NCBI RefSeq assembly: GCF_029232205.1
Contig: NZ_CP107255.1
Coordinates: forward strand, 570,001-602,000
DNA: 32,000 nucleotides
Direction: 5' to 3'
Source: Candidatus Saccharimonadota bacterium
GTDB lineage: Archaea > Nanohalarchaeota > Nanosalinia > Nanosalinales > Nanosalinaceae
Part shown: positions 1 through 32,000 of the stretch, piece after piece
Layout: every line of letters starts with the position of its first letter
Position numbering within the stretch: position 1 is the first letter of the stretch
The notes under the pieces: model-generated
Seen by the model: the letters and a program-made list of their open reading frames with translations, nothing else
What the model was told of the DNA's origin: nothing
Database searches by the model: none
Made by a program: the position numbers and the translations under genes

Positions 1-88
1 GATATAGGCAGACATCTTGAAAGATTTTAAACTTATTTTTCTTGTTTGAACAGATAAGTGTATAAGCTTTCACTCCTATAGAGGAGTA

Positions 89-394
89 ATGGATGCATTC
101 GATGAAATAGAGTCGTTAGACTACTCAGCATGGGATCACGTCGTAGATTTTAATCTCAAGCTGGAGCTGGCAGATATAGAAGAGCCACAGCTTTACATTG
201 GATATCACGATGAAGAAGGCACGCCAGTACTAGACTTGATAGCTAGAGGGCCTATCAATTCGTATATCAACAGCTACAGGCTTGACGGCCTCAGTATGGA
301 GGCCTTTGAGGAGGAAGGATACAGGTCCTGGAAAGAAACTTTTGAGGACATGTATGGAGAGTCAAGGCCTCTGGAAGATTTTTTCGAAGAATAG
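89..394 (+). CDS. hypothetical small acidic protein (101 aa)
   Basis: ATG ORF preceded by TATA-like tataag (61-66) and a purine-rich gaggag (81-86). Strongly acidic composition like its neighbours. No recognisable motif. Confidence 0.55.
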   Translation: MDAFDEIESLDYSAWDHVVDFNLKLELADIEEPQLYIGYHDEEGTPVLDLIARGPINSYINSYRLDGLSMEAFEEEGYRSWKETFEDMYGESRPLEDFFEE

Positions 395-437
395 TTATTG
401 CATGTGAGGTCTTGTGTTATACCTTTTCTAGGAGTTC

Positions 438-1526
438 TTATTTTTCTGTACTGAAGCTGTATTCTCCTTTCAGGAACGGTATTCTGTTTTCCATTGTTTT
501 CTTGAATCGCTGGCCCTGTAGGCCTTCTAATTCTTGCATTTCTTCTCTAAATCCGTTGAGTTGTTCGGCTATTTTATCGCCGGCGTTTTCCTGGTACTGG
601 GAGAATTCGTTGTAGCTGGCTCTTGTGTTTGAGAGATGGTTTTCGAATCCTTCCTGAAAACGGCCTTTCATGAAGTATGTTACGGCCTGTGCCATTGTTT
701 CATCTCTGACATCAAAGTCTTCTAGTCCAAAGATATCAGTCATAAGGCCTGCTGCGTATTCGAATTCCTGTACATACTGATGGAGATCTACTTCGTGTCT
801 TCTGTTTTCGTGGTATGCGTCAAGTATTCCTGCGTCGTATATTTCGTCGAGTACAAGGAGTGATAGGCCTGCTACAAGATCGTGTTTTACTTCTGGTACT
901 TCTGTATCTTCTACTATTTCCCGATATTCTTCCGGTGCATTGTAGTCGTAGATTGTGGCGAGATCTCTTACTTTATCGGCATCATCTATCAGGGCCTCTA
1001 CGTTGTTTTTGTGCATTGTTTCATGTGCTGCTGTCTCTGCTGCTGGAGTTCCTTCCGTTGCTTTCCCTGATTTTCTGTAAAGTGTTGATTTGTCTTGTTG
1101 AAATGTGTGGGTGCCGGCGTATTTTTTATCAGTATCTTCTAGTGTGGTCATTTTTGGAGGTTTTATCTTCTGGCCGGGGATGAAGCCATCGATGTACTGT
1201 GCTGCGGCTTCGTGCAGGTCGTCCAGAAATCCTTCAGGTAGCTGGCCTTTTTCCTCTACATGGCTGATGTTTTGCGTGGAGGTATGCAGCATTGCAAGTC
1301 TGTCGGTAGTGTAAGGCGCTCTCTGCATATCCTTGACTCTTTGCTGTACTGCTTCAAGCTCTTCATCTGTATGTGAGCCTCCGTTAACTTTTCTGGAAAT
1401 ATGCTTTGATTCTCTTCTTTCACGTCCGTAGAATCCTGCCGGCCTCAACTGGAACTCGTTGGCCCATCGGGATAACTCCTCTTCCAGGTCAGGTTCATCT
1501 ACTTCGAAAAACAAACTGGCCGGCAT
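438..1526 (-). CDS. hypothetical acidic protein (362 aa), no signal peptide
   Basis: Long ORF in the same orientation as the upstream LamG run. Acidic, helix-rich composition. Contains a single H-E-T-M-H string (1011-1025) that I do not trust as a metalloprotease motif. The antisense ORFs over it are low-complexity shadows. Confidence 0.7.
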   Translation of the reverse strand: MPASLFFEVDEPDLEEELSRWANEFQLRPAGFYGRERRESKHISRKVNGGSHTDEELEAVQQRVKDMQRAPYTTDRLAMLHTSTQNISHVEEKGQLPEGFLDDLHEAAAQYIDGFIPGQKIKPPKMTTLEDTDKKYAGTHTFQQDKSTLYRKSGKATEGTPAAETAAHETMHKNNVEALIDDADKVRDLATIYDYNAPEEYREIVEDTEVPEVKHDLVAGLSLLVLDEIYDAGILDAYHENRRHEVDLHQYVQEFEYAAGLMTDIFGLEDFDVRDETMAQAVTYFMKGRFQEGFENHLSNTRASYNEFSQYQENAGDKIAEQLNGFREEMQELEGLQGQRFKKTMENRIPFLKGEYSFSTEK

Positions 1527-1583
1527 AAATACAGAGTAGAAGCAAATTTTTATATCGAACCAGTAACAAAAAAGAGGAATGTT

Positions 1584-2042
1584 TCAGGAGGCCTTTCTTG
1601 GCTCTCCTGCATGTGCTGAAGGTTTCTGCACTTCTGGAACAAGTTCTTCGACAGAGTAGAGTCCTTCCTGAAGATCCATCAAGTAGTCATTCAGTTCCTG
1701 TGCTACTCCAGTTTCCGCTTCCAGCTCAAGGAATTCCTCATATGCTTCTTCTAGAGATTCGTAGTTTTCTCCCGCTTCTTCTAGGTGTTCTGCTGCTTTC
1801 TCCTCCCGGCCATTATCCAGAAGGTATAACGTATTATGTAATTCGTCAAAGAAGGCCTCTGTGGCTTCTCGAATTTCCTCTGTAGCTTCAGAGAAGTTAT
1901 TGTAGAAATCCAGTTCATTTACCTGTCTACTTGCCTCTAGAACTGTTTCATCGTACTCAACTGTTCCAGGCACCAGTTCCGGTACATAGTTCTCAAGTTC
2001 GGTGTCGTGAGTGATTCCGTCTAGTTCTTGGCCTCGTATCAC
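1584..2042 (-). CDS. hypothetical very acidic helical protein (152 aa)
   Basis: ORF with E/D/L-rich helical heptad-like sequence. Co-oriented with its neighbours and separated by short gaps. No known motif recognised. Confidence 0.65.
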   Translation of the reverse strand: MIRGQELDGITHDTELENYVPELVPGTVEYDETVLEASRQVNELDFYNNFSEATEEIREATEAFFDELHNTLYLLDNGREEKAAEHLEEAGENYESLEEAYEEFLELEAETGVAQELNDYLMDLQEGLYSVEELVPEVQKPSAHAGEPRKAS

Positions 2043-2099
2043 GTAAAGCCATAGAGTTAATGAAAGAAAAAGGTTTTGGAGGTTGTTTCAGTGGGTTTG

Positions 2100-3023
2100 T
2101 TAGGCCTCTCCATCGTATTCAGGTCTTTTTTCCTGAATAGCGTTCTGGAGGTTGTGGGCTGCAAGGCCTGATGCTTCAATAGCGTTGTCAGTTTCTTCGA
2201 GTAGTCCTCCAACTTCTCCAATGTGGTGTCTGGCTGTTCTTGCAAGTGAAGCATATTCTTTGGCTTGCTGGGCCTTTTCTGCGTATGTTAGTGGGTCTCC
2301 TGATTCTGCTCTTTCTTCTAGGCTGTCGGCCATTGCTTCGTATTCTTCTGCCCACATTGTTCCTTCCATATTTTCCTGTGCTTCTCTCTTGGATTCTGCA
2401 GCTTCCTCTACACTTTTCTGATCTGCTTCGCTGAATTTGTGCTTGGTGTGATAGTCGTTTGCTGCCTGCTTGTACTCTGTTTCTACTTCTCTAAGTTCGC
2501 TTCTTATTTCAGAAGTATCTTCCCAGTCTATTTCATCAGAAAGCTCTACTTCTACGTCGAGGCCTGATGCTGTCTCCAGCGCGTTTTTGGCTTCTTCGTA
2601 AACTTCGTCTCCGTACTGTTCTACCTCTGCGTATACATCCTGTAGATTCTCTCTGAGATCCGTTATTTTTCCGTGAATAGATTCAAATCTGTCATACTGT
2701 GTTGTTTCATCCAGTGCTGTCTCGCTGTGTGCGTCCAGAGCAATTGTTGCTCCCTGAGCAACATTTATTGCATGTTCTGCTCCATTGGAGGCATGCTCTG
2801 ATAGTATTCTTGGATCTGTTATGGTTGTTGAGTCTCTATCAAGGCTTTCAGCTTGATCGTTTAGGTTTTCTCCAGCTCTCTGAGCTGATCTGGCCTCATT
2901 TCTTATTGTTCTCCAGTACTGCTCTACATCTGCAGGATCCTGGTTTGCCGTATTATTTTCCTCGCCGTCTCCGCCGAGTAGTCCATTTAGAAGATCTCTC
3001 ATAGAATGCCATGAAACAAGCAA
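2100..3023 (-). CDS. hypothetical acidic coiled-coil-like protein (307 aa)
   Basis: Long ORF with E/A/Q-rich helical sequence, lying 34 nt downstream of the LamG gene stop. The true start may be the internal Met at 3002 (MRDLLNGLLGG...). Confidence 0.7.
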   Translation of the reverse strand: MLVSWHSMRDLLNGLLGGDGEENNTANQDPADVEQYWRTIRNEARSAQRAGENLNDQAESLDRDSTTITDPRILSEHASNGAEHAINVAQGATIALDAHSETALDETTQYDRFESIHGKITDLRENLQDVYAEVEQYGDEVYEEAKNALETASGLDVEVELSDEIDWEDTSEIRSELREVETEYKQAANDYHTKHKFSEADQKSVEEAAESKREAQENMEGTMWAEEYEAMADSLEERAESGDPLTYAEKAQQAKEYASLARTARHHIGEVGGLLEETDNAIEASGLAAHNLQNAIQEKRPEYDGEA

Positions 3024-3056
3024 TATTAAGTATGTTACTTTGAAGTTGCAACAGAT

Positions 3057-5528
3057 CTACTTGAATGCTAGCCGTGCAATCTCCTGATCTGCAAGTTTTT
3101 CATCATATATCCGGAACTCATCAATCTCCATGTTAGTGAACTTGGCCGGAGAATTGTCGCCAGCCCTACCTATCTGTATTCCTCCGCCAGAACGATCTGC
3201 ATCCGTCAAGCTGGTAGTTGAGAGATATGCTGAACCATCAAGAGATCCGTCTATAAACAGTTTGACAAGGCCTGAACTTTTTTCACGTGTGAAGGCCACG
3301 TGATGCCATCTTCCGTCAGCTACTTTTCTGTCAGAGTTTACGTACCTATCGCTGCTGCCGTTTCCATTACCGTAGACAAGTTTTCCTTCACTATCTATTC
3401 CGAATCCCCAGTCATTTGCAGGGCCTGAGTTTTCCTGATGTGCTATGGCCTTGGTCTGCCAGTGATTGGTTCCTGCCCCATCAGTAGTTTTGATCCATGC
3501 AGAAACAGTCTGGTTGTCAGGTAGTTTGTGGTCTATCTGGATGTAGTCATCGCTGCCGTCAAAACTGTATGCATTGGTGTAGAAGAGGCCTTCGCTGCCT
3601 GTTGATTTTCCAGATGTGAAATTGTATCTTTCTACGGCTCTGGCTTTCTGTGTTTCAAATGCTTTCTCTACCTCGTCCTGGCCCCACGCTGTTGTTGAGA
3701 TTGTCATTTCATCGATTTTGCCGTAGAATCTGTCTGTGTTGCCAGAGTCCGAGAGGCTGCCGATGAATGCTGGACCTGTCGTGTTTTTCATTGTGAAGTC
3801 TTTCTGAGTGCTTGTTTCCAGTGTTCCGTTCACATAGATTTTAAGAAACCCTCTGTTGGCGTCTGCTACGGCCACTACATGATACCATCTCTGCCATTCC
3901 GGGAAGCTGTAGTCTATAGCGTTGATCTGGTCGTTAGTGGTGTTTCTTACGTCGAAGGAGAATTCCTTACCGTTTCTGGGGATTCCAAACAGGTACTTAT
4001 CCCAGTCATCTCCGAAGAAGGCCTGCCAGTCATCCACTCTTTTTTCCGGATATACCCATGTAGAAATAGTGATTTCCTGGTTGTCCGCAAGTTGATCTAC
4101 CTGTCCGAGAGAAGCGTATGAGTCTCCGCTGAAGTTTAGTGCCTGGCCTGAAACTCCGTCAACCCATGAAGTGTTAGTCAGTGTGGCATCCACGTTGTTC
4201 TCTGACTGATCCTCTGTGGTTGAGCCTGCTCCATCGTTCATTCTCCACGCTGCAACTGTACCTCCCGAATGGAAATCTCCCATTAGAGGCCCTGTTGACA
4301 CCACTTCCTGCGTTGTTCCGTTCATTTTCCATCTTTCAAGATAGTTCTTCCCAATATAATCCTGTTCAGATAGTTTCTGTATATCTGTAGCTGTTAGATC
4401 CTGGTCATAGACTGTTACTTGGTCGACTGAGCCGTGGAAAAGCGGGCCTCCAATGATCATCTCGTTGTCTGCGCCGTAGATCAAGTTGTCAGAAGGGTTT
4501 ACCGATTTGTCCCCTACTTTTTCTCCGTCAAGCCAGAGCTCTGACCTGTTGTCAGAGGTGAACTGGATCACTGCATGATGCCAGCCCGTGCTTAGAGAGG
4601 CCTCAGATTCAACTCCATCCGTGAATCCCTGAAGTTTGCCATCGTAAGTTCTTAGCCCGGCCTGTCTTCCGATTCTCACTATCTGGCCGCTTTTCATGTA
4701 AAGTGCTGTACTGTAACGAGGCCTGAAGTTCCAGTAGTACGCGTTCTTGTTTCCTGCACCCTTGCTTCCGATAAGCATGTATGAGGCCCTGTAGTGGTTT
4801 GCTCTGACGAACTCTGACTTGTTTGTGACGTCTTCTCCGTTGGCGCCGTAGTCTTTCAGTGTTTCCTCCCATTCCTCCAGTACTGCTGCATCATCGCAGT
4901 TTCCTGCTGGATGAGGCTGATCATCGGTTATCATTATCATTTTCGTGCCTTCTGGCTGGCTCTGAAGATACTGCGACATGTTTCCTGCGGCATTGCAGGC
5001 ATCTCCACCATATCCGTCTCCTCCGTGAGTATCAATCTCTTTGGTCTCATTCAGGCCCCATGAGCTGTTCATTTTAGCGATTGTAAACCCTCTAGCGCAG
5101 TTGTCGCAGATCTGATTTCCGTTTATATTCATGAAGCTGTCATAGGCAGGACTGAAGTTTCCAGCTCTACCGTAGTCATTGTGGCCCATTGATCCAAGTC
5201 TGAATCTTGTATCTGAAAAATTCCTGACTTTAAACCATGTTGAAACTGCGTAACCGTTGTCTATCGAAAGATTCAGGCGGCCTGAATGATTGACAGAAAT
5301 GTAGTCATCTCTTCCATCCATTCTGAAACTTCCTCCTTTCAGCATGTTATCCTGGCCATTTTGAGAGTAGTCGAGTGTACTCATTCCTGTGCTGTCGAAA
5401 CGGTAGTAGTTCTGAAGGCCTGCAGATGCAAATGAAGCCATTAAAATTGCAAGAGCAAGGGCCACTGCAAACTTGGTGTTTCTCACATTCAGAGATGGCT
5501 TTTTATCAAATAAATTAGTTGTATTCAT
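3057..5528 (-). CDS. secreted multi-LamG (laminin-G / concanavalin-A-like lectin fold) protein, 823 aa, with nested FAM3/ILEI-like domain
   Basis: N-terminal signal/TM segment (KFAVALALAILMASFASAG). Three LamG_3-type modules, each with a W-H/Y-H-V core strand (GWHHAVIQF, RWYHVVAV, RWHHVAFT) and a terminal motif (VDQVTVYDQDLTATDIQKL; IDEMTISTTAWGQDEVEKAF; IDEFRIYDEKLADQEIARL). Many N-x-S/T sequons. Its ATG overlaps the upstream gene's TGA (ATGA at 5525-5528). Confidence 0.85.
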   Translation of the reverse strand: MNTTNLFDKKPSLNVRNTKFAVALALAILMASFASAGLQNYYRFDSTGMSTLDYSQNGQDNMLKGGSFRMDGRDDYISVNHSGRLNLSIDNGYAVSTWFKVRNFSDTRFRLGSMGHNDYGRAGNFSPAYDSFMNINGNQICDNCARGFTIAKMNSSWGLNETKEIDTHGGDGYGGDACNAAGNMSQYLQSQPEGTKMIMITDDQPHPAGNCDDAAVLEEWEETLKDYGANGEDVTNKSEFVRANHYRASYMLIGSKGAGNKNAYYWNFRPRYSTALYMKSGQIVRIGRQAGLRTYDGKLQGFTDGVESEASLSTGWHHAVIQFTSDNRSELWLDGEKVGDKSVNPSDNLIYGADNEMIIGGPLFHGSVDQVTVYDQDLTATDIQKLSEQDYIGKNYLERWKMNGTTQEVVSTGPLMGDFHSGGTVAAWRMNDGAGSTTEDQSENNVDATLTNTSWVDGVSGQALNFSGDSYASLGQVDQLADNQEITISTWVYPEKRVDDWQAFFGDDWDKYLFGIPRNGKEFSFDVRNTTNDQINAIDYSFPEWQRWYHVVAVADANRGFLKIYVNGTLETSTQKDFTMKNTTGPAFIGSLSDSGNTDRFYGKIDEMTISTTAWGQDEVEKAFETQKARAVERYNFTSGKSTGSEGLFYTNAYSFDGSDDYIQIDHKLPDNQTVSAWIKTTDGAGTNHWQTKAIAHQENSGPANDWGFGIDSEGKLVYGNGNGSSDRYVNSDRKVADGRWHHVAFTREKSSGLVKLFIDGSLDGSAYLSTTSLTDADRSGGGIQIGRAGDNSPAKFTNMEIDEFRIYDEKLADQEIARLAFK
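4749..5138 (-). other. FAM3/ILEI(PANDER)-like domain inserted in the first LamG module (residues ~131-260)
   Basis: By-eye similarity to my recollection of human FAM3B. Window: ARGFTIAKMN..IDTHGGD..TKMIMITDDQP..LKDYGA..YRASYMLIGSKG. FAM3B: ARGINIAIVN..CFDMYEGD..LLFMVTYDDGS..IEALGS..FRSSWVFIAAKG. The motif order is the same in both. Confidence 0.5.
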
Positions 5529-7264
5529 TTCATCGCAAGGTCCTGTATCTCGGCCTCTGAAAGCGTTTTGTTGTAGATTCTGATTTCATCGATCGATAGC
5601 TGGTTGTAGTCGGAGAAAGGCCTGAATCCTGAAATTGAGGAGATACTCATTTCTGGTGTCTGTACTGAATCTGTTTTCTCTCCGTTGATATAGAGCTGGA
5701 TTTCTCCATTGGATCTTCTGAATACGTAGTTGTTCCATTCCTCTAGAGCGGACGAAGGCCTTTGAGTGTCAAGCACGGAGTAGTTTCCTGTGTATACTCT
5801 GAATTCGTCTTCCACCAGCTGCATCTGCGGGTTTCTCTTGTACACTTCTGGATCTGCGTAGTATCCGAACGAAGTGCTGTCATCATCGTCGTAGTATAGT
5901 CTGTAGTACTCTTTTCGCGGTTCTTCGTTTCCATCGCTTCCCAGAATGTAAAGCTGGTATTTGTCAGGATCAGGTTCTGGTTTTCGCACCCATTCTGAGT
6001 CCCAAGAATTACCCCATACAGGAATACTGTTGGTCTTGGCCCAGTACTTCAGATATAGATAGTTTTCATCGCCAGCAAAATCCGGGTAATCATCCTGGTA
6101 GAACCGGCCTGTGAATATGTCCTCAAATCCTCCGTTGGAAGATGCGTTTGCGAGTCTGACATCTGAGAATCCGTCCTGAGCTCCAAGGTCTTCTACATCG
6201 CCTCTCCAGTCCGTTGACTCGTTGAAGATATTCTGATTGGCCTGGTTTGAGAAGATAGTATATCGGCCTTTTCCCGAGGTTTTCATCCAGAAGCTTACAG
6301 AATGGTTTTCAAAGGAGAAGCTGGAGGTTCCAATACCGTTTTCTGGTTCGAGAGTTACTGCATTGCTGGAGAATATTCCTTCTGAGGCCTTTGCACGAGG
6401 CACGTCATTATTCCATCCTTCGTATTGGTTGTCTTTGTTGAAGCTGTTTGGTGTTGCTGTTATCTGGTTGGAGGTATCTCCGAACAGGCATGGCCTCTCG
6501 TAGTACAGGTGGCAGCCCTGATATCCTTCATCAAATCTCTGGAAGAGCACGAGATCAGTATTGTCGACTTCTTGGCCCCTGTAGAGTTTTTCTACTTCAG
6601 ACTCCGCTAGAGTTCTGTTGTATACGCGGAAGTCGTCGATTTTAGGCCTTATATTATCTCTAATTGTGAGATCTGATACCATGTCCGCAAGTTTGCATCC
6701 TGGGCCTCCCTGATCCTGAACTTCTCCATCGGTGTATTCTTTTATTGTGGTTCCGTCGTATGTTACAGTGTATAGGTGCCATTCGCCGGGTGTTGCCTCC
6801 ATATTCCGGTTTCTGGCCCAGAATCCTCCTCCGTTGTATCCGCATTCATTTGTCTCTGCTATCCATCGCGTGTATATGCTTTCGTTGGAGTTGGCCATTT
6901 CAGCTCTTGCACTCTTGGTTGCGCCGGTTGCGTTTTCCGCTGTCCAGCTGACGACTGTATCCCATCCTCCTCCGCTGTCGTCATGTTTGATCCAGAAGGC
7001 CATGGTAAAAGGTGCGCTGCTGAAGGTTGACTGTAGTTCAGGAGTGCTGTTGATTGTTATTGCAGAACCGTTAAGCAGTATTGATCTTCCTTCTATAACA
7101 GTATCATTTCCAAGGCCTGAAGAGTCAGCAGCCTGGCTAACGTTGTCTAATCTGAAATAACCTGTTAGGCTTTGCTGATTGGAGGCCTGGACCGATATTC
7201 CTGCGCCAAGAAGTAAAAGGCCTGAAATTAGTAGGACAGTTGTTGTTCTCGGGTTAGGCCTCAT
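5525..7264 (-). CDS. secreted LamG-domain protein (579 aa)
   Basis: Signal peptide (TTTVLLISGLLLLGAGISVQA). LamG_3-type module ends DDFRVYNRTLAESEVEKLY and IDEIRIYNKTLSEAEIQDL. WHLYTVTY core strand. Translationally coupled to the 823-aa gene by a 4-nt overlap. Confidence 0.85.
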   Translation of the reverse strand: MRPNPRTTTVLLISGLLLLGAGISVQASNQQSLTGYFRLDNVSQAADSSGLGNDTVIEGRSILLNGSAITINSTPELQSTFSSAPFTMAFWIKHDDSGGGWDTVVSWTAENATGATKSARAEMANSNESIYTRWIAETNECGYNGGGFWARNRNMEATPGEWHLYTVTYDGTTIKEYTDGEVQDQGGPGCKLADMVSDLTIRDNIRPKIDDFRVYNRTLAESEVEKLYRGQEVDNTDLVLFQRFDEGYQGCHLYYERPCLFGDTSNQITATPNSFNKDNQYEGWNNDVPRAKASEGIFSSNAVTLEPENGIGTSSFSFENHSVSFWMKTSGKGRYTIFSNQANQNIFNESTDWRGDVEDLGAQDGFSDVRLANASSNGGFEDIFTGRFYQDDYPDFAGDENYLYLKYWAKTNSIPVWGNSWDSEWVRKPEPDPDKYQLYILGSDGNEEPRKEYYRLYYDDDDSTSFGYYADPEVYKRNPQMQLVEDEFRVYTGNYSVLDTQRPSSALEEWNNYVFRRSNGEIQLYINGEKTDSVQTPEMSISSISGFRPFSDYNQLSIDEIRIYNKTLSEAEIQDLAMK

Positions 7265-7297
7265 AGTATTGAATTGAATTAAGTTTTATTTACTATT

Positions 7298-7867
7298 TCA
7301 GTCTGTGTCAAGTTCAAGTGTTGATCGGTCTCTTATTTTCCAGTTTACTCTGTCTCCTTTTTCCAGATTCATTGCTGCTGCAAGTGTTTCAGGTATCTGG
7401 ACGTTGTGGAATCCTTTCTCTTCGGATTCCGTTATCTCTGCGTTGCCTCTGGTGTTTGCTGAGGAAGGTTTTCTCAGGCTGTAGGCATTGAGATTTTCAG
7501 TATTCATTTTCTCTGTTATTCCCTGGTTGCTGTCTGTGAACCAGATCTCTGAGTTAAGTTCCTGAAAGTCACGGAACCATTTGAGCTGTGAGTGTCGGAG
7601 GCCGTCACCTTCTCCCTTGACCTCTATGAACTTGTATTCTCCTGTATCATCGAACGCCAGAAAGTCCGGCACTCCAGGCCTGAAAACGTTTCCAAGGCCT
7701 TTCACTCCTTCTTCCTGTACTTTTCTGTTTACTGCTTCGCAGGCTCCAGGATGTTTTTCCTCGAATCTTTCGACTGCTGCTGGTGTGGCCCTGAGAAAGT
7801 TGTCCCAGTTGCTGTCGATGATGTCTTTTGCTATTTTTTCTGTGTTGGTTATTTTGTCTTCTATCAT
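7298..7867 (-). CDS. VRR-NUC (PD-(D/E)XK, FAN1-type) nuclease fused to a C-terminal AbrB/SpoVT-like domain (189 aa)
   Basis: GVPDFLAFDDTGEYKFIEVKGEGDGLRHSQLKWFRDFQEL matches the VRR-NUC signature G-x-P-D...E-V-K-G-x-x-D-x-L-x-x-x-Q-x-x-W. The C-terminal FHNVQIPETLAAAMNLEKGDRVNWKIRDRSTLELD resembles the AbrB/MazE swapped-hairpin consensus (v-x-I-P-x-x-x-x-x-x-l-x-l-x-x-G-D-x-V). Confidence 0.8.
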   Translation of the reverse strand: MIEDKITNTEKIAKDIIDSNWDNFLRATPAAVERFEEKHPGACEAVNRKVQEEGVKGLGNVFRPGVPDFLAFDDTGEYKFIEVKGEGDGLRHSQLKWFRDFQELNSEIWFTDSNQGITEKMNTENLNAYSLRKPSSANTRGNAEITESEEKGFHNVQIPETLAAAMNLEKGDRVNWKIRDRSTLELDTD

Positions 7868-7870
7868 GGT

Positions 7871-8287
7871 TCAGGACTCTAAGTAGTCAGGTAGTGTGCT
7901 TCTGGTTTCTGGATCTGCATTCGAATTCTCTGGGAGTCTGTATAGTTCTCCTGAGGCATGTTCATAGGCTGAGGCCAGTTCTGTTTCATCTACTTCGTCC
8001 ATGAGTATTCTGAATGGTGCTGAGCTGTTCCATGTTGGAAGTATTTCTGCACGGGATAGAAAGTTGACGATGTTTTCAAATTCTCCTCCTGGCATTCTCT
8101 GTGGTATCAGGCCTTTTTCCTCTACATTGCTGTAGATTTCATCTGCTTCTGGTATGTGGTAGTTTTCTGGATCTGCGTGGTATAATATGTCGACTGCTTT
8201 TCCGCCTTTGTCCTGAAACAAGGTGTAGAGGCCTGGCCATTCTTCTGCTGTTTGGTCTACGGCGGCGTGTATTTCTTCTGTATCCAC
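7871..8287 (-). CDS. hypothetical acidic protein (138 aa)
   Basis: The ORF ends 3 nt before the VRR-NUC gene start, which suggests an operon. No recognisable motif. Confidence 0.6.
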   Translation of the reverse strand: MDTEEIHAAVDQTAEEWPGLYTLFQDKGGKAVDILYHADPENYHIPEADEIYSNVEEKGLIPQRMPGGEFENIVNFLSRAEILPTWNSSAPFRILMDEVDETELASAYEHASGELYRLPENSNADPETRSTLPDYLES

Positions 8288-8321
8288 GGTTAAGAATTGG
8301 GAGAAAAATGGTAAATATCTG

Positions 8322-8642
8322 TTAGTAGAGTTCGCCGCCCTCTGGTACTTCTGTGTCCGGGCCTACGAGTACTGGGTTTCCGTCTTCGTCCGGTACTCCT
8401 ACTGTTAGTACTTCGGATTTGAATCCTGCTATTCTGACGTTGCCGAGGTTGGTTGCGCAGATTACCTGTCGGCCTTCCAGTTCTTCAGGTTTGTAGTTGT
8501 ATCCTGTCTGTGCTGCGCTCTGGACTTTTTCTTCTCCGAGGTTTATCCAGAGTTTGGCCATTTCTGGTTTTTCTGCCTCTGAGAAGTCTTCGGCTTTTTC
8601 TACTGTGCCGACTTTGAACTCTGCGTCAAACATGTTTTTCAC
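8322..8642 (-). CDS. tRNA-binding OB-fold protein (CsaA / Trbp111 / EMAP-II-like), 106 aa
   Basis: FKVGTVEKAE...KLWINLGEE.VQSAAQ....YKPEELEGRQVICATNLGNVRIAGFKSEVLTVGV is the typical tRNA_bind domain pattern: hydrophobic core, 'v.l.n..p.k..G..SeGM.l'-like end, and matching size. Confidence 0.8.
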   Translation of the reverse strand: MKNMFDAEFKVGTVEKAEDFSEAEKPEMAKLWINLGEEKVQSAAQTGYNYKPEELEGRQVICATNLGNVRIAGFKSEVLTVGVPDEDGNPVLVGPDTEVPEGGELY

Positions 8643-8643
8643 T

Positions 8644-9135
8644 TTATGATTGGTCGAGGCCTTTCTGTACGTAGTCCCGGAATTTTTTCGGGCCTTCGTA
8701 TCTTTCGCTCATTTCGAAGTATAGTTCTTCGAGTCCTGGTGGGAGGCCTTGTGATGAGTCCATGTTTCCAAGTCCTAGGTATAGGTCTCCAATCAGCATT
8801 TCTCTTAGTGAGGAGTTTTTCTCGTGTTTGAGGTATGATTTCATGTAGCCTTTGAGGAATTTTTCGAAGGCGACTGGCGTGTTGAGTTCTTCTAGTTCTT
8901 CTTCCCAGTATTCGTAGAATTTGTCGATTAGTGCGTCGAAGTCTACTTTGTATTCTTCAGGGTCTGAGTCTTTTACTACCTGTAGTAGGCCTTGTTCGGA
9001 GGCTTTGAGCATTACTTGTTCTGCGTCTTCGTCGTTGAGGTCGTGCTGGAGTTCCATCTGCACGCTGTAGCTTTTGTCGTCTAGGTATGTGTATCGGAAT
9101 ACCTGGTAGGCGAGCACTGAGTTGTCTAGGTCCAT
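8644..9135 (-). CDS. hypothetical acidic protein (163 aa)
   Basis: First gene of the four-gene minus-strand operon, with a 1-nt gap to the next gene. TATA-like gtttttaacc (read on the minus strand, 9158-9167) lies about 27 nt upstream of the ATG. Confidence 0.6.
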   Translation of the reverse strand: MDLDNSVLAYQVFRYTYLDDKSYSVQMELQHDLNDEDAEQVMLKASEQGLLQVVKDSDPEEYKVDFDALIDKFYEYWEEELEELNTPVAFEKFLKGYMKSYLKHEKNSSLREMLIGDLYLGLGNMDSSQGLPPGLEELYFEMSERYEGPKKFRDYVQKGLDQS

Positions 9136-9216
9136 AAGTTATTGTGTGTACTTCTTGGTTAAAAACTGTCGTAGAGGCATGTGACTTATTAATCACGAGG
9201 CCCTCAAACTTTATTC

Positions 9217-9984
9217 ATGGATGTTCTGATTGCTGGAAAAGGTTTCATCGGTAAAAGTATCGGTGAAAGGCTTTCCAGCGAAGGCCATACCGTTAAGTAC
9301 CTTGACAGAACTGATGGAGATTACCATATTGATATCTGCAAGGAGTTCGGTATTGACAGGAGTTTTGACGTTATTTATCACTGTATTGGCCTTGCTCCAG
9401 GTTTTTACACGGAGAGAAACTACTTTAAGGTCCATGTTGAAGGCACTCGTAACCTGATTAAAGGTGTTGACGCTGATAGAATTGTTTATCTCAGCGCACT
9501 GGGTGCTGGAGAGATTGATCACAGTTATTTCAATACTAAGAAGAAGGCTGAAGAGCTTATTGAGGATTCAGGCCTTGATTATACTATTGTCAGGCCTTCC
9601 ACGGTTCTTGGCCACGGTAATAAAATGCTTGATTCGATGAGAGATATTGCTTTTACCCGTATTTTCCCGAATATCCCTACCCAGATGCAGCCTATAGAGG
9701 GTGATGATCTGGTGGAGATTCTTTATCGTTGTCTTGATGATTACAGCGGGGAAATTCTGGAGGTTGCCGGCGATGAGAAGGTTTCAGTCGGTGAGCTTGC
9801 GAGGGACATCTACAGAGAAGAAGGTTACAGCTGTCATCTTGTTTCATTCCCTGTTTTCATGACCGAGGCCGGTCTACTGGGCCTCAGATTCTTGCCTCCG
9901 CCATTCCTTCCGGAGAACAGGGTTTTGTTAAAAATGGATAATACTCTGGAAGAGAATGATGCGAAAAGAGTTCTTGGAGAATAA
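9217..9984 (+). CDS. NAD(P)-binding Rossmann protein, atypical SDR / NAD-dependent epimerase-dehydratase family (255 aa)
   Basis: N-terminal MDVLIAGKGFIGKSIGERL is a G-x-G-x-x-G dinucleotide-binding motif. YLSALGA, FNTKKKAEELI and IVRPSTVLG are typical of the NmrA/NDUFA9-like extended SDR family. Confidence 0.8.
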   Translation: MDVLIAGKGFIGKSIGERLSSEGHTVKYLDRTDGDYHIDICKEFGIDRSFDVIYHCIGLAPGFYTERNYFKVHVEGTRNLIKGVDADRIVYLSALGAGEIDHSYFNTKKKAEELIEDSGLDYTIVRPSTVLGHGNKMLDSMRDIAFTRIFPNIPTQMQPIEGDDLVEILYRCLDDYSGEILEVAGDEKVSVGELARDIYREEGYSCHLVSFPVFMTEAGLLGLRFLPPPFLPENRVLLKMDNTLEENDAKRVLGE

Positions 9985-9985
9985 C

Positions 9986-10255
9986 TTAATCGGGGTTGAG
10001 GCCTTTTTCCATGCCTACTGCTTTCATGACGTCCTCCATTCTTTGTTCCAGGTAGTCTACTCTGTCTTCTACGTCTCCTACGCCGAATTTAACGAATTTT
10101 TTGACGCAGGCCTTGCAGTATACGTTTCCGTCGAATTTTATTGCTGCATCTCCTAATTTTACTTTTTCAGGGTCTTCAGGCCCGTATTTGGAGGGTTCTT
10201 TTCCCCCCCAGTTGATGAGGTCTCCACAGTTATCGCATTTGACGTCCCAAACCAT
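9986..10255 (-). CDS. small zinc-ribbon protein (89 aa)
   Basis: Two C-x-x-C pairs (CDNC ... CKAC). TATA-like ctttaaatcgg on the minus strand about 30 nt upstream. Acidic C-terminal helix. Confidence 0.6.
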   Translation of the reverse strand: MVWDVKCDNCGDLINWGGKEPSKYGPEDPEKVKLGDAAIKFDGNVYCKACVKKFVKFGVGDVEDRVDYLEQRMEDVMKAVGMEKGLNPD

Positions 10256-10303
10256 AGAAAGAATATGGGTAAGAGGCCGATTTAAAGCCCCTGTACCACG
10301 GTT

Positions 10304-12184
10304 CTAGTTGAGTCTGATTGTTTCAAGGTTCTGAGGTGCAGAAGTGTCAATGTTCAGAATCTTGTGTAGCGAGCTGGCTAGTGAGAAGCATTTTGATTCT
10401 TCTCCGTGGTTTGTGAGGATCTTGTTAGGCGTAGATCTGAGGTTCTTGGAGAAGTTGATGATCTGCTGCCTGTCGCTGTGTGCGGAGAATCCTGATACGG
10501 TGTATGTTGACAGGTTGACATCGACTTTGTCTCCGTTGATGTTGACTTTGTCAGTTCCTTCCTGAATCTTTCTACCTAGGGATCCTTCGAACTGGTATCC
10601 TACGAAGATCAGTGTGTTGTCAGGGTTTGATGCTTCTTCCTGGAGGTATGACATTACTGGGCCTCCTGTGATGGATCCTGATGTTGTGAGGATTATGCAT
10701 GCATCGTCTTCGTACACTTCTTTTCTTTCGTGATGGCTTCCTATTGGTTTTACATTATCCATTAGGAATGGCGAGTCCTCATCGTTTACCTTGTTCTGTA
10801 CTTTCTTGGAGAGGAACTCTGGGTATGCTGTGTGCAGTGCGTTAACGTCGTTGATCATACCGTCGATGTAAACGTTGTAGTCGAAGTAGTCTCTCTGCAT
10901 TTCATCTGCTAGAAGGCCCAGCACCTCCTGGCTTCTACCTACTGCGAATACCGGCACGATGACTTTTCCGCCCTTGTTCAGAGTCTGTTTGACCTTGGAG
11001 AGGAATTTCTTGTTTGACTCTTCCCTTGGCGTCTGCTTGTCGTCGCGGCCTCCGTATGTGGATTCCGTGATCATGGTCTCAACTCTCTGGAAGTTCGTGT
11101 CCGCTGGCCTGAGCATTTCTGTCTGGTCATAGTTGTAGTCTCCTGTGTACAGAAGGTTATGAAGGCCTTCTCCTACGTGGATATGACATAGTGCGCTTCC
11201 GATGATGTGGCCAGAGTTCTTCAGTGTCAACCTCATATCTGGCGTGATATCGGTTACTTCACCGTAGTCCGGTGTGATTGTCCTTTTGACTGCTTTCTTA
11301 ATGTCTGATGAATCGTATGGTGCTTTGGCGTTTTCGCTGTGTGCCAGTCCGATGTAGTCTAGGCACATCATGATCATCAGGTCTCTTGTAGGTTTTGTAC
11401 AGTAAAGTGGGCCATCGTACCCCATTTTGTAGAGGTATGGGATCATTCCTACGTGGTCCATGTGTGCGTGGCTAAGTACTACTGCGTCAAGCTGCTGTAG
11501 ATCAAGCTCTGGCGCGTTGAGGAATGGATAGTTTTCCTTTGATCCTGATTCTGCTGACGGGTTGATTCCTGCGTCCATCAGTACGTTGGATTCCTCTGTC
11601 TGGAGTAGCACGCAGCTTCTTCCAACCTGTCGGAATCCTCCGAGTGCTGAAACTCTGATCCATTCGTCTCCAACTGATTTGTCGAGTCGGATCTTCTTTC
11701 CTACGTCGTGCAGGAACTTCTTTCTGAATTCCGGGTCCTCCACAGTCAGTTCACGGGCCCTGTCAACTACCTTGGAGCTGATAGCAGGCACTCTCTCAAC
11801 CTGTGGAGCCCATAGTGTAGCTTCCTTTATTTTCTGGAGGCCTCTTCCTTTCTTGCCTATGATTGATCCAGGTTTGTGTGTTCTGATTATCATTTTTCCT
11901 AGAGAAGGCTGGAAGATAACATTGTCTATCTCAGCGTTATCTCTTTCGTCAATTAGGTCGTATAGTTTTTCTTCAGCGGCCTCTGGCTTGTTGAAAAGCT
12001 TTGATGAAGGCCTTACTTCTACTCTTTTCTTGAGTTTTGATACTATGTCCTGTATTACATCTGAGTGGTCAAGGAAAAAGTCCTTGCTGTTTGTGTATAC
12101 CACTATGTCTGATGCTTCGAACTTTATGTCGTCTACGTTTGCCTCTGGGGGCAAAAGGTCTTTTACGTCGTTTAATTCTTCCAT
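10304..12184 (-). CDS. fttA: aCPSF1/FttA: KH-domain beta-CASP metallo-beta-lactamase ribonuclease (archaeal transcription termination factor), 626 aa
   Basis: Two N-terminal KH-like segments (GSIIGKKGRGLQKIKE). MBL motif LSHAHMDHVG. Beta-CASP motifs (ESTYGG, GFSAHSD, HGEE). Length and architecture are diagnostic. Confidence 0.95.
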   Translation of the reverse strand: MEELNDVKDLLPPEANVDDIKFEASDIVVYTNSKDFFLDHSDVIQDIVSKLKKRVEVRPSSKLFNKPEAAEEKLYDLIDERDNAEIDNVIFQPSLGKMIIRTHKPGSIIGKKGRGLQKIKEATLWAPQVERVPAISSKVVDRARELTVEDPEFRKKFLHDVGKKIRLDKSVGDEWIRVSALGGFRQVGRSCVLLQTEESNVLMDAGINPSAESGSKENYPFLNAPELDLQQLDAVVLSHAHMDHVGMIPYLYKMGYDGPLYCTKPTRDLMIMMCLDYIGLAHSENAKAPYDSSDIKKAVKRTITPDYGEVTDITPDMRLTLKNSGHIIGSALCHIHVGEGLHNLLYTGDYNYDQTEMLRPADTNFQRVETMITESTYGGRDDKQTPREESNKKFLSKVKQTLNKGGKVIVPVFAVGRSQEVLGLLADEMQRDYFDYNVYIDGMINDVNALHTAYPEFLSKKVQNKVNDEDSPFLMDNVKPIGSHHERKEVYEDDACIILTTSGSITGGPVMSYLQEEASNPDNTLIFVGYQFEGSLGRKIQEGTDKVNINGDKVDVNLSTYTVSGFSAHSDRQQIINFSKNLRSTPNKILTNHGEESKCFSLASSLHKILNIDTSAPQNLETIRLN

Positions 12185-12309
12185 TGTTAATCAAATCCGT
12201 TGGTTGTGTGTAAAATCGCGTATGCAAATTTTCTTTGTGTCAAAAATGTTGTTGAAGATGGTAGAAAAATTGACAGGAGAAGAAAGAAGAGTTTTGAGAG
12301 TTCCTTACT

Positions 12310-12957
12310 TTACTTCAGGACGCTCTCAACTTCTTTCTCATCCAGTACATTGTAGCCGTCCTCTGTGATTTCAGCTACCATGATACCGTTTCCTGATGCC
12401 GTGTCTCTTTCCATTGCGGCCTGTACTGCTCTTGTTGCAAGCTTTCTACCTTCTTCATGGTCAAGTTCATCTTCGAACTTGTCTTCCAGTACTCCGTATG
12501 CCATCTGGCTTCCTGATCCTGTGGCCGTGAATCTTTCGTGTTTCATCAGGCCTCCTGCCGGATCAAGGTCGTAGAGTACTCCTTCGCCATCTTCGATACC
12601 GCCCATGATGAACTGGTTGAAGAATGGCATGGCCTTGTGGCCGTGTAGTATGTTTGAGAGTAGTGTTCCTGCTCCTTTGACGGATAGCTCTTTTGTTTCA
12701 AGCTTGTGCAGGTTTAGCTGGCTTCTCATCATTCTGATGATTTTCTGTGCATCACCTACGCTGCCAGCAATTGTTAGGCCGATCTGATCATCCAGTTTGT
12801 ACACCTTCTTGGCGTATTTGGATGCAGTGAGTCTTCCCATTGAAGCTCTGCGATCTGCCGCCAGAATTACTCCTCTGTCGGTTGTTAGGCCTACTGTAGT
12901 CGTGCCAGTTTTGAATTCGTCCATGTCCTGTTTCGTCTGAACCTGGTTATTTTCCAT
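12310..12957 (-). CDS. psmB: proteasome subunit beta (215 aa)
   Basis: A propeptide is followed by the catalytic G|TTTVGL. Ntn-hydrolase motifs are conserved (ILAADRRAS, GSVGDAQ, TATGSGS). Confidence 0.95.
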   Translation of the reverse strand: MENNQVQTKQDMDEFKTGTTTVGLTTDRGVILAADRRASMGRLTASKYAKKVYKLDDQIGLTIAGSVGDAQKIIRMMRSQLNLHKLETKELSVKGAGTLLSNILHGHKAMPFFNQFIMGGIEDGEGVLYDLDPAGGLMKHERFTATGSGSQMAYGVLEDKFEDELDHEEGRKLATRAVQAAMERDTASGNGIMVAEITEDGYNVLDEKEVESVLK

Positions 12958-13073
12958 TATAAATCAATCCTCCGAGAAAAACTTCCACGGATTAAAACTT
13001 ACTAAGCAAAAATAGCTCTCTTATCTTTAAATAGGTATGTGGAACTCCGGCGCATAGGCCTTGCCAGCAGTAT

Positions 13074-13086
13074 TTTTATAAAAAAT
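13074..13086 (+). promoter_or_regulatory. TATA-like box (tttttataaaaaa) about 26 nt upstream of a tiny ORF at 13106
   Basis: Its spacing from the ATG matches the TATA-like boxes of several confirmed genes in this window. It lies in the largest intergenic gap. Confidence 0.3.
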
Positions 13087-13271
13087 TGTTACGAATACGG
13101 TAGATATGTCTAAGGCAACCAAGGGTGGACGCTTTATTGGCCGACTCGAGAAGGGTGGCCGTGTTCTACAAGAGCGATAATTATTCTGGCCCTAGCCTTG
13201 ACTCTCGAATACTTTCTACTTTTGATCTTGATCAGCTAGCTATTGCTATTATCCTGCTGATTATCCTGATT

Positions 13272-13310
13272 CTGTAGAGCTAGAGCCTCTACAGTGTCTT
13301 TCTGTTTTTG
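13272..13310 (+). terminator. perfect 8-bp hairpin (CTGTAGAG-n7-CTCTACAG) followed by a T-rich tract (tgtctttctgtttttg)
   Basis: The inverted repeat is read directly from the sequence. The T-run resembles an archaeal oligo-T terminator. It lies about 170-200 nt downstream of the TATA-like box at 13074. Confidence 0.25.
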
Positions 13311-13401
13311 AGGTGAACAATTCAATGACACTACAACACACAATTACAACATCACGCGACGCAAAAACGCGATCAAAACCTTTCAATAACTCTAGTTATC
13401 G

Positions 13402-14532
13402 GTGGCCTACGTGGAGCAAGAGCAAAAATCAGTAGATTATCATTTGAGGCCTGCAGAACCTACAGAGCTTGATGCACAGGGGATTGCAGGGGCCTATAAC
13501 TCGGTTTATGAGGACTATCCTTTCGTGGCCTTTACTGATCCTGAGATGGTTCAGGAAGAGGTTATACCGGGCGGTGACAGCGACAACTTCGTGGTTGAAG
13601 TTGATGGCGGCCAGGTAGTTGATGGTAGAGAGATTCCTGAGGATACCGTAGTAGGTACAGGTTCCGTAAAGTATCATCGGGATGGCCATGAGGCCGAGTT
13701 TGGCGGTATTGTTCTTGATCCTGAGTTTCAGGAGATGGATGGTGCGCCTTTCTACCAGGATCTTGTTGATCAGAGGGTTGAGACTGCCAGGGAATCCGGA
13801 GCTGACAGGTATGTTACTCATCCGGTTTCATCTGTTCACGCGAAAACTCAGCATGGTCACGCGAAGAAAGGAGCCGTTCCTGAAGGAGTCAGCATCAACA
13901 AGTATCCTGAGGTTTTCCAGGGAGAAGGCCGCGAGACAGTTGTTCCAATGGTTTATCCTGATGGCAACTTTCAGTATACCGATGGTGATTCCAGAGAGGT
14001 CTACGTGACCGATGAGACTGCTGGCCTTGTCGACAACGTGTTGTCCGGAGTTAATTCTGAGAGGGATGAAACTCTTGCACGGGATCTTGAGGTAGGCCCA
14101 GAAGATGTTGATGTCGATGGATACAGCGTGACTGAGAAAGTTTACGATGATGAAGTTGGCCGTATGGCCAGTTTCCAGGTTGTTCCCGGCGGCAGCAAGT
14201 CTATGGATGAGGCCATGAATGCTATAGATGAGGCTGTTGACGATGATGATGTTCGCTGGGTTGGTGTAGAGTTCGATGCCAACGATGAATCAGCATGGGA
14301 AGTCAGTCAGGCACTTTCGGAAAGAGATTTCACGCCAGAAAGATACAGTCCCGAGGCCATTAACTACGGTGATGATGTCAGCGATGCCATGGGATACCAG
14401 TTCCACAAGGATGGGACTGGAGAGATTCAGTTGATTGATTCAGCAAAAGAAGCCCTGGAAGCTACTGGCACAGAGTTCGATGATAGAGGTCAGGGCCCTG
14501 TTCCGGGAGTGCAGAATGTTTCAGTCAGTTGA
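13402..14532 (+). CDS. hypothetical acidic protein (376 aa), weak GNAT-acetyltransferase-like N-terminal half
   Basis: GTG start. YHLRPAEPTELDAQGIAGAYNSVYEDYP and GTGSVKYHRDGHEAEFGGIVLDPEFQ resemble the GNAT beta4-alphaA region, but the Q/R-x-x-G-x-G/A motif is not clear. The coding call is solid; the function is tentative. Confidence 0.7.
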   Translation: MAYVEQEQKSVDYHLRPAEPTELDAQGIAGAYNSVYEDYPFVAFTDPEMVQEEVIPGGDSDNFVVEVDGGQVVDGREIPEDTVVGTGSVKYHRDGHEAEFGGIVLDPEFQEMDGAPFYQDLVDQRVETARESGADRYVTHPVSSVHAKTQHGHAKKGAVPEGVSINKYPEVFQGEGRETVVPMVYPDGNFQYTDGDSREVYVTDETAGLVDNVLSGVNSERDETLARDLEVGPEDVDVDGYSVTEKVYDDEVGRMASFQVVPGGSKSMDEAMNAIDEAVDDDDVRWVGVEFDANDESAWEVSQALSERDFTPERYSPEAINYGDDVSDAMGYQFHKDGTGEIQLIDSAKEALEATGTEFDDRGQGPVPGVQNVSVS

Positions 14533-14898
14533 TTTCAGGGCCATCAGGCCTTTCAGTTCTCCTTCTTCAATCATGTAGCCGGTATCGGCTACTTCCCCAT
14601 TTCTTATTCTTGCAGCCATTAACTCCTCGCCGTCTTCAAGGGCCTTTCTGATGTATCCCTCGCTAGCTTCAATGCCTCTGAACAGCGGGAATTCTTCTCC
14701 ATTTGCTGCTCCGCCTTCTAGAATCATCTCAATCTCATCTGACGGTATTACACCTATTCCCTCGCCGAGGCCTTCGTATTCAAAAATTACGTATCTTTCA
14801 TCAAGGTCTGAAGTAGTATTGTAGTCTCCGTACAAGGTGTTTGGCGCGGCTTCCTTCGCTCTTTCAAAGATGTTTTCTGCTTTCTTTTGAGGGCTCAT
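14521..14898 (-). CDS. hypothetical acidic protein (125 aa)
   Basis: The ORF converges on the previous gene, with a 12-nt overlap of the 3' ends. Acidic composition. No motif recognised. Confidence 0.55.
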   Translation of the reverse strand: MSPQKKAENIFERAKEAAPNTLYGDYNTTSDLDERYVIFEYEGLGEGIGVIPSDEIEMILEGGAANGEEFPLFRGIEASEGYIRKALEDGEELMAARIRNGEVADTGYMIEEGELKGLMALKSTD

Positions 14899-14950
14899 AC
14901 CGGAGTTTTTGTCGGCCAGAAATTTATCTTTTACGTTGAAGATTCCTAGA

Positions 14951-14958
14951 ATTTAATA
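14951..14958 (+). promoter_or_regulatory. TATA-like box (atttaata) centred about 27 nt upstream of the ATG at 14982
   Basis: AT-rich octamer at the spacing expected for a leaderless archaeal transcript. Confidence 0.35.
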
Positions 14959-14981
14959 CAGTTTATCGTTAATTTTGGTTT

Positions 14982-16070
14982 ATGGCCGACAGACAGGATG
15001 AAATACTGGAGTTGACTAAGGATCTTGTCAGTTTTAAATCGACTAACGATAATCTAGAGGAGATCAACAACTGTCTGAATTTTATTGAGGACTACTTTTC
15101 AGGCCCGGAGTTTGAAGTTTTCCGGCACGAGAGCGAGGGTATTCCTTCGATGGTTGTCACTTTTGGCGAAGAGAATCCTGATCTGATGCTGCACGGCCAT
15201 ATCGATGTGATTGAAGCTCCTGACGAAATGTTTGAGACCAATATAGAGGATGGAAAACTTTACGGTAGAGGTACCGGCGATATGAAGGCCGGTGTAGCCG
15301 CATTAATGCAGGTTATGAAAGATTTGAAGGATGAAAAGCCGAGCGTTGGCCTGATGATTGTTTCAGATGAGGAAGTGGGCGGTTTCAATGGAGCAGGCCA
15401 TCTATTCGGCGAGCATTACAGCCCGGAATTTGCAGTCTCTGCTGAGCCAAACAATATTGAAGGCTACCTGGATATTATAGCCGATCAGAAAGGCATTCTC
15501 CAGTTGAAGGTCTCTACAGAGGGCCTTTCAGCTCATGGGTCGAGGCCTTGGAATGGGGAAAATGCTGCGGAGAGCTTTATGGAGAAATGGCCTGAAATAA
15601 AGAATCTGTTCGAGGATCATCAGGACGGTGAAAAATGGGTTACGACCGTCAATCTTGGAAAGGTTCGGGCTGGCGAGTCAACGAACAAGGTTCCAGAGAA
15701 AGCAGAGGCCTGGCTTGATATCCGTACAGCCAGAGAATATCCTAACGAGGAGGTAATTGAGGATATTAGAGGTATTGAAGGCCTGAGTGTTGATCAGGTA
15801 AATCTTGATGAGTCAATGCTTTCCACAGCTCACGACAATAAATTTATTCAGGCCTTGAAGTCTTCTGCTGAAGGTTTTGAGGATGAGTGCAGGGTTTCTC
15901 GTAAGGAGCCTGGTAGTGATATGAGGTATTTGACTGAGAATGGTATTCCTGCTGTGGTTTTCGGGCCTGAGGGCTACAATGCTCATTCGCCTGATGAGTA
16001 TGCTGTTATCGATAGCTTTGGGGATTACTACAGTATTATGATGGATTTTGTCAGGAAGAATTTTTCCTGA
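14982..16070 (+). CDS. M20-family metallopeptidase / deacylase (ArgE/DapE-like), 362 aa
   Basis: Metal-ligand motifs HGHIDVI, GRGTGDMKAG and SDEEVGG, plus the C-terminal H of the family (NAHSPDEY). Confidence 0.9.
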   Translation: MADRQDEILELTKDLVSFKSTNDNLEEINNCLNFIEDYFSGPEFEVFRHESEGIPSMVVTFGEENPDLMLHGHIDVIEAPDEMFETNIEDGKLYGRGTGDMKAGVAALMQVMKDLKDEKPSVGLMIVSDEEVGGFNGAGHLFGEHYSPEFAVSAEPNNIEGYLDIIADQKGILQLKVSTEGLSAHGSRPWNGENAAESFMEKWPEIKNLFEDHQDGEKWVTTVNLGKVRAGESTNKVPEKAEAWLDIRTAREYPNEEVIEDIRGIEGLSVDQVNLDESMLSTAHDNKFIQALKSSAEGFEDECRVSRKEPGSDMRYLTENGIPAVVFGPEGYNAHSPDEYAVIDSFGDYYSIMMDFVRKNFS

Positions 16071-16082
16071 CTTTTTTCTTCT
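16071..16082 (+). terminator. oligo-T tract (cttttttcttct) immediately after the stop codon
   Basis: Archaeal intrinsic termination typically uses T-runs. The tract starts at the first base after the TGA. Confidence 0.35.
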
Positions 16083-16155
16083 ACCCTTGTTTTGAGTTGT
16101 AATAAAAAGACAGAGCCCTAATTTCGTGTTATAAACGAGGATTTGATTTGTTAAT

Positions 16156-17265
16156 ATGAATTTTTCAGAGCTAGATATTTCAGATAGAACAGTTGATAGA
16201 CTTGCTAAACACGGTATTACTGAGCCTACTGAGGTTCAGCAAAAAGCTATTCCAAAAGTTTTCGAAGGTAAAGACATGCTTGTGGAGTCGGAGACCGGTT
16301 CAGGTAAGACTCTGGCATTTTCGCTTCCGATAATGGAGCAGGTTCACGGTAGTGAGAGTCAGGCCCTTGTGCTTTCTCCTACACGCGAACTAGCCAAGCA
16401 GATTACGCAGGAGATTGATTCCGCTGCTGGAAAACCTGTTGAAACAGTTACTATTTACGGAGGAGTAAGTTATGACCCTCAGGTTGAGGGCGCGAAGACC
16501 GCTAATATTATTGTAGGTACTCCAGGCCGTGTACTTGATTTACTGAGCAGTGGCCAGTTGAAAGTTGATAATCTTGACTTTTTCGTGCTGGATGAGGCCG
16601 ATCGCATGCTTGACATGGGTTTCCAGGACGAGTTAGAGGATATTATCAGTTATCTTCCTGATGAGCGTCAGAATCTTCTTTTCGGGGCCACTATTCCGCG
16701 TTCACTGAAGAAGATGTGTGATCGTTACGATATTGATCCTGAGACTATCAGAATCAAGAAGTCTCAGCATACTAGAAATCTTGATGAGAAGTACGTGAAT
16801 GCAAAGTCGAATAACAAGCTTTCGATGCTTTACACCTTCCTTGAGGACCGCGACCGTGATCTTTCCGTTGTTTTCTGTAAGACCAAGGCCACGACACGTT
16901 GGCTGGCTGACAAGTTGAGGAAGAACGGTATCGATGCGCAGGAATTAAACGGCGATATGAGTCAGAAGCAGAGGGAGAAGACTCTTGAAGAGTTTGCCAA
17001 CGCAGAGATCCGTGTTATTGTAGCTACAGATGTTGCGGCCCGTGGAATCGACGTTGATAGAGTAACTCACGTGTTCAACTACGATGTTCCTGATACCGCC
17101 GATACCTACACTCACAGGATTGGCCGTGCTGGACGTCAGGGCCGTGAAGGAGAGGCAATTACTCTTCTAGAGCCGAAGGATCACGATAAGTTCCGAAGGA
17201 TCAAGAAGAGGAAGAGCATTCCGAGAATTGAAGAGAAACCTAATCTCAAAGATGCCAATGTATAG
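16156..17265 (+). CDS. DEAD-box ATP-dependent RNA helicase (369 aa)
   Basis: Q-motif (PTEVQQKAIP), motif I ETGSGKT, Ia PTRELA, II DEAD, III GAT (a SAT variant), V/VI ARGID and HRIGRAGR. Confidence 0.95.
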   Translation: MNFSELDISDRTVDRLAKHGITEPTEVQQKAIPKVFEGKDMLVESETGSGKTLAFSLPIMEQVHGSESQALVLSPTRELAKQITQEIDSAAGKPVETVTIYGGVSYDPQVEGAKTANIIVGTPGRVLDLLSSGQLKVDNLDFFVLDEADRMLDMGFQDELEDIISYLPDERQNLLFGATIPRSLKKMCDRYDIDPETIRIKKSQHTRNLDEKYVNAKSNNKLSMLYTFLEDRDRDLSVVFCKTKATTRWLADKLRKNGIDAQELNGDMSQKQREKTLEEFANAEIRVIVATDVAARGIDVDRVTHVFNYDVPDTADTYTHRIGRAGRQGREGEAITLLEPKDHDKFRRIKKRKSIPRIEEKPNLKDANV

Positions 17266-17324
17266 TAAATAGGTTTGGAGAGAATCTTTACTCTTCTTTT
17301 CCTCTTCTAGAAAATATCTGTGAG

Positions 17325-18596
17325 TTATCTGAATTTCCTGGCCATCTGTTCTGCATGTTGGAGGACTTTTTCTCGACCTATCTCCACCATTTCTCCACTC
17401 TGTACTACTATGTTCCCGTCGACAATTACATCATCTACGCTACCGGAGAATGAGTATACAAGGTTTGAAATCAGGCCTTTTTTGCCGTGGATCGGAGTCA
17501 TGTCCGGAGAGTCAAGGCCTATAGTTATCATGTCGGCTTTTTTCCCGATTTCTATTGATCCTATCTCGTTTTGAAGGCCTAGTGCTTTTGCTCCGTTTCT
17601 TGTGGCCATGTCAAGTATCTGTTGTTCATCTATTCTTTCTGGCGATTTCTCTTTGTGGATTAGCGAGGCTGTCTTTGCCTCCTCAAACAGGTTTAGGTTG
17701 TTGTTTGATGCTACGCCATCTGTTCCTAGAGCTACGTTTATTTCTCTTTCCAGAAGTTCTGGTACATCCGCTACGCCAGATCCAAGTTTGAGGTTTGCTG
17801 CAGGATTGTGTACTACGCTGCCTCCTTTCTCTGAAAGCAGTTCTTTCTCTTTCTCCGTCAGCCATACTCCGTGGGCCGCGATTAAGTCTTCATTGACCAG
17901 ATCCAGCTCATCAAGGTATTCTAGAGGTGGTTTTTCATTCTCCTCTATTGATTCGTTTACCTCTTTTTCTGTTTCGGAGACGTGGATATGGTAGGAAGTA
18001 TTGAATATTTCCGAGCAGTCCTTGGCCTCGAGTAAAAGTTGTTTAGATGCAGTGTATACTCCGTGAGGAGCAAAGCACGTTGCAATTCTTTCGTGGCCCT
18101 GATACTTCTCAACTAGTTCAATTCCTTCATTCAGCCTCCAGTCTCTTTCCCCATCGACATCCAGAAGGCCTCTTCCCAGCATTGCTCTTATTCCTGTCTG
18201 GTCTACTGCCTCTGCTACCTGATCCATATGATCATACATGTCGTTGAAGGTTGTCGTGCCGGTAGAAAGCATTTCAATACATGCAACCAGAGCACCAATA
18301 TATGCATCTTCGGCCTCCAACTTTTCCTCCGCTGGGAATATGTCTTCATGCAGCCAGTCCTCCAGCTCTTTATTGTCGGAGATTCCTCGTAGAAGAGTCA
18401 TTGATGCGTGAGTATGCGAGTTTATCAGGCCTGGCATCACTACCTTGTTACTGCAGTCGACTACTCTGTGGTCTCCTACAGGCATTTCATGGCCTATGCC
18501 TGCAATCCTGTCCCCGTGAATCAGCAGATCTACATTTTCCAGTATCTGTCTATCATCATTCTGAGTCACCAGGTATCGAATATTTTTGAGAATCAT
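17325..18596 (-). CDS. mtaD: amidohydrolase-superfamily deaminase, 5-methylthioadenosine/S-adenosylhomocysteine deaminase-like (423 aa)
   Basis: Metal-binding NSHTHASMTLLRG. HIHVSET, AHGVWL and ALGTDG motifs are typical of the MtaD/SsnA/guanine-deaminase group. Confidence 0.85.
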   Translation of the reverse strand: MILKNIRYLVTQNDDRQILENVDLLIHGDRIAGIGHEMPVGDHRVVDCSNKVVMPGLINSHTHASMTLLRGISDNKELEDWLHEDIFPAEEKLEAEDAYIGALVACIEMLSTGTTTFNDMYDHMDQVAEAVDQTGIRAMLGRGLLDVDGERDWRLNEGIELVEKYQGHERIATCFAPHGVYTASKQLLLEAKDCSEIFNTSYHIHVSETEKEVNESIEENEKPPLEYLDELDLVNEDLIAAHGVWLTEKEKELLSEKGGSVVHNPAANLKLGSGVADVPELLEREINVALGTDGVASNNNLNLFEEAKTASLIHKEKSPERIDEQQILDMATRNGAKALGLQNEIGSIEIGKKADMITIGLDSPDMTPIHGKKGLISNLVYSFSGSVDDVIVDGNIVVQSGEMVEIGREKVLQHAEQMARKFR

Positions 18597-18636
18597 AAAG
18601 CTGTTATCCGGGCCTGAAGCTTAAGAATAAATCCTT

Positions 18637-19269
18637 CTACAGTGAGCCTGAGGAGAAGATCAGAAGCATTAATGTGGTGATAAGTAGTCCTGTAGAGGTT
18701 ATTCCTGTAATCAGCATTCTCAGTTTGACGTCGTCTTCTTCAATGTTTTCGTTGAGGAAGATCAGTACTGCGGGAGCTGCAAAACCTGCTAGAACCGGTA
18801 TTGCCTGAACAGGCCATGGAATAAACGACAAACTTCCTACACCTAATGCCAGGACTCCTCCAAGTATGAAAGAGGTGACAGCGCTCGCGATCAGGACAAG
18901 GCCTTCATCCAGTTCAATCTGATATCCATAGGAAAGATATCCTGATGATCCAAGAGTTACCAGAAGAGGTATCAGGCCTATTACAAATGTAACCGGTGTA
19001 AGGCCGCCATCGCTGACTGCATTTCTCTGCTCTCCTCCTGAGAAATTATATGCATCAAGATTACCGCATTCAACTTTTTCTACCTGCTCTCCGAAGAGCG
19101 TGGCATTGTAAGGAGAACCTGTAATATCTACAAAAGCACCATCCGAGGCCACATCACACTGAGCCCTCAAACTATCCTTGTAATCTTCCGCAGCTGACTG
19201 TGCCGATACTACCGAGGCCAGAGATACAAAAACTATCAGAAGCGATGCCAACTTGGCCTCTTTTCTCAT
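18637..19269 (-). CDS. membrane protein with signal peptide, small Cys-containing ectodomain and 3-4 TM helices (210 aa)
   Basis: Signal peptide MRKEAKLASLLIVFVSLASVVSAQS. Hydrophobic stretches in the C-terminal half. TATA-like ttaaataaatag on the minus strand about 30 nt upstream. Confidence 0.75.
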   Translation of the reverse strand: MRKEAKLASLLIVFVSLASVVSAQSAAEDYKDSLRAQCDVASDGAFVDITGSPYNATLFGEQVEKVECGNLDAYNFSGGEQRNAVSDGGLTPVTFVIGLIPLLVTLGSSGYLSYGYQIELDEGLVLIASAVTSFILGGVLALGVGSLSFIPWPVQAIPVLAGFAAPAVLIFLNENIEEDDVKLRMLITGITSTGLLITTLMLLIFSSGSL

Positions 19270-19445
19270 GTATAATCCCTTTTTCAGCCGCCTTAAATAA
19301 ATAGAGGGAATATATGTAGCTATACTCTAAACATATCCCTATTCTGTGATTAACAGGACAAAATTCACCAACTTCCAACCACTCCAAAACTAAGTACAGA
19401 ACATATTTGATTGATAACTCAAAGCAATCATCGAAAGATAAGGAT

Positions 19446-20471
19446 TTAATCCCCAGGCCAGTTTGGATAATTAACCGAAGGAGAGTCTTCTTGCCTGAGC
19501 ATTAATTTCTCACCAAGTTCTTTATCCAAACCTAGGATATCAAAAATTATCAGCTCAACTATCTTCTTGAGCTGCATTGGAGCTCTTTTATTATTCATGA
19601 GTTTTTCAGAGTCCATTTTATGGGCAATTGGATTCCTTATACTCCTATGAGTTTCTATTATATCTTCAATCTCTTCCTGTTCAAATTCAAAATCCAGCTC
19701 ATTGTTTAAGTACATTAAGATTTTGTGCTTTATGCTGTGTTCATACAGAAATTTGGCCTTAAACCGATGTTTGAAGAATTTTGCCTTTTGGGAATCCAGT
19801 TCCTGTTCTAAAAACCTATCTAATTTTTCTTTCAGATCCTTTTGCTCATCTCTGGAAAGTATTCTATTTTCCTCATTAGGTCTGACATATTTATCATAAT
19901 TCCTATTTGCCTGTTTCTCTAACAGCAGCCATCTCATTAGAAATTTTATCTCAAAAAGAGCTCCCTTCTCTAAGGAATAGAGGTAAACACGGATTGTGGA
20001 CAGAATATTTTGGCGCTCTTCTTCACTGGCATCAATTAAGGTTTCCAAGGCAACATCAACAAACTCAGAAATATCGCGCGTAAAGAACGCGCCTTTAGTA
20101 GAGATCCCCTCTATCAATGGAATGTTCTTGTTTGATATTCTCGGAAGATTTTTGGAAGCTACAGACCTAGACTTGTAACCCTTGCTGTATTTGTATCGAC
20201 CGTGATAGAATACATTTCTCCTATATGCAAAAGAAAAAATAAAGCTCAGCCAAGTTGCCAGATTCTTAGCTTTTTCCTCATCTCCAGTTTTTATGTAGCA
20301 TTTAGCAGTCTTCCAATTTTTATCTCTAAACTTAGAATTAAAATCTCTCCTACCCTCTTCAAAATCTTCGGCTACTTTAAGAGGTTCAATTCTCACACCC
20401 TCTGCTTCATATACGTAAACCTCTCCTTCAGGCAAATATAAATTAAAAAAATCAAAAACATATGTCGTCAA
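19446..20471 (-). CDS. HEPN-motif protein (341 aa), Abi/ApeA-like candidate RNase; compositionally foreign
   Basis: TTG start. C-terminal ETHRSIRNPIAHKMD carries the canonical HEPN R-N-x-x-x-H signature (R279..H284). The protein is K/R-rich and near-neutral, unlike the acidic neighbours. The DNA is visibly more AT-rich and has no AGGCCT copies. Confidence 0.75.
   Translation of the reverse strand: MTTYVFDFFNLYLPEGEVYVYEAEGVRIEPLKVAEDFEEGRRDFNSKFRDKNWKTAKCYIKTGDEEKAKNLATWLSFIFSFAYRRNVFYHGRYKYSKGYKSRSVASKNLPRISNKNIPLIEGISTKGAFFTRDISEFVDVALETLIDASEEERQNILSTIRVYLYSLEKGALFEIKFLMRWLLLEKQANRNYDKYVRPNEENRILSRDEQKDLKEKLDRFLEQELDSQKAKFFKHRFKAKFLYEHSIKHKILMYLNNELDFEFEQEEIEDIIETHRSIRNPIAHKMDSEKLMNNKRAPMQLKKIVELIIFDILGLDKELGEKLMLRQEDSPSVNYPNWPGD
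19620..19637 (-). other. codons for the R-N-P-I-A-H HEPN catalytic motif
   Basis: Verified codon by codon on the minus strand: agg aat cca att gcc cat. Confidence 0.6.
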
Positions 20472-20484
20472 ATCCTACACCTAG

Positions 20485-20497
20485 AAAAAAGAAAAAA
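20485..20497 (-). terminator. oligo-T tract (TTTTTTCTTTTTT on the minus strand) directly after the proS stop
   Basis: Read directly from the sequence; this is the archaeal terminator-type signal. It is the only sequence between proS and the SD-like AGGTG of the HEPN gene. Confidence 0.35.
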
Positions 20498-21976
20498 TCA
20501 GTAGTTCTTGGCGAAGTAGGCCCATCTTTCGGCTTTTTCTCCACAGACCGCGCACTCACCGTCAATATGGTCTTCTTTTTCTTGGATTGTTGCTGGTTTG
20601 GAGTCTTCTTCGAACGGCAGGACTACGATTTCTGCGCTGACTTCATCCTTGATCTCTTCTTCGCAGCTTTCTTTTCCACACCACCGGGTTTTGACGTATC
20701 CACGATTTTTGCCGATTGTCGCCAGAATCTCGTTTTTGGATTCTGCTTCGCGGATGTTTTCCTGTAGGTATTCTTCCAGTTCGTTGTAGAGTGATTCCTG
20801 AATGTTTTCCAGTACTTCTTCTGCTTCTTCGACGAATTCTTCTCTGTCCTGGCCCATTTTTTTCTCCCCGTTGTCTCTCCTGACTGGTGTAACTGCGTTG
20901 TCTTCTACTTCGTTAGGCCCGATCTCTACCCTGAGAGGTACTCCTTTCAGTTCCCATTCGTTGAACTTGTATCCTGGTGTTCTGTGGTCGCGGTCGTCAA
21001 GGTCTACTCTTAGGCCTTTTTCTTCCAGTTCTTCAGTTACTTCTTCTGCGTATTCTACGACTTCATCTCTGTTGTCTTCCTGATAGATAGGTACGACGAC
21101 CACTTGTGTCGGTGCAACACGAGGAGGCAATCTAAGACCGTCATCGTCACCGTGTGCCATGATCAAGGCACCGATCGTCCTCGTAGAGAGGCCCCAGGAG
21201 GTTGTCCACGCGGTTTGAGTTTCGGAGTCTTCATCCTCAAACTCGATTTCAAATGCCTCGGCAAAGTGCTGGCCTAGCTGGTGTGAAGTTCCTGACTGAA
21301 TGCTTTTTCCATCCGGCATCAAGGTCTCGATTGTTGTAGTATATTTTGCACCAGGGAACTTGTCATGCTCCGGCTTGTAACCAAGAATTGACGGAATAGC
21401 AAGATGATCTTCAATTACTTCCTGATACTGTTCGAGGCGGAGCATTGTTTCTTCATCAGCACCTTCTTCTGTTGCATGTGCTGTGTGGCCTTCCTGCCAG
21501 AGGAACTCTCGAGTCCTGAGGAAAGGCCTTGTGTCGGTTGCTTCCCATCTTACGACGTTGGCCCACTGGTTGAGTCTTAACGGCAGGTCTCTGTGAGATC
21601 GGACTTCGTCGGCCATGTATGGTGCGATTATGCTTTCGGATGTAGGCCTTACCGCAAGTCTTTCCTCAAGTTCTTTGTCTCCTCCATGTGTTACCCACGC
21701 GACCTCTGGATCAAATCCTTCTACAATATCTTCTTCTTTTTCCAGGTAGCTTTCAGGTATGAATAGTGGGAAGTATGCGTTTTCTGCTCCTGTATTTTCT
21801 ATCTTAGTATTGAAGTCTTCTTTGATGCTTTCCCAAATCTTCATTCCGTACGGTTTGATGATCATGCATCCTTTGACAGGTGCGTAGTCCGCCATTTCTG
21901 CTTTCTGTACTACCTGTGTATACCATTCTGAAGGATTCTGATCTTTCTTTACCGTGATTCCGAGTTCCTGGCTCAT
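20498..21976 (-). CDS. proS: prolyl-tRNA synthetase, archaeal/eukaryal type (492 aa)
   Basis: Class II aaRS motifs (FRxE-type TREFLWQEGHTAH, GTSHQLG). Anticodon-binding domain. C-terminal Zn-binding ProRS-C domain ending ...CAVCGEKAERWAYFAKNY. TATA-like ctatttaaag about 32 nt upstream. Confidence 0.95.
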   Translation of the reverse strand: MSQELGITVKKDQNPSEWYTQVVQKAEMADYAPVKGCMIIKPYGMKIWESIKEDFNTKIENTGAENAYFPLFIPESYLEKEEDIVEGFDPEVAWVTHGGDKELEERLAVRPTSESIIAPYMADEVRSHRDLPLRLNQWANVVRWEATDTRPFLRTREFLWQEGHTAHATEEGADEETMLRLEQYQEVIEDHLAIPSILGYKPEHDKFPGAKYTTTIETLMPDGKSIQSGTSHQLGQHFAEAFEIEFEDEDSETQTAWTTSWGLSTRTIGALIMAHGDDDGLRLPPRVAPTQVVVVPIYQEDNRDEVVEYAEEVTEELEEKGLRVDLDDRDHRTPGYKFNEWELKGVPLRVEIGPNEVEDNAVTPVRRDNGEKKMGQDREEFVEEAEEVLENIQESLYNELEEYLQENIREAESKNEILATIGKNRGYVKTRWCGKESCEEEIKDEVSAEIVVLPFEEDSKPATIQEKEDHIDGECAVCGEKAERWAYFAKNY

Positions 21977-22049
21977 ACATTGGTTTCTGAAGGCAACGTT
22001 TTTCTATTTAAAGAAAAGAGAGGTAGGAAAATGAAGATTTGGAAGTATG

Positions 22050-24974
22050 TTATGGTCGGGCCATGAAGAGGTAGGCTGTGCTGGATAGTAGCATGAGGAC
22101 TACGATCTGTGTGAGGCCTATTCCTGGCACTGCTTCTCCTGAGCCCTGTGTGCTGGAGATTGTCTGGTTGATTGGTTCTGTGACGTTTACTCTGATGCTG
22201 TCTGATCCTGTGATTGTTCCGTCTTCGGATTCTGCGTAGACTGTGAGTTGTGTGTTGTCTACGTTCTGGTTTCCTCCGTACAGGCTCATTGTGTATGTTC
22301 TTGATGATTCTGGGCCTAGTGTTACCTGGAAGGTGTCGCTTTTTGTGGATTCATCCTGTGAGAAGAATGACCATGGGTCGTTCCAAGGTGTTGAGGTTGA
22401 GTCTCTGAGCTCTACGTTGAATGTGAGTTCTGTGTTTTCTACGTTGATTAGCTGGAACTGTGCGAGCCTTGAGGATCCTCTTGGTACCTGTACTTTGTCT
22501 TTTCTGAATACTACAGGCCATTCTTCGTACCAGGAACCTCCGTAACATGAGATTACTCTTGTATCTCCTCCCAGGTCGAAGTCTATCTGTGCTCCGGGCT
22601 GGTATAGTTTTCTTTTAGAGGTTCCTACTTCGGAATAGTGTTCTCCATCTAGTATGCATGCTTCGCTGTTTGATGCTACTCCGACTACAGAGTTGTTGGT
22701 ATCACATAGACTTGTGACACAGTCCTGTGTAACAAGATATTCTGAGTCATCGTCTCCTCCACAGAATCCTGGTGTTGCTATTGTATCGTTTGTAACACCG
22801 TTTCTCTGGTCTGTCGAACCTGTTGGTACTGGGCTTGTTGACCCCAGACTGTTTGATGAAGTGAAGGTCTGTTCTGGCCTTGAGTCAATATTTCTTGATG
22901 TTTCTCCTTTCAATGCTCTCTGCTCTTCGATAAACTGGTTGAAGTCATCATCTATACCGCCCTTGAAAGCTGCAGGATGCTCAGCGATTTGACCTTCGCT
23001 AAACCATCTTATGCCTTCAGGCCCGTAAACTGTGTTCTCTCGGCAAAGCCTCTCCTTGAAGTCCTGATCATACCATCTTGCGACTTCGTCGTCGTCTACC
23101 ATTGCGCAGACTTCTTTATCATTTTTGGCTCTTCCAAAGTCCTCATCAGGCTCGTCGGTCTGACGGTACTCCTCTCTTTCGAATATCTTTCTGCCTTCAG
23201 CGCTTGTATCAACACATACGTCCTGTGAATCAGCACATGCATATTTGCCGTCTCCTGCTATAGATCTCTTTGACTCTCCCATCTCTTCGAGCAGGTATTC
23301 TCTCCTATCATCTCCACACATAGGAGGTTCTAGCAGTGGAGTAGTTTCACCGACAGTACCATTACTGTTTATCTCTTCATCAACCACGTTATCTCCATCA
23401 TTATCCTCGCCATCTGCTTCCCCTTCAAAGTATACGTTACCATACATGACGTACGACCGCGGTGATCCATACCCGGAACGGTAGGTTATACCTGCGTTGT
23501 CATCAAGATTAAATCCTAATCCCATATCAGGGCCTGTAATATCGATATTGTAGACTAGCTTAGGCTGCCATCCGCCTACAATCAGATCATTCATAGAACG
23601 GATGTCATCAGGATCAATCCATACTCCATCCCCTTCCCTAACTTCTCCGAAAGCTCCGGTAAAGTTATCTGCCGCTATAGCTGCGAAAGAGTTACCAAAT
23701 ACTTTCGAGGTCTTGGAAACACTGTCAGAAGTAAATGCTCCTGGATCGCTTGGAACTGTTCGGAAAGAGCCCGAGTAATCCCTGTGGTAGTAGGTACCTC
23801 CATCGCTGCTGTATGTAGAGTGGTAAAGACCTCCCTGTCTTATCTGTGCATCCTGACCTGTAGGACCTGGAGGATAGGCCTCTCCTCTGTTGGAAATAGA
23901 CCAGTTAAGATGCCTTGTAATAGCCCATTGATCTGCGCTTCCCTGAGAGCCATCAGAATCAGTCCAGATACCGTAGTCAGCAGGATTATAGGCGCTGGTA
24001 TCCATTCCAGGCTCCAGCTGGTTGCTTGACTCTTCAAGCTTGTTTACATAACCCTGATAGTAGTAATTAGTGCCACTTGCACTGTCGCCAGTAGGCATGT
24101 AATCCTCATCTCTCACGCCTACTCCAGTATAAGTCTTCTCTGCGGCCTTATCAACCGTAAAACTCCAGGTATCAGTAGTACGGCACTGACCTGTCCCATC
24201 ACAGGCCTCAATAAACCAGTTGTAAGTTTCGCCATCATTGAGGCCTTGCCAGTACGCTGTAACGGTGTCGCCGCTTGCAATATCTTTTGACTCTATAAGA
24301 GAACCGTCAGCCTGTTTGAACTCTACAGTCATCGAGTCATCATTTGGATCTGTAATTCGCACTGATAGATTGGTTGTTGTTCTTGTAACAGTTGCACCGT
24401 CCTCAGGAGTTCTGAAAGACGGCGTGTTCGGTTTATCTGCGCTTGAGGTAACTTTAACATCATCGATCCAGACCTGCCAGGATCTATCCTCTGGCTTGCT
24501 GCCACAGAAGCTAGAACTACTGATGCTCCCTGCTGTTAAAGTAAAATCTTTATCTGCTGACTCTACATTAGCCTCGTATGATCTCCAGCCTGAATCATAG
24601 CTGTTCCCTGACCGAACTCTATCAATAAGCTCTCTTACACCATTGGAATCCTCAATAAAGATTGTTCCAGTACCCCAGCTATCAAGCTGAATCCTGTAGT
24701 CAAACTCAAGGTATTGTGGCTGCCTGTTAAAATCAAAGGTCTTGCTTATACCTCCCTCACCACATATCTCATAACGATTTCCGGCCGTAGCTGATTCACC
24801 TGGAGTAGAGTAGCTTCCTGTAGTGTCAGCAGTACATGTATCCATCGCACGTCCTGTAGAAGAGCAACTCCAATCACTTTGAGTGCCGGAGAAATCCTCC
24901 TCATACATCTGTCCTGTCGCCGGAGCTGCAAAAAGCGCGACCATCAACAGGACTGTGATCAAGGCCTTTTTCAC
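22050..24974 (-). CDS. very large exported surface protein (974 aa) with an FN3/Ig-like domain, two Cys-framed modules, a CARDB-like C-terminal domain and a C-terminal membrane anchor
   Basis: GTG start overlapping the upstream gene's TGA (GTGA). Signal peptide MKKALITVLLMVALFAAPATGQ. FN3-like segment PNTPSFRTPEDGATV...YNWFIEACDG...WSFTVD. Asp-rich GEADGEDNDGDNVVDEE. C-terminal VPGIGLTQIVVLMLLSSTAYLFMARP. Confidence 0.85.
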   Translation of the reverse strand: MKKALITVLLMVALFAAPATGQMYEEDFSGTQSDWSCSSTGRAMDTCTADTTGSYSTPGESATAGNRYEICGEGGISKTFDFNRQPQYLEFDYRIQLDSWGTGTIFIEDSNGVRELIDRVRSGNSYDSGWRSYEANVESADKDFTLTAGSISSSSFCGSKPEDRSWQVWIDDVKVTSSADKPNTPSFRTPEDGATVTRTTTNLSVRITDPNDDSMTVEFKQADGSLIESKDIASGDTVTAYWQGLNDGETYNWFIEACDGTGQCRTTDTWSFTVDKAAEKTYTGVGVRDEDYMPTGDSASGTNYYYQGYVNKLEESSNQLEPGMDTSAYNPADYGIWTDSDGSQGSADQWAITRHLNWSISNRGEAYPPGPTGQDAQIRQGGLYHSTYSSDGGTYYHRDYSGSFRTVPSDPGAFTSDSVSKTSKVFGNSFAAIAADNFTGAFGEVREGDGVWIDPDDIRSMNDLIVGGWQPKLVYNIDITGPDMGLGFNLDDNAGITYRSGYGSPRSYVMYGNVYFEGEADGEDNDGDNVVDEEINSNGTVGETTPLLEPPMCGDDRREYLLEEMGESKRSIAGDGKYACADSQDVCVDTSAEGRKIFEREEYRQTDEPDEDFGRAKNDKEVCAMVDDDEVARWYDQDFKERLCRENTVYGPEGIRWFSEGQIAEHPAAFKGGIDDDFNQFIEEQRALKGETSRNIDSRPEQTFTSSNSLGSTSPVPTGSTDQRNGVTNDTIATPGFCGGDDDSEYLVTQDCVTSLCDTNNSVVGVASNSEACILDGEHYSEVGTSKRKLYQPGAQIDFDLGGDTRVISCYGGSWYEEWPVVFRKDKVQVPRGSSRLAQFQLINVENTELTFNVELRDSTSTPWNDPWSFFSQDESTKSDTFQVTLGPESSRTYTMSLYGGNQNVDNTQLTVYAESEDGTITGSDSIRVNVTEPINQTISSTQGSGEAVPGIGLTQIVVLMLLSSTAYLFMARP
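22053..22133 (-). other. PGF-CTERM-like sorting/anchor tail (P-G-I-G + TM helix + short basic end)
   Basis: Last 27 residues are AVPGIGLTQIVVLMLLSSTAYLFMARP. Haloarchaeal PGF-CTERM has P-G-F, then a TM helix, then basic residues. Here Phe is replaced by Ile. Confidence 0.45.
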
Positions 24975-27900
24975 TGGTACCCCACCAACTGCCAGAAGAA
25001 GCTGAAGAAGACCGGAGTCTTCCCCTCTGTCTGAGTTTCCTGATCATCGCAGCCAGTAAGCAGAGGCCCACAGTTGTCTTCAAGAGTTACTCCGATGTTT
25101 TCTCCGGAGCCCTGGCCTTTAGGATTGTAGTCAGGATGGTAAGGATTTTCGTTCTGACGCCAGTAAAATGCTATCTGTGAGGCGTTATCAGGATCTCCTC
25201 TCTGACTGCTATCAATTAGATCATGGCCATTGCCACTGCTTCTCAAGTATTCGTTTACTCTTTCGTTGTCAAGATCGTACCATTCTCCACCGACCTCTTC
25301 AACGGTACCATCGTCATCATAGTCATAGTTATCATACGTTACATCATCACCAGGATCATCGGCTGGAAGAGTCTCCTCGTAGACAATACCGTCCTGCGTA
25401 AAGCTTTCACCACTGCTATCGATCGCAAGACAGACTTCTTTATCAGGAGAATAACCTCCTTCCTCATAATCCGAGTAAGCCTCTGTACCAACGGTCCTGA
25501 CAGTTCCCTCAGGAACATCTTCTCCATACCACAGACAATCAGTAACCCTGTCAGCAGTACCTTCAAGGTGATGGCTCTTAATAGGGCCTTCATTAACTTC
25601 AGGGCCCTCCATCGCTATCCAGAACTCTTCTGTAGTATCTCCAGCACACCGCTTATCTGAACTCTGTGTAGGGCTGTCGGAGTCAGATCCATAGTTTGAA
25701 CCGATTGCTGCATCTGGATCAAGTTCCTGGAACATCTTGCAGACTCCAAGAGACTGATTGGTATCCTGAATATTGCTTTCGAAAGTTACTGCTGTGGGAT
25801 AGGCCTGGCTGCCTGCCTGATAGGAAGGATCTGTCGGGTTATCCCAGTTGTTGATATTCCGAGGCCTTATATCCAGAGCTCCTACACAGTGAGTGAAAGG
25901 ATCGCCGCAGCCATTAGTATTGATACTTACATGGCCCAGCGCATCTGCAGGCTGAACAATATCCATAGCGCCACCGCTGTTCGTCTCAGTATTCATGAAC
26001 CTGTTACTGACTCCCTGAATCTCAACCTGGCCGTTTCCAAGATAACCTCTTCTCTGCAGAATTGCCATATAACCATCGGACTGGCCCTGAGGCCCGTCAA
26101 CATCCCATGATTGGAAGTAATCTCTGACAGATTCAAATGCATCACCGTCTACCCTCATATGGTATGAGCTGGAGGAAATGGCTTCGTCATTACCTAGCAT
26201 ATTGTTATCAGTATCTACAGCATAGGCATAGTAGGAATCACCGTTGAAGGCGTTGTACTTAATATTTGAGCGGGTGTAAGCCTCATCTCCATACTTGAAA
26301 GTGTCGCCCTCAAAGAGTGCATCAGTAGGGAACATTGGTGCGTAAGAAGGATTCTCCGCAGGATTCAAATCGAATACTTTCTCAGTATGAAGCTCAAGAT
26401 CCTCGTACCGGTAGGTGATTGTGTTGCTTGTCTGGCCCGTAGCAATATCCTGATTTGAAATCGGCCCGACAGTATCAACTGAAGGACTATCACTACAGCC
26501 AATGCTACTATCGCAAGATTCTTCTTCTGTTTCACTCAGACACGAGTCGTCATCTACTTGTTCGGTCTCGTAACCTGGATGATGAGTTACTTCTACAGAT
26601 AGCTGATTTAGATTTGTACTTTCCTTACTATGTTGATGGCTTCCGCTGCTGTCTGCATAATACTGCTCGTTATCATTGGTTGAAACAGTGGTAGTTGTCT
26701 CGCTCTTTAGAGTGTATTTTGTATCAGTATCTTGATCTATACTTGTACACTTCTCGGTACCCGTACCAGAGCAGTTAGCTCCAGAACACTGATCAACAGA
26801 ACCTCCGTCCTCGCCCCAAGTCTCCACATTCTTATCACCAGTAAGATCATAGTCTGTAACTGATGCATCTGATTCCGAAGAACCGATATAAGACTCTCCA
26901 ACTTTTTCCGGATATACCATCCAAAGCTCATCAGGTACACTATCCCCGTCATCATCTTTCAGATAGTAATCAGGAACATCCTCCCATTCCTGATCCTGGA
27001 CAACCTGATCATCAACCTCACCAGCATCAGCCTGTGTGCCACTCTGAAGGTCGGCCGTGTACGGATCAGAACCACTGATATCATCTGTTTTCTGGCCCTG
27101 TGCCTCTGGGGCTATAAGTCCTGATCCGGAGTTACTAAACTTGTATTCAATAGTATCGTCAGTGTCATCGTTACTGTTCTTTGAATTTAGATATTCTCCA
27201 TTGTTTGCATTATTGTTAGAATCGCCAATAGACACACCGTTAGCATTATTGGCATCCCATTGACCAATATTACTGTTAAATCGATCAGAGAGAGTCTCTG
27301 AGGACTGGCTCTTAGTCGTTCCAGCATCGTCAGGAAGACCGTAGTCCTCAGGACAGTCAAGGTTATTCTCATCACCTCCTCTTACCGCATCACCACACTG
27401 AGAGCCATCGCCGGTAGTAGTATCATCATGTGGAGCATCAATCAACTCTGCAGAACCATCTTCTACAGCAGTAGTCGTGGAACCTGGCATGTTTCCTTCA
27501 TGACGGGACTCGCTAATACTTATTGTCTCACCTCTCAAAACCCCCGCAGCCCAGTCATTAGAACCTTCAACATAGGTCTCATTAATTTGATCAGTATCCA
27601 GAACCTGGTCAGGACTGACAGTTACAGATGAACCGTTCTGAATTACCTCTGCACCGTAGAAAATAGAGGAGTCATCTTCTGTTGGAGATGAAAGATACTG
27701 GCCGAAGACCCAGGAAGCATCCAGGTCGTAGATATTGGCCTCCGAATTATCATATTCATAAGGTGGAGAACACCCTGGATCCGGGCCGCTAGCTCCAGCC
27801 TCTTGCCAGTTAGGAGTTCCATCATTATCACTGTCAGCTCCCTCTCCATCAACCAAACCATCACCATCATTATCATTTCCATCCAAGCATGCGGAAGGTT

Positions 27901-28063
27901 GTGCAGGAGAATCTGGCGGAGAAGTGCCGGTATCCTTAGCGCCGCCAGTGAATTCATAAGAAGAAACAAGGCCAGCAGCGGTCAAGAACAAAAGGACTAC
28001 AACTAGAGCTTTTCCTACATTCATACAATTCATAGGTGAGACCCTGAATAAAAAACCTCTCAA
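24971..28063 (-). CDS. very large secreted acidic protein (up to 1030 aa) with an N-terminal Asp-rich metal-binding-type motif and a C-terminal Cys-framed module
   Basis: The maximal ORF starts at TTG 28063. The more likely start is ATG 28024 (MNVGKALVVVLLFLTAAGLVSS, a signal peptide), which has a TATA-like ttttttatt about 27 nt upstream. D/S/T/G/N-rich with scattered Cys. Stop overlaps the start of the 974-aa gene. Confidence 0.85.
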   Translation of the reverse strand: MRGFLFRVSPMNCMNVGKALVVVLLFLTAAGLVSSYEFTGGAKDTGTSPPDSPAQPSACLDGNDNDGDGLVDGEGADSDNDGTPNWQEAGASGPDPGCSPPYEYDNSEANIYDLDASWVFGQYLSSPTEDDSSIFYGAEVIQNGSSVTVSPDQVLDTDQINETYVEGSNDWAAGVLRGETISISESRHEGNMPGSTTTAVEDGSAELIDAPHDDTTTGDGSQCGDAVRGGDENNLDCPEDYGLPDDAGTTKSQSSETLSDRFNSNIGQWDANNANGVSIGDSNNNANNGEYLNSKNSNDDTDDTIEYKFSNSGSGLIAPEAQGQKTDDISGSDPYTADLQSGTQADAGEVDDQVVQDQEWEDVPDYYLKDDDGDSVPDELWMVYPEKVGESYIGSSESDASVTDYDLTGDKNVETWGEDGGSVDQCSGANCSGTGTEKCTSIDQDTDTKYTLKSETTTTVSTNDNEQYYADSSGSHQHSKESTNLNQLSVEVTHHPGYETEQVDDDSCLSETEEESCDSSIGCSDSPSVDTVGPISNQDIATGQTSNTITYRYEDLELHTEKVFDLNPAENPSYAPMFPTDALFEGDTFKYGDEAYTRSNIKYNAFNGDSYYAYAVDTDNNMLGNDEAISSSSYHMRVDGDAFESVRDYFQSWDVDGPQGQSDGYMAILQRRGYLGNGQVEIQGVSNRFMNTETNSGGAMDIVQPADALGHVSINTNGCGDPFTHCVGALDIRPRNINNWDNPTDPSYQAGSQAYPTAVTFESNIQDTNQSLGVCKMFQELDPDAAIGSNYGSDSDSPTQSSDKRCAGDTTEEFWIAMEGPEVNEGPIKSHHLEGTADRVTDCLWYGEDVPEGTVRTVGTEAYSDYEEGGYSPDKEVCLAIDSSGESFTQDGIVYEETLPADDPGDDVTYDNYDYDDDGTVEEVGGEWYDLDNERVNEYLRSSGNGHDLIDSSQRGDPDNASQIAFYWRQNENPYHPDYNPKGQGSGENIGVTLEDNCGPLLTGCDDQETQTEGKTPVFFSFFWQLVGYQ

Positions 28064-28095
28064 CTGAAAACAGCACAGCCTCTCTTAGGAGAAAG

Positions 28096-28103
28096 ATATA
28101 AAA
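28096..28103 (+). promoter_or_regulatory. TATA-like box (atataaaa) in the 75-bp divergent spacer upstream of the lipoprotein gene
   Basis: AT-rich octamer 36-45 nt upstream of the two candidate TTG starts (28139, 28148). An SD-like gaggg (28134-28138) sits 9 nt before the second TTG. Confidence 0.3.
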
Positions 28104-28138
28104 ACCTGCGTGACGTTATTTCCTAGTAACAACGAGGG

Positions 28139-28210
28139 TTGTCTATATTGAAAAGAAGAGGATTTCTAGCCGCAACAGGAACCGCAATCGCAACAGGCCT
28201 AGCCGGATGT
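28139..28210 (+). other. Tat signal peptide plus lipobox
   Basis: MSILKRRGFLAATGTAIATGLAGC contains the S/T-R-R-x-F-L consensus plus L-A-G-C, the classic haloarchaeal Tat-lipoprotein arrangement. Confidence 0.7.
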
Positions 28211-29830
28211 AGTGGTGTAACAGGAGGAAATAATAATAATAACCGCGAAGGTTCTACCAGCAAAACCAATATCTCTGTAAGTATCTCTACTGAGGCCGAA
28301 CCCTCACAGCTACCTTCTATCTGGAACGATCAGAGTATCGAAGACTTTCAGGCAGAGTTCTCCGTTGAGACCAGCGGGGGCCCAACACAGGCAACAGTCT
28401 CAAATGGAAAAGTAGAGATCAACCAGGAATCAGAGCAGTGGAACAGCAACACAGTAACAGTACAGCCAGGCCAGATGAACTCTGGAGAACAAGAATTCAC
28501 AGCAACAGCCGAGAAAAACGGAACACAGGCCCAAGATACTACAACAGCCACCAAACCAACTCCTGGCAACTACAAAGTCGACGTAGTGCCAGAGAGAAAC
28601 GAAGAACTCCGAAGCACAATCGAAAACAACTCAGACGAAGAAGATTACTTGGAGGCCCGCGGCAACTTCGTCGAACAAGACCCAGTATTCGATACTTACA
28701 GCAGCCACAAAGCCGTAGGATTCGACAAACTCGGAATCGACCTAGTCGCACGAGAATGGAGACACGACAACGACTACGAAAGCCTAGAAACTGGTAGTCC
28801 AGAAGCATCCCGAGAATTCATCCAAAGCATAGGCACCGACACCGGAAACCCTGATATACAGGCAATAAAAAACGGAAACTCAGGAACAACTTGGTACCCA
28901 AATGGCAACTTCAGCCAGAGAGACGCAGGACACTTCGACTACCAAAAATTCGCCAACGCACAAACAGTAGGAGAAGCACTCGACCAAGTGCATCCATACT
29001 ACTTCAACTGGCAATCAGACATACTCGGCAGAGAACCAACCTCCGCAGTCGACTTCATCGACGCACCAGTCCTCGAACAGGCCATCGAACAGAAAAACAA
29101 TAATGACTTGGAGGTACATGCCTGGGACTTCGACCTCGATGAACACGGAAACGGCCTCATCTACGGAAAGAACGCGGATGGCAGCGACGAACTCCGCATC
29201 ATGGAGACAGTCACCAACCCAGTAACAGCATCACCAGCAAATGTCCACGAACAACTACACCCACTAGTTGAGGACTCAAACTACCTCAACCCAGAACACG
29301 ACGAATTCAACCGGTACTGGCACCCACTCAGATTCGGATGGGAAGAACACAGCAACAGCACACGATGGAACTTCGAAGAAGAGAAACGGCGAGCAAGCCA
29401 AATGATTCAAAACATCGCCACTTCTGGACGCCTAGCCCGCACATCAGGCGAAGGCTCCGGAATGGAAACAACAGAAACAGTAGCACCAACAACAGAATAC
29501 CTCCAAGACTTCACAGAAAAACTGAGAAACTACAACCAAAACGATGCAGAATTCCAGCAACTACACAACCAAGCCAAAATAGCCAACGAACTGGTTAGAA
29601 GAGACAGTAAAGAAAATTTCGTAATCTATGGCGATACGGAGAATCCGCAGTACGCGGTAGTAGAAGATGATGAAGTTATTGAGGATATCTGGGAGGATGA
29701 GGATGGCCAGTATGATGATTTCAACCAGTTCCTCCGCGACAACCCTTCATACTCAATGAGCACAGAAGAAATCGATGCCACACTAGAAGGAGAACAAACA
29801 GAAGACCTCAGCCAGCAAACGCTGGCCTGA
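28139..29830 (+). CDS. Tat-exported lipoprotein of unknown function (563 aa)
   Basis: TTG start, or the in-frame TTG at 28148. Twin-arginine motif KRRGFLAA followed by the lipobox LAGC (Cys24). Thr/Gln/Asn-rich linker and an acidic C-terminal tail. No further Cys. Confidence 0.85.
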   Translation: MSILKRRGFLAATGTAIATGLAGCSGVTGGNNNNNREGSTSKTNISVSISTEAEPSQLPSIWNDQSIEDFQAEFSVETSGGPTQATVSNGKVEINQESEQWNSNTVTVQPGQMNSGEQEFTATAEKNGTQAQDTTTATKPTPGNYKVDVVPERNEELRSTIENNSDEEDYLEARGNFVEQDPVFDTYSSHKAVGFDKLGIDLVAREWRHDNDYESLETGSPEASREFIQSIGTDTGNPDIQAIKNGNSGTTWYPNGNFSQRDAGHFDYQKFANAQTVGEALDQVHPYYFNWQSDILGREPTSAVDFIDAPVLEQAIEQKNNNDLEVHAWDFDLDEHGNGLIYGKNADGSDELRIMETVTNPVTASPANVHEQLHPLVEDSNYLNPEHDEFNRYWHPLRFGWEEHSNSTRWNFEEEKRRASQMIQNIATSGRLARTSGEGSGMETTETVAPTTEYLQDFTEKLRNYNQNDAEFQQLHNQAKIANELVRRDSKENFVIYGDTENPQYAVVEDDEVIEDIWEDEDGQYDDFNQFLRDNPSYSMSTEEIDATLEGEQTEDLSQQTLA

Positions 29831-29855
29831 GCCCTAAAAAACTTCTGTCTCCTTC

Positions 29856-32000
29856 TTAGTTTCCGTTTTTCAGGTAGTCAGATATTTCACTGGCTCCCAT
29901 CTTGTCGAAGCTGTAGCTCAGGTTCTGCTGCCACATCTCATTCATCTTCTCGACCTGGCTGCTAATTACTCTCCGAGTGAGATCTGATTTCTCTACGTCT
30001 AGAGGGAACGAACAACCTCCACACACTGCCTGCTCATCAAACCAGGATTTCTGTATGTTGTCATTGAAAGAACCTTTTAGCAAGCTTTGCGCACGAGTCT
30101 GCGCCTTAGCTACATCATCAGTAGATCTCACATCAAGATTTCCTTCACCAGTAATTACTGCGCCGTTGGAGTTGGTAAACTCGAGGCGGCAGGAATACAC
30201 ATTGGTATTTATCTTTCCAACAAGAGGGACTGGCACCTGAGGGTTAGTTCCTACCCCAGTAACCTCCTTCGCAAACCAATCTTCCTCGCGTGTAGAAGGA
30301 TCCAGAGAAGGCCTCTCTGAAAGCTCTCCATCCCAGCATAGAGCCCTGATAGACTCTATTGTAGCAGCCTGATCATTATCAGCATCCTCCTTGGCTTCAT
30401 AATAGGTAGTAAGGAAACTGCTACTTGTTCTAAACTCATATGGCATTATGAAGAATCCTGCAGTATCAGGATTTTCGTTTCCTGTCGGTTCAAATGCGTA
30501 GGCATCAAGATCCCACTGAATATCACCAGTACACTCCCAAAACTGGCCTGTATATCCCCATTGGAGGCCTGGTTCGCAGGTTGGGTAGAATCCTCCGTCG
30601 AAGACACTGTCTCTTAGTACTGATACATCGTTTTCTTGAATGTTTTCTGCGGTTCCTAAGACTCCTGCAGTGTATTGGCCTGTTGCGTTGCTTGGGTTCC
30701 ATACTTGTCTGATTGCTGTTTCGTCGGTGTCGTCTACTGCACGTGTGTATGCTTGTCCTCTTGAGATGTTGAGTTCGTCGTATTTTGAGGCGTTGTGTGT
30801 GTAGGGTCTTTGGTATGTGTCTCCAGTTGAGCCTTCTAGGTATCTTAGTTCTGCTGCGTGGATATGGTCGAATCTTACGTTGTTGAATCCTGAGGTTGTT
30901 GCAAAGCTTGTTCCTTTGAACTCGGCATTTCCTAGAGGTATGGCTTCTTTAGGCACGTAGTACTTGACTGCTAGTGCTGTTTCTGGTGCTGAAGTGTTGT
31001 GGAATGTTCCTAACCGGCAGTCGCCATCTCCAGTACACCTTCTCTGTGGATCACCGTAGCCAGGATAAGTTCGTTGACGCATGTCGTAGAGGCATGCTGT
31101 GTCTTTCTCTGTTGTAACTGGGTCGTTGCCGGTGTAGCTGTTTTCTACAGCATCATATCCTTCACAGAGAAAGATATCGGGCTCTCCGGTACGGACACTT
31201 GAGTAGACGTTGCCATAATCACAGTCAGTGGTGGCATCCGTAAAGGCGGCTCCTGAGTTTTGATCTGCAAACACCACTTTAACGCCGTCACTTTCCCTGA
31301 TGCCTACAGTCGGATCTGCACAGTTATTTTCCACATAGGGCAACCAAGAGTTTGGTTGATTTCCTCTCCAGTCTTGCCCATTTCCTAGCACATCGCACCT
31401 GAATCGACCGTTATCTGTATCTACTATTTCTCCATCCATAGAGCCACGGCAAATATGGAACAACCTATTGCCTTTCAGTATTTCTGTATCCGGGCTGTAT
31501 GTTGAACTATCATCGTGAGCTGGCGTACAGGAGTCAAAGTTATTTTCGAAGGCCGTGCATGCGCCTTTATCCTGACCTATAACATATTCCATGTCTCCGA
31601 AGTTCTGATCCCACACATCCTGTGCACCTAGGTTATCTCCCAAGTTGTGGTTGTTTGTGAAAACTTCTGATGTAGAACCTATATCCGATAGAGAAGTAGC
31701 CTCATGACCTAGTATTTCACCTGGTTGAGGCCTATATCTTCCGTAGTCATCCTCTCCATCAGGCCAGGCTTTCCAGTCTGTCTCTTGAAGAAGTATATCT
31801 CCCTGATTTATGTCGTTTACTCCGTGAATATTGCTGTTTCCAGGACTGTTGTAGAAAGGCTCCCTATCGTTCGTTAAAATAAAGTCTCTTATTTTATTCG
31901 CATTTACGTCCATCTCAACATATAGATATGCTCCTTTATTTGCACTTACACGGTCTTTAGGCTCTACAGTTAGATCAAAGGTACCTACTGTAAAGGACTC
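29856..32000 (-). CDS. large Cys-rich extracellular-type protein, 5'-truncated by the window edge (more than 714 aa)
   Basis: The ORF track starts it at ATG 31913, but I translated 31914-32000 in the same frame and found no stop (...ESFTVGTFDLTVEPKDRVSANKGAYLYVE-MDVNANK). The listed N-terminus has no signal peptide, so the gene most likely begins beyond 32000. More than 20 Cys, acidic, N-x-S/T sequons. Confidence 0.8.
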   Translation of the reverse strand, partial: ESFTVGTFDLTVEPKDRVSANKGAYLYVEMDVNANKIRDFILTNDREPFYNSPGNSNIHGVNDINQGDILLQETDWKAWPDGEDDYGRYRPQPGEILGHEATSLSDIGSTSEVFTNNHNLGDNLGAQDVWDQNFGDMEYVIGQDKGACTAFENNFDSCTPAHDDSSTYSPDTEILKGNRLFHICRGSMDGEIVDTDNGRFRCDVLGNGQDWRGNQPNSWLPYVENNCADPTVGIRESDGVKVVFADQNSGAAFTDATTDCDYGNVYSSVRTGEPDIFLCEGYDAVENSYTGNDPVTTEKDTACLYDMRQRTYPGYGDPQRRCTGDGDCRLGTFHNTSAPETALAVKYYVPKEAIPLGNAEFKGTSFATTSGFNNVRFDHIHAAELRYLEGSTGDTYQRPYTHNASKYDELNISRGQAYTRAVDDTDETAIRQVWNPSNATGQYTAGVLGTAENIQENDVSVLRDSVFDGGFYPTCEPGLQWGYTGQFWECTGDIQWDLDAYAFEPTGNENPDTAGFFIMPYEFRTSSSFLTTYYEAKEDADNDQAATIESIRALCWDGELSERPSLDPSTREEDWFAKEVTGVGTNPQVPVPLVGKINTNVYSCRLEFTNSNGAVITGEGNLDVRSTDDVAKAQTRAQSLLKGSFNDNIQKSWFDEQAVCGGCSFPLDVEKSDLTRRVISSQVEKMNEMWQQNLSYSFDKMGASEISDYLKNGN

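Follow-up and report, generated by a model that had tools for sequence, protein, structure and literature searches.

A hyper-abundant AGGCCT palindrome, switched on or off by lineage, in nanohaloarchaeal DNA

Cyanobacterial genomes carry "highly iterated palindromes" (HIPs), hyper-abundant palindromic words that are unexplained there. One proposal is a ratchet in which methyl-directed biased repair or gene conversion fixes new copies; this model requires methyl-directed mismatch repair and saturates near one site per kb. The uptake words (DUS/USS) of Neisseria and Haemophilus accumulated by molecular drive, known signals of this kind being 9-12 bp long and non-palindromic, while CCWGG in E. 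coli is a target word inflated by very-short-patch (VSP) repair. In archaea, GGCC methylation is paired with T/G repair in Methanothermobacter (MthTI with Mig.Mth). The word considered here is AGGCCT, the StuI site and thus a known type II specificity, in 32,000 nt (the window) of a tiny salt-loving symbiotic archaeon of the Nanohaloarchaeota (DPANN). Like the cyanobacterial HIPs, it is a hyper-abundant palindrome; unlike the near one site per kb that the ratchet predicts, it reaches 2.2-5.4 per kb. As with HIP1, its one-base variants concentrate at the outer positions (HIP1 report: PMC4390886).

An excess of the DNA word

Exact counting of the window gives 69 copies of AGGCCT against 6.2 by mononucleotide expectation (11x), the first rank by frequency among all 4096 hexamers. 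The copies start at 300, 365, 520, 745, 865, 1589, 1853, 2102, 2164, 2560, 3268, 3586, 4019, 4598, 4719, 5416, 5618, 5756, 6385, 6644, 7113, 7183, 7218, 7256, 7676, 7695, 8109, 8229, 8657, 8744, 8987, 9570, 9592, 9999, 10108, 11163, 11838, 12008, 12548, 12887, 13056, 13447, 14546, 14768, 15543, 15706, 15779, 15850, 17473, 17515, 17575, 18166, 18427, 18899, 18974, 21012, 21524, 21644, 22114, 23876, 24203, 24241, 24962, 25801, 25862, 28195, 30309, 30565 and 31728. An earlier note on this DNA had arrived by hand at about 69 copies with 5-8 expected; each of those it cited (2102, 2164, 2560, 3268, 4719, 5618, 7113, 7218, 7256, 7676, 13056 and 15850) is in the exact list, and the pattern is, as the note said, the opposite of restriction avoidance. 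The GGCC core, which it called very frequent and did not tally, has 241 occurrences where 85.9 are expected (2.8x; z=7.9 under a 2nd-order Markov model), and AGGCC and GGCCT are the top two over-represented pentamers.

Expected counts under Markov orders 0 to 4 are 6.2, 7.5, 21.8, 41.5 and 61.9. The maximal-order model thus accounts for 62 of the 69 copies, as it would if the word were a by-product of codon usage, dipeptide content, a hidden repeat family or an assembly artefact. However, this null is conditioned on the enriched pentamers, which already carry the AGGCCT signal, and it 'predicts' about 62 because, once GGCC is given, the A flank and the T flank occur independently of each other (115x130/241). 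A synonymous-codon shuffle within each gene, which preserves all proteins and the codon usage of each gene, gives 13.5±3.3 copies in genes against 64 observed (z about 15). The earlier note had named a Markov or codon-based model predicting the count as grounds for doubt; the maximal-order Markov model does come close, whereas the codon-aware one falls far short.

Genic copies fall in all three reading frames (15/13/36), and the remaining five (300, 365, 9999, 10108 and 13056) lie in the 2353 bp outside the 24 gene calls, at the density of coding DNA; the copy at 13056..13061, for example, is located between the proteasome gene and the ORF at 13402-14532. Synonymous sites that permit the word are filled in 64 of 116 cases, against 10.9 expected from codon usage, and 15 of the 23 Arg-Pro pairs use AGGCCT even though AGG supplies only 19% of Arg codons. 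In DNA outside ORFs, pooled over 16 AGGCCT-rich loci, 63 copies stand against 2.4 expected (26x), compared with 5 against 2.25 in lineages without enrichment, where orthologues keep the residues and use other codons. Eighteen copies in the window are extended (9 TCAGGCCT and 9 AGGCCTGA), matching the earlier estimate of about 18, though the flanks hold no conservation or information past the hexamer and the copies share no repeat unit. Spacing looks random, with a coefficient of variation of 0.9-1.1.

The shuffle, the 64 of 116 filled sites and the equally enriched non-ORF DNA make the excess a property of the DNA, so that the earlier reading of a DNA word, not a peptide motif, survives a codon-aware null. 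A force on the DNA word itself fills more than half of the protein-neutral places for AGGCCT. The by-product explanation is refuted by the shuffle, the codon comparison with orthologues, the lack of common flanks and the non-ORF enrichment, and we regard it as virtually impossible.

Native, foreign and thinned segments of the window

Copies are unevenly distributed along the window: 55 in 1-19.3 kb, none in 19.3-20.5 kb, 3 in 20.5-22 kb and 11 in 22-32 kb. These figures reproduce the regional densities first obtained by hand, including the gap at 25862-28195, and, with the native rate as reference, P is about 0.001-0.003 for each of three empty stretches (18974-21012, 25862-28195 and 28195-30309). 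The native, motif-dense segment (1..18627) carries 53 copies, about 2.8 per kb, and encodes LamG surface-protein, VRR-NUC, FttA/aCPSF1, proteasome subunit, M20 peptidase, DEAD helicase and amidohydrolase genes (Pfam assignments), most of them with at least half of their possible synonymous sites filled (6/9 and 8/9 in the LamG genes at 3057-5528 and 5525-7264). It is syntenic with loci L001, L013 and L143, themselves AGGCCT-rich.

Downstream, the junction between the amidohydrolase and prolyl-tRNA synthetase (ProRS) genes, intact in five relatives (L001, L143, L154, L157 and L019), is interrupted in the window by a two-gene insertion. Its first gene, a 210-aa ORF of unassigned function (18637..19269, minus strand, 46% GC), has copies at 18899 and 18974, with 2 of 4 possible sites filled, and has no homologue among the compared loci. 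A motif-free islet follows (19270..20497, minus strand), consisting of a HEPN-like gene (19446-20471) and its flanks, with no AGGCCT and only 2 GGCC. The gene has 35.8% GC against about 46% elsewhere, fills 0 of 2 possible sites, is absent from all relatives compared and has no Pfam or NCBIfam match; the sole support for the HEPN label is an R-N-P-I-A-H (Rx4H) motif. It is a genuine foreign insertion, recently acquired, in line with the suggestion that AGGCCT marks native against foreign DNA. The native ProRS gene (20498..21976, minus strand) bears the motif again (3 copies, 3 of 4 possible sites), and at alignment columns 327 and 447 the word also occurs in the AGGCCT-rich L001, L007 and L011.

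The last segment (22050..31913) holds 11 copies and four large ORFs (974, 1030, 563 and 685 aa) with no family matches, previously termed a surface-protein cluster in which the motif was thinned. Copies are indeed fewer, but the fill rate, 11/25 (44%) against 53/91 (58%), is not significantly lower (z about -1.3). The thinning is explained mainly by fewer writable positions, with 25 possible sites (2.6 per kb) here and 4.6 per kb in the DNA upstream. Distant homologues of these ORFs (29-34% identity) adjoin ProRS in L007, L011 and L017, which identifies a native, fast-evolving family as opposed to a recent import.

Lineage pattern and the pull on each position

AGGCCT is enriched 7-30x in about 20 nanohaloarchaeal loci, including the window, L001, L003, L004, L007, L010, L011, L013, L016, L141, L143, L147, L150, L152, L154 and L157, and stands at about 1x in L002, L005, L006, L008, L009, L012, L014, L018 (LC1Nh), L019, L149, L153 and L155. 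Relatives interspersed with the rich ones, including Ca. Nanohalobium constans LC1Nh, show no enrichment and GGCC down to 0.1x, and the FttA tree requires at least four changes of state. The trait is on in some lineages and off in others. The loci all come from one genomic neighbourhood and cover about 20-30 kb of each genome; enrichment across whole genomes is therefore an extrapolation. At the same alignment columns, AGGCCT in rich lineages faces AGGACT, AGGTCT, AGACCT or CGACCA in others. Rich genomes at 75-78% DNA identity have 33-58% of their AGGCCT sites in common, compared with 12-17% for an average hexamer, and genomes at 93% identity share about 74% (34/46), compared with about 55%.

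Outside AGGCCT, GGCC is held at 0.1-0.8x in most lineages, the rich ones included, and unenriched lineages nested in AGGCCT-rich clades drop below 1x, not merely to 1x. The window's own clade has undepleted GGCC in other contexts (0.85-1.4x) and half-sites at 3x. All 4 GGCC of L151 lie in a segment found only in that locus, and each is part of an AGGCCT. The word is also hyper-abundant in L079, an unrelated Firmicutes-type prophage.

Across 16 AGGCCT-rich loci (81,000 codons), given a match at the other five bases, the motif base is present in 95%, 90%, 84%, 92% and 89% of cases at positions 2 to 6, respectively. Measured against background codon use, the odds ratios are 9.5-40 in the rich loci and 0.3-1.1 in unenriched lineages, and each alternative base is down 4- to 40-fold in the former. 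At position 4, relative to background with GGC=1, GGA stands at 0.028, GGT at 0.072 and GGG at 0.114; at position 5 the alternatives A, G and T stand at 0.026, 0.027 and 0.027. In a 4-state model, a uniform advantage S of about 2.5-3 reproduces the observed base spectrum. A per-site, hexamer-specific force (ln odds ratio 2.3-3.7) fills 55-85% of protein-permitted positions, and random subsets of the possible sites are spaced at least as evenly as the filled ones.

The earlier note had attributed the excess to VSP repair, in which a C5-methyltransferase acting on GGCC/AGGCCT, together with Vsr- or Mig-like T:G repair to C:G, inflates the target word. AGGCCT does include the HaeIII-type core, MthTI with Mig.Mth offers an archaeal precedent, and differences between strains often involve AGACCT, AGGTCT or AGGCTT. 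The inner transition neighbours are slightly below their level in unenriched lineages (1.70 vs 2.14; 1.15 vs 1.63); for AGGTCT/AGACCT, whose depletion the note had proposed to look for, the difference is only mild (1.7 against 2.1 observed/expected). However, the pull is equal at positions 2-6 and not confined to one methylatable cytosine, and transversions at positions 4 and 5 are reduced at least as strongly as the transition. Even if T-to-C correction were infinitely efficient, the motif base at position 4 could reach only 0.43-0.48, against 0.80-0.84 observed, and GGA would stay at about 0.45, against 0.04-0.10, while an enrichment of 11-30x is far above the reach of this mechanism. With a ceiling of about 45% in the 4-state model, depleted transversions and a uniform positional pull, VSP repair is refuted as the sole cause and is very improbable as the explanation, though it could be a minor contributor.

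A putative methyltransferase reader and its competitors

The account that we favour, at about an even chance, is that AGGCCT is a HIP-like word favoured site by site by a lineage-specific process, its reader probably being a StuI-type methyltransferase. Such a reader is suggested by a 6-bp palindrome of StuI specificity, on/off inheritance and the background of GGCC avoidance. The putative enzyme would be a StuI-isospecific DNA methyltransferase, either orphan or derived from a restriction-modification system, and methylated AGGCCT would escape a GGCC-directed restriction pressure acting across the phylum. A methyltransferase alone accounts for tolerance of the word, not for its enrichment. 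Fixation of new copies would then be favoured by one of two routes that sequence alone cannot tell apart: selection for a function that depends on methylation, or biased repair or gene conversion directed by methyl groups. Recently arrived DNA has yet to acquire the word. Densities of 2.2-5.4 per kb and random-like spacing are easier to reconcile with a per-site force than with selection for coverage, and the undepleted GGCC and 3x half-sites of the window's clade suggest that the specificity of the presumed reader may differ between clades. Genes for a methyltransferase, Vsr, a Mig-type glycosylase or mismatch repair are absent from the roughly 0.6 Mb of nanohaloarchaeal loci compared. Dcm-like methyltransferases are known from cultivated nanohaloarchaea, including one in Ca. 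Nanohalococcus to which no target has been assigned (PMC11001535).

The binding-site or uptake-type signatures that the earlier note held in reserve each have a low probability. AGGCCT-bearing DNA might be preferentially taken up or recombined within nanohaloarchaeal species and accumulate by molecular drive, which we consider unlikely. We know of no competence or uptake system in nanohaloarchaea, a 6-bp word gives little specificity compared with the 9-12 bp, non-palindromic signals known elsewhere, and drive alone leaves the purging of GGCC in sister lineages unaccounted for. On the other hand, drive would be expected to produce a per-site, position-uniform force without even spacing. AGGCCT is present at 2-5 per kb in every frame and in non-coding sequence and is missing from imported DNA, and DNA moves between rich and unenriched lineages (4/4 GGCC of the L151-only segment are AGGCCT). 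Molecular drive has recently been proposed for HIP1 too, whose abundance correlates with genes for DNA uptake and type IV secretion and which boosts transformation (bioRxiv 10.64898/2026.06.24.733823), and VirB4/TraG-like ATPases occur in the giant surface proteins of nanohaloarchaea (PMC10266531).

Comparably doubtful is a role as a binding site for an abundant protein (a nucleoid-architectural factor, a self-DNA marker or a replication/segregation factor), with no methylation and each site beneficial. The palindrome suits a dimeric binder, all positions count equally, and sites are conserved well above background, an argument used for selection on HIP1 (PMC5861425). Yet this would need thousands of effectively selected sites in a symbiont whose genome measures about 1 Mb, there is no regular spacing within 20-30 kb, and repeated on/off switching, with GGCC purged in the unenriched lineages, is more like the behaviour of mobile restriction-modification genes than that of chromatin proteins. 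The excess in the unrelated prophage L079 likewise favours a portable enzyme over a lineage-specific architecture.

Counts, coding context and base composition of AGGCCT

AGGCCT, the 6-bp palindrome recognized by StuI, is the most frequent hexamer of the window, with 69 exact copies in 32,000 bases where base composition predicts 6.2 (11x). The earlier note had estimated approximately 69 copies by hand; the exact count agrees with it, every coordinate it quoted matches, and its regional tallies are reproduced (55 copies up to 19.3 kb, 0 in 19.3-20.5 kb and 11 in 22-32 kb). Its impression that the GGCC core is very frequent is likewise borne out, with 241 copies against 85.9 expected (2.8x). 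Among the palindromic tetramers of the window, GGCC alone lies far above expectation (GATC 1.27x, AGCT 1.05x, the rest ≤1), and AGGCC and GGCCT are the two most over-represented pentamers. The motif consists of exactly six bases. Positions flanking AGGCCT are uninformative and a longer motif was rejected; the 18 extended copies reported from the sequence were correctly counted (9 TCAGGCCT and 9 AGGCCTGA), but their flanks add no information.

Simulations under Markov models of order 0, 1, 2, 3 and 4 give 6.2, 7.5, 21.8, 41.5 and 61.9 expected copies, respectively. The maximal-order check suggested by the earlier note therefore nearly predicts the count, but the order-4 model is uninformative as a null because the pentamers on which it is built, AGGCC and GGCCT, already contain the signal; its near-match only shows that the flanking A and T occur statistically independently of each other once GGCC is fixed. 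A codon-aware null, in which synonymous codons were shuffled inside each of the 24 gene calls while proteins and per-gene codon usage were kept, does not predict the count: it gives 13.5±3.3 copies, whereas the genes hold 64. Possible sites, defined as positions where AGGCCT can be written without changing the protein, are filled by the word in 64/116 cases (10.9 expected from codon usage). Arg-Pro is encoded as AGGCCT in 15/23 cases, though AGG makes up just 19% of Arg codons, and Gly-Leu is written GGC-CTN in 49/66. Genic copies occupy all three reading frames (15/13/36), and the 5 copies found in the 2.35 kb outside gene calls give the same density as inside. Pooled over 16 AGGCCT-rich loci, DNA outside every ORF of at least 100 codons contains 63 copies against 2.4 expected. 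The claim that AGGCCT is a DNA word rather than a peptide motif is thus upheld by its presence in all frames, by its non-coding copies and by its survival of the codon-aware shuffle.

On/off distribution among lineages and avoidance of GGCC

The genomes closest to the window are Nanohaloarchaeota. The best match to its FttA, the archaeal termination factor, is 92-93% identical (93% to M3_22, CP046106), and the protein is 78% identical to FttA of Ca. Nanohalobium constans LC1Nh. The word was counted around the FttA gene in 17 genomic loci, 2 further genome loci and 26 metagenomic loci, with 10-32 kb sampled per genome, such that genome-wide enrichment is an extrapolation. Approximately 20 related loci are AGGCCT-rich (7-30x, 2.2-5.4 copies per kb). 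They include the window's clade (L001, L013, L140/L143), the clade of Nanosalina VS9-1 (NZ_CP180230; L003, L004, L141), L010, and a large clade (L007, L011, L147, L150, L152, L154, L157). M3_22 and the long contigs Ga0209946_1000004 and Ga0209965_1000008 count among the AGGCCT-rich genomes. Unenriched loci are L002, L005, L006, L008, L009, L012 (Nanosalina J07AB43, GL982576), L014, L018 (LC1Nh, CP040089), L019, L149, L153 and L155, and three loci (L017, L163, L144) are intermediate at 4-7x. On the FttA tree, every basal lineage is unenriched, further unenriched lineages are scattered between the AGGCCT-rich clades, and at least four state changes are needed. A substitute palindrome was sought in the unenriched lineages and none was found.

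AGGCCT-rich lineages fill 54-83% of their possible sites and unenriched ones 0-25%, whereas both groups offer similar numbers of possible sites per 1000 codons, so that the effect runs almost entirely through synonymous choices; any effect at the amino-acid level is small and was set aside. For the same amino acids at orthologous codons, rich lineages carry AGGCCT where unenriched ones carry AGGACT, AGGTCT, AGACCT or CGACCA.

The enrichment stands against a background of GGCC avoidance. Unenriched lineages have GGCC at 0.1-0.7x overall, with 0.4x in LC1Nh, and the tetramer is nearly eliminated in some nanohaloarchaea, namely L019 (JALDAJ010000001; 0.1x, 9 vs 79) and L153 (0.1x, 2 vs 27). This depletion in sister lineages indicates that restriction-type pressure acts on the GGCC core in this phylum. 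In most AGGCCT-rich lineages, GGCC not flanked by A and T is at 0.2-0.8x; the exception is the window's own clade, at 0.85-1.4x. The sister lineages thus show classical restriction-site avoidance, reportedly set out by Gelfand and Koonin in 1997, whereas the window fails a test for it (AGGCCT 11x, GGCC 2.8x) and reverses the sign for the AGGCCT subset of GGCC. MthTI, with Mig.Mth, is an archaeal GGCC system. Another is SuaI, an m4C restriction-modification system of Sulfolobus acidocaldarius (PMC10609329). Other tetramers are also low in particular lineages: ACGT is strongly avoided in locus L016 (1 vs 38 expected) and in LC1Nh (8 vs 82), and CTAG is low in L003, L004, L006 and L010. Such lineage-particular avoidance suggests a diverse restriction landscape.

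Two closely related loci, L151 and L153, match at 99.7% identity for 13.1 kb before they part, and both almost entirely lack GGCC. L151 has just four GGCC, all of them AGGCCT, in a 3-kb segment (13150-16337) missing from L153. An exemption of AGGCCT from the GGCC purge of L151 was considered and rejected on this ground; because the segment is missing from so similar a locus, it looks like DNA that a GGCC-purged genome received from an AGGCCT-rich lineage.

Nature of the force and candidate mechanisms

To our knowledge, no textbook mechanism other than very-short-patch (VSP) T:G repair makes a restriction-type word more frequent, and the earlier note had proposed it as one of two possible explanations. 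In E. coli, Dcm/Vsr repair is said to inflate CCWGG and deplete CTWGG (Bhagwat and McClelland in 1992, and Merkl and colleagues in the same year, reportedly). AGGCCT resembles CCWGG in being an over-represented methyltransferase-type palindrome. The Dcm/Vsr effect is modest, however, and limited to the T:G-derived transition neighbor, whereas AGGCCT is enriched 11-30x, at all tested positions, with transversions drained equally. The drain at every tested position was seen in a comparison over 81,000 codons of AGGCCT-rich lineages, in which five motif bases were fixed and the sixth was a synonymous position in a coding context. The motif base takes a share of 95% at position 2, 90% at position 3, 84% at position 4, 92% at position 5 and 89% at position 6. 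Odds ratios against background codon usage are 9.5-40 (natural logs 2.3-3.7) in AGGCCT-rich lineages, compared with 0.3-1.1 in unenriched ones. All three alternative bases are drained, transversions included: relative to background, GGA, GGT and GGG at position 4 stand at 0.028, 0.072 and 0.114 (GGC = 1), and T, A and G at position 5 at 0.027, 0.026 and 0.027. A four-state model with unlimited T-to-C correction and blocked C-to-T change brings the motif base to at most 0.43-0.48, against an observed 0.80-0.84, and leaves GGA at ∼0.45, while a uniform advantage of ∼2.5-3 for the motif base reproduces the data. Given this ceiling and the drain at all positions, VSP repair at one methylated cytosine is not the cause: the transition neighbor is not selectively lost, and the enrichment exceeds what T-to-C correction can reach. 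VSP repair could make a minor addition. No T:G mismatch endonuclease or glycosylase gene was found within the loci compared.

One-base variants at the outer positions (NGGCCT/AGGCCN) reach 2.1-2.8x in AGGCCT-rich versus 0.75-0.92x in unenriched lineages, and inner variants are at or below the level of the unenriched lineages. Spacing of the word in the 32-kb window is random (coefficient of variation 0.9-1.1). Across possible sites, the filled ones are no more evenly spaced than random subsets, by which selection for even coverage was rejected; the sites behave independently. AGGCCT-rich genomes share sites (shared/union) at 0.33-0.58, against a null of 0.12-0.17, at 75-78% DNA identity, and at 93% identity ∼0.74 of AGGCCT sites are shared versus ∼0.55 for average hexamers; with more than 50% of possible sites filled, retention of a site is not separable here from its re-creation at the same limited positions. 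The force is hexamer-specific, position-uniform, per-site and directional, with a scaled strength of ∼3, and is distinct from T:G patch repair. All resident DNA is subject to it, and lineages either have it or lack it, against the GGCC-avoidance background.

Drive by preferential uptake or recombination of word-bearing DNA fits this per-site behavior, although no machinery for it is known here. DNA uptake sequences (Neisseria DUS, Haemophilus USS) are said to accumulate by molecular drive, as reportedly argued by Maughan, Wilson and Redfield in 2010. AGGCCT is like them in its thousands of dispersed copies within genes in all frames, in a per-site drive without regular spacing, and in the lack of the word in foreign DNA. 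Unlike AGGCCT, whose information is confined to a 6-bp palindrome, DUS and USS are non-palindromic words of 9-12 bp with known competence machinery, and we know of nothing comparable to them in archaea. Drive through uptake or recombination was recently proposed for the cyanobacterial word HIP1 (bioRxiv 10.64898/2026.06.24.733823).

The closest known system is HIP1 itself (GCGATCGC), together with the 6-bp 'alternate HIPs' (GGCGCC, GCCGGC, GCsGC) (Elhai 2015, PMC4390886; Xu, Lawrence & Durand 2018, PMC5861425). Both AGGCCT and the HIPs are short GC-rich palindromes, at least 10-fold over-represented, present between genes as well as in every reading frame, and neither peptide nor RNA motifs. 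In both, sites are conserved between genomes above background, the word is missing or replaced in scattered lineages, it equals or contains a type II methyltransferase specificity, and the candidate mechanisms are selection and biased repair; one-base variants mainly at the outer positions are shared with HIP1 (PMC4390886). Four of the six defining features of HIPs were tested, and all four were found in AGGCCT (at least 10-fold excess, coding independence, site conservation and outer-position deviations). The other two features of HIPs are a cognate DNA methyltransferase that accompanies the word and is lost with it, and a periodic distribution over distances of 10-90 kb. AGGCCT differs from HIP1 in its archaeal (DPANN) host and in being a 6-mer rather than an 8-mer, and from HIPs generally in the phylum-wide avoidance of its own GGCC core. 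Its density also sets it apart: the published repair-ratchet model for HIPs saturates at ∼1 per kb, and 2-5 AGGCCT per kb without even spacing are a poor fit to it.

Full-text literature searches turned up no report linking nanohaloarchaea to an AGGCCT or GGCC word bias, and as far as the searched literature shows, AGGCCT is the first HIP-like word in Archaea. The puzzle of hyper-abundant palindromes has stood unsolved for 30 years, and work on it has dealt almost exclusively with cyanobacteria. AGGCCT provides an independent case, archaeal and with another word, in genomes of ∼1 Mb. Enriched and unenriched lineages are closely interleaved here and several are complete genomes or cultivated, which makes the question directly testable.

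The StuI specificity and the patchy distribution point to a type II-like DNA methyltransferase as the most likely reader of AGGCCT. Methylated AGGCCT would then be exempt from GGCC-directed restriction, and the word might gain its advantage in one of two ways, through selection for a function that depends on methylation or through biased repair or gene conversion directed by the methyl mark. Cultivated nanohaloarchaea encode Dcm-like enzymes, one of the two in Ca. Nanohalococcus occultus being without an assigned motif, and PacBio detects m5C poorly (PMC11001535, PMC10266531). Persistent orphan methyltransferases are common in archaea, according to a REBASE survey that covers a single nanohaloarchaeal genome (PMC10609329). 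Regular-expression scans of all nanohaloarchaeal loci compared for C5 (PCQ/ENV) and N4/N6 ((D/N/S)PP(Y/F/W)) methyltransferase motifs returned nothing credible; an SPPY in the ORF at 24971-28063 was discarded for want of family support. A search with M.HaeIII, the query sequence having been validated against PDB 3UBT, gave at least 120 matches, all close bacterial relatives among the matches listed.

AGGCCT hyper-abundance is not confined to archaea. A scan of viral contigs for dense AGGCCT yielded L079 (IMGVR_UViG_2791354938_000002, 8150-20011), with 26 dispersed copies against 2.0 expected (13-fold). This prophage is of HK97 type and encodes a terminase, portal, protease, capsid and tail tube; the capsid protein is 49% identical to that of a Flavonifractor phage, and the prophage is related to Flavonifractor and Lactobacillus phages. 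Its excess hints at a portable cause. The hit in L123 (6700-8430) was a false positive of the scan, a 73-bp tandem CRISPR-like array whose unit contains AGGCCTAGGCCT. Another viral contig, L021, carries a generic C5-methyltransferase.

A bolder reading, which we consider improbable, is that AGGCCT might serve as a methylated archaeal self-identity tag at thousands of positions, by which these nucleotide-dependent ectosymbionts would recognize kindred DNA to be taken up or recombined, or would spare their own chromosome while GGCC-directed nucleases attack host or foreign DNA. If true, it would give Archaea their first 'self' word of the uptake or Chi type and would tie the cyanobacterial HIP puzzle to a general cross-domain mechanism, because the word is also hyper-abundant in the Firmicutes-type prophage L079.

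Provenance marking and genes of the window

AGGCCT is a sharp marker of DNA provenance for nanohaloarchaeal genomes and metagenome bins. Its proposed use to separate native from acquired DNA is supported by the HEPN-like islet of the window and the segment unique to L151, both of which it flags; it also flags contigs that appear mis-binned, such as L002. This contig (JBLGBK010000008.1), deposited as part of a 'Colwellia polaris' MAG, encodes a nanohaloarchaeal FttA (81% identity) in a syntenic neighborhood and is probably mis-binned.

The window encodes FttA/aCPSF1, a proteasome subunit, an archaeal-type ProRS and LamG-domain surface proteins. AGGCCT-empty stretches are 2.0-2.3 kb long, each with P ∼0.001-0.003 at native density. 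A two-gene insertion (18627-20497) sits in an amidohydrolase-ProRS junction that is conserved elsewhere and spans only 35-120 bp in L001, L143, L154, L157 and L019. Its second gene (19446-20471) has 35.8% GC, 0 AGGCCT and 0/2 possible sites filled, and is clearly foreign DNA; the description of this islet as word-free is confirmed by these values. A family-model search with this gene gave no match, and the putative HEPN label derives from a single sequence motif, RNPIAH (Rx4H). The first gene (18637-19269) has native-like GC and two AGGCCT copies, and no homologue of it was found in any locus compared.

Four large ORFs at 22-32 kb belong to a family adjoining ProRS in other nanohaloarchaea. 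The word had been described as thinned in this surface-protein cluster, and it is indeed sparser there. However, the four ORFs contain fewer possible sites (2.6 vs 4.6 per kb upstream) and fill them at a rate that is not significantly lower (11/25 vs 53/91), so that the thinning mostly reflects protein composition rather than recent import.

Upstream of the insertion, a conserved and very acidic 376-aa protein (13402-14532) has 15 GGCC and only 1 AGGCCT in its gene, which is overlapped on the opposite strand by a 125-aa ORF (14521-14898). Among the loci compared, the pair occurs only in AGGCCT-rich ones (L001, L013, L004, L141/L142). Neither protein has a match in Pfam or NCBIfam, nor has the 376-aa protein one in the PDB, and the latter was dropped as a trait-linked candidate, the co-occurrence being probably just synteny. 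A VRR-NUC (PD-(D/E)XK nuclease) domain protein (7298-7867) adjoins the LamG genes and is missing from the syntenic L001 region. Several nanohaloarchaeal lineages have a 570-aa intein in FttA/aCPSF1, inserted after residue ∼244 and containing both a LAGLIDADG homing endonuclease and an HTH domain (Pfam Intein_splicing 1e-18, LAGLIDADG_3 5e-17). The intein lies at 7738-9447 in L017, corresponding to window position ∼11450, and is also present in L014, L157, L158 and L163.

What the first reader, a model, noticed from the sequence alone, without database searches (positions are those of the whole stretch)
19270..20497. AT-rich, non-acidic HEPN (R-N-x-x-x-H) gene wedged behind proS: candidate single-gene Abi/ApeA-like defence islet
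The 341-aa ORF carries ETHRSIRNPIAHK near its C-terminus, a textbook HEPN Rx4-6H motif with the polar residue after Arg. Upstream of the motif is a roughly 270-residue domain of unknown function. That architecture is typical of stand-alone HEPN abortive-infection or anticodon-nuclease-type defence proteins; no MNT or antitoxin partner is adjacent.

The gene differs from every neighbour in several ways:
- It is visibly more AT-rich.
- It is Lys/Arg-rich and roughly neutral in an otherwise strongly acidic proteome.
- It has a TTG start.
- It has zero copies of the otherwise ubiquitous AGGCCT word.

It sits alone between a housekeeping tRNA synthetase and a membrane-protein gene. This looks like a recent horizontal acquisition, possibly from a non-salt-in donor. 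Defence systems are poorly charted in DPANN-type genomes.
Basis: partly seen in the sequence, partly recalled or inferred. Interest (0 to 1): 0.7.

Follow-up and report, generated by a model that had tools for sequence, protein, structure and literature searches.

The report
Acquired ApeA-like HEPN defence gene
A tiny salt-loving archaeal symbiont carries one foreign-looking gene for an RNA-cutting (HEPN) protein whose catalytic half is related to the bacterial antiviral protein ApeA but whose front half is short and unlike anything known, making it a credible but untested one-gene virus defence.

Summary
Window 19446-20471 (-) is an intact 341-aa TTG-started ORF with GC 0.358 (z = -6.8 against the rest of the window) and pI 7.05, among neighbours of pI 4.0-5.5. 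Only the missing AGGCCT word is not significant (P about 0.1).

R279 and H284 (RNPIAH) are invariant across 27 homologues down to 19% identity, as are F177, W181, E185 and K250. Residues about 128-328 form a HEPN domain of the ApeA type:
- one family member passes Pfam HEPN_Apea's curated cut-off;
- the best solved-structure match is Ec4ApeA;
- a profile-profile comparison with five ApeA proteins gives 81% probability (E 1.2e-5) and aligns both motifs with ApeA's invariant W377/E381 and R508/H513.

The N-terminal 125-aa alpha/beta domain matches nothing, including ApeA's 320-aa sensor region.

The family is rare (33 clusters among 1.84 billion representatives), has no conserved partner, and lies in defence or mobile contexts. 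Named members are Halobacteria, the class that hosts nanohaloarchaea. The closest sequenced relative has proS directly followed by the amidohydrolase gene, so the gene was inserted.

Verdict: a horizontally acquired, stand-alone 'mini-ApeA' HEPN RNase. It is a new architectural variant of a known kind, and its function is untested.

The parts
19446..20471 (-). Complete CDS, 341 aa, TTG start, TAA stop: two-domain 'mini-ApeA' HEPN protein
   Evidence: ORF listing. The start is fixed by an in-frame TAG two codons upstream and by homologue N-termini. It is 100% identical to the NCBI hypothetical protein of Ca. Nanohalovita haloferacivicina over 329 aa.
20091..20471 (-). N-terminal alpha/beta domain, aa 1-127 (five strands and two helices, then a low-confidence linker at 98-127); proposed sensor or regulatory module
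   Evidence: AlphaFold model, pLDDT about 85-94 for aa 1-95. This is the most conserved part of the family: N10, I28, F37, R41, T55, A56, S80, F81, R85 and N114 are at least 90% conserved. There is no match to Pfam, PDB sequences or the ApeA N/Mid region.
19488..20090 (-). HEPN domain of ApeA type, aa 128-328 (all-helical, with a helical insert between core helices 2 and 3)
   Evidence: Domain model with pLDDT 88.6 and pTM 0.80. hhalign against five ApeA proteins: 81% probability, E 1.2e-5, aa 132-308 aligned to ApeA 323-537. Pfam HEPN_Apea hits in homologues. PDB profile best hit 9hxm_A, Ec4ApeA. PADLOC CARF_HEPN match at E 1.4e-4 on aa 181-305.
19917..19943 (-). F177-x3-W181-x3-E185 motif on predicted core helix 2, carrying the conserved HEPN acidic residue
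   Evidence: F177, W181 and E185 are invariant in 27 sequences. They align with ApeA's invariant W377/E381.
19620..19637 (-). R279-N-P-I-A-H284, the Rx4H catalytic motif at the C-terminal end of the predicted helix 265-285
   Evidence: R and H are invariant in 27 sequences. They align with ApeA's invariant R508/H513. The position at the end of helix 3 is as described for HEPN domains (PMC3710099; secondary structure).
20478..20482 (-). AGGTG Shine-Dalgarno-like word 6 nt upstream of the TTG start
   Evidence: Read directly from the sequence. Its function is inferred.
20484..20497 (-). Oligo-T tract (TTTTTTCTTTTTTC) directly after the proS stop; probable proS terminator and left edge of native DNA
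   Evidence: A similar T-rich tract follows proS in the relative L087, and homology with L087 ends here. The terminator role is inferred from general knowledge of archaeal oligo-T termination.
19311..19445 (-). AT-rich 3' flank of the HEPN gene (GC 0.32-0.38) with no counterpart in relatives; the right-hand part of the inserted segment
   Evidence: Fine-scale GC profile. The alignment with L099/L100 loses homology upstream of about 19311.
19287..19310 (-). Conserved TATA-like promoter block (TTCCCTCTATTTATTTAAGGCGGC) of the downstream membrane-protein gene; native DNA that marks the right edge of the insert
   Evidence: Near-identical in L099 and L100, where a NUDIX gene rather than the HEPN gene lies upstream.
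18637..19269 (-). Context only: 210-aa signal-peptide/multi-TM ORFan with native composition. It is not a partner of the HEPN gene, but it is part of the 1870-bp difference from the closest relative
   Evidence: GC 0.460, pI 4.15. Only one homologue is known (67% identity), and there it follows a NUDIX gene and precedes the same amidohydrolase gene. It is absent from L087.

Best explanation
The gene encodes a stand-alone, two-domain HEPN ribonuclease that entered the Nanohalovita lineage by horizontal transfer. It landed in the proS-amidohydrolase junction, which varies between relatives.

Shown:
- The C-terminal 200 residues are homologous to the HEPN domain of ApeA.
- The catalytic Arg-x4-His and the helix-2 acidic residue are strictly conserved.
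- The N-terminal 125 residues form a separate, strongly conserved alpha/beta domain with no detectable relative.
- The family has no conserved partner gene, is rare and patchy, and sits in defence or mobile-element neighbourhoods.
- The closest sequenced relative lacks the gene at this junction.

Inferred, by analogy with ApeA and other HEPN defence RNases:
- The protein dimerises through its HEPN domains to form a composite, metal-independent RNase site.
- It is held inactive until the N-terminal domain, alone or with the HEPN insert, senses an infection-derived signal.
- It then cleaves RNA, either host tRNA anticodon loops (growth arrest or abortive infection) or viral RNA.
- The TTG start and the lack of its own TATA box behind the proS oligo-T tract suggest low expression by read-through, which would suit a toxic effector.
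For: HEPN identity:
- R279/H284 and F177/W181/E185/K250 are invariant in 27 sequences down to 19% identity.
- Family member P0024 scores 28.6 bits on Pfam HEPN_Apea (cut-off 24.4) and P0018 scores 24.3. Four of 27 members hit HEPN_Apea, and others weakly hit Csm6, RiboL-PSP and Cthe2314 HEPN models.
- PADLOC CARF_HEPN matches the window protein at E 1.4e-4.
- The best PDB sequence match of the family profile is Ec4ApeA, 9hxm_A (E 0.0034, both motifs aligned).
- hhalign against five ApeA proteins gives 81% probability and E 1.2e-5 over 173 columns. W181/E185 align to W377/E381 and R279/H284 to R508/H513.
- In the confident domain model (pLDDT 88.6) the motif sits at the end of a long helix, preceded by a helical insert. 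This matches the HEPN description in PMC3710099.
- UniProt already names the Halovivax ruber member 'Apea-like HEPN domain-containing protein'.

Defence role:
- ApeA is a single-protein defence that cleaves tRNA anticodon loops or phage RNA after ligand sensing.
- Family contexts include: a type IIG R-M enzyme plus IrrE/DUF4411 plus a transposase (L092); an OLD-like AAA_15/TOPRIM protein (L006); TerB and BrxC-like genes (L002); a position between two integrases with an IS240 element (L102); and a mobile region of Halorubrum sp. LN27 (L001).
- No partner is conserved.

Acquisition:
- GC z = -6.8 and pI 7.05.
- The closest homologue outside the source genome is only 41% identical among 5.8 billion clusters.
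- The relative CP046106.1 (ProS 94% identical) has proS and the amidohydrolase gene 36 nt apart.
- L099/L100 carry NUDIX-membrane-amidohydrolase, with homology to the window ending at about 19311.
Against: - No experiment exists, and there are no expression data for this organism (the published transcriptome is from another strain).
- The window protein itself hits no Pfam or NCBIfam model, and no family member hits an ApeA model in PADLOC.
- The polar residue after Arg is not conserved in the basic clade.
- No virus of this organism is known.
- Defence context is absent in the window itself, where the neighbours are housekeeping genes.
- Insertion against loss in relatives cannot be strictly polarised, because the junction differs in every genome examined.
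- Low GC relative to flanks is family-wide, so it does not show that the transfer was recent.
Confidence: 0.6

Rival explanations
1. The gene is a selfish toxin remnant. In this reading it is the toxin (or a fused toxin-regulator) of an addiction module from a mobile element that decayed after integration. It would persist by post-segregational killing or by drift, with no antiviral role in the nanohaloarchaeon.
For: Halobacterial homologues lie between integrases and IS elements or in provirus-like regions. HEPN domains are common toxin-antitoxin toxins (PMC3710099). Nothing in the window links the gene to other defence genes.
Against: No antitoxin-like partner (MNT, ParA/Soj or a small upstream ORF) is conserved in any of the nine loci. 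No integrase, transposase, tRNA or flanking repeat accompanies the window copy. The large, strongly conserved N-terminal domain argues for regulated activity rather than a bare toxin.
Confidence: 0.15
2. The gene is inactive cargo. In this reading the ORF is intact but not expressed or not functional in this host: a neutral passenger that has not yet decayed.
For: The start codon is TTG. No TATA-like box is visible in the 26 nt between the proS stop and the start, and an oligo-T tract lies directly upstream. The protein's pI of 7.05 is far from the acidic proteome expected for a salt-in cytoplasm. No expression data exist.
Against: The ORF is full length. All six family-invariant residues and the ten nearly invariant N-domain residues are retained. 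The Shine-Dalgarno-like AGGTG is correctly spaced. The pI is already shifted from 9.2-9.8 in the basic clade towards the acidic clade.
Confidence: 0.12
3. The gene is ancestral and was lost elsewhere. In this reading it is an old resident of the proS junction that relatives have deleted, and its odd composition reflects the family's amino-acid bias rather than foreign origin.
For: The junction is rearranged in every relative examined. GC3 (0.357) lies within the native range. The family is AT-biased wherever it occurs.
Against: None of about 120 nanohaloarchaeal ProS-bearing lineages contributes a homologue above 41% identity. The other named members are Halobacteria or a gammaproteobacterial MAG. 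The AT-rich 3' flank has no counterpart in L099/L100, whereas the adjacent promoter block is conserved. Total GC is 6.8 sd below the local mean.
Confidence: 0.08
4. The protein is a housekeeping RNA-processing enzyme. In this reading the HEPN protein serves cellular RNA maturation or turnover rather than conflict.
For: Some HEPN proteins process cellular RNA, for example Las1, Swt1 and the KEN domains (PMC3710099).
Against: The distribution is extremely sparse and patchy: 33 clusters in 1.84 billion representatives. The gene is absent from the closest relative and lies in mobile or defence contexts elsewhere.
Confidence: 0.05

Closest known systems
ApeA (Ec1-Ec4ApeA, Thr1ApeA; PDB 9hxm; bioRxiv 10.64898/2026.01.26.701840 and 10.64898/2026.03.20.713152)
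   Same: It is a single-gene system whose C-terminal HEPN domain is of the same sequence type. The helix-2 W-x3-E and helix-3 R-N-x-x-V/A-H motifs align with ApeA's invariant W377/E381 and R508/H513. The HEPN domain carries a helical insert between its core helices. There is no partner gene. It occurs next to R-M genes and on mobile DNA.
   Different: It is about 330 aa rather than about 600 aa. ApeA's N-terminal (about 1-198) and Mid (about 199-309) domains, which with the HEPN domain form the ligand pocket, are replaced by an unrelated 125-aa alpha/beta domain (hhalign probability 0.14%). No ApeA model in PADLOC is hit. Oligomeric state, trigger and RNA target are unknown.
Pfam PF18739 HEPN_Apea proteins of Halobacteria (e.g. 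Halovivax ruber Halru_0830 / UniProt L0I7B8)
   Same: They belong to the same family as the window protein: 33-37% identity over the full length, with the same two-domain architecture and motifs.
   Different: Those proteins are acidic (pI 4.4-6.0) and sit in GC-rich genomes. The window copy is neutral, has 36% GC, sits in a DPANN genome, and falls below Pfam detection on its own. None has been studied experimentally, as far as the held literature shows.
HepT/MntA (HEPN-MNT) toxin-antitoxin systems (PDB 5yep, 6m6u, 7ae8)
   Same: Both have a minimal four-helix HEPN fold with an Rx4H site. HepT chains are the only recurring natural family among the weak Foldseek matches of the domain model. HepT is also reported as the nearest structural neighbour of ApeA's HEPN domain.
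   Different: There is no adjacent MNT gene. The protein is 2.5 times larger and has an extra N-terminal domain. The Foldseek matches are not significant (E 2-4).
CARF-HEPN effectors Csm6/Csx1
   Same: The HEPN halves give weak profile matches: PADLOC CARF_HEPN at E 1.4e-4, and Pfam Cas_Csm6_HEPN at E 0.0095 for one member.
   Different: The matches cover only the HEPN part of those profiles (positions 319-431 of 476). There is no CARF domain and no CRISPR-Cas neighbourhood.
AbiJ-type and MAE_18760-type HEPN proteins with swapped N-terminal domains (PMC3710099)
   Same: The design principle is the same: one HEPN effector fused to interchangeable, poorly understood N-terminal domains of about 100-300 aa, encoded as solo genes in defence contexts.
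   Different: No sequence match to those HEPN families or their N-terminal domains was found.

Membership tests
HEPN superfamily | Conserved R-x4-6-H motif | tested here: met
   R279 and H284 are invariant in 27 homologues down to 19% identity.
HEPN superfamily | Polar residue (N/D/H) immediately after the Arg | tested here: inconclusive
   N280 is present in the window protein and in most members outside the basic clade; P0019 has S, P0037 has H, and P0040/P0044 have V. In the basic clade the position is A, I, M, G, V or T.
HEPN superfamily | Second conserved acidic residue on helix 2, upstream of the motif | tested here: met
   E185 is invariant, lies on the predicted helix 173-190, and aligns with ApeA's invariant E381.
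HEPN superfamily | [quoted passage not shown] | tested here: inconclusive
HEPN superfamily | Metal-independent RNase activity | not testable with these tools
   Requires biochemistry.
Pfam PF18739 HEPN_Apea | Score at or above the gathering cut-off (24.4 bits) | tested here: inconclusive
   The window protein gives no hit even at E <= 10. Its full-length homologue P0024 scores 28.6 bits over profile positions 10-134 of 136, P0018 scores 24.3 and P0011 scores 15.9. Membership therefore holds by transitivity, not directly.
ApeA defence system | C-terminal HEPN_ApeA domain homologous to that of characterised ApeA proteins, with the catalytic residues | tested here: met
   hhalign of the family against five ApeA proteins gives 81% probability, E 1.2e-5 and 173 columns, with both motifs in register. 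hmmsearch against the PDB puts 9hxm_A first.
ApeA defence system | ApeA N-terminal and Mid domains (about 310-330 aa) that form the ligand-binding pocket with the HEPN domain | tested here: not met
   Only 127 residues precede the HEPN domain. hhalign of the N-domain profile against ApeA gives probability 0.14%. The fold class also differs: alpha/beta here, whereas the ApeA monomer is described as predominantly helical.
ApeA defence system | Recognised by a defence-finder ApeA model | tested here: not met
   No ApeA model appears among the PADLOC hits of any of the 27 members at E <= 0.1.
ApeA defence system | Single gene without a conserved partner | tested here: met
   Neighbours differ in all loci examined.
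ApeA defence system | Doughnut-shaped decamer or dodecamer, ligand-triggered tRNA or phage-RNA cleavage, phage protection | not testable with these tools
   Requires structural work, biochemistry and infection assays.
HEPN-MNT (HepT/MntA) toxin-antitoxin | Adjacent minimal nucleotidyltransferase antitoxin gene | tested here: not met
   No such ORF exists next to the window gene or its homologues.
CARF-HEPN (Csm6/Csx1) | N-terminal CARF domain and association with type III CRISPR-Cas | tested here: not met
   Profile matches are confined to the HEPN segment. There are no cas genes in the window.

The most novel reading that the evidence does not exclude
This may be an uncharacterised 'mini-ApeA' family. 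A previously undescribed 125-aa alpha/beta domain would replace ApeA's 320-aa ligand-sensing region and respond to a different infection signal. The family would circulate on integrative elements of Halobacteria and have crossed from that host class into its nanohaloarchaeal ectosymbiont. That would give a functional one-gene HEPN RNase defence in a DPANN archaeon.
Probability: 0.3. Interest if true: 0.6.

Novelty: new variant of a known kind. Interest (0 to 1): 0.4.

Why it matters
- Gap in the genome description: the genome paper for this cultivated nanohaloarchaeon reports no genomic islands and lists only a type III R-M system as defence (PMC10266531). A 1.2-kb single-gene islet falls below the reach of island finders.
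- Fit with DPANN surveys: a recent survey finds DPANN archaea poor in CRISPR-Cas and R-M and enriched in compact single-gene systems (PMC12988326). This gene would be a concrete example from a family that current defence catalogues miss.
- Sensor swapping: ApeA's HEPN effector would pair with at least two unrelated front ends. A 330-aa version would be an attractive minimal model for how a sensor domain gates a HEPN RNase.
- Gene flow: nearly all named relatives of the gene are Halobacteria (the one other is a gammaproteobacterial MAG), and Halobacteria are the hosts of nanohaloarchaea. That makes this a testable case of gene flow within a symbiosis.
- Limits: the catalytic domain type is already catalogued (a Halovivax member carries the UniProt name 'Apea-like HEPN domain-containing protein'), and nothing here is experimentally shown.

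Tried and rejected
- Direct family assignment of the window protein: Pfam, NCBIfam and PHROGs gave nothing. Only homologues and profiles reach HEPN_Apea.
- N-terminal domain: no match by profile search against PDB sequences or by hhalign against ApeA.
- Conserved partner: the 172/173-aa upstream ORFs and the downstream ORFs in L001 and L002 are unrelated. The 210-aa membrane protein is not a partner, because it occurs without the HEPN gene in L099/L100.
- Integration signatures: no convincing flanking direct or inverted repeats, no tRNA gene and no Rfam family. A short GTAG(A)AGGATTT similarity at the two junctions is at chance level.
- Viral origin: no relatives in IMG/VR contigs (the first attempt failed for lack of conserved columns).
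- Synteny through genome contigs with ProS: the scan was saturated by generic ProS patterns and returned no nanohaloarchaeal locus. This was solved with the protein search plus contig look-ups.
- Donor clade: bootstrap NJ left the window protein unresolved between the acidic and basic clades.
- AGGCCT absence as evidence of foreignness: rejected as not significant.
Full report
**1. What is in the sequence.**
The finding points to a real, intact gene.
- ORF and start. The ORF runs from 20471 down to 19446 on the minus strand (341 aa, TTG start, TAA stop). An in-frame TAG lies two codons upstream of the TTG. Homologues from unrelated sources begin M-T-T-Y-V-F-D-F at exactly this position. The 341-aa reading is therefore correct. 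The public annotation of the same protein (329 aa, hypothetical protein of Candidatus Nanohalovita haloferacivicina, 1.047-Mb contig) drops 12 conserved residues.
- GC content. The gene has GC 0.358. The 575 windows of the same length elsewhere in the 32 kb have mean 0.460, sd 0.015 and minimum 0.419, giving z = -6.8. The low-GC stretch runs from about 19250 to about 20500.
- Codon usage. GC3 (0.357) is low but within the native range of 0.34-0.54. Codon-usage distance is the second highest of 21 genes.
- Charge. The protein is neutral (pI 7.05, D+E = K+R = 0.170), whereas every neighbouring real gene product has pI 4.05-5.50.
- AGGCCT. The word is strongly over-represented in the window (69 copies against 7.07 +/- 2.28 expected) and absent from the gene. 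With one copy per 464 nt, however, the chance of none in 1026 nt is 0.11, and longer gaps occur elsewhere. That argument carries almost no weight.

**2. The motif is real.**
- A bare R-x4-H would occur by chance in roughly a third of proteins of this size, so conservation is the test.
- The word-indexed search of 5.8 billion protein clusters found 12 relatives. The exhaustive phmmer scan of 1.84 billion representatives found only 33 clusters. This is a small family.
- In an alignment of 27 full-length members, down to 19% identity, six positions are invariant: F177, W181, E185, K250, R279 and H284.
- The Asn after the Arg is present in the window protein and in most members outside the basic clade. 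In the basic clade it is replaced by small or hydrophobic residues.

**3. What the domains are.**
AlphaFold with the 12-sequence alignment gave a two-domain model (pLDDT 75, pTM 0.72). The first domain is an N-terminal alpha/beta unit (strands 2-9, 19-21, 26-30, 54-62 and 88-94; helices 33-40 and 65-83). A disordered linker follows (98-127), and then an all-helical region (132-327).

Modelling residues 125-341 alone with 23 sequences gave a confident helical domain (pLDDT 88.6, pTM 0.80). R279-H284 sits at the C-terminal end of helix 265-285, and E185 lies on helix 173-190. Three further helices are inserted between these two. This is the layout Anantharaman et al. describe for HEPN: the motif at the end of helix 3, an acidic residue on helix 2, and inserts between helices 2 and 3 (PMC3710099).

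Sequence evidence converges on HEPN of the ApeA type:
- The window protein matches a PADLOC CARF_HEPN profile in its HEPN segment (E 1.4e-4).
- Among the 27 members scanned one by one, four hit Pfam HEPN_Apea. Single members hit the RiboL-PSP, Csm6 and Cthe2314 HEPN models.
- P0024 (Natronolimnohabitans) reaches 28.6 bits on HEPN_Apea against a curated cut-off of 24.4, covering profile positions 10-134 of 136. P0018 (Halovivax ruber) reaches 24.3 bits.
- The family profile searched against all PDB sequences puts Ec4ApeA (9hxm_A) first. Both the F-x3-W-x2-L-E helix and the R-N-x-x-V-H motif are aligned (E 0.025 for the full-length profile, 0.0034 for the domain profile).
- I recovered five ApeA proteins from plasmid records, spanning 19-100% identity. 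A profile-profile comparison with them gave 81% probability and E 1.2e-5 over 173 columns. W181/E185 align on ApeA's invariant W377/E381, and R279/H284 on ApeA's invariant R508/H513.

The N-terminal domain is the best-conserved part of the protein, yet it matched nothing:
- no Pfam, NCBIfam or PHROG family;
- no PDB sequence;
- not ApeA's N-terminal or Mid domains (probability 0.14%).

It is a 125-aa unknown domain plus a 200-aa HEPN domain.

**4. Genomic setting and origin.**
The window's neighbours are ordinary genes: proS, an amidohydrolase, a DEAD-box helicase, an M20 peptidase and FttA/aCPSF1. There are also large lineage-specific secreted proteins.

The ProS search returned many nanohaloarchaeal orthologues.
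- Closest relative. In CP046106.1 (ProS 94% identical at the protein level, 85% at the DNA level), proS is followed after 36 nt by the same amidohydrolase gene. The DEAD helicase and M20 peptidase genes lie further downstream, with a 78-aa ORF and a NicX-like gene interspersed there.
- The difference. Relative to that genome the window has 1870 extra bases (18628-20497). They hold the HEPN gene and a 210-aa membrane-protein gene.
- The membrane gene. It has native composition and a single known homologue (67% identity). That homologue lies on two short metagenomic contigs in the order NUDIX, membrane gene, amidohydrolase. Its promoter block TTCCCTCTATTTATTTAAGGCGGC is conserved there, and similarity to the window stops just upstream of it, at about 19311.
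- The insert. The HEPN segment is thus a separate insert of about 1.17 kb (about 19311-20483). It lies between the conserved oligo-T tract after proS and the promoter of the membrane gene.
- More distant relatives. Other nanohaloarchaea (SG9 and an 87% ProS contig) have still other genes after proS. The junction is a variable spot.
- Integration marks. No repeats, tRNA gene, integrase or Rfam family mark the insert.

No nanohaloarchaeal protein other than the source's own copy is more than 41% identical to the HEPN protein. Named members of the family are:
- Halorubrum sp. LN27;
- Halorubrum sp. RMP-47 (UniRef names Halorubrum miltondacostae);
- Halorussus halophilus;
- Halovivax ruber;
- Natronolimnohabitans sp. 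A-GB9;
- a gammaproteobacterial MAG.

The halobacterial copies lie between integrases with an IS240 element (L102) or in a long run of small unannotated ORFs with a transposase (L001). Metagenomic copies lie in three kinds of neighbourhood:
- after a type IIG Eco57I/MmeI-like R-M enzyme, an IrrE-like peptidase/HTH and a DUF4411 protein, with a DDE transposase further upstream (L092);
- beside an OLD-like AAA_15/TOPRIM protein (L006);
- 3 kb from TerB-domain and BrxC-like ATPase genes (L002).

No neighbour is conserved. Nothing was found on IMG/VR viral contigs.

In 9 of 11 loci the gene has clearly lower GC than its flanks, for example 0.417 against 0.605 in Halorubrum. Isoelectric point tracks habitat: 9.2-9.8 in a low-GC, non-halophile clade, 4.4-6.0 in the halobacterial clade, and 7.0 in the window. 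The window protein's position between these clades is unresolved (60% against 29% of NJ bootstraps). The donor, and whether it was a salt-in organism, cannot be named.

**5. How it most likely works.**
Shown: an ApeA-type HEPN domain with intact catalytic residues, fused to a conserved unknown N-terminal domain. It is encoded alone, is mobile, and is associated with defence or mobile regions.

Known for ApeA. It is a single-protein defence. Its HEPN domains dimerise into a composite active site. [quoted passage not shown]
- Trigger: 5'-phosphorylated deoxydinucleotides for Ec2ApeA, and probably a phage RNA structure for Ec1ApeA.
- Target: tRNA anticodon loops or phage genomic RNA.

Inferred for this protein. 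It has the same effector chemistry and dimerisation. The 125-aa domain acts as the sensor or gate for a different, unknown signal. The conserved polar residues N10, R41, T55, S80, R85 and N114 are candidates for a ligand site.

Expression is probably low. The start codon is TTG, there is an AGGTG six bases upstream, and no TATA-like box fits in the 26 nt after proS. The gene sits directly behind the proS oligo-T tract, so transcription probably depends on read-through (inference). No transcript data exist for this strain.

My estimates are about 0.9 that this is an ApeA-type HEPN domain and about 0.6 that the protein works as a triggered defence RNase. I put about 0.3 on tRNA anticodon loops as the specific target.

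**6. Comparison with the known, and novelty.**
- It works like ApeA and shares ApeA's HEPN domain. It fails two membership features of the ApeA system as characterised: the N-terminal/Mid sensor region and recognition by a defence-finder model.
- It is not a HEPN-MNT toxin (no MNT gene) and not a CARF-HEPN effector (no CARF domain, no cas genes).
- Public databases already label at least one sibling as an 'Apea-like HEPN domain-containing protein', so the domain type is not new.
- Three things are new. The first is the recognition of a compact two-domain family with an unassigned sensor-like domain. The second is its presence in a DPANN symbiont whose genome paper reports no islands and only a type III R-M system. 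The third is the mapped insertion.
- I rate it a new variant of a known kind, of moderate interest (0.4).

Noticed in passing
whole window; also L087, L089, L090, L099: The palindrome AGGCCT occurs 69 times against 7.07 +/- 2.28 expected. It appears in all three codon frames and in intergenic DNA. It is similarly dense (1.9-4.4 per kb) in other nanohaloarchaeal loci but rare (0-0.28 per kb) in halobacterial loci. This is a lineage-wide DNA signature of unknown cause.
   Followed up: partly
window 20436-20471 (-): The public annotation starts the HEPN gene at the second TTG (329 aa). That removes 12 residues that are conserved in all homologues. The first TTG at 20471 is the true start.
   Followed up: yes
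window 18628-20497; L087 7480-7515; L099 1-1346: The proS-amidohydrolase junction varies between relatives. The closest relative has nothing there (36 nt). The window has the HEPN gene plus a 210-aa membrane ORFan. Two metagenomic relatives have NUDIX plus the membrane gene.
   Followed up: yes
window 21977-22049 versus L087 3642-6000: The closest relative carries a hisS-like tRNA-ligase gene and a zinc-ribbon (DZR) gene between the 973-aa surface-protein gene and proS. The window lacks both. This is a second indel right next to the first.
   Followed up: no
L001, L004, L093, L096, L101 and others: Genes of this family have clearly lower GC than their flanking DNA in 9 of 11 loci. The largest gap is 0.19, in Halorubrum sp. 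LN27. Protein pI follows habitat: 9.2-9.8 in the non-halophile clade against 4.4-6.0 in the halophile clade.
   Followed up: partly
full-length model of window 19446-20471: The only near-significant fold match is an unnamed 222-aa viral protein in BFVD, A0A3S6HCY2 (Foldseek E 5.9e-3, probability 1.00, 215 columns). Its identity could not be looked up.
   Followed up: no
P0041 and P0022 (family relatives): P0041 (429 aa) carries only the helix-3/helix-4 part of this HEPN domain, behind an unrelated 320-aa N-terminal region. P0022 (464 aa) has an insert of about 130 aa in the HEPN domain. These are either domain shuffling or assembly chimeras.
   Followed up: no
L105 1526-3355 (Enterobacter asburiae IncHI2A plasmid): The plasmid protein that is 100% identical to Ec4ApeA (9hxm_A) over the two aligned fragments is annotated only as 'hypothetical protein'. 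It does not hit Pfam HEPN_Apea at E <= 0.01 and sits next to the anti-phage gene ppl. The Pfam model therefore misses characterised ApeA proteins.
   Followed up: partly
window 22050-28063 and 28139-31913: Four large ORFs (974, 1030, 563 and 685 aa) have no Pfam match. Three of them are strongly acidic with signal-peptide-like N-termini. These are probably lineage-specific surface proteins.
   Followed up: no

Follow-up and report, generated by a model that had tools for sequence, protein, structure and literature searches.

A BNXNv-specific strand skew that probably ends at a recombined surface-protein cluster in Candidatus Nanohalovita haloferacivicina

In a 32-kb stretch (hereafter the window) of the 1,046,959-bp chromosome of Candidatus Nanohalovita haloferacivicina BNXNv, silent-site composition changes within a single intact open reading frame (ORF) of 974 codons, which raises the question of what kind of boundary lies inside this gene. 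An earlier note on this DNA had described an abrupt flip of strand composition and codon choice at about 23.3 kb, with two readings: a chromosome-scale skew inflection, or replacement of a surface-gene cassette by DNA that evolved in the opposite replicative orientation. A change in composition does exist, yet it is not a flip. The explanation that we consider probable is that a strand skew specific to BNXNv ends at ~22.7-22.9 kb, at a surface-protein cluster recombined from unskewed relatives. The skew would halt inside a surface-protein gene because the adjoining ~9 kb is a patchwork from relatives lacking the signature, and the apparent reversal would arise because gene-intrinsic codon usage, common to all lineages, lies beside skewed host DNA.

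Island finders reported no islands for BNXNv (PMC10266531), and the equal GC content on both sides of the boundary (0.46-0.47) is consistent with that result. Skew, origin and codon usage are unmentioned in the published BNXNv descriptions, the published supplementary tables covering strain SVXNc only, and a literature search for nanohaloarchaea and GC skew gave no relevant link. Skew shifts were obtained by codon-by-codon comparison with the orthologs of five relatives (L001, L002, L004, L005 and L007). The features of the window are collected in Table 1.

Table 1. Coordinates of features in the window (positions counted from its first nucleotide)
Feature	Position	Strand	Remarks
Resident skewed BNXNv DNA	1..22750	.	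+ strand T/G-enriched silent sites in both gene orientations; exception, islet at 18.6-20.5 kb
Strain-specific AT-rich islet, ORFs of 210 and 341 aa	18637..20471	-	GC 0.35-0.38; skew absent
974-aa secreted, C-terminally anchored surface protein gene, no known family	22050..24974	-	intact ORF; no Pfam/NCBIfam match
Proposed recombination breakpoint zone	22675..22920	-	skew end and affinity switch, within the 974-aa ORF
Surface-protein cluster without BNXNv skew	22900..32000	.	mosaic; codon usage as in the cluster of unskewed relatives
1030-aa secreted acidic protein gene	24971..28063	-	T/G-ending codons preferred in every lineage
Tat-signal lipoprotein gene	28148..29830	+	A/C-ending codons strongly preferred in every lineage
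821-aa gene, 3' 2.1 kb, runs past the window end	29856..32000	-	P0130, 821 aa, 100% identity

Strand-asymmetric silent sites in the resident DNA

The G/T-richness of + strand silent sites left of ~23 kb, claimed in the earlier note for genes of any orientation, was borne out by four-fold, two-fold Y and two-fold R sites alike. The coding A/C-ending fraction in this left part is 0.370 in four plus-strand genes vs 0.682 in 12 minus-strand genes, and the four-fold AT skew on the coding strand runs from +0.26 to +0.89 in the minus-strand genes and from -0.36 to -0.68 in the four plus-strand genes. At two-fold Y sites C accounts for 56-100% in minus-strand genes and 33-43% in plus-strand genes, the corresponding values for A at two-fold R sites being 48-86% and 22-41%. 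Plus- and minus-strand genes are mirror-symmetric in all three site classes, the silent-site skew keeping one sign per DNA strand irrespective of gene orientation. A hand tally of ~3:1 for the Asp codons of aCPSF1 was confirmed by counting (GAC 39, GAT 12). The AT skew of the window exceeds its GC skew. Most left-side genes would be head-on to a rightward fork, an arrangement unusual among strongly skewed bacteria. A two-class codon-usage model, with A/C-ending codons optimal in one set of genes and the rest unselected, was rejected: at two-fold sites the plus-strand housekeeping genes use G more than A, and at four-fold sites T more than A, preferences missing from their orthologs in the relatives.

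The strong strand skew is specific to BNXNv and near absent in the sampled relatives. In L001, L004, L005 and L007 the coding A/C fraction of the orthologs stays within 0.51-0.59 whatever their orientation, and in 18 loci of other nanohaloarchaea the orientation effect has an absolute size of 0.002-0.088 vs +0.142 in the window. Relative to the orthologous codons of the relatives, the resident DNA is shifted by +0.161±0.010 (10.3-22.75 kb), with +0.167 in the plus-strand genes and +0.11 to +0.21 in blocks of minus-strand genes. On the + strand, four-fold T rises from 0.30 in the relatives to 0.48 in the resident DNA, while A falls from 0.27 to 0.17 and C from 0.23 to 0.16, T/(C+T) going from 0.42 to 0.62 and G/(A+G) from 0.61 to 0.72.

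The main driver of this excess is + strand C→T. Singletons on the window branch, which as parsimony counts on diverged sequences are approximate, give a + strand C>T:T>C ratio of 85:24 in the resident DNA; in four housekeeping genes they comprise 71 C>T vs 18 T>C, 31 A>G vs 18 G>A, and 25 G>T vs 6 T>G. The substitution spectrum on the enriched strand (C>T, A>G, G>T) fits damage to single-stranded DNA. The BNXNv lineage would accordingly have acquired a strong strand-asymmetric substitution bias, through which silent sites of the window's + strand became richer in T, at the expense of C and A, and in G, at the expense of A, without regard to gene strand. Such a pattern is the damage signature expected of a strand that is more often single-stranded during replication, a link to replication that we infer.

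The strand asymmetry itself is shown in the window; that it is genome-wide and replication-linked is extrapolated from 22.8 kb of sequence. On a more tentative level, it is possible, at somewhat less than even chances, that BNXNv recently evolved one of the strongest replication-strand asymmetries among archaea while its closest sampled relatives have about none, the cause being a lineage-specific change in replication or in the repair of deaminated or oxidised bases.

Within the resident DNA, the 1.8-kb AT-rich islet is a second strain-specific insertion without skew. Its minus-strand genes have a coding A/C fraction of 0.46, and it is missing between the amidohydrolase and ProRS genes of L001, other genes occupying this place in L004 and L005.

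The boundary inside the 974-aa ORF

The product of the 974-aa gene (P0001) has a 100% match in Ca. Nanohalovita haloferacivicina. Permutation of synonymous codons within this ORF gave a max|CUSUM| of 68.5 vs 12.8±3.8 (p <= 0.0002), so that its heterogeneity survives a control for amino-acid composition. The switch in Asp codons noticed earlier was likewise recovered, GAC 22/GAT 13 at 22.05-23.25 kb turning into GAC 11/GAT 46 at 23.3-24.97 kb (Fisher p = 4e-5). What did not hold up was the abruptness of a change within 200 bp at 23.3 kb, as the + strand G/T fraction, 0.93 at 22.1 kb, declines gradually and reaches 0.45 at 23.3 kb. This slope is the sum of a baseline gradient, also present in the relatives, and a lineage-specific step at ~22.9 kb (22.70-23.33 kb). 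An Akashi-type relation, in which codon bias follows protein conservation, was rejected, since the 974-aa gene is least conserved where its bias is strongest.

Compared with the relatives, the gene is shifted by +0.211±0.031 at 22.05-22.75 kb vs -0.020±0.019 at 22.9-24.97 kb, and the change point of the skew shift falls at 22,920 (bootstrap 22,700-23,330). Alignment with the relatives in the region of 23.3 kb, where recombination breakpoints had been suspected, uncovered a switch of affinity: amino-acid identity changes at 22,675 (bootstrap 22,500-22,730), rising from 0.65 to 0.89 vs L004/L002/L007 and from 0.61 on the left to 0.73 on the right vs L001. Nucleotide identity to L007 moves from ~0.6-0.7 to 0.84-0.9 at the same zone, within which lies the conserved peptide VTNDTIATPGFCGGDDDSEYLVTQDC. 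The change points at 22,675 and 22,920 agree only within their bootstrap ranges. The 3' 0.7 kb of the 974-aa gene is resident and skewed, and its 5' 2.2 kb is part of the imported mosaic, the left crossover presumably having occurred within a conserved stretch of the gene.

A skew inflection of chromosome scale, due to fork convergence or an old rearrangement breakpoint and leaving the right side in the other replichore, would agree with the cumulative silent-site G/T excess, which reaches its maximum at 23,301 and then declines for 7 kb, and with the leading-strand-like character of the left side in both gene orientations. A replichore switch, however, predicts a lineage-specific skew of about -0.16 on the right, whereas the observed shift vs relatives falls to +0.006±0.009 across 2,737 silent sites, and the window-branch + strand C>T:T>C ratio of 45:57 in the cluster differs from that of the resident DNA (Fisher p = 5e-7) without being reversed. 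The composition on the right does not differ from that of the unskewed relatives, whose DUF1512 and SpoU genes beyond the cluster show the ordinary pattern, and protein identity jumps at the boundary, which a terminus would not bring about. Neither an Orc1/Cdc6 domain, which the earlier note had proposed to locate relative to this point, nor a recombinase domain was found above threshold in the 21 large ORFs of the window, and origin-type repeat families were absent from 18-32 kb. An inflection at this point is thus unlikely.

The location of the breakpoint in a stretch conserved between lineages, where assemblers may mis-join, could also be accounted for by an assembly chimera of two co-cultured strains. 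This is extremely improbable, for a Logan contig assembled separately from run SRR26436575 matches positions 14,930-26,070 exactly (11,141 bp, 0 mismatches) and spans the junction unbroken, the 974-aa ORF is intact over it, and BNXNv comes from a binary culture with a closed genome (PMC10443357).

Composition and mosaic structure of the surface-protein cluster

Right of the boundary, composition matches that of L007, L002 and L001, and the four-fold base shifts of the resident DNA are absent. The reversal described earlier for this side was not sustained: the minus-strand genes are near parity (coding A/C 0.41-0.59; + strand four-fold A 0.375, T 0.349), and the lipoprotein gene, the sole strongly biased gene there, has an equal bias in relatives without strand skew (coding A/C 0.77 in the window, 0.74 in L002 and 0.81 in L007). 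The codon tallies behind that description were nevertheless accurate, with GAT 95 and GAC 30 in the 1030-aa gene (a 3-4:1 excess had been stated) and GAC 22 and GAT 8 in the lipoprotein gene outside its tail (~3:1). Coding A/C of the 1030-aa gene is 0.41 in the window, 0.37 in L002, 0.41 in L007 and 0.42 in L001. A mild excess of changes toward G/T was observed for the same gene on the window branch (82:47), and similar ones in L001 (168:112) and L007 (46:33). The G/T-rich pattern returns at 30.5-31.0 kb, within the large ORF after the lipoprotein gene, and the peak of A/C-ending codons at 30.53-30.95 kb in this 821-aa gene is common to the relatives. The lipoprotein product starts with MKRRGFLAATG...LAGCSG, and the true start of its gene is likely the TTG at 28148. 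Signal peptides were found in two of the three large cluster proteins and a C-terminal anchor in one, none of the three belonging to a known family; the cluster proteins, the islet ORFs and a 163-aa ORF were without an above-threshold match in the Pfam/NCBIfam search, and a genome-contig scan with the protein of a 685-aa ORF gave no relative.

The second reading offered earlier combined replacement by recombination with an opposite replicative orientation of the incoming DNA. Taken literally, it calls for a similarly skewed donor in which the cluster had equilibrated in that orientation, and a local inversion is a variant of it. The replacement component is supported, with a breakpoint in a conserved segment (identity 0.65 to 0.89) and mosaic tracts vs L007; the opposite orientation is not. 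The raw silent-site skew does have the opposite sign on the right (+ strand G/T 0.48 in minus-strand genes and 0.23 in the lipoprotein gene), but the minus-strand genes are near parity rather than mirrored, and relatives carrying the cluster in the same order have the same values with no strand effect in the flanks. An inversion of 23.3-30.5 kb was rejected: no inverted-repeat pairs were found in 18-32 kb, none lying at the boundaries, and the intact ORFs run colinear with those of L001, L002, L004 and L007, so that an inversion ending inside genes is ruled out. A donor of opposite orientation is therefore very unlikely.

Codon selection, whether through expression level, mRNA structure or how fast secreted proteins are translated, might instead have let a resident cluster as old as its flanks resist the BNXNv bias. 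Position-specific peaks and troughs of bias are kept between orthologs though synonymous sites are near-saturated, which implies some persistent force on codon choice, and the lipoprotein gene keeps its A/C preference at 0.74-0.81 in all lineages. Selection would, however, have to cancel the bias exactly and in opposite directions (toward T/G in the 1030-aa gene, toward A/C in the lipoprotein gene) over 2,700 silent sites; it leaves the identity jump and the 90-99% L007 tracts unexplained, and the bias did reach housekeeping genes, the proteasome subunit and aCPSF1 among them. This possibility is improbable as well.

Recombination is the reading to which the pattern of relatedness points. The window, L004 and L001 are equidistant in housekeeping genes (M20 0.82/0.81/0.82, DEAD 0.88/0.87/0.88) and likewise in the C-terminus of the 974-aa protein (0.65/0.61/0.69), while right of 22.68 kb identity of the window is 0.89 to the L004 group vs 0.72-0.73 for L001. 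Tracts with 90-99% nucleotide and 82-93% synonymous identity to L007 are embedded in DNA of 75-85% identity, beside others of 40-53%. The 1030-aa gene is 90-99% identical to L007 at 25.0-25.55 kb and 51-74% at 26.45-26.85 kb, the lipoprotein gene shows patchy identity to the relatives (47-91% nt), and the 821-aa gene alternates between 40-53% (29.89-30.56 kb), 84-98% (30.65-31.19 kb) and 49-54% (31.19-31.33 kb) vs L007. Gene order (821/843-aa, lipoprotein, 1030-aa, 974-aa) is the same in L002 and L007 and is kept in L001, where the lipoprotein gene survives only as an 82-aa remnant; in L004, confirmed colinearity covers only the 974-aa gene plus the start of the 1030-aa gene. The kept gene order indicates replacement, not insertion.

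The cluster, comprising the 5' three-quarters of the 974-aa gene together with the 1030-aa, Tat lipoprotein and 821-aa genes, may hence be a locus of frequent homologous recombination between nanohaloarchaeal lineages, its BNXNv copy having been imported, probably in several pieces, from skew-free relatives too recently for the BNXNv signature to accumulate. The term recent import refers to the missing skew and not to a near-identical donor: among the relatives compared none is near over the whole cluster, synonymous identity over most of it is 0.5-0.7, and the best relatives reach 81-86% protein identity for the 974-aa gene and 67% for the 821-aa gene. Features of a classical integrative island were looked for, and the tRNA and Rfam scans detected no tRNA or structured RNA in the window, no flanking repeats were seen, and no integrase domain rose above threshold. 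A weak internal Phage_integrase match, below the cut-off, was seen in the DEAD helicase.

Relation to known systems and significance

Strand-specific codon usage was reportedly described in Borrelia burgdorferi and Treponema pallidum by McInerney in 1998 and Lafay et al. in 1999. BNXNv resembles these bacteria in that replication strand would mainly set the synonymous codons, one strand being G/T-rich and genes on opposite strands mirror images. It differs from them as a DPANN archaeon with an AT skew larger than its GC skew, and in having congeners at ~80-95% protein identity without the skew.

The amelioration of horizontally acquired DNA is said to have been set out by Lawrence and Ochman in 1997, and here too an import would be recognised by not yet being at the mutational equilibrium of its recipient. 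Unlike those cases, the tell-tale in BNXNv is strand skew instead of GC content, and the import would have replaced an existing locus by homologous recombination, with its ends inside genes, rather than being added. Rodriguez-Valera and co-workers reportedly described replacement flexible genomic islands encoding cell-surface structures in aquatic and hypersaline prokaryotes, and mosaic genes encode pneumococcal PBPs and neisserial surface antigens. Common to these and the BNXNv cluster are a syntenic surface locus swapped via conserved flanks and tracts of very different divergence. The BNXNv proteins, in contrast, are of no known family, the tracts are sub-genic (0.15-1 kb), and the organism is an obligate ectosymbiont, a lifestyle that makes host attachment a plausible target of the diversification of this cluster.

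The silent-site strand skew of BNXNv can serve as a fine-scale marker of the residence time of DNA, marking the 9-kb surface-protein cluster and the 1.8-kb islet as recent imports in a genome for which the published analysis found no islands. If the strong asymmetry is indeed recent, the skew would act as a sub-genic residency clock and would expose an actively exchanged host-interaction cluster missed by standard island finders, the comparison of skewed BNXNv with its unskewed congeners offering a natural experiment on the origin of archaeal replication-strand asymmetry. Since the cluster proteins appear to recombine between lineages, host recognition or attachment is a candidate role for them.

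Gene content of the window

BNXNv is a nanohaloarchaeon grown in culture as an ectosymbiont of Haloferax (PMC10443357, PMC10266531). The minus-strand 974-aa ORF matches a hypothetical protein of Ca. Nanohalovita haloferacivicina at 100% identity, and the same assignment follows from the M20 peptidase and from the 821-aa protein. Pfam matches were obtained for LamG-domain proteins, a VRR-NUC nuclease, aCPSF1/FttA, a proteasome subunit, an M20 peptidase, a DEAD helicase, an amidohydrolase and ProRS. To the right of ~22.9 kb lies the cluster of surface-protein genes, comprising the 5′ part of the 974-aa gene and the 1030-aa, lipoprotein and 821-aa genes; family searches gave no match for its large acidic proteins or its Tat-signal lipoprotein. 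Signal-like sequences were found at the N-termini of the 974-aa and 1030-aa products, the former also featuring a C-terminal hydrophobic anchor.

What appears as a "685-aa ORF" is the 3′ portion of the 821-aa gene (P0130), which runs past the right window end, so that the first 136 residues of the product, signal peptide included, fall outside. The lipoprotein product carries a twin-arginine signal and a lipobox (LAGC); its most likely start is the second TTG at 28148 (MKRRGFLAATG...), as in two relatives (L002 and L007), with a GAGGG motif ~10 nt upstream. Far to the left, the 776-bp "gap" between larger ORFs contains two minus-strand ORFs of 138 and 106 aa, which account for its strongly negative AT skew, and the 106-aa product resembles by eye a small tRNA-binding (Trbp111/CsaA-like) domain protein. 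The adjacent 163-aa minus-strand ORF, without a family match, has a coding A/C fraction (the share of silent sites ending in A or C on the coding strand) of 0.91, with 16 GAC and 0 GAT codons and 34 A to 2 T at four-fold sites. This bias far exceeds the local strand skew, and the gene may be very highly expressed, judging from its codons.

Coordinates of features in the window and in the loci of relatives
Feature	Locus	Position	Remark
138-aa and 106-aa ORFs	window	7871-8642
163-aa ORF	window	8644-9135
AT-rich islet	window	18637-20471	GC 0.35-0.38
ProRS	window	20498-21976
ProRS	L001	15282-16760
ProRS	L004	9595-11130
ProRS	L005	17526-19004
Spacer, 974-aa gene to ProRS	window	21977-22049	73 bp
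Region, 974-aa gene to ProRS	L001	13199-15163
Region, 974-aa gene to ProRS	L003	3932-5152
Region, 974-aa gene to ProRS	L004	11199-12428
Region, 974-aa gene to ProRS	L007	20510-21730
DEAD helicase and amidohydrolase	L005	12075-14566
974-aa ORF	window	22050-24974
Tract in cluster	window	25.0-25.55 kb	nt identity to L007 90-99% (synonymous 0.82-0.93)
Tract in cluster	window	26.45-26.85 kb	nt identity to L007 51-74%
Lipoprotein gene start	window	28139-28150
"685-aa ORF"	window	29856-32000
Tract in cluster	window	29.89-30.56 kb	nt identity to L007 40-53%
A/C-ending codon peak	window	30530-30950
Tract in cluster	window	30.65-31.19 kb	nt identity to L007 84-98%
Tract in cluster	window	31.19-31.33 kb	nt identity to L007 49-54%

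Strand skew of the BNXNv lineage

Left of ~23 kb, A/C-ending codons are preferred by minus-strand genes and T/G-ending codons by all four plus-strand genes, with pooled coding A/C fractions at silent sites of 0.682±0.007 and 0.370±0.014, respectively. The earlier note had described this G/T-rich plus strand in both gene orientations, and its Asp codon tallies proved correct on recount. Since the contrast appears separately at four-fold, two-fold pyrimidine and two-fold purine sites, amino-acid content is not the cause. The heterogeneity within the 974-aa ORF likewise exceeds that obtained by permuting its synonymous codons (max|CUSUM| 68.5 observed versus 12.8±3.8 permuted). The cumulative plus-strand G/T excess reaches its maximum at 23,301, and the G/T-rich pattern reappears at 30.5-31.0 kb within the next large ORF.

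Orthologous loci were compared from M3_22 (L001, CP046106), two Logan contigs (L002, L003), two ENA contigs (L004, L007) and Ca. Nanosalina VS9-1 (L005). Coding A/C fractions in L001, L004, L005 and L007 are 0.51-0.59 in both orientations, with no orientation effect, and across 18 nanohaloarchaeal loci the effect is |0.002-0.088|, versus +0.142 for the left part of the window. Gene by gene, the fraction changes from 0.53-0.59 in relatives to 0.35 in BNXNv for the M20 peptidase and from 0.51-0.55 to 0.35 for the DEAD helicase, both on the plus strand in the window, and from 0.36-0.46 to 0.61 for the minus-strand amidohydrolase.

The shift, computed codon by codon by subtracting the relatives' mean from the window's plus-strand G/T indicator, is +0.161±0.010 over 10.3-22.75 kb. 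It amounts to +0.167±0.016 in the plus-strand gene block, +0.11 to +0.21 in the minus-strand gene blocks and +0.211±0.031 in the final 0.7 kb of the 974-aa ORF; the bias is independent of transcription direction. Over 22.9-32.0 kb the shift is +0.006±0.009, the upper 95% bound for the cluster being ~15% of the value in the resident DNA to its left. A single change point fits best at 22,920 (bootstrap 22,700-23,330), and the switch, which had been placed within 200 bp, is instead a gradient across ~1.2 kb.

From relatives to BNXNv, plus-strand four-fold sites of the skewed part change from 0.30 to 0.48 for T, from 0.27 to 0.17 for A and from 0.23 to 0.16 for C, and two-fold sites from 0.42 to 0.62 for T/(C+T) and from 0.61 to 0.72 for G/(A+G), while in the cluster both are the same as in relatives. 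Parsimony singletons on the window branch gave plus-strand C>T:T>C ratios of 85:24 in the resident DNA versus 45:57 in the cluster (Fisher p = 5e-7). On the L004 branch (ENA k141_118076), singletons in housekeeping genes lean oppositely to BNXNv, 89 towards A/C versus 41 towards G/T in window plus-strand terms, despite an orientation effect of merely -0.012 in its composition.

A strong strand-asymmetric substitution bias marks the BNXNv lineage, the sampled relatives being without it. On one strand it consists of C>T, A>G and G>T changes, the spectrum produced when a more single-stranded template is damaged, from which we infer that the bias is replication-linked.

Composition and mosaic ancestry of the surface cluster

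The cluster is covered by L001, L002 and L007, and L004 extends no further than the 974-aa gene and the beginning of the 1030-aa gene. The genes in all of them follow the order of the window, and the intragenic codon pattern is common to every relative covering the cluster. The 1030-aa gene prefers T/G-ending codons in every lineage (coding A/C fraction 0.37-0.42), the lipoprotein gene ranges over 0.74-0.81, the fraction in the 974-aa gene climbs towards the 3′ end, as in relatives, and the 821-aa gene shows a common mid-gene A/C peak; DUF1512 and SpoU, beyond the cluster in relatives, have an ordinary pattern. As synonymous sites among the compared genomes are near saturation, the common pattern cannot be the decaying trace of a single ancient event but is gene-intrinsic. 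The supposed reversal to the right of ~23.3 kb is therefore the cluster's own codon usage next to a skewed host: the lipoprotein gene is indeed strongly biased, but the minus-strand genes are near parity and do not mirror the left.

Despite the near-saturation, A/C-ending codon peaks occur at matching positions in orthologs (the window and the 821-aa homologs of L001 and L002, and DUF1512 in L001/L002), which, together with the T/G preference of the 1030-aa gene, suggests that codon choice is under position-specific selection. That selection holds the cluster's usage against the bias is nevertheless improbable, as it needs opposite directions in adjoining genes and leaves the mosaic structure unexplained.

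The window, L004 and L001 are approximately equidistant in the M20 (identities 0.82/0.81/0.82), DEAD (0.88/0.87/0.88) and amidohydrolase (0.80/0.82/0.81) genes, and the same holds for the 974-aa gene at its 3′ end (window versus the L004/L002/L007 group 0.65, window versus L001 0.61, group versus L001 0.69). Right of 22,675 (bootstrap 22,500-22,730), a switch point within a peptide conserved in all lineages, the corresponding values become 0.89, 0.73 and 0.72. Near-identical tracts then alternate with divergent ones, and the relatives are mosaic among themselves, L002 versus L007 ranging from 0.25 to 0.96 in the 821-aa gene. The searched collections contained no donor that is near-identical across the entire cluster.

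The cluster is free of the BNXNv bias yet rich in window-specific substitutions, which would therefore have arisen in an unskewed genome. Missing bias, discordant affinities and near-identical tracts together point to import of the cluster by homologous recombination, with a left crossover at ~22.7-22.9 kb, later than most or all of the skew accumulation. Resident skew abutting an imported cluster is, from these comparisons, the probable explanation. A terminus-type inflection, the first of two readings in the earlier note, should reverse the shift, which instead goes to null, and would not produce the identity jump; it has little probability, and would have to lie beneath or past the imported DNA. 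The second, recombinational replacement, is borne out in the affinity switch and mosaic tracts but contradicted in its donor of opposite replicative orientation, because unskewed relatives carry a cluster of identical composition. A local inversion is likewise contradicted by intact, colinear ORFs, and no inverted repeats were found in 18-32 kb. An assembly chimera at the junction is unlikely, as a separate Logan contig spans it without mismatch.

Rearrangements and possible gene exchange around the cluster

In BNXNv, ProRS directly follows the 974-aa gene, while in four relatives (L001, L003, L004, L007) a HisRS-like class II tRNA synthetase gene intervenes, accompanied in M3_22 by a DZR zinc-ribbon gene; this content was thus lost or moved in BNXNv, beside the skewed 974-aa 3′ end. 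Ca. Nanosalina VS9-1 carries its DEAD helicase gene, and likewise its amidohydrolase gene, in inverted orientation relative to the window, M3_22 and L004, with NicX located between M20 and DEAD; the codon usage of these locally rearranged genes shows no orientation effect.

The AT-rich islet between the amidohydrolase and ProRS genes contains two minus-strand ORFs (210 and 341 aa), for which family searches gave no match. Nothing lies at this site in M3_22, and L004 carries different small genes there. Being strain-specific and without the BNXNv strand skew, the islet fits the import logic applied to the cluster and was probably inserted recently. No genomic islands were reported in the published analysis of BNXNv (PMC10266531).

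Affinities of ProRS conflict (window-L001 0.94, L004-L005 0.95, remaining pairs 0.87-0.89), and the proteasome subunit links the window to L004 (0.95), which suggests that gene exchange among nanohaloarchaeal lineages reaches beyond the surface cluster. The strong skew in BNXNv versus its absence in congeners is apparently unreported. Codon usage set by strand, amelioration and mosaic surface loci are each familiar phenomena, to which BNXNv adds a new and clean case from the DPANN archaea, and the secretion signals and diversification of the cluster proteins suggest that they may have a role in host contact.

Follow-up and report, generated by a model that had tools for sequence, protein, structure and literature searches.

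A Nanohaloarchaeota-specific exported protein, encoded as two coupled halves or one fused chain, as a candidate two-subunit envelope protein of Candidatus Nanohalovita haloferacivicina

Based on a 32,000-nucleotide stretch of DNA (the window) from Candidatus Nanohalovita haloferacivicina, which lives as an ectosymbiont on Haloferax, it had been proposed that four very large exported proteins encoded between 22 and 32 kb form a host-attachment or cell-surface system. All four open reading frames were confirmed, including the one that leaves the window (Table 1), and no family in Pfam, NCBIfam or PDB was matched by any of the four products. The term "very large" is apt only in part, since the proteins measure 560–1017 aa and the same genome encodes, at another place, a giant surface protein of 8,880 aa (PMC10266531). 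The three large proteins carry Sec-type signal peptides, and P974 has a transmembrane (TM) helix at its C-terminus. All four proteins are acidic, with pI values of 4.0–4.3 (~4.05 for P1017), and, the lipoprotein apart, Cys-rich: P974 contains 16 Cys, P1017 and P821 18 each, in comparison to 0–6 in the neighbouring genes. Most of these Cys are kept across the families at an overall identity of only 25–40%. Together with the LamG pair at 3057–7264, the region brings the share of exported proteins to ~44% of the window, close to the ~45% first estimated, and the view of them as surface proteins exported by an ectosymbiotic archaeon with a small genome is supported. The supposed richness in N-x-S/T sequons was not found, as the observed/expected counts of the four proteins (8/8.4, 5/11.3, 5/7.1 and 5/8.0) do not exceed those expected from composition; the LamG pair is enriched (19/9.0 and 12/6.7).

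Table 1. Features of the P974–P821 region, in window coordinates
Feature	Coordinates	Strand	Basis
P974 (putative anchored subunit)	22050..24974	-	ORF, 974 aa, GTG start
P1017 (putative distal, unanchored subunit)	24971..28024	-	ORF, 1017 aa from ATG at 28024
P560/563, putative Tat-signal lipoprotein	28148..29830 (560 aa); 28139-29830 (563 aa)	+	ORF
P821, C-terminal 714 residues	29856..32000	-	ORF leaving the window; whole protein 821 aa (P0022)
Stop/start overlap GTGA, P1017 TGA with P974 GTG	24971..24974	-	sequence
P1017 acidic Cys-bounded repeat	27770..27889	-	C46...C85, CLDGNDNDGDGLVDGE...DPGC
P974 N-terminal add-on (residues 22-285)	24120..24911	-	alignments to fused forms and AF2 model
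P974 stalk and anchor, C-terminal	22053..22169	-	sequons NVT and NQT, (V/I)PG(I/M)G, TM helix, short tail
Divergent intergenic region, candidate TATA-like boxes	28025..28147	.	read from sequence
Intergenic region after P974	21977..22049	-	T-rich tract, then TTTAAATA box ahead of ProRS

The P1017 reading frame can be extended to a TTG at 28063, giving 1030 aa (P1030; 24971–28063, minus strand). This longer form is possible, but a candidate TATA-like box, TTTTTTATT, ~25 nt upstream of the ATG on the minus strand, falls within the extension; NCBI lists the 1017-aa form (P0010). For P974, the start chosen by NCBI (964 aa) truncates the signal peptide, and the GTG start is favoured by the homologues. 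The lipoprotein is annotated at 560 aa, from the second TTG, and GATATAAAAA is a candidate TATA-like box for its gene. Given the T-rich tract and the TTTAAATA box before ProRS, the P1017 and P974 genes probably form a bicistronic unit apart from ProRS, as read from the sequence.

Comparison with related loci revealed that the P1017/P974 protein exists in two forms. A single chain of about 1,400–1,650 aa is encoded at 10 of 19 related loci, and at the other nine the protein is split, each time at the same junction. By blastp, the N-terminal parts of the fused proteins (P0017–P0021, P0005 and P0006; 1379–1625 aa) align to residues 14–1023 of P1030 and their C-terminal parts to residues 286–972 of P974. 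In every split locus, the second ORF carries a signal peptide of its own, its start overlaps or abuts the upstream stop, and an SD-like GGTG/GAGG lies 7–12 nt upstream (GGTGGGG, 7 nt upstream of the P974 start, in the window). The 4-nt GTGA-type overlap, from which coupling of the pair had been predicted, also occurs in L001, L002, L005 and L019. Judged by these alignments, P1017 and P974 are two halves of one Nanohaloarchaeota-specific protein, and the pair is clearly one functional unit. Its genes would constitute a bicistronic, translationally coupled operon for a two-subunit envelope protein, with a fused precursor in about half of the related genomes that may be cleaved at the conserved FFSFF/RDEDY junction.

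P1017 has a Sec signal peptide and no membrane anchor. A database search returned 12 homologues, all from Nanohaloarchaea, and there was no match in Pfam, NCBIfam or PDB. Of its 18 Cys, 17 are at least 80% conserved, and C46 and C85 are invariant. The N-terminal repeat that these two residues bound is probably calcium-binding, judging from its acidic motif. The DG-x-DNDGD motif recurs in P974 (nt 23373–23414), where it forms a direct DNA repeat, D1, with nt 27842–27883 (79% identity); the short motif was also recovered in a blastp self-comparison. In the orthologue P0017, a match to NF033662 ("acidic double-disulfide repeat") has E = 4e-8 and 32.7 bits, under the curated cutoff of 41; P1017 itself has no such match, since an insertion interrupts its repeat.

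In P974, after the signal peptide come an add-on (residues 22–285), a core that is conserved (286–~540), Cys-rich modules with CGDD-x-x-EY motifs (~541–830), an Ig-like domain (~830–935), a sequon-bearing linker, VPGIG and the TM helix, so that a large acidic ectodomain sits on a stalk and anchor. Nine direct homologues were found, all from Nanohaloarchaea, and five fused ones by blastp. The (V/I)PG(I/M)G motif and TM helix are present in each of the 12 family members with a C-terminus, preceded by sequons in most, and the helix (954–972) is present in the AF2 model. By eye, this motif and helix resemble PGF-CTERM; NCBIfam searches with whole proteins or seven isolated C-terminal tails gave no match to that model (TIGR04126) at E up to 10.

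The add-on is missing from the fused proteins, which align to P974 from residue ~286 only. It is all-beta in the AF2 secondary structure and comprises a jelly-roll-like and an FN3/Ig-like domain. As first suggested, an FN3/Ig-like domain appears to be present: residues ~195–280 model as an Ig/FN3-like sandwich (pLDDT 64–83 for 200–280), and the add-on has a weak match to Pfam Ig_7 (E = 0.09). The add-on differs in other split forms: P0004 has a C-type lectin (Pfam E = 1.8e-13), and L019 has other repeats. We regard the add-on as a candidate ligand- or host-binding module; the anchor subunit of the Nanohalovita clade may have gained this jelly-roll and FN3 module at its mature N-terminus, where it would be the most plausible binding site. 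The AF2 models have a mean pLDDT of 36.7 for P1017 and 49 for P974, the latter reaching 60–84 only in the FN3 and C-terminal Ig-like domains, and Foldseek searches with them gave generic Ig-like matches only. Since the models are too poor for fold assignment, function is something that we infer.

Within P974 residues 308–487, 21–26 residues are invariant in two alignments (A1 and A2), many of them charged (E321, D348, R405, K421, K424, D454, D456, D478 and D483). This core could be the active site of an extracellular enzyme or nutrient-capture complex with a catalytic domain too divergent to be recognized, a reading that would also accommodate an HEQLH sequence in the window lipoprotein and the presence of the Nanohalobium orthologue in the secretome. 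We consider it very improbable: sequence and profile searches of Pfam, NCBIfam and PDB matched no enzyme family, in agreement with the original prediction, and the lipoprotein family does not conserve HEQLH. In addition, the invariant DPDD and DLTGPD-G-G motifs appear to resemble calcium-binding loops more than catalytic sites, and abundance together with a membrane anchor fits a structural role better.

All 17 genome loci of the P1017/P974 protein come from Nanohaloarchaea. The locus is syntenic across the phylum, adjoining ProRS, amidohydrolase and FttA across genera, and the order of DUF1512, a P821-like gene, reverse-strand exported gene(s) and the P1017/P974 protein is held in four genera. 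Expression data come from orthologues in Nanohalococcus and Nanohalobium, genera other than that of the window organism. In Nanohalococcus, SVXNc_0418 (P0017) and SVXNc_0415, at the P821 position, had RPKM values of 4033 and 4136, on par with ribosomal proteins and FtsZ, with eight higher values among the first ~163 genes listed. In Nanohalobium, LC1Nh_0457 (1499 aa) occupies the same position; its N-terminus matches the family, and orthology is drawn from the first ~430 residues, length and synteny. This protein was detected in biomass with 73% coverage, 118 peptides and a PAI of 3.03, and in the secretome with 71 peptides. Among the first ~335 Nanohalobium proteins listed, it had the most biomass peptides (thermosome, 93), and 13 had a higher PAI. 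The secretome is dominated by LC1Nh_0225 (244 peptides). Other genes in nanohaloarchaeal genomes are annotated as S-layer proteins, and the annotated "S-layer domain proteins" of Nanohalobium gave 10–14 peptides. The conserved members of the locus are all strongly expressed in both organisms with data, and relatives encode and express an archaeosortase/exosortase and Dsb-type oxidoreductases.

These data bear on the proposal that the locus is a dedicated host-recognition and attachment system, with large Cys-rich adhesins placed at the Haloferax contact site and evolving quickly with the host surface. The organism lives attached to Haloferax as an obligate ectosymbiont (PMC10266531), and the lineage-specific, binding-type add-ons of the anchor subunit fit such a role. 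So does the divergence of P1017 and P974, which are 70–72% identical where ProRS is 94% identical, with the C-terminal 230 residues of P974 the most variable among close relatives; P821 diverges faster still. However, the core protein is kept at one syntenic locus in lineages with different hosts (Halomicrobium, Haloferax and Halorubrum-type systems), the conserved part of P974 (286–750) is 84–100% identical among close relatives, and the orthologues are expressed at the level of housekeeping and structural proteins. Moreover, no adhesin-type domain was detectable in the window proteins, and the published attachment candidates are LamG/PKD proteins and a giant SPEARE-type protein, not these genes (PMC10266531). 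We therefore judge a dedicated attachment system to be rather unlikely, and a main cell-envelope protein to be more likely than a specialised device of this kind.

The idea of four genes as one system was not upheld. The putative Tat lipoprotein carries a twin-arginine motif and a lipobox (KRRGFLAATG...LAGC), the family consensus keeping RR..L and LAGCS, but scores 11 bits against TIGR01409, under the cutoff of 16.7. Its family comprises 43 cluster representatives among 1.84 billion proteins, with no Pfam or PDB match. A zincin metallopeptidase was rejected, as HEQLH occurs in the window protein only and the second His alone is kept in 25 relatives. Among nanohaloarchaeal loci, the lipoprotein is found in L001 and L002/L004 only, with a weak match in L017. 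Every relative with a name belongs to the Halobacteria (Haloarculaceae, Natronoarchaeum, Halosimplex, Haloarchaeobius and Halorarum), from which we conclude that it is probably a horizontally acquired insertion specific to the Nanohalovita clade; it would be of haloarchaeal origin and lie outside the conserved unit.

P821 is secreted, with a signal peptide (P0022), 18 Cys and no anchor. It has no Pfam or PDB match and no profile link to P1017 or P974. A syntenic gene follows DUF1512 in L001, L002, L003 and Nanohalobium. P821 evolves faster than any other gene of the locus, is 35% identical to its M3_22 orthologue (ProRS 94%) and has a mosaic identity profile; 11 of its 18 Cys are invariant. 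It may be a separate secreted, disulfide-rich protein with co-expressed orthologues, and its fast mosaic evolution would be that of an exposed peripheral component. Of the description of a fast-evolving, recombining locus, fast and mosaic evolution holds for P821; a variable island does not agree with a phylum-wide syntenic core beside ProRS, and the genome paper reports no genomic islands in this organism (PMC10266531). The lower AGGCCT density used to argue for such an island is real (1.1 vs 2.6 per kb) and due to amino-acid composition, which leaves fewer sites able to encode the hexamer; its use per opportunity is 44% vs 58% (Fisher p = 0.26). The compositional mosaicism cited alongside was not confirmed, GC being flat at 0.44–0.48 across the region.

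The four genes might be unrelated neighbours, the pair a minor exported structural or scavenging protein and the clustering an accident of synteny. Divergent and convergent transcription, which is not that of one operon, would be in accordance with this, as would the lack of a detectable relationship between P821 and the pair and the haloarchaeal affinity of the clade-specific lipoprotein, whose place is held by other reverse-strand genes in Nanohalococcus and Nanohalobium. The gene order kept in four genera, the strong expression of all conserved members and the unity of the pair itself argue against it, and we find it improbable.

Among the closest known systems is SlaA/SlaB of Sulfolobales, in which a large secreted canopy subunit (SlaA) and a stalk subunit (SlaB) anchored through one C-terminal TM helix, each with a Sec signal peptide, are encoded by adjacent, co-transcribed, strongly expressed genes with an implied 1:1 ratio. 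The arrangement of an unanchored large subunit next to a TM subunit is seen here and conserved in the split loci. In contrast, the presumed distal subunit comes first here, the proteins of this locus are halophilic, acidic and rich in Cys, there is no prediction of a coiled-coil stalk, and sequence and profile searches of Pfam and PDB gave no match to SlaA or SlaB. SlaA/SlaB is not known to occur as a single chain, whereas the nanohaloarchaeal subunits are fused in half of the relatives. The csg protein of Haloferax volcanii (PGF-CTERM, ArtA) likewise has a signal peptide, an acidic beta-sandwich ectodomain, a glycosylatable stalk and a Pro-Gly motif with a TM helix, and archaeosortase genes are present in nanohaloarchaea. 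It shows no homology, has PGF in place of VPGIG and is half as long and in one part; csg is almost without Cys, whereas the pair has 34 in total. For the fused forms, SlpA of Clostridioides difficile offers an analogy, as one precursor yields two associated subunits, proximal and distal; SlpA is bacterial, unrelated in sequence and anchored by CWB2 to the cell wall instead of by a TM helix, and cleavage of the fused form is our hypothesis.

The same organisms also encode the published host-facing candidates. Giant proteins of the SPEARE type (BNXNv_0298, SVXNc_0300) are likewise exported, acidic, membrane-anchored and equipped with Ig-like domains, and they are proposed to face the host. They are 5,000–9,400 aa long, with ~75 Ig-like repeats in tandem and, on the cytoplasmic side, a VirB4/TraG-like ATPase domain (PMC10266531). 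Unlike the P1017/P974 protein, they are absent from Nanohalobium and far exceed the four proteins in length; in the latter, Pfam detected no ATPase or repeat domain and a repeat search no tandem repeats. The LamG/PKD proteins of DPANN archaea, represented by the LamG pair (LamG E = 1e-58 and 2e-24), are also exported from the same cell and encoded by a 4-nt-overlapping gene pair, but are Cys-poor and sequon-enriched; the four proteins have no Pfam match to Laminin_G_3/LamG. LamG proteins are described as strain-specific (PMC10266531; PMC7443923), unlike the phylum-conserved P1017/P974.

Given a distribution confined to nanohaloarchaea, a single polypeptide in about half of them and a place among their most strongly expressed proteins, we favour the reading of P1017/P974 as a two-subunit, disulfide-stabilised major envelope (S-layer-type) protein, with a probability of about one half. 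Phylum-wide conservation at a single locus, high orthologue expression and the C-terminal anchor architecture put a general envelope role first. P1017, P974, P821 and the fused P0017 have no match to known S-layer models or the major cell surface glycoprotein in Pfam/NCBIfam at E up to 1. Both subunits would be exported by Sec, owe their stability to conserved disulfides and to acidic motifs of calcium type, and associate 1:1 outside the cell, P1017 as the distal soluble subunit and P974 as the proximal one, held in the membrane by the TM helix that follows VPGIG and the sequon-bearing stalk. An S-layer has been seen on nanohaloarchaea by EM and cryo-ET, with no protein assigned (PMC7443923; PMC11291902). 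P1017 and P974 may make up the bulk of this proteinaceous surface layer and with it the side of the cell that meets the Haloferax host. Contact with the host would then follow from the envelope role, or be a further function provided by the lineage-specific module at the N-terminus. Tentatively, and with less confidence, P1017/P974 could be the S-layer protein of Nanohaloarchaeota, a disulfide-rich, calcium-dependent two-subunit lattice made from one precursor or two coupled genes, with P821 as a rapidly diversifying partner. If so, with an anchored subunit that would repeatedly acquire lectin-type modules, the S-layer itself may be the host-recognition organ of these ectosymbionts.

Exact protein matches assign the window to Candidatus Nanohalovita haloferacivicina BNXNv, an ectosymbiont of Haloferax lucentense with a 1.047-Mb genome (PMC10266531). 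ORF finding confirmed the coordinates of the four large exported proteins, and the GTGA overlap between the genes for P1017, the unanchored subunit, and P974, its membrane-anchored partner, was present in the sequence. Also in line with the original prediction were the signal peptides, the single transmembrane helix at the C-terminus of P974, the N-terminus of the lipoprotein P563 with its twin-arginine motif and lipobox, the acidic pI values and the abundance of Cys (16, 18 and 18 residues). Overall, the observation is largely right; the claim that these proteins are rich in N-x-S/T sequons did not hold, as observed numbers were at or below those expected from composition (8/8.4, 5/11.3, 5/7.1 and 5/8.0). 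P1017 more probably begins at the internal ATG than as the 1030-aa form, because a TATA-like sequence, TTTTTTATT, sits within the longer version. For P974, a start at the GTG at 24974 is favoured by its homologues and by conservation of the 4-nt overlap; the NCBI entry P0001 (964 aa) begins at Met11 and so leaves out the beginning of the gene (24945-24974), and with it the positive charges at the head of the signal peptide. The LamG pair elsewhere in the window also overlaps by 4 nt, as in the P1017/P974 pair; its two proteins are approximately twofold enriched in sequons (19 vs 9.0 and 12 vs 6.7 expected) and Cys-poor, unlike the four proteins studied here.

Coordinates and gene models of the exported proteins in the window
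Feature	Coordinates	Strand	Remarks
P974	22050-24974	-	ORF; GTG start
P1030	24971-28063	-	ORF; 1017 aa (P1017) if begun at ATG 28024
P563	28139-29830	+	ORF; annotated as 560 aa from second TTG
P821 (P0022), C-terminal fragment	29856-32000	-	whole protein 821 aa
LamG-domain protein	3057-5528	-	
LamG-domain protein	5525-7264	-	

Our main result, drawn from sequence comparison, is that P1017 and P974 are two parts of one protein that has been split in two. Seven database proteins (1379-1625 aa), including P0017 of Ca. Nanohalococcus occultus, span the pair, with their N-terminal part aligning to nearly all of P1030 and their C-terminal part to residues 286-972 of P974. When a single genome for each GTDB species was scanned, 17 loci were recovered, every one nanohaloarchaeal, and merging these with the loci obtained earlier gave 19 distinct loci. 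A single reading frame runs over both parts in 10 of the 19; the other nine, among them the window's own and a paralogous one, are split. The position of the break is constant, falling between ...FFSFF... of the first part and (R/K)DEDY-x-P-x-G of the second. In every split locus the second ORF carries its own signal peptide and begins either directly next to the upstream stop or overlapping it (by 4 nt in five loci), behind a GGTG/GAGG Shine-Dalgarno-like motif. This census of fused and split forms, together with the overlaps and the Shine-Dalgarno-like motifs, amounts to a Rosetta-stone argument that strongly supports the translational coupling originally proposed for the two genes. The fused/split polymorphism is well documented across these loci and is unusual. 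Residues 1-285 of P974 are an addition of the Nanohalovita clade, composed of the signal peptide, a beta-rich jelly-roll-like domain and an FN3 domain; at the same position, other split lineages have nothing, a C-type lectin or other repeats. Some nanohaloarchaea encode a paralogous pair (seen at L020, the second locus of DAL-WCL_22_74C1R, and in proteins P0008/P0009), the second protein of which contains FN3 and the conserved core (P974 ~189-520) and then stops, without the Cys-rich C-terminal half and without the anchor.

Pfam and NCBIfam scans and PDB sequence searches of the four proteins and all their relatives returned no matches with two exceptions: a C-type lectin domain in P0004, a relative of P974, and a sub-threshold match to an 'acidic double-disulfide repeat' at the N-terminus of a fused orthologue. 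PDB profile searches with the proteins likewise gave no match. AlphaFold2 models, built on shallow alignments of 14 sequences, reached a mean pLDDT of 49 for P974 and 36.7 for P1017, and moderate confidence in the P974 model was limited to the FN3-like (~195-280) and C-terminal Ig-like (~780-935) domains. When the P974 model was compared with the PDB by Foldseek, only generic Ig-like, PapD or macroglobulin-domain matches were obtained (TM ≤ 0.11); with models of this quality and matches this generic, fold-based assignment failed. Three candidate relationships were rejected: P821, the third large secreted protein, as a remote homologue of the pair (hhalign probabilities of 24% and 2%), P563 as a zincin, since its HEQLH is not conserved, and PGF-CTERM membership, for which the HMM gave no match.

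The gene order around the pair is SpoU methylase, DUF1512, a P821-like gene, one or more reverse-strand exported genes and the P1017/P974 protein, with ProRS, amidohydrolase and FttA nearby; this order is kept in four lineages, namely Nanohalococcus, Nanohalobium, the M3_22 genome and the Nanohalovita clade. GC content is flat over the region, and no genomic islands were detected in BNXNv by the authors of its genome paper (PMC10266531). This synteny, the flat GC and the lack of islands do not support the reading of the region as a variable island; the P1017/P974 locus is a core locus. A lower density of AGGCCT had been taken as a sign of a recombining island. The density is indeed lower here (1.1 vs 2.6 per kb), because acidic proteins give fewer sites able to encode the hexamer, and we rejected the island interpretation since use per synonymous opportunity was not significantly different (44% vs 58%, p = 0.26). 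Over the entire window, the palindrome occurs at 69 sites against 6.2 expected from base composition (11-fold); where synonymous choice permits it in coding sequence, it is used 58% of the time. The two closest relatives (L001 and L002/L004) share the excess at 7-10-fold, and it is absent from 16 other nanohaloarchaeal loci, which points to an oligonucleotide bias specific to the Nanohalovita clade; the BNXNv genome paper makes no mention of it (PMC10266531).

The genes of the locus nonetheless diverge faster than housekeeping genes: identity to M3_22 falls from 94% for ProRS and 82% for the amidohydrolase to 72% for P1017, 70% for P974, 63% for P563 and 35% for P821. Compared with the database protein P0023, P821 shows 72-96% identity in the first ~550 residues and 38-54% thereafter, and the pattern against L001 differs, so P821 is also mosaic. 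Based on its low identity and mosaic profile, the description 'fast-evolving, recombining' applies to P821 and not to the locus as a whole. Beyond the end of the window, a SpoU/TrmJ methylase gene and a DUF1512 gene (3730-5627 in L001, 3675-5570 in L002 and 2646-4502 in L003) always stand ahead of the P821-like gene. The DUF1512 protein has an N-terminal hydrophobic segment, and its expression is very high in each of the two organisms for which data exist (RPKM 4854; 59 peptides, PAI 4.58). Further upstream lies a ~950-aa protein that bears the annotation 'putative major cell surface glycoprotein' in Nanohalobium, and thus the surface-gene neighbourhood reaches past the window. On the other side, the P974 orthologue and ProRS are separated in L001 (16268-17497) and L002 (16198-17424) by a gene of the class-II aminoacyl-tRNA-synthetase type (408-409 aa); in the window ProRS directly follows P974, and a search of all 32 kb showed no copy of that gene.

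The family of P563 is a small orphan one, with 43 cluster representatives among 1.84 billion proteins, and both the RR motif and the LAGCS lipobox are retained in its consensus. Five relatives carry an organism name, and every one belongs to the Halobacteria (a Haloarculaceae MAG, Natronoarchaeum, Halosimplex, Haloarchaeobius and Halorarum), and among the nanohaloarchaeal loci P563 is confined to the Nanohalovita clade. The simplest explanation of this distribution is that the gene probably came from the host class by transfer and landed between a pair of conserved surface genes. The four genes had been proposed to form one system, of which P563 is thus not a conserved part.

In the Nanohalococcus transcriptome, the fused protein (SVXNc_0418) had an RPKM of 4033 and the gene at the P821 position (SVXNc_0415) 4136, compared with ~2,800-3,700 for ribosomal proteins and 1,712 for ProRS; of the ~163 genes at the head of the RPKM table, the sample on which this rank is based, no more than 8 exceeded SVXNc_0418. 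At the same position in Nanohalobium constans is LC1Nh_0457 (1499 aa), whose N-terminal 430 residues match the family. This protein was detected with 73% coverage and 118 peptides (PAI 3.03) in the biomass and with 71 peptides (PAI 1.46) in the secretome. Among the first ~335 proteins listed in the proteome table, again the sample behind the ranks, its biomass peptide number was unsurpassed (thermosome, 93) and 13 proteins had a higher PAI, while the annotated 'S-layer domain proteins' of Nanohalobium had 10-14 peptides. Two neighbours were detected as well: LC1Nh_0455, at the P821 position (86% coverage; 35 and 22 peptides), and LC1Nh_0456, encoded on the reverse strand. The Nanohalobium secretome is dominated by the hypothetical protein LC1Nh_0225, not part of the window (244 peptides, PAI 9; a modest 13 peptides in biomass). 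This protein could represent a filament released from the cell or a competing envelope component, and is relevant to any S-layer assignment. No discussion of these genes was found in the nanohaloarchaeal literature searched.

An S-layer has been seen on nanohaloarchaea by electron microscopy and cryo-ET, with no protein assigned to it there (PMC7443923; PMC11291902). The P1017/P974 protein is restricted to the phylum, occupies one conserved locus, is predicted to be exported by Sec and has orthologues whose expression ranks near the top of the ~163 genes and ~335 proteins listed first. Its C-terminus runs from an Ig-like domain through a sequon-bearing stalk and a conserved (V/I)PG(I/M)G motif to one transmembrane helix, its cysteines are highly conserved, acidic calcium-type motifs are present, and Dsb-type oxidoreductases and an archaeosortase/exosortase are encoded and expressed in these organisms. 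Based on this combination, we infer that the best explanation, at a probability of about one half, is a major envelope (S-layer-type) protein, which two exported subunits stabilised by disulfides would form. In having two subunits it would work like SlaA/SlaB, and where it is fused the C. difficile SlpA precursor offers the closer parallel; the tests of homology and of the PGF-CTERM model gave no match, so it belongs to neither family. We regard it as an uncharacterised, phylum-specific form of a known type of system, the anchored archaeal surface-layer protein, its function being predicted from these features. A dedicated role as adhesins, which could coexist with an envelope role, has a lower probability for these proteins; host attachment is plausible but less well supported than the general envelope role. 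If host contact is involved, the likeliest mediators are P821, with its fast evolution, and the lineage-specific N-terminal module of P974.

Nanohaloarchaea live attached to haloarchaeal hosts, and all exchange crosses their envelope. To our knowledge, no envelope protein of the Nanohaloarchaeota has been identified to date, and the literature centres on LamG/PKD proteins and giant SPEARE-type proteins. The P1017/P974 protein is a phylum-wide and strongly expressed orphan that occurs fused or as a split two-subunit form, and offers a concrete S-layer candidate. Comparison of the two forms defines the subunit boundary for expression and structural work, residues 22-285 of P974 are a specific module and candidate for host binding, and P563 is flagged as a surface lipoprotein probably taken from the host class.
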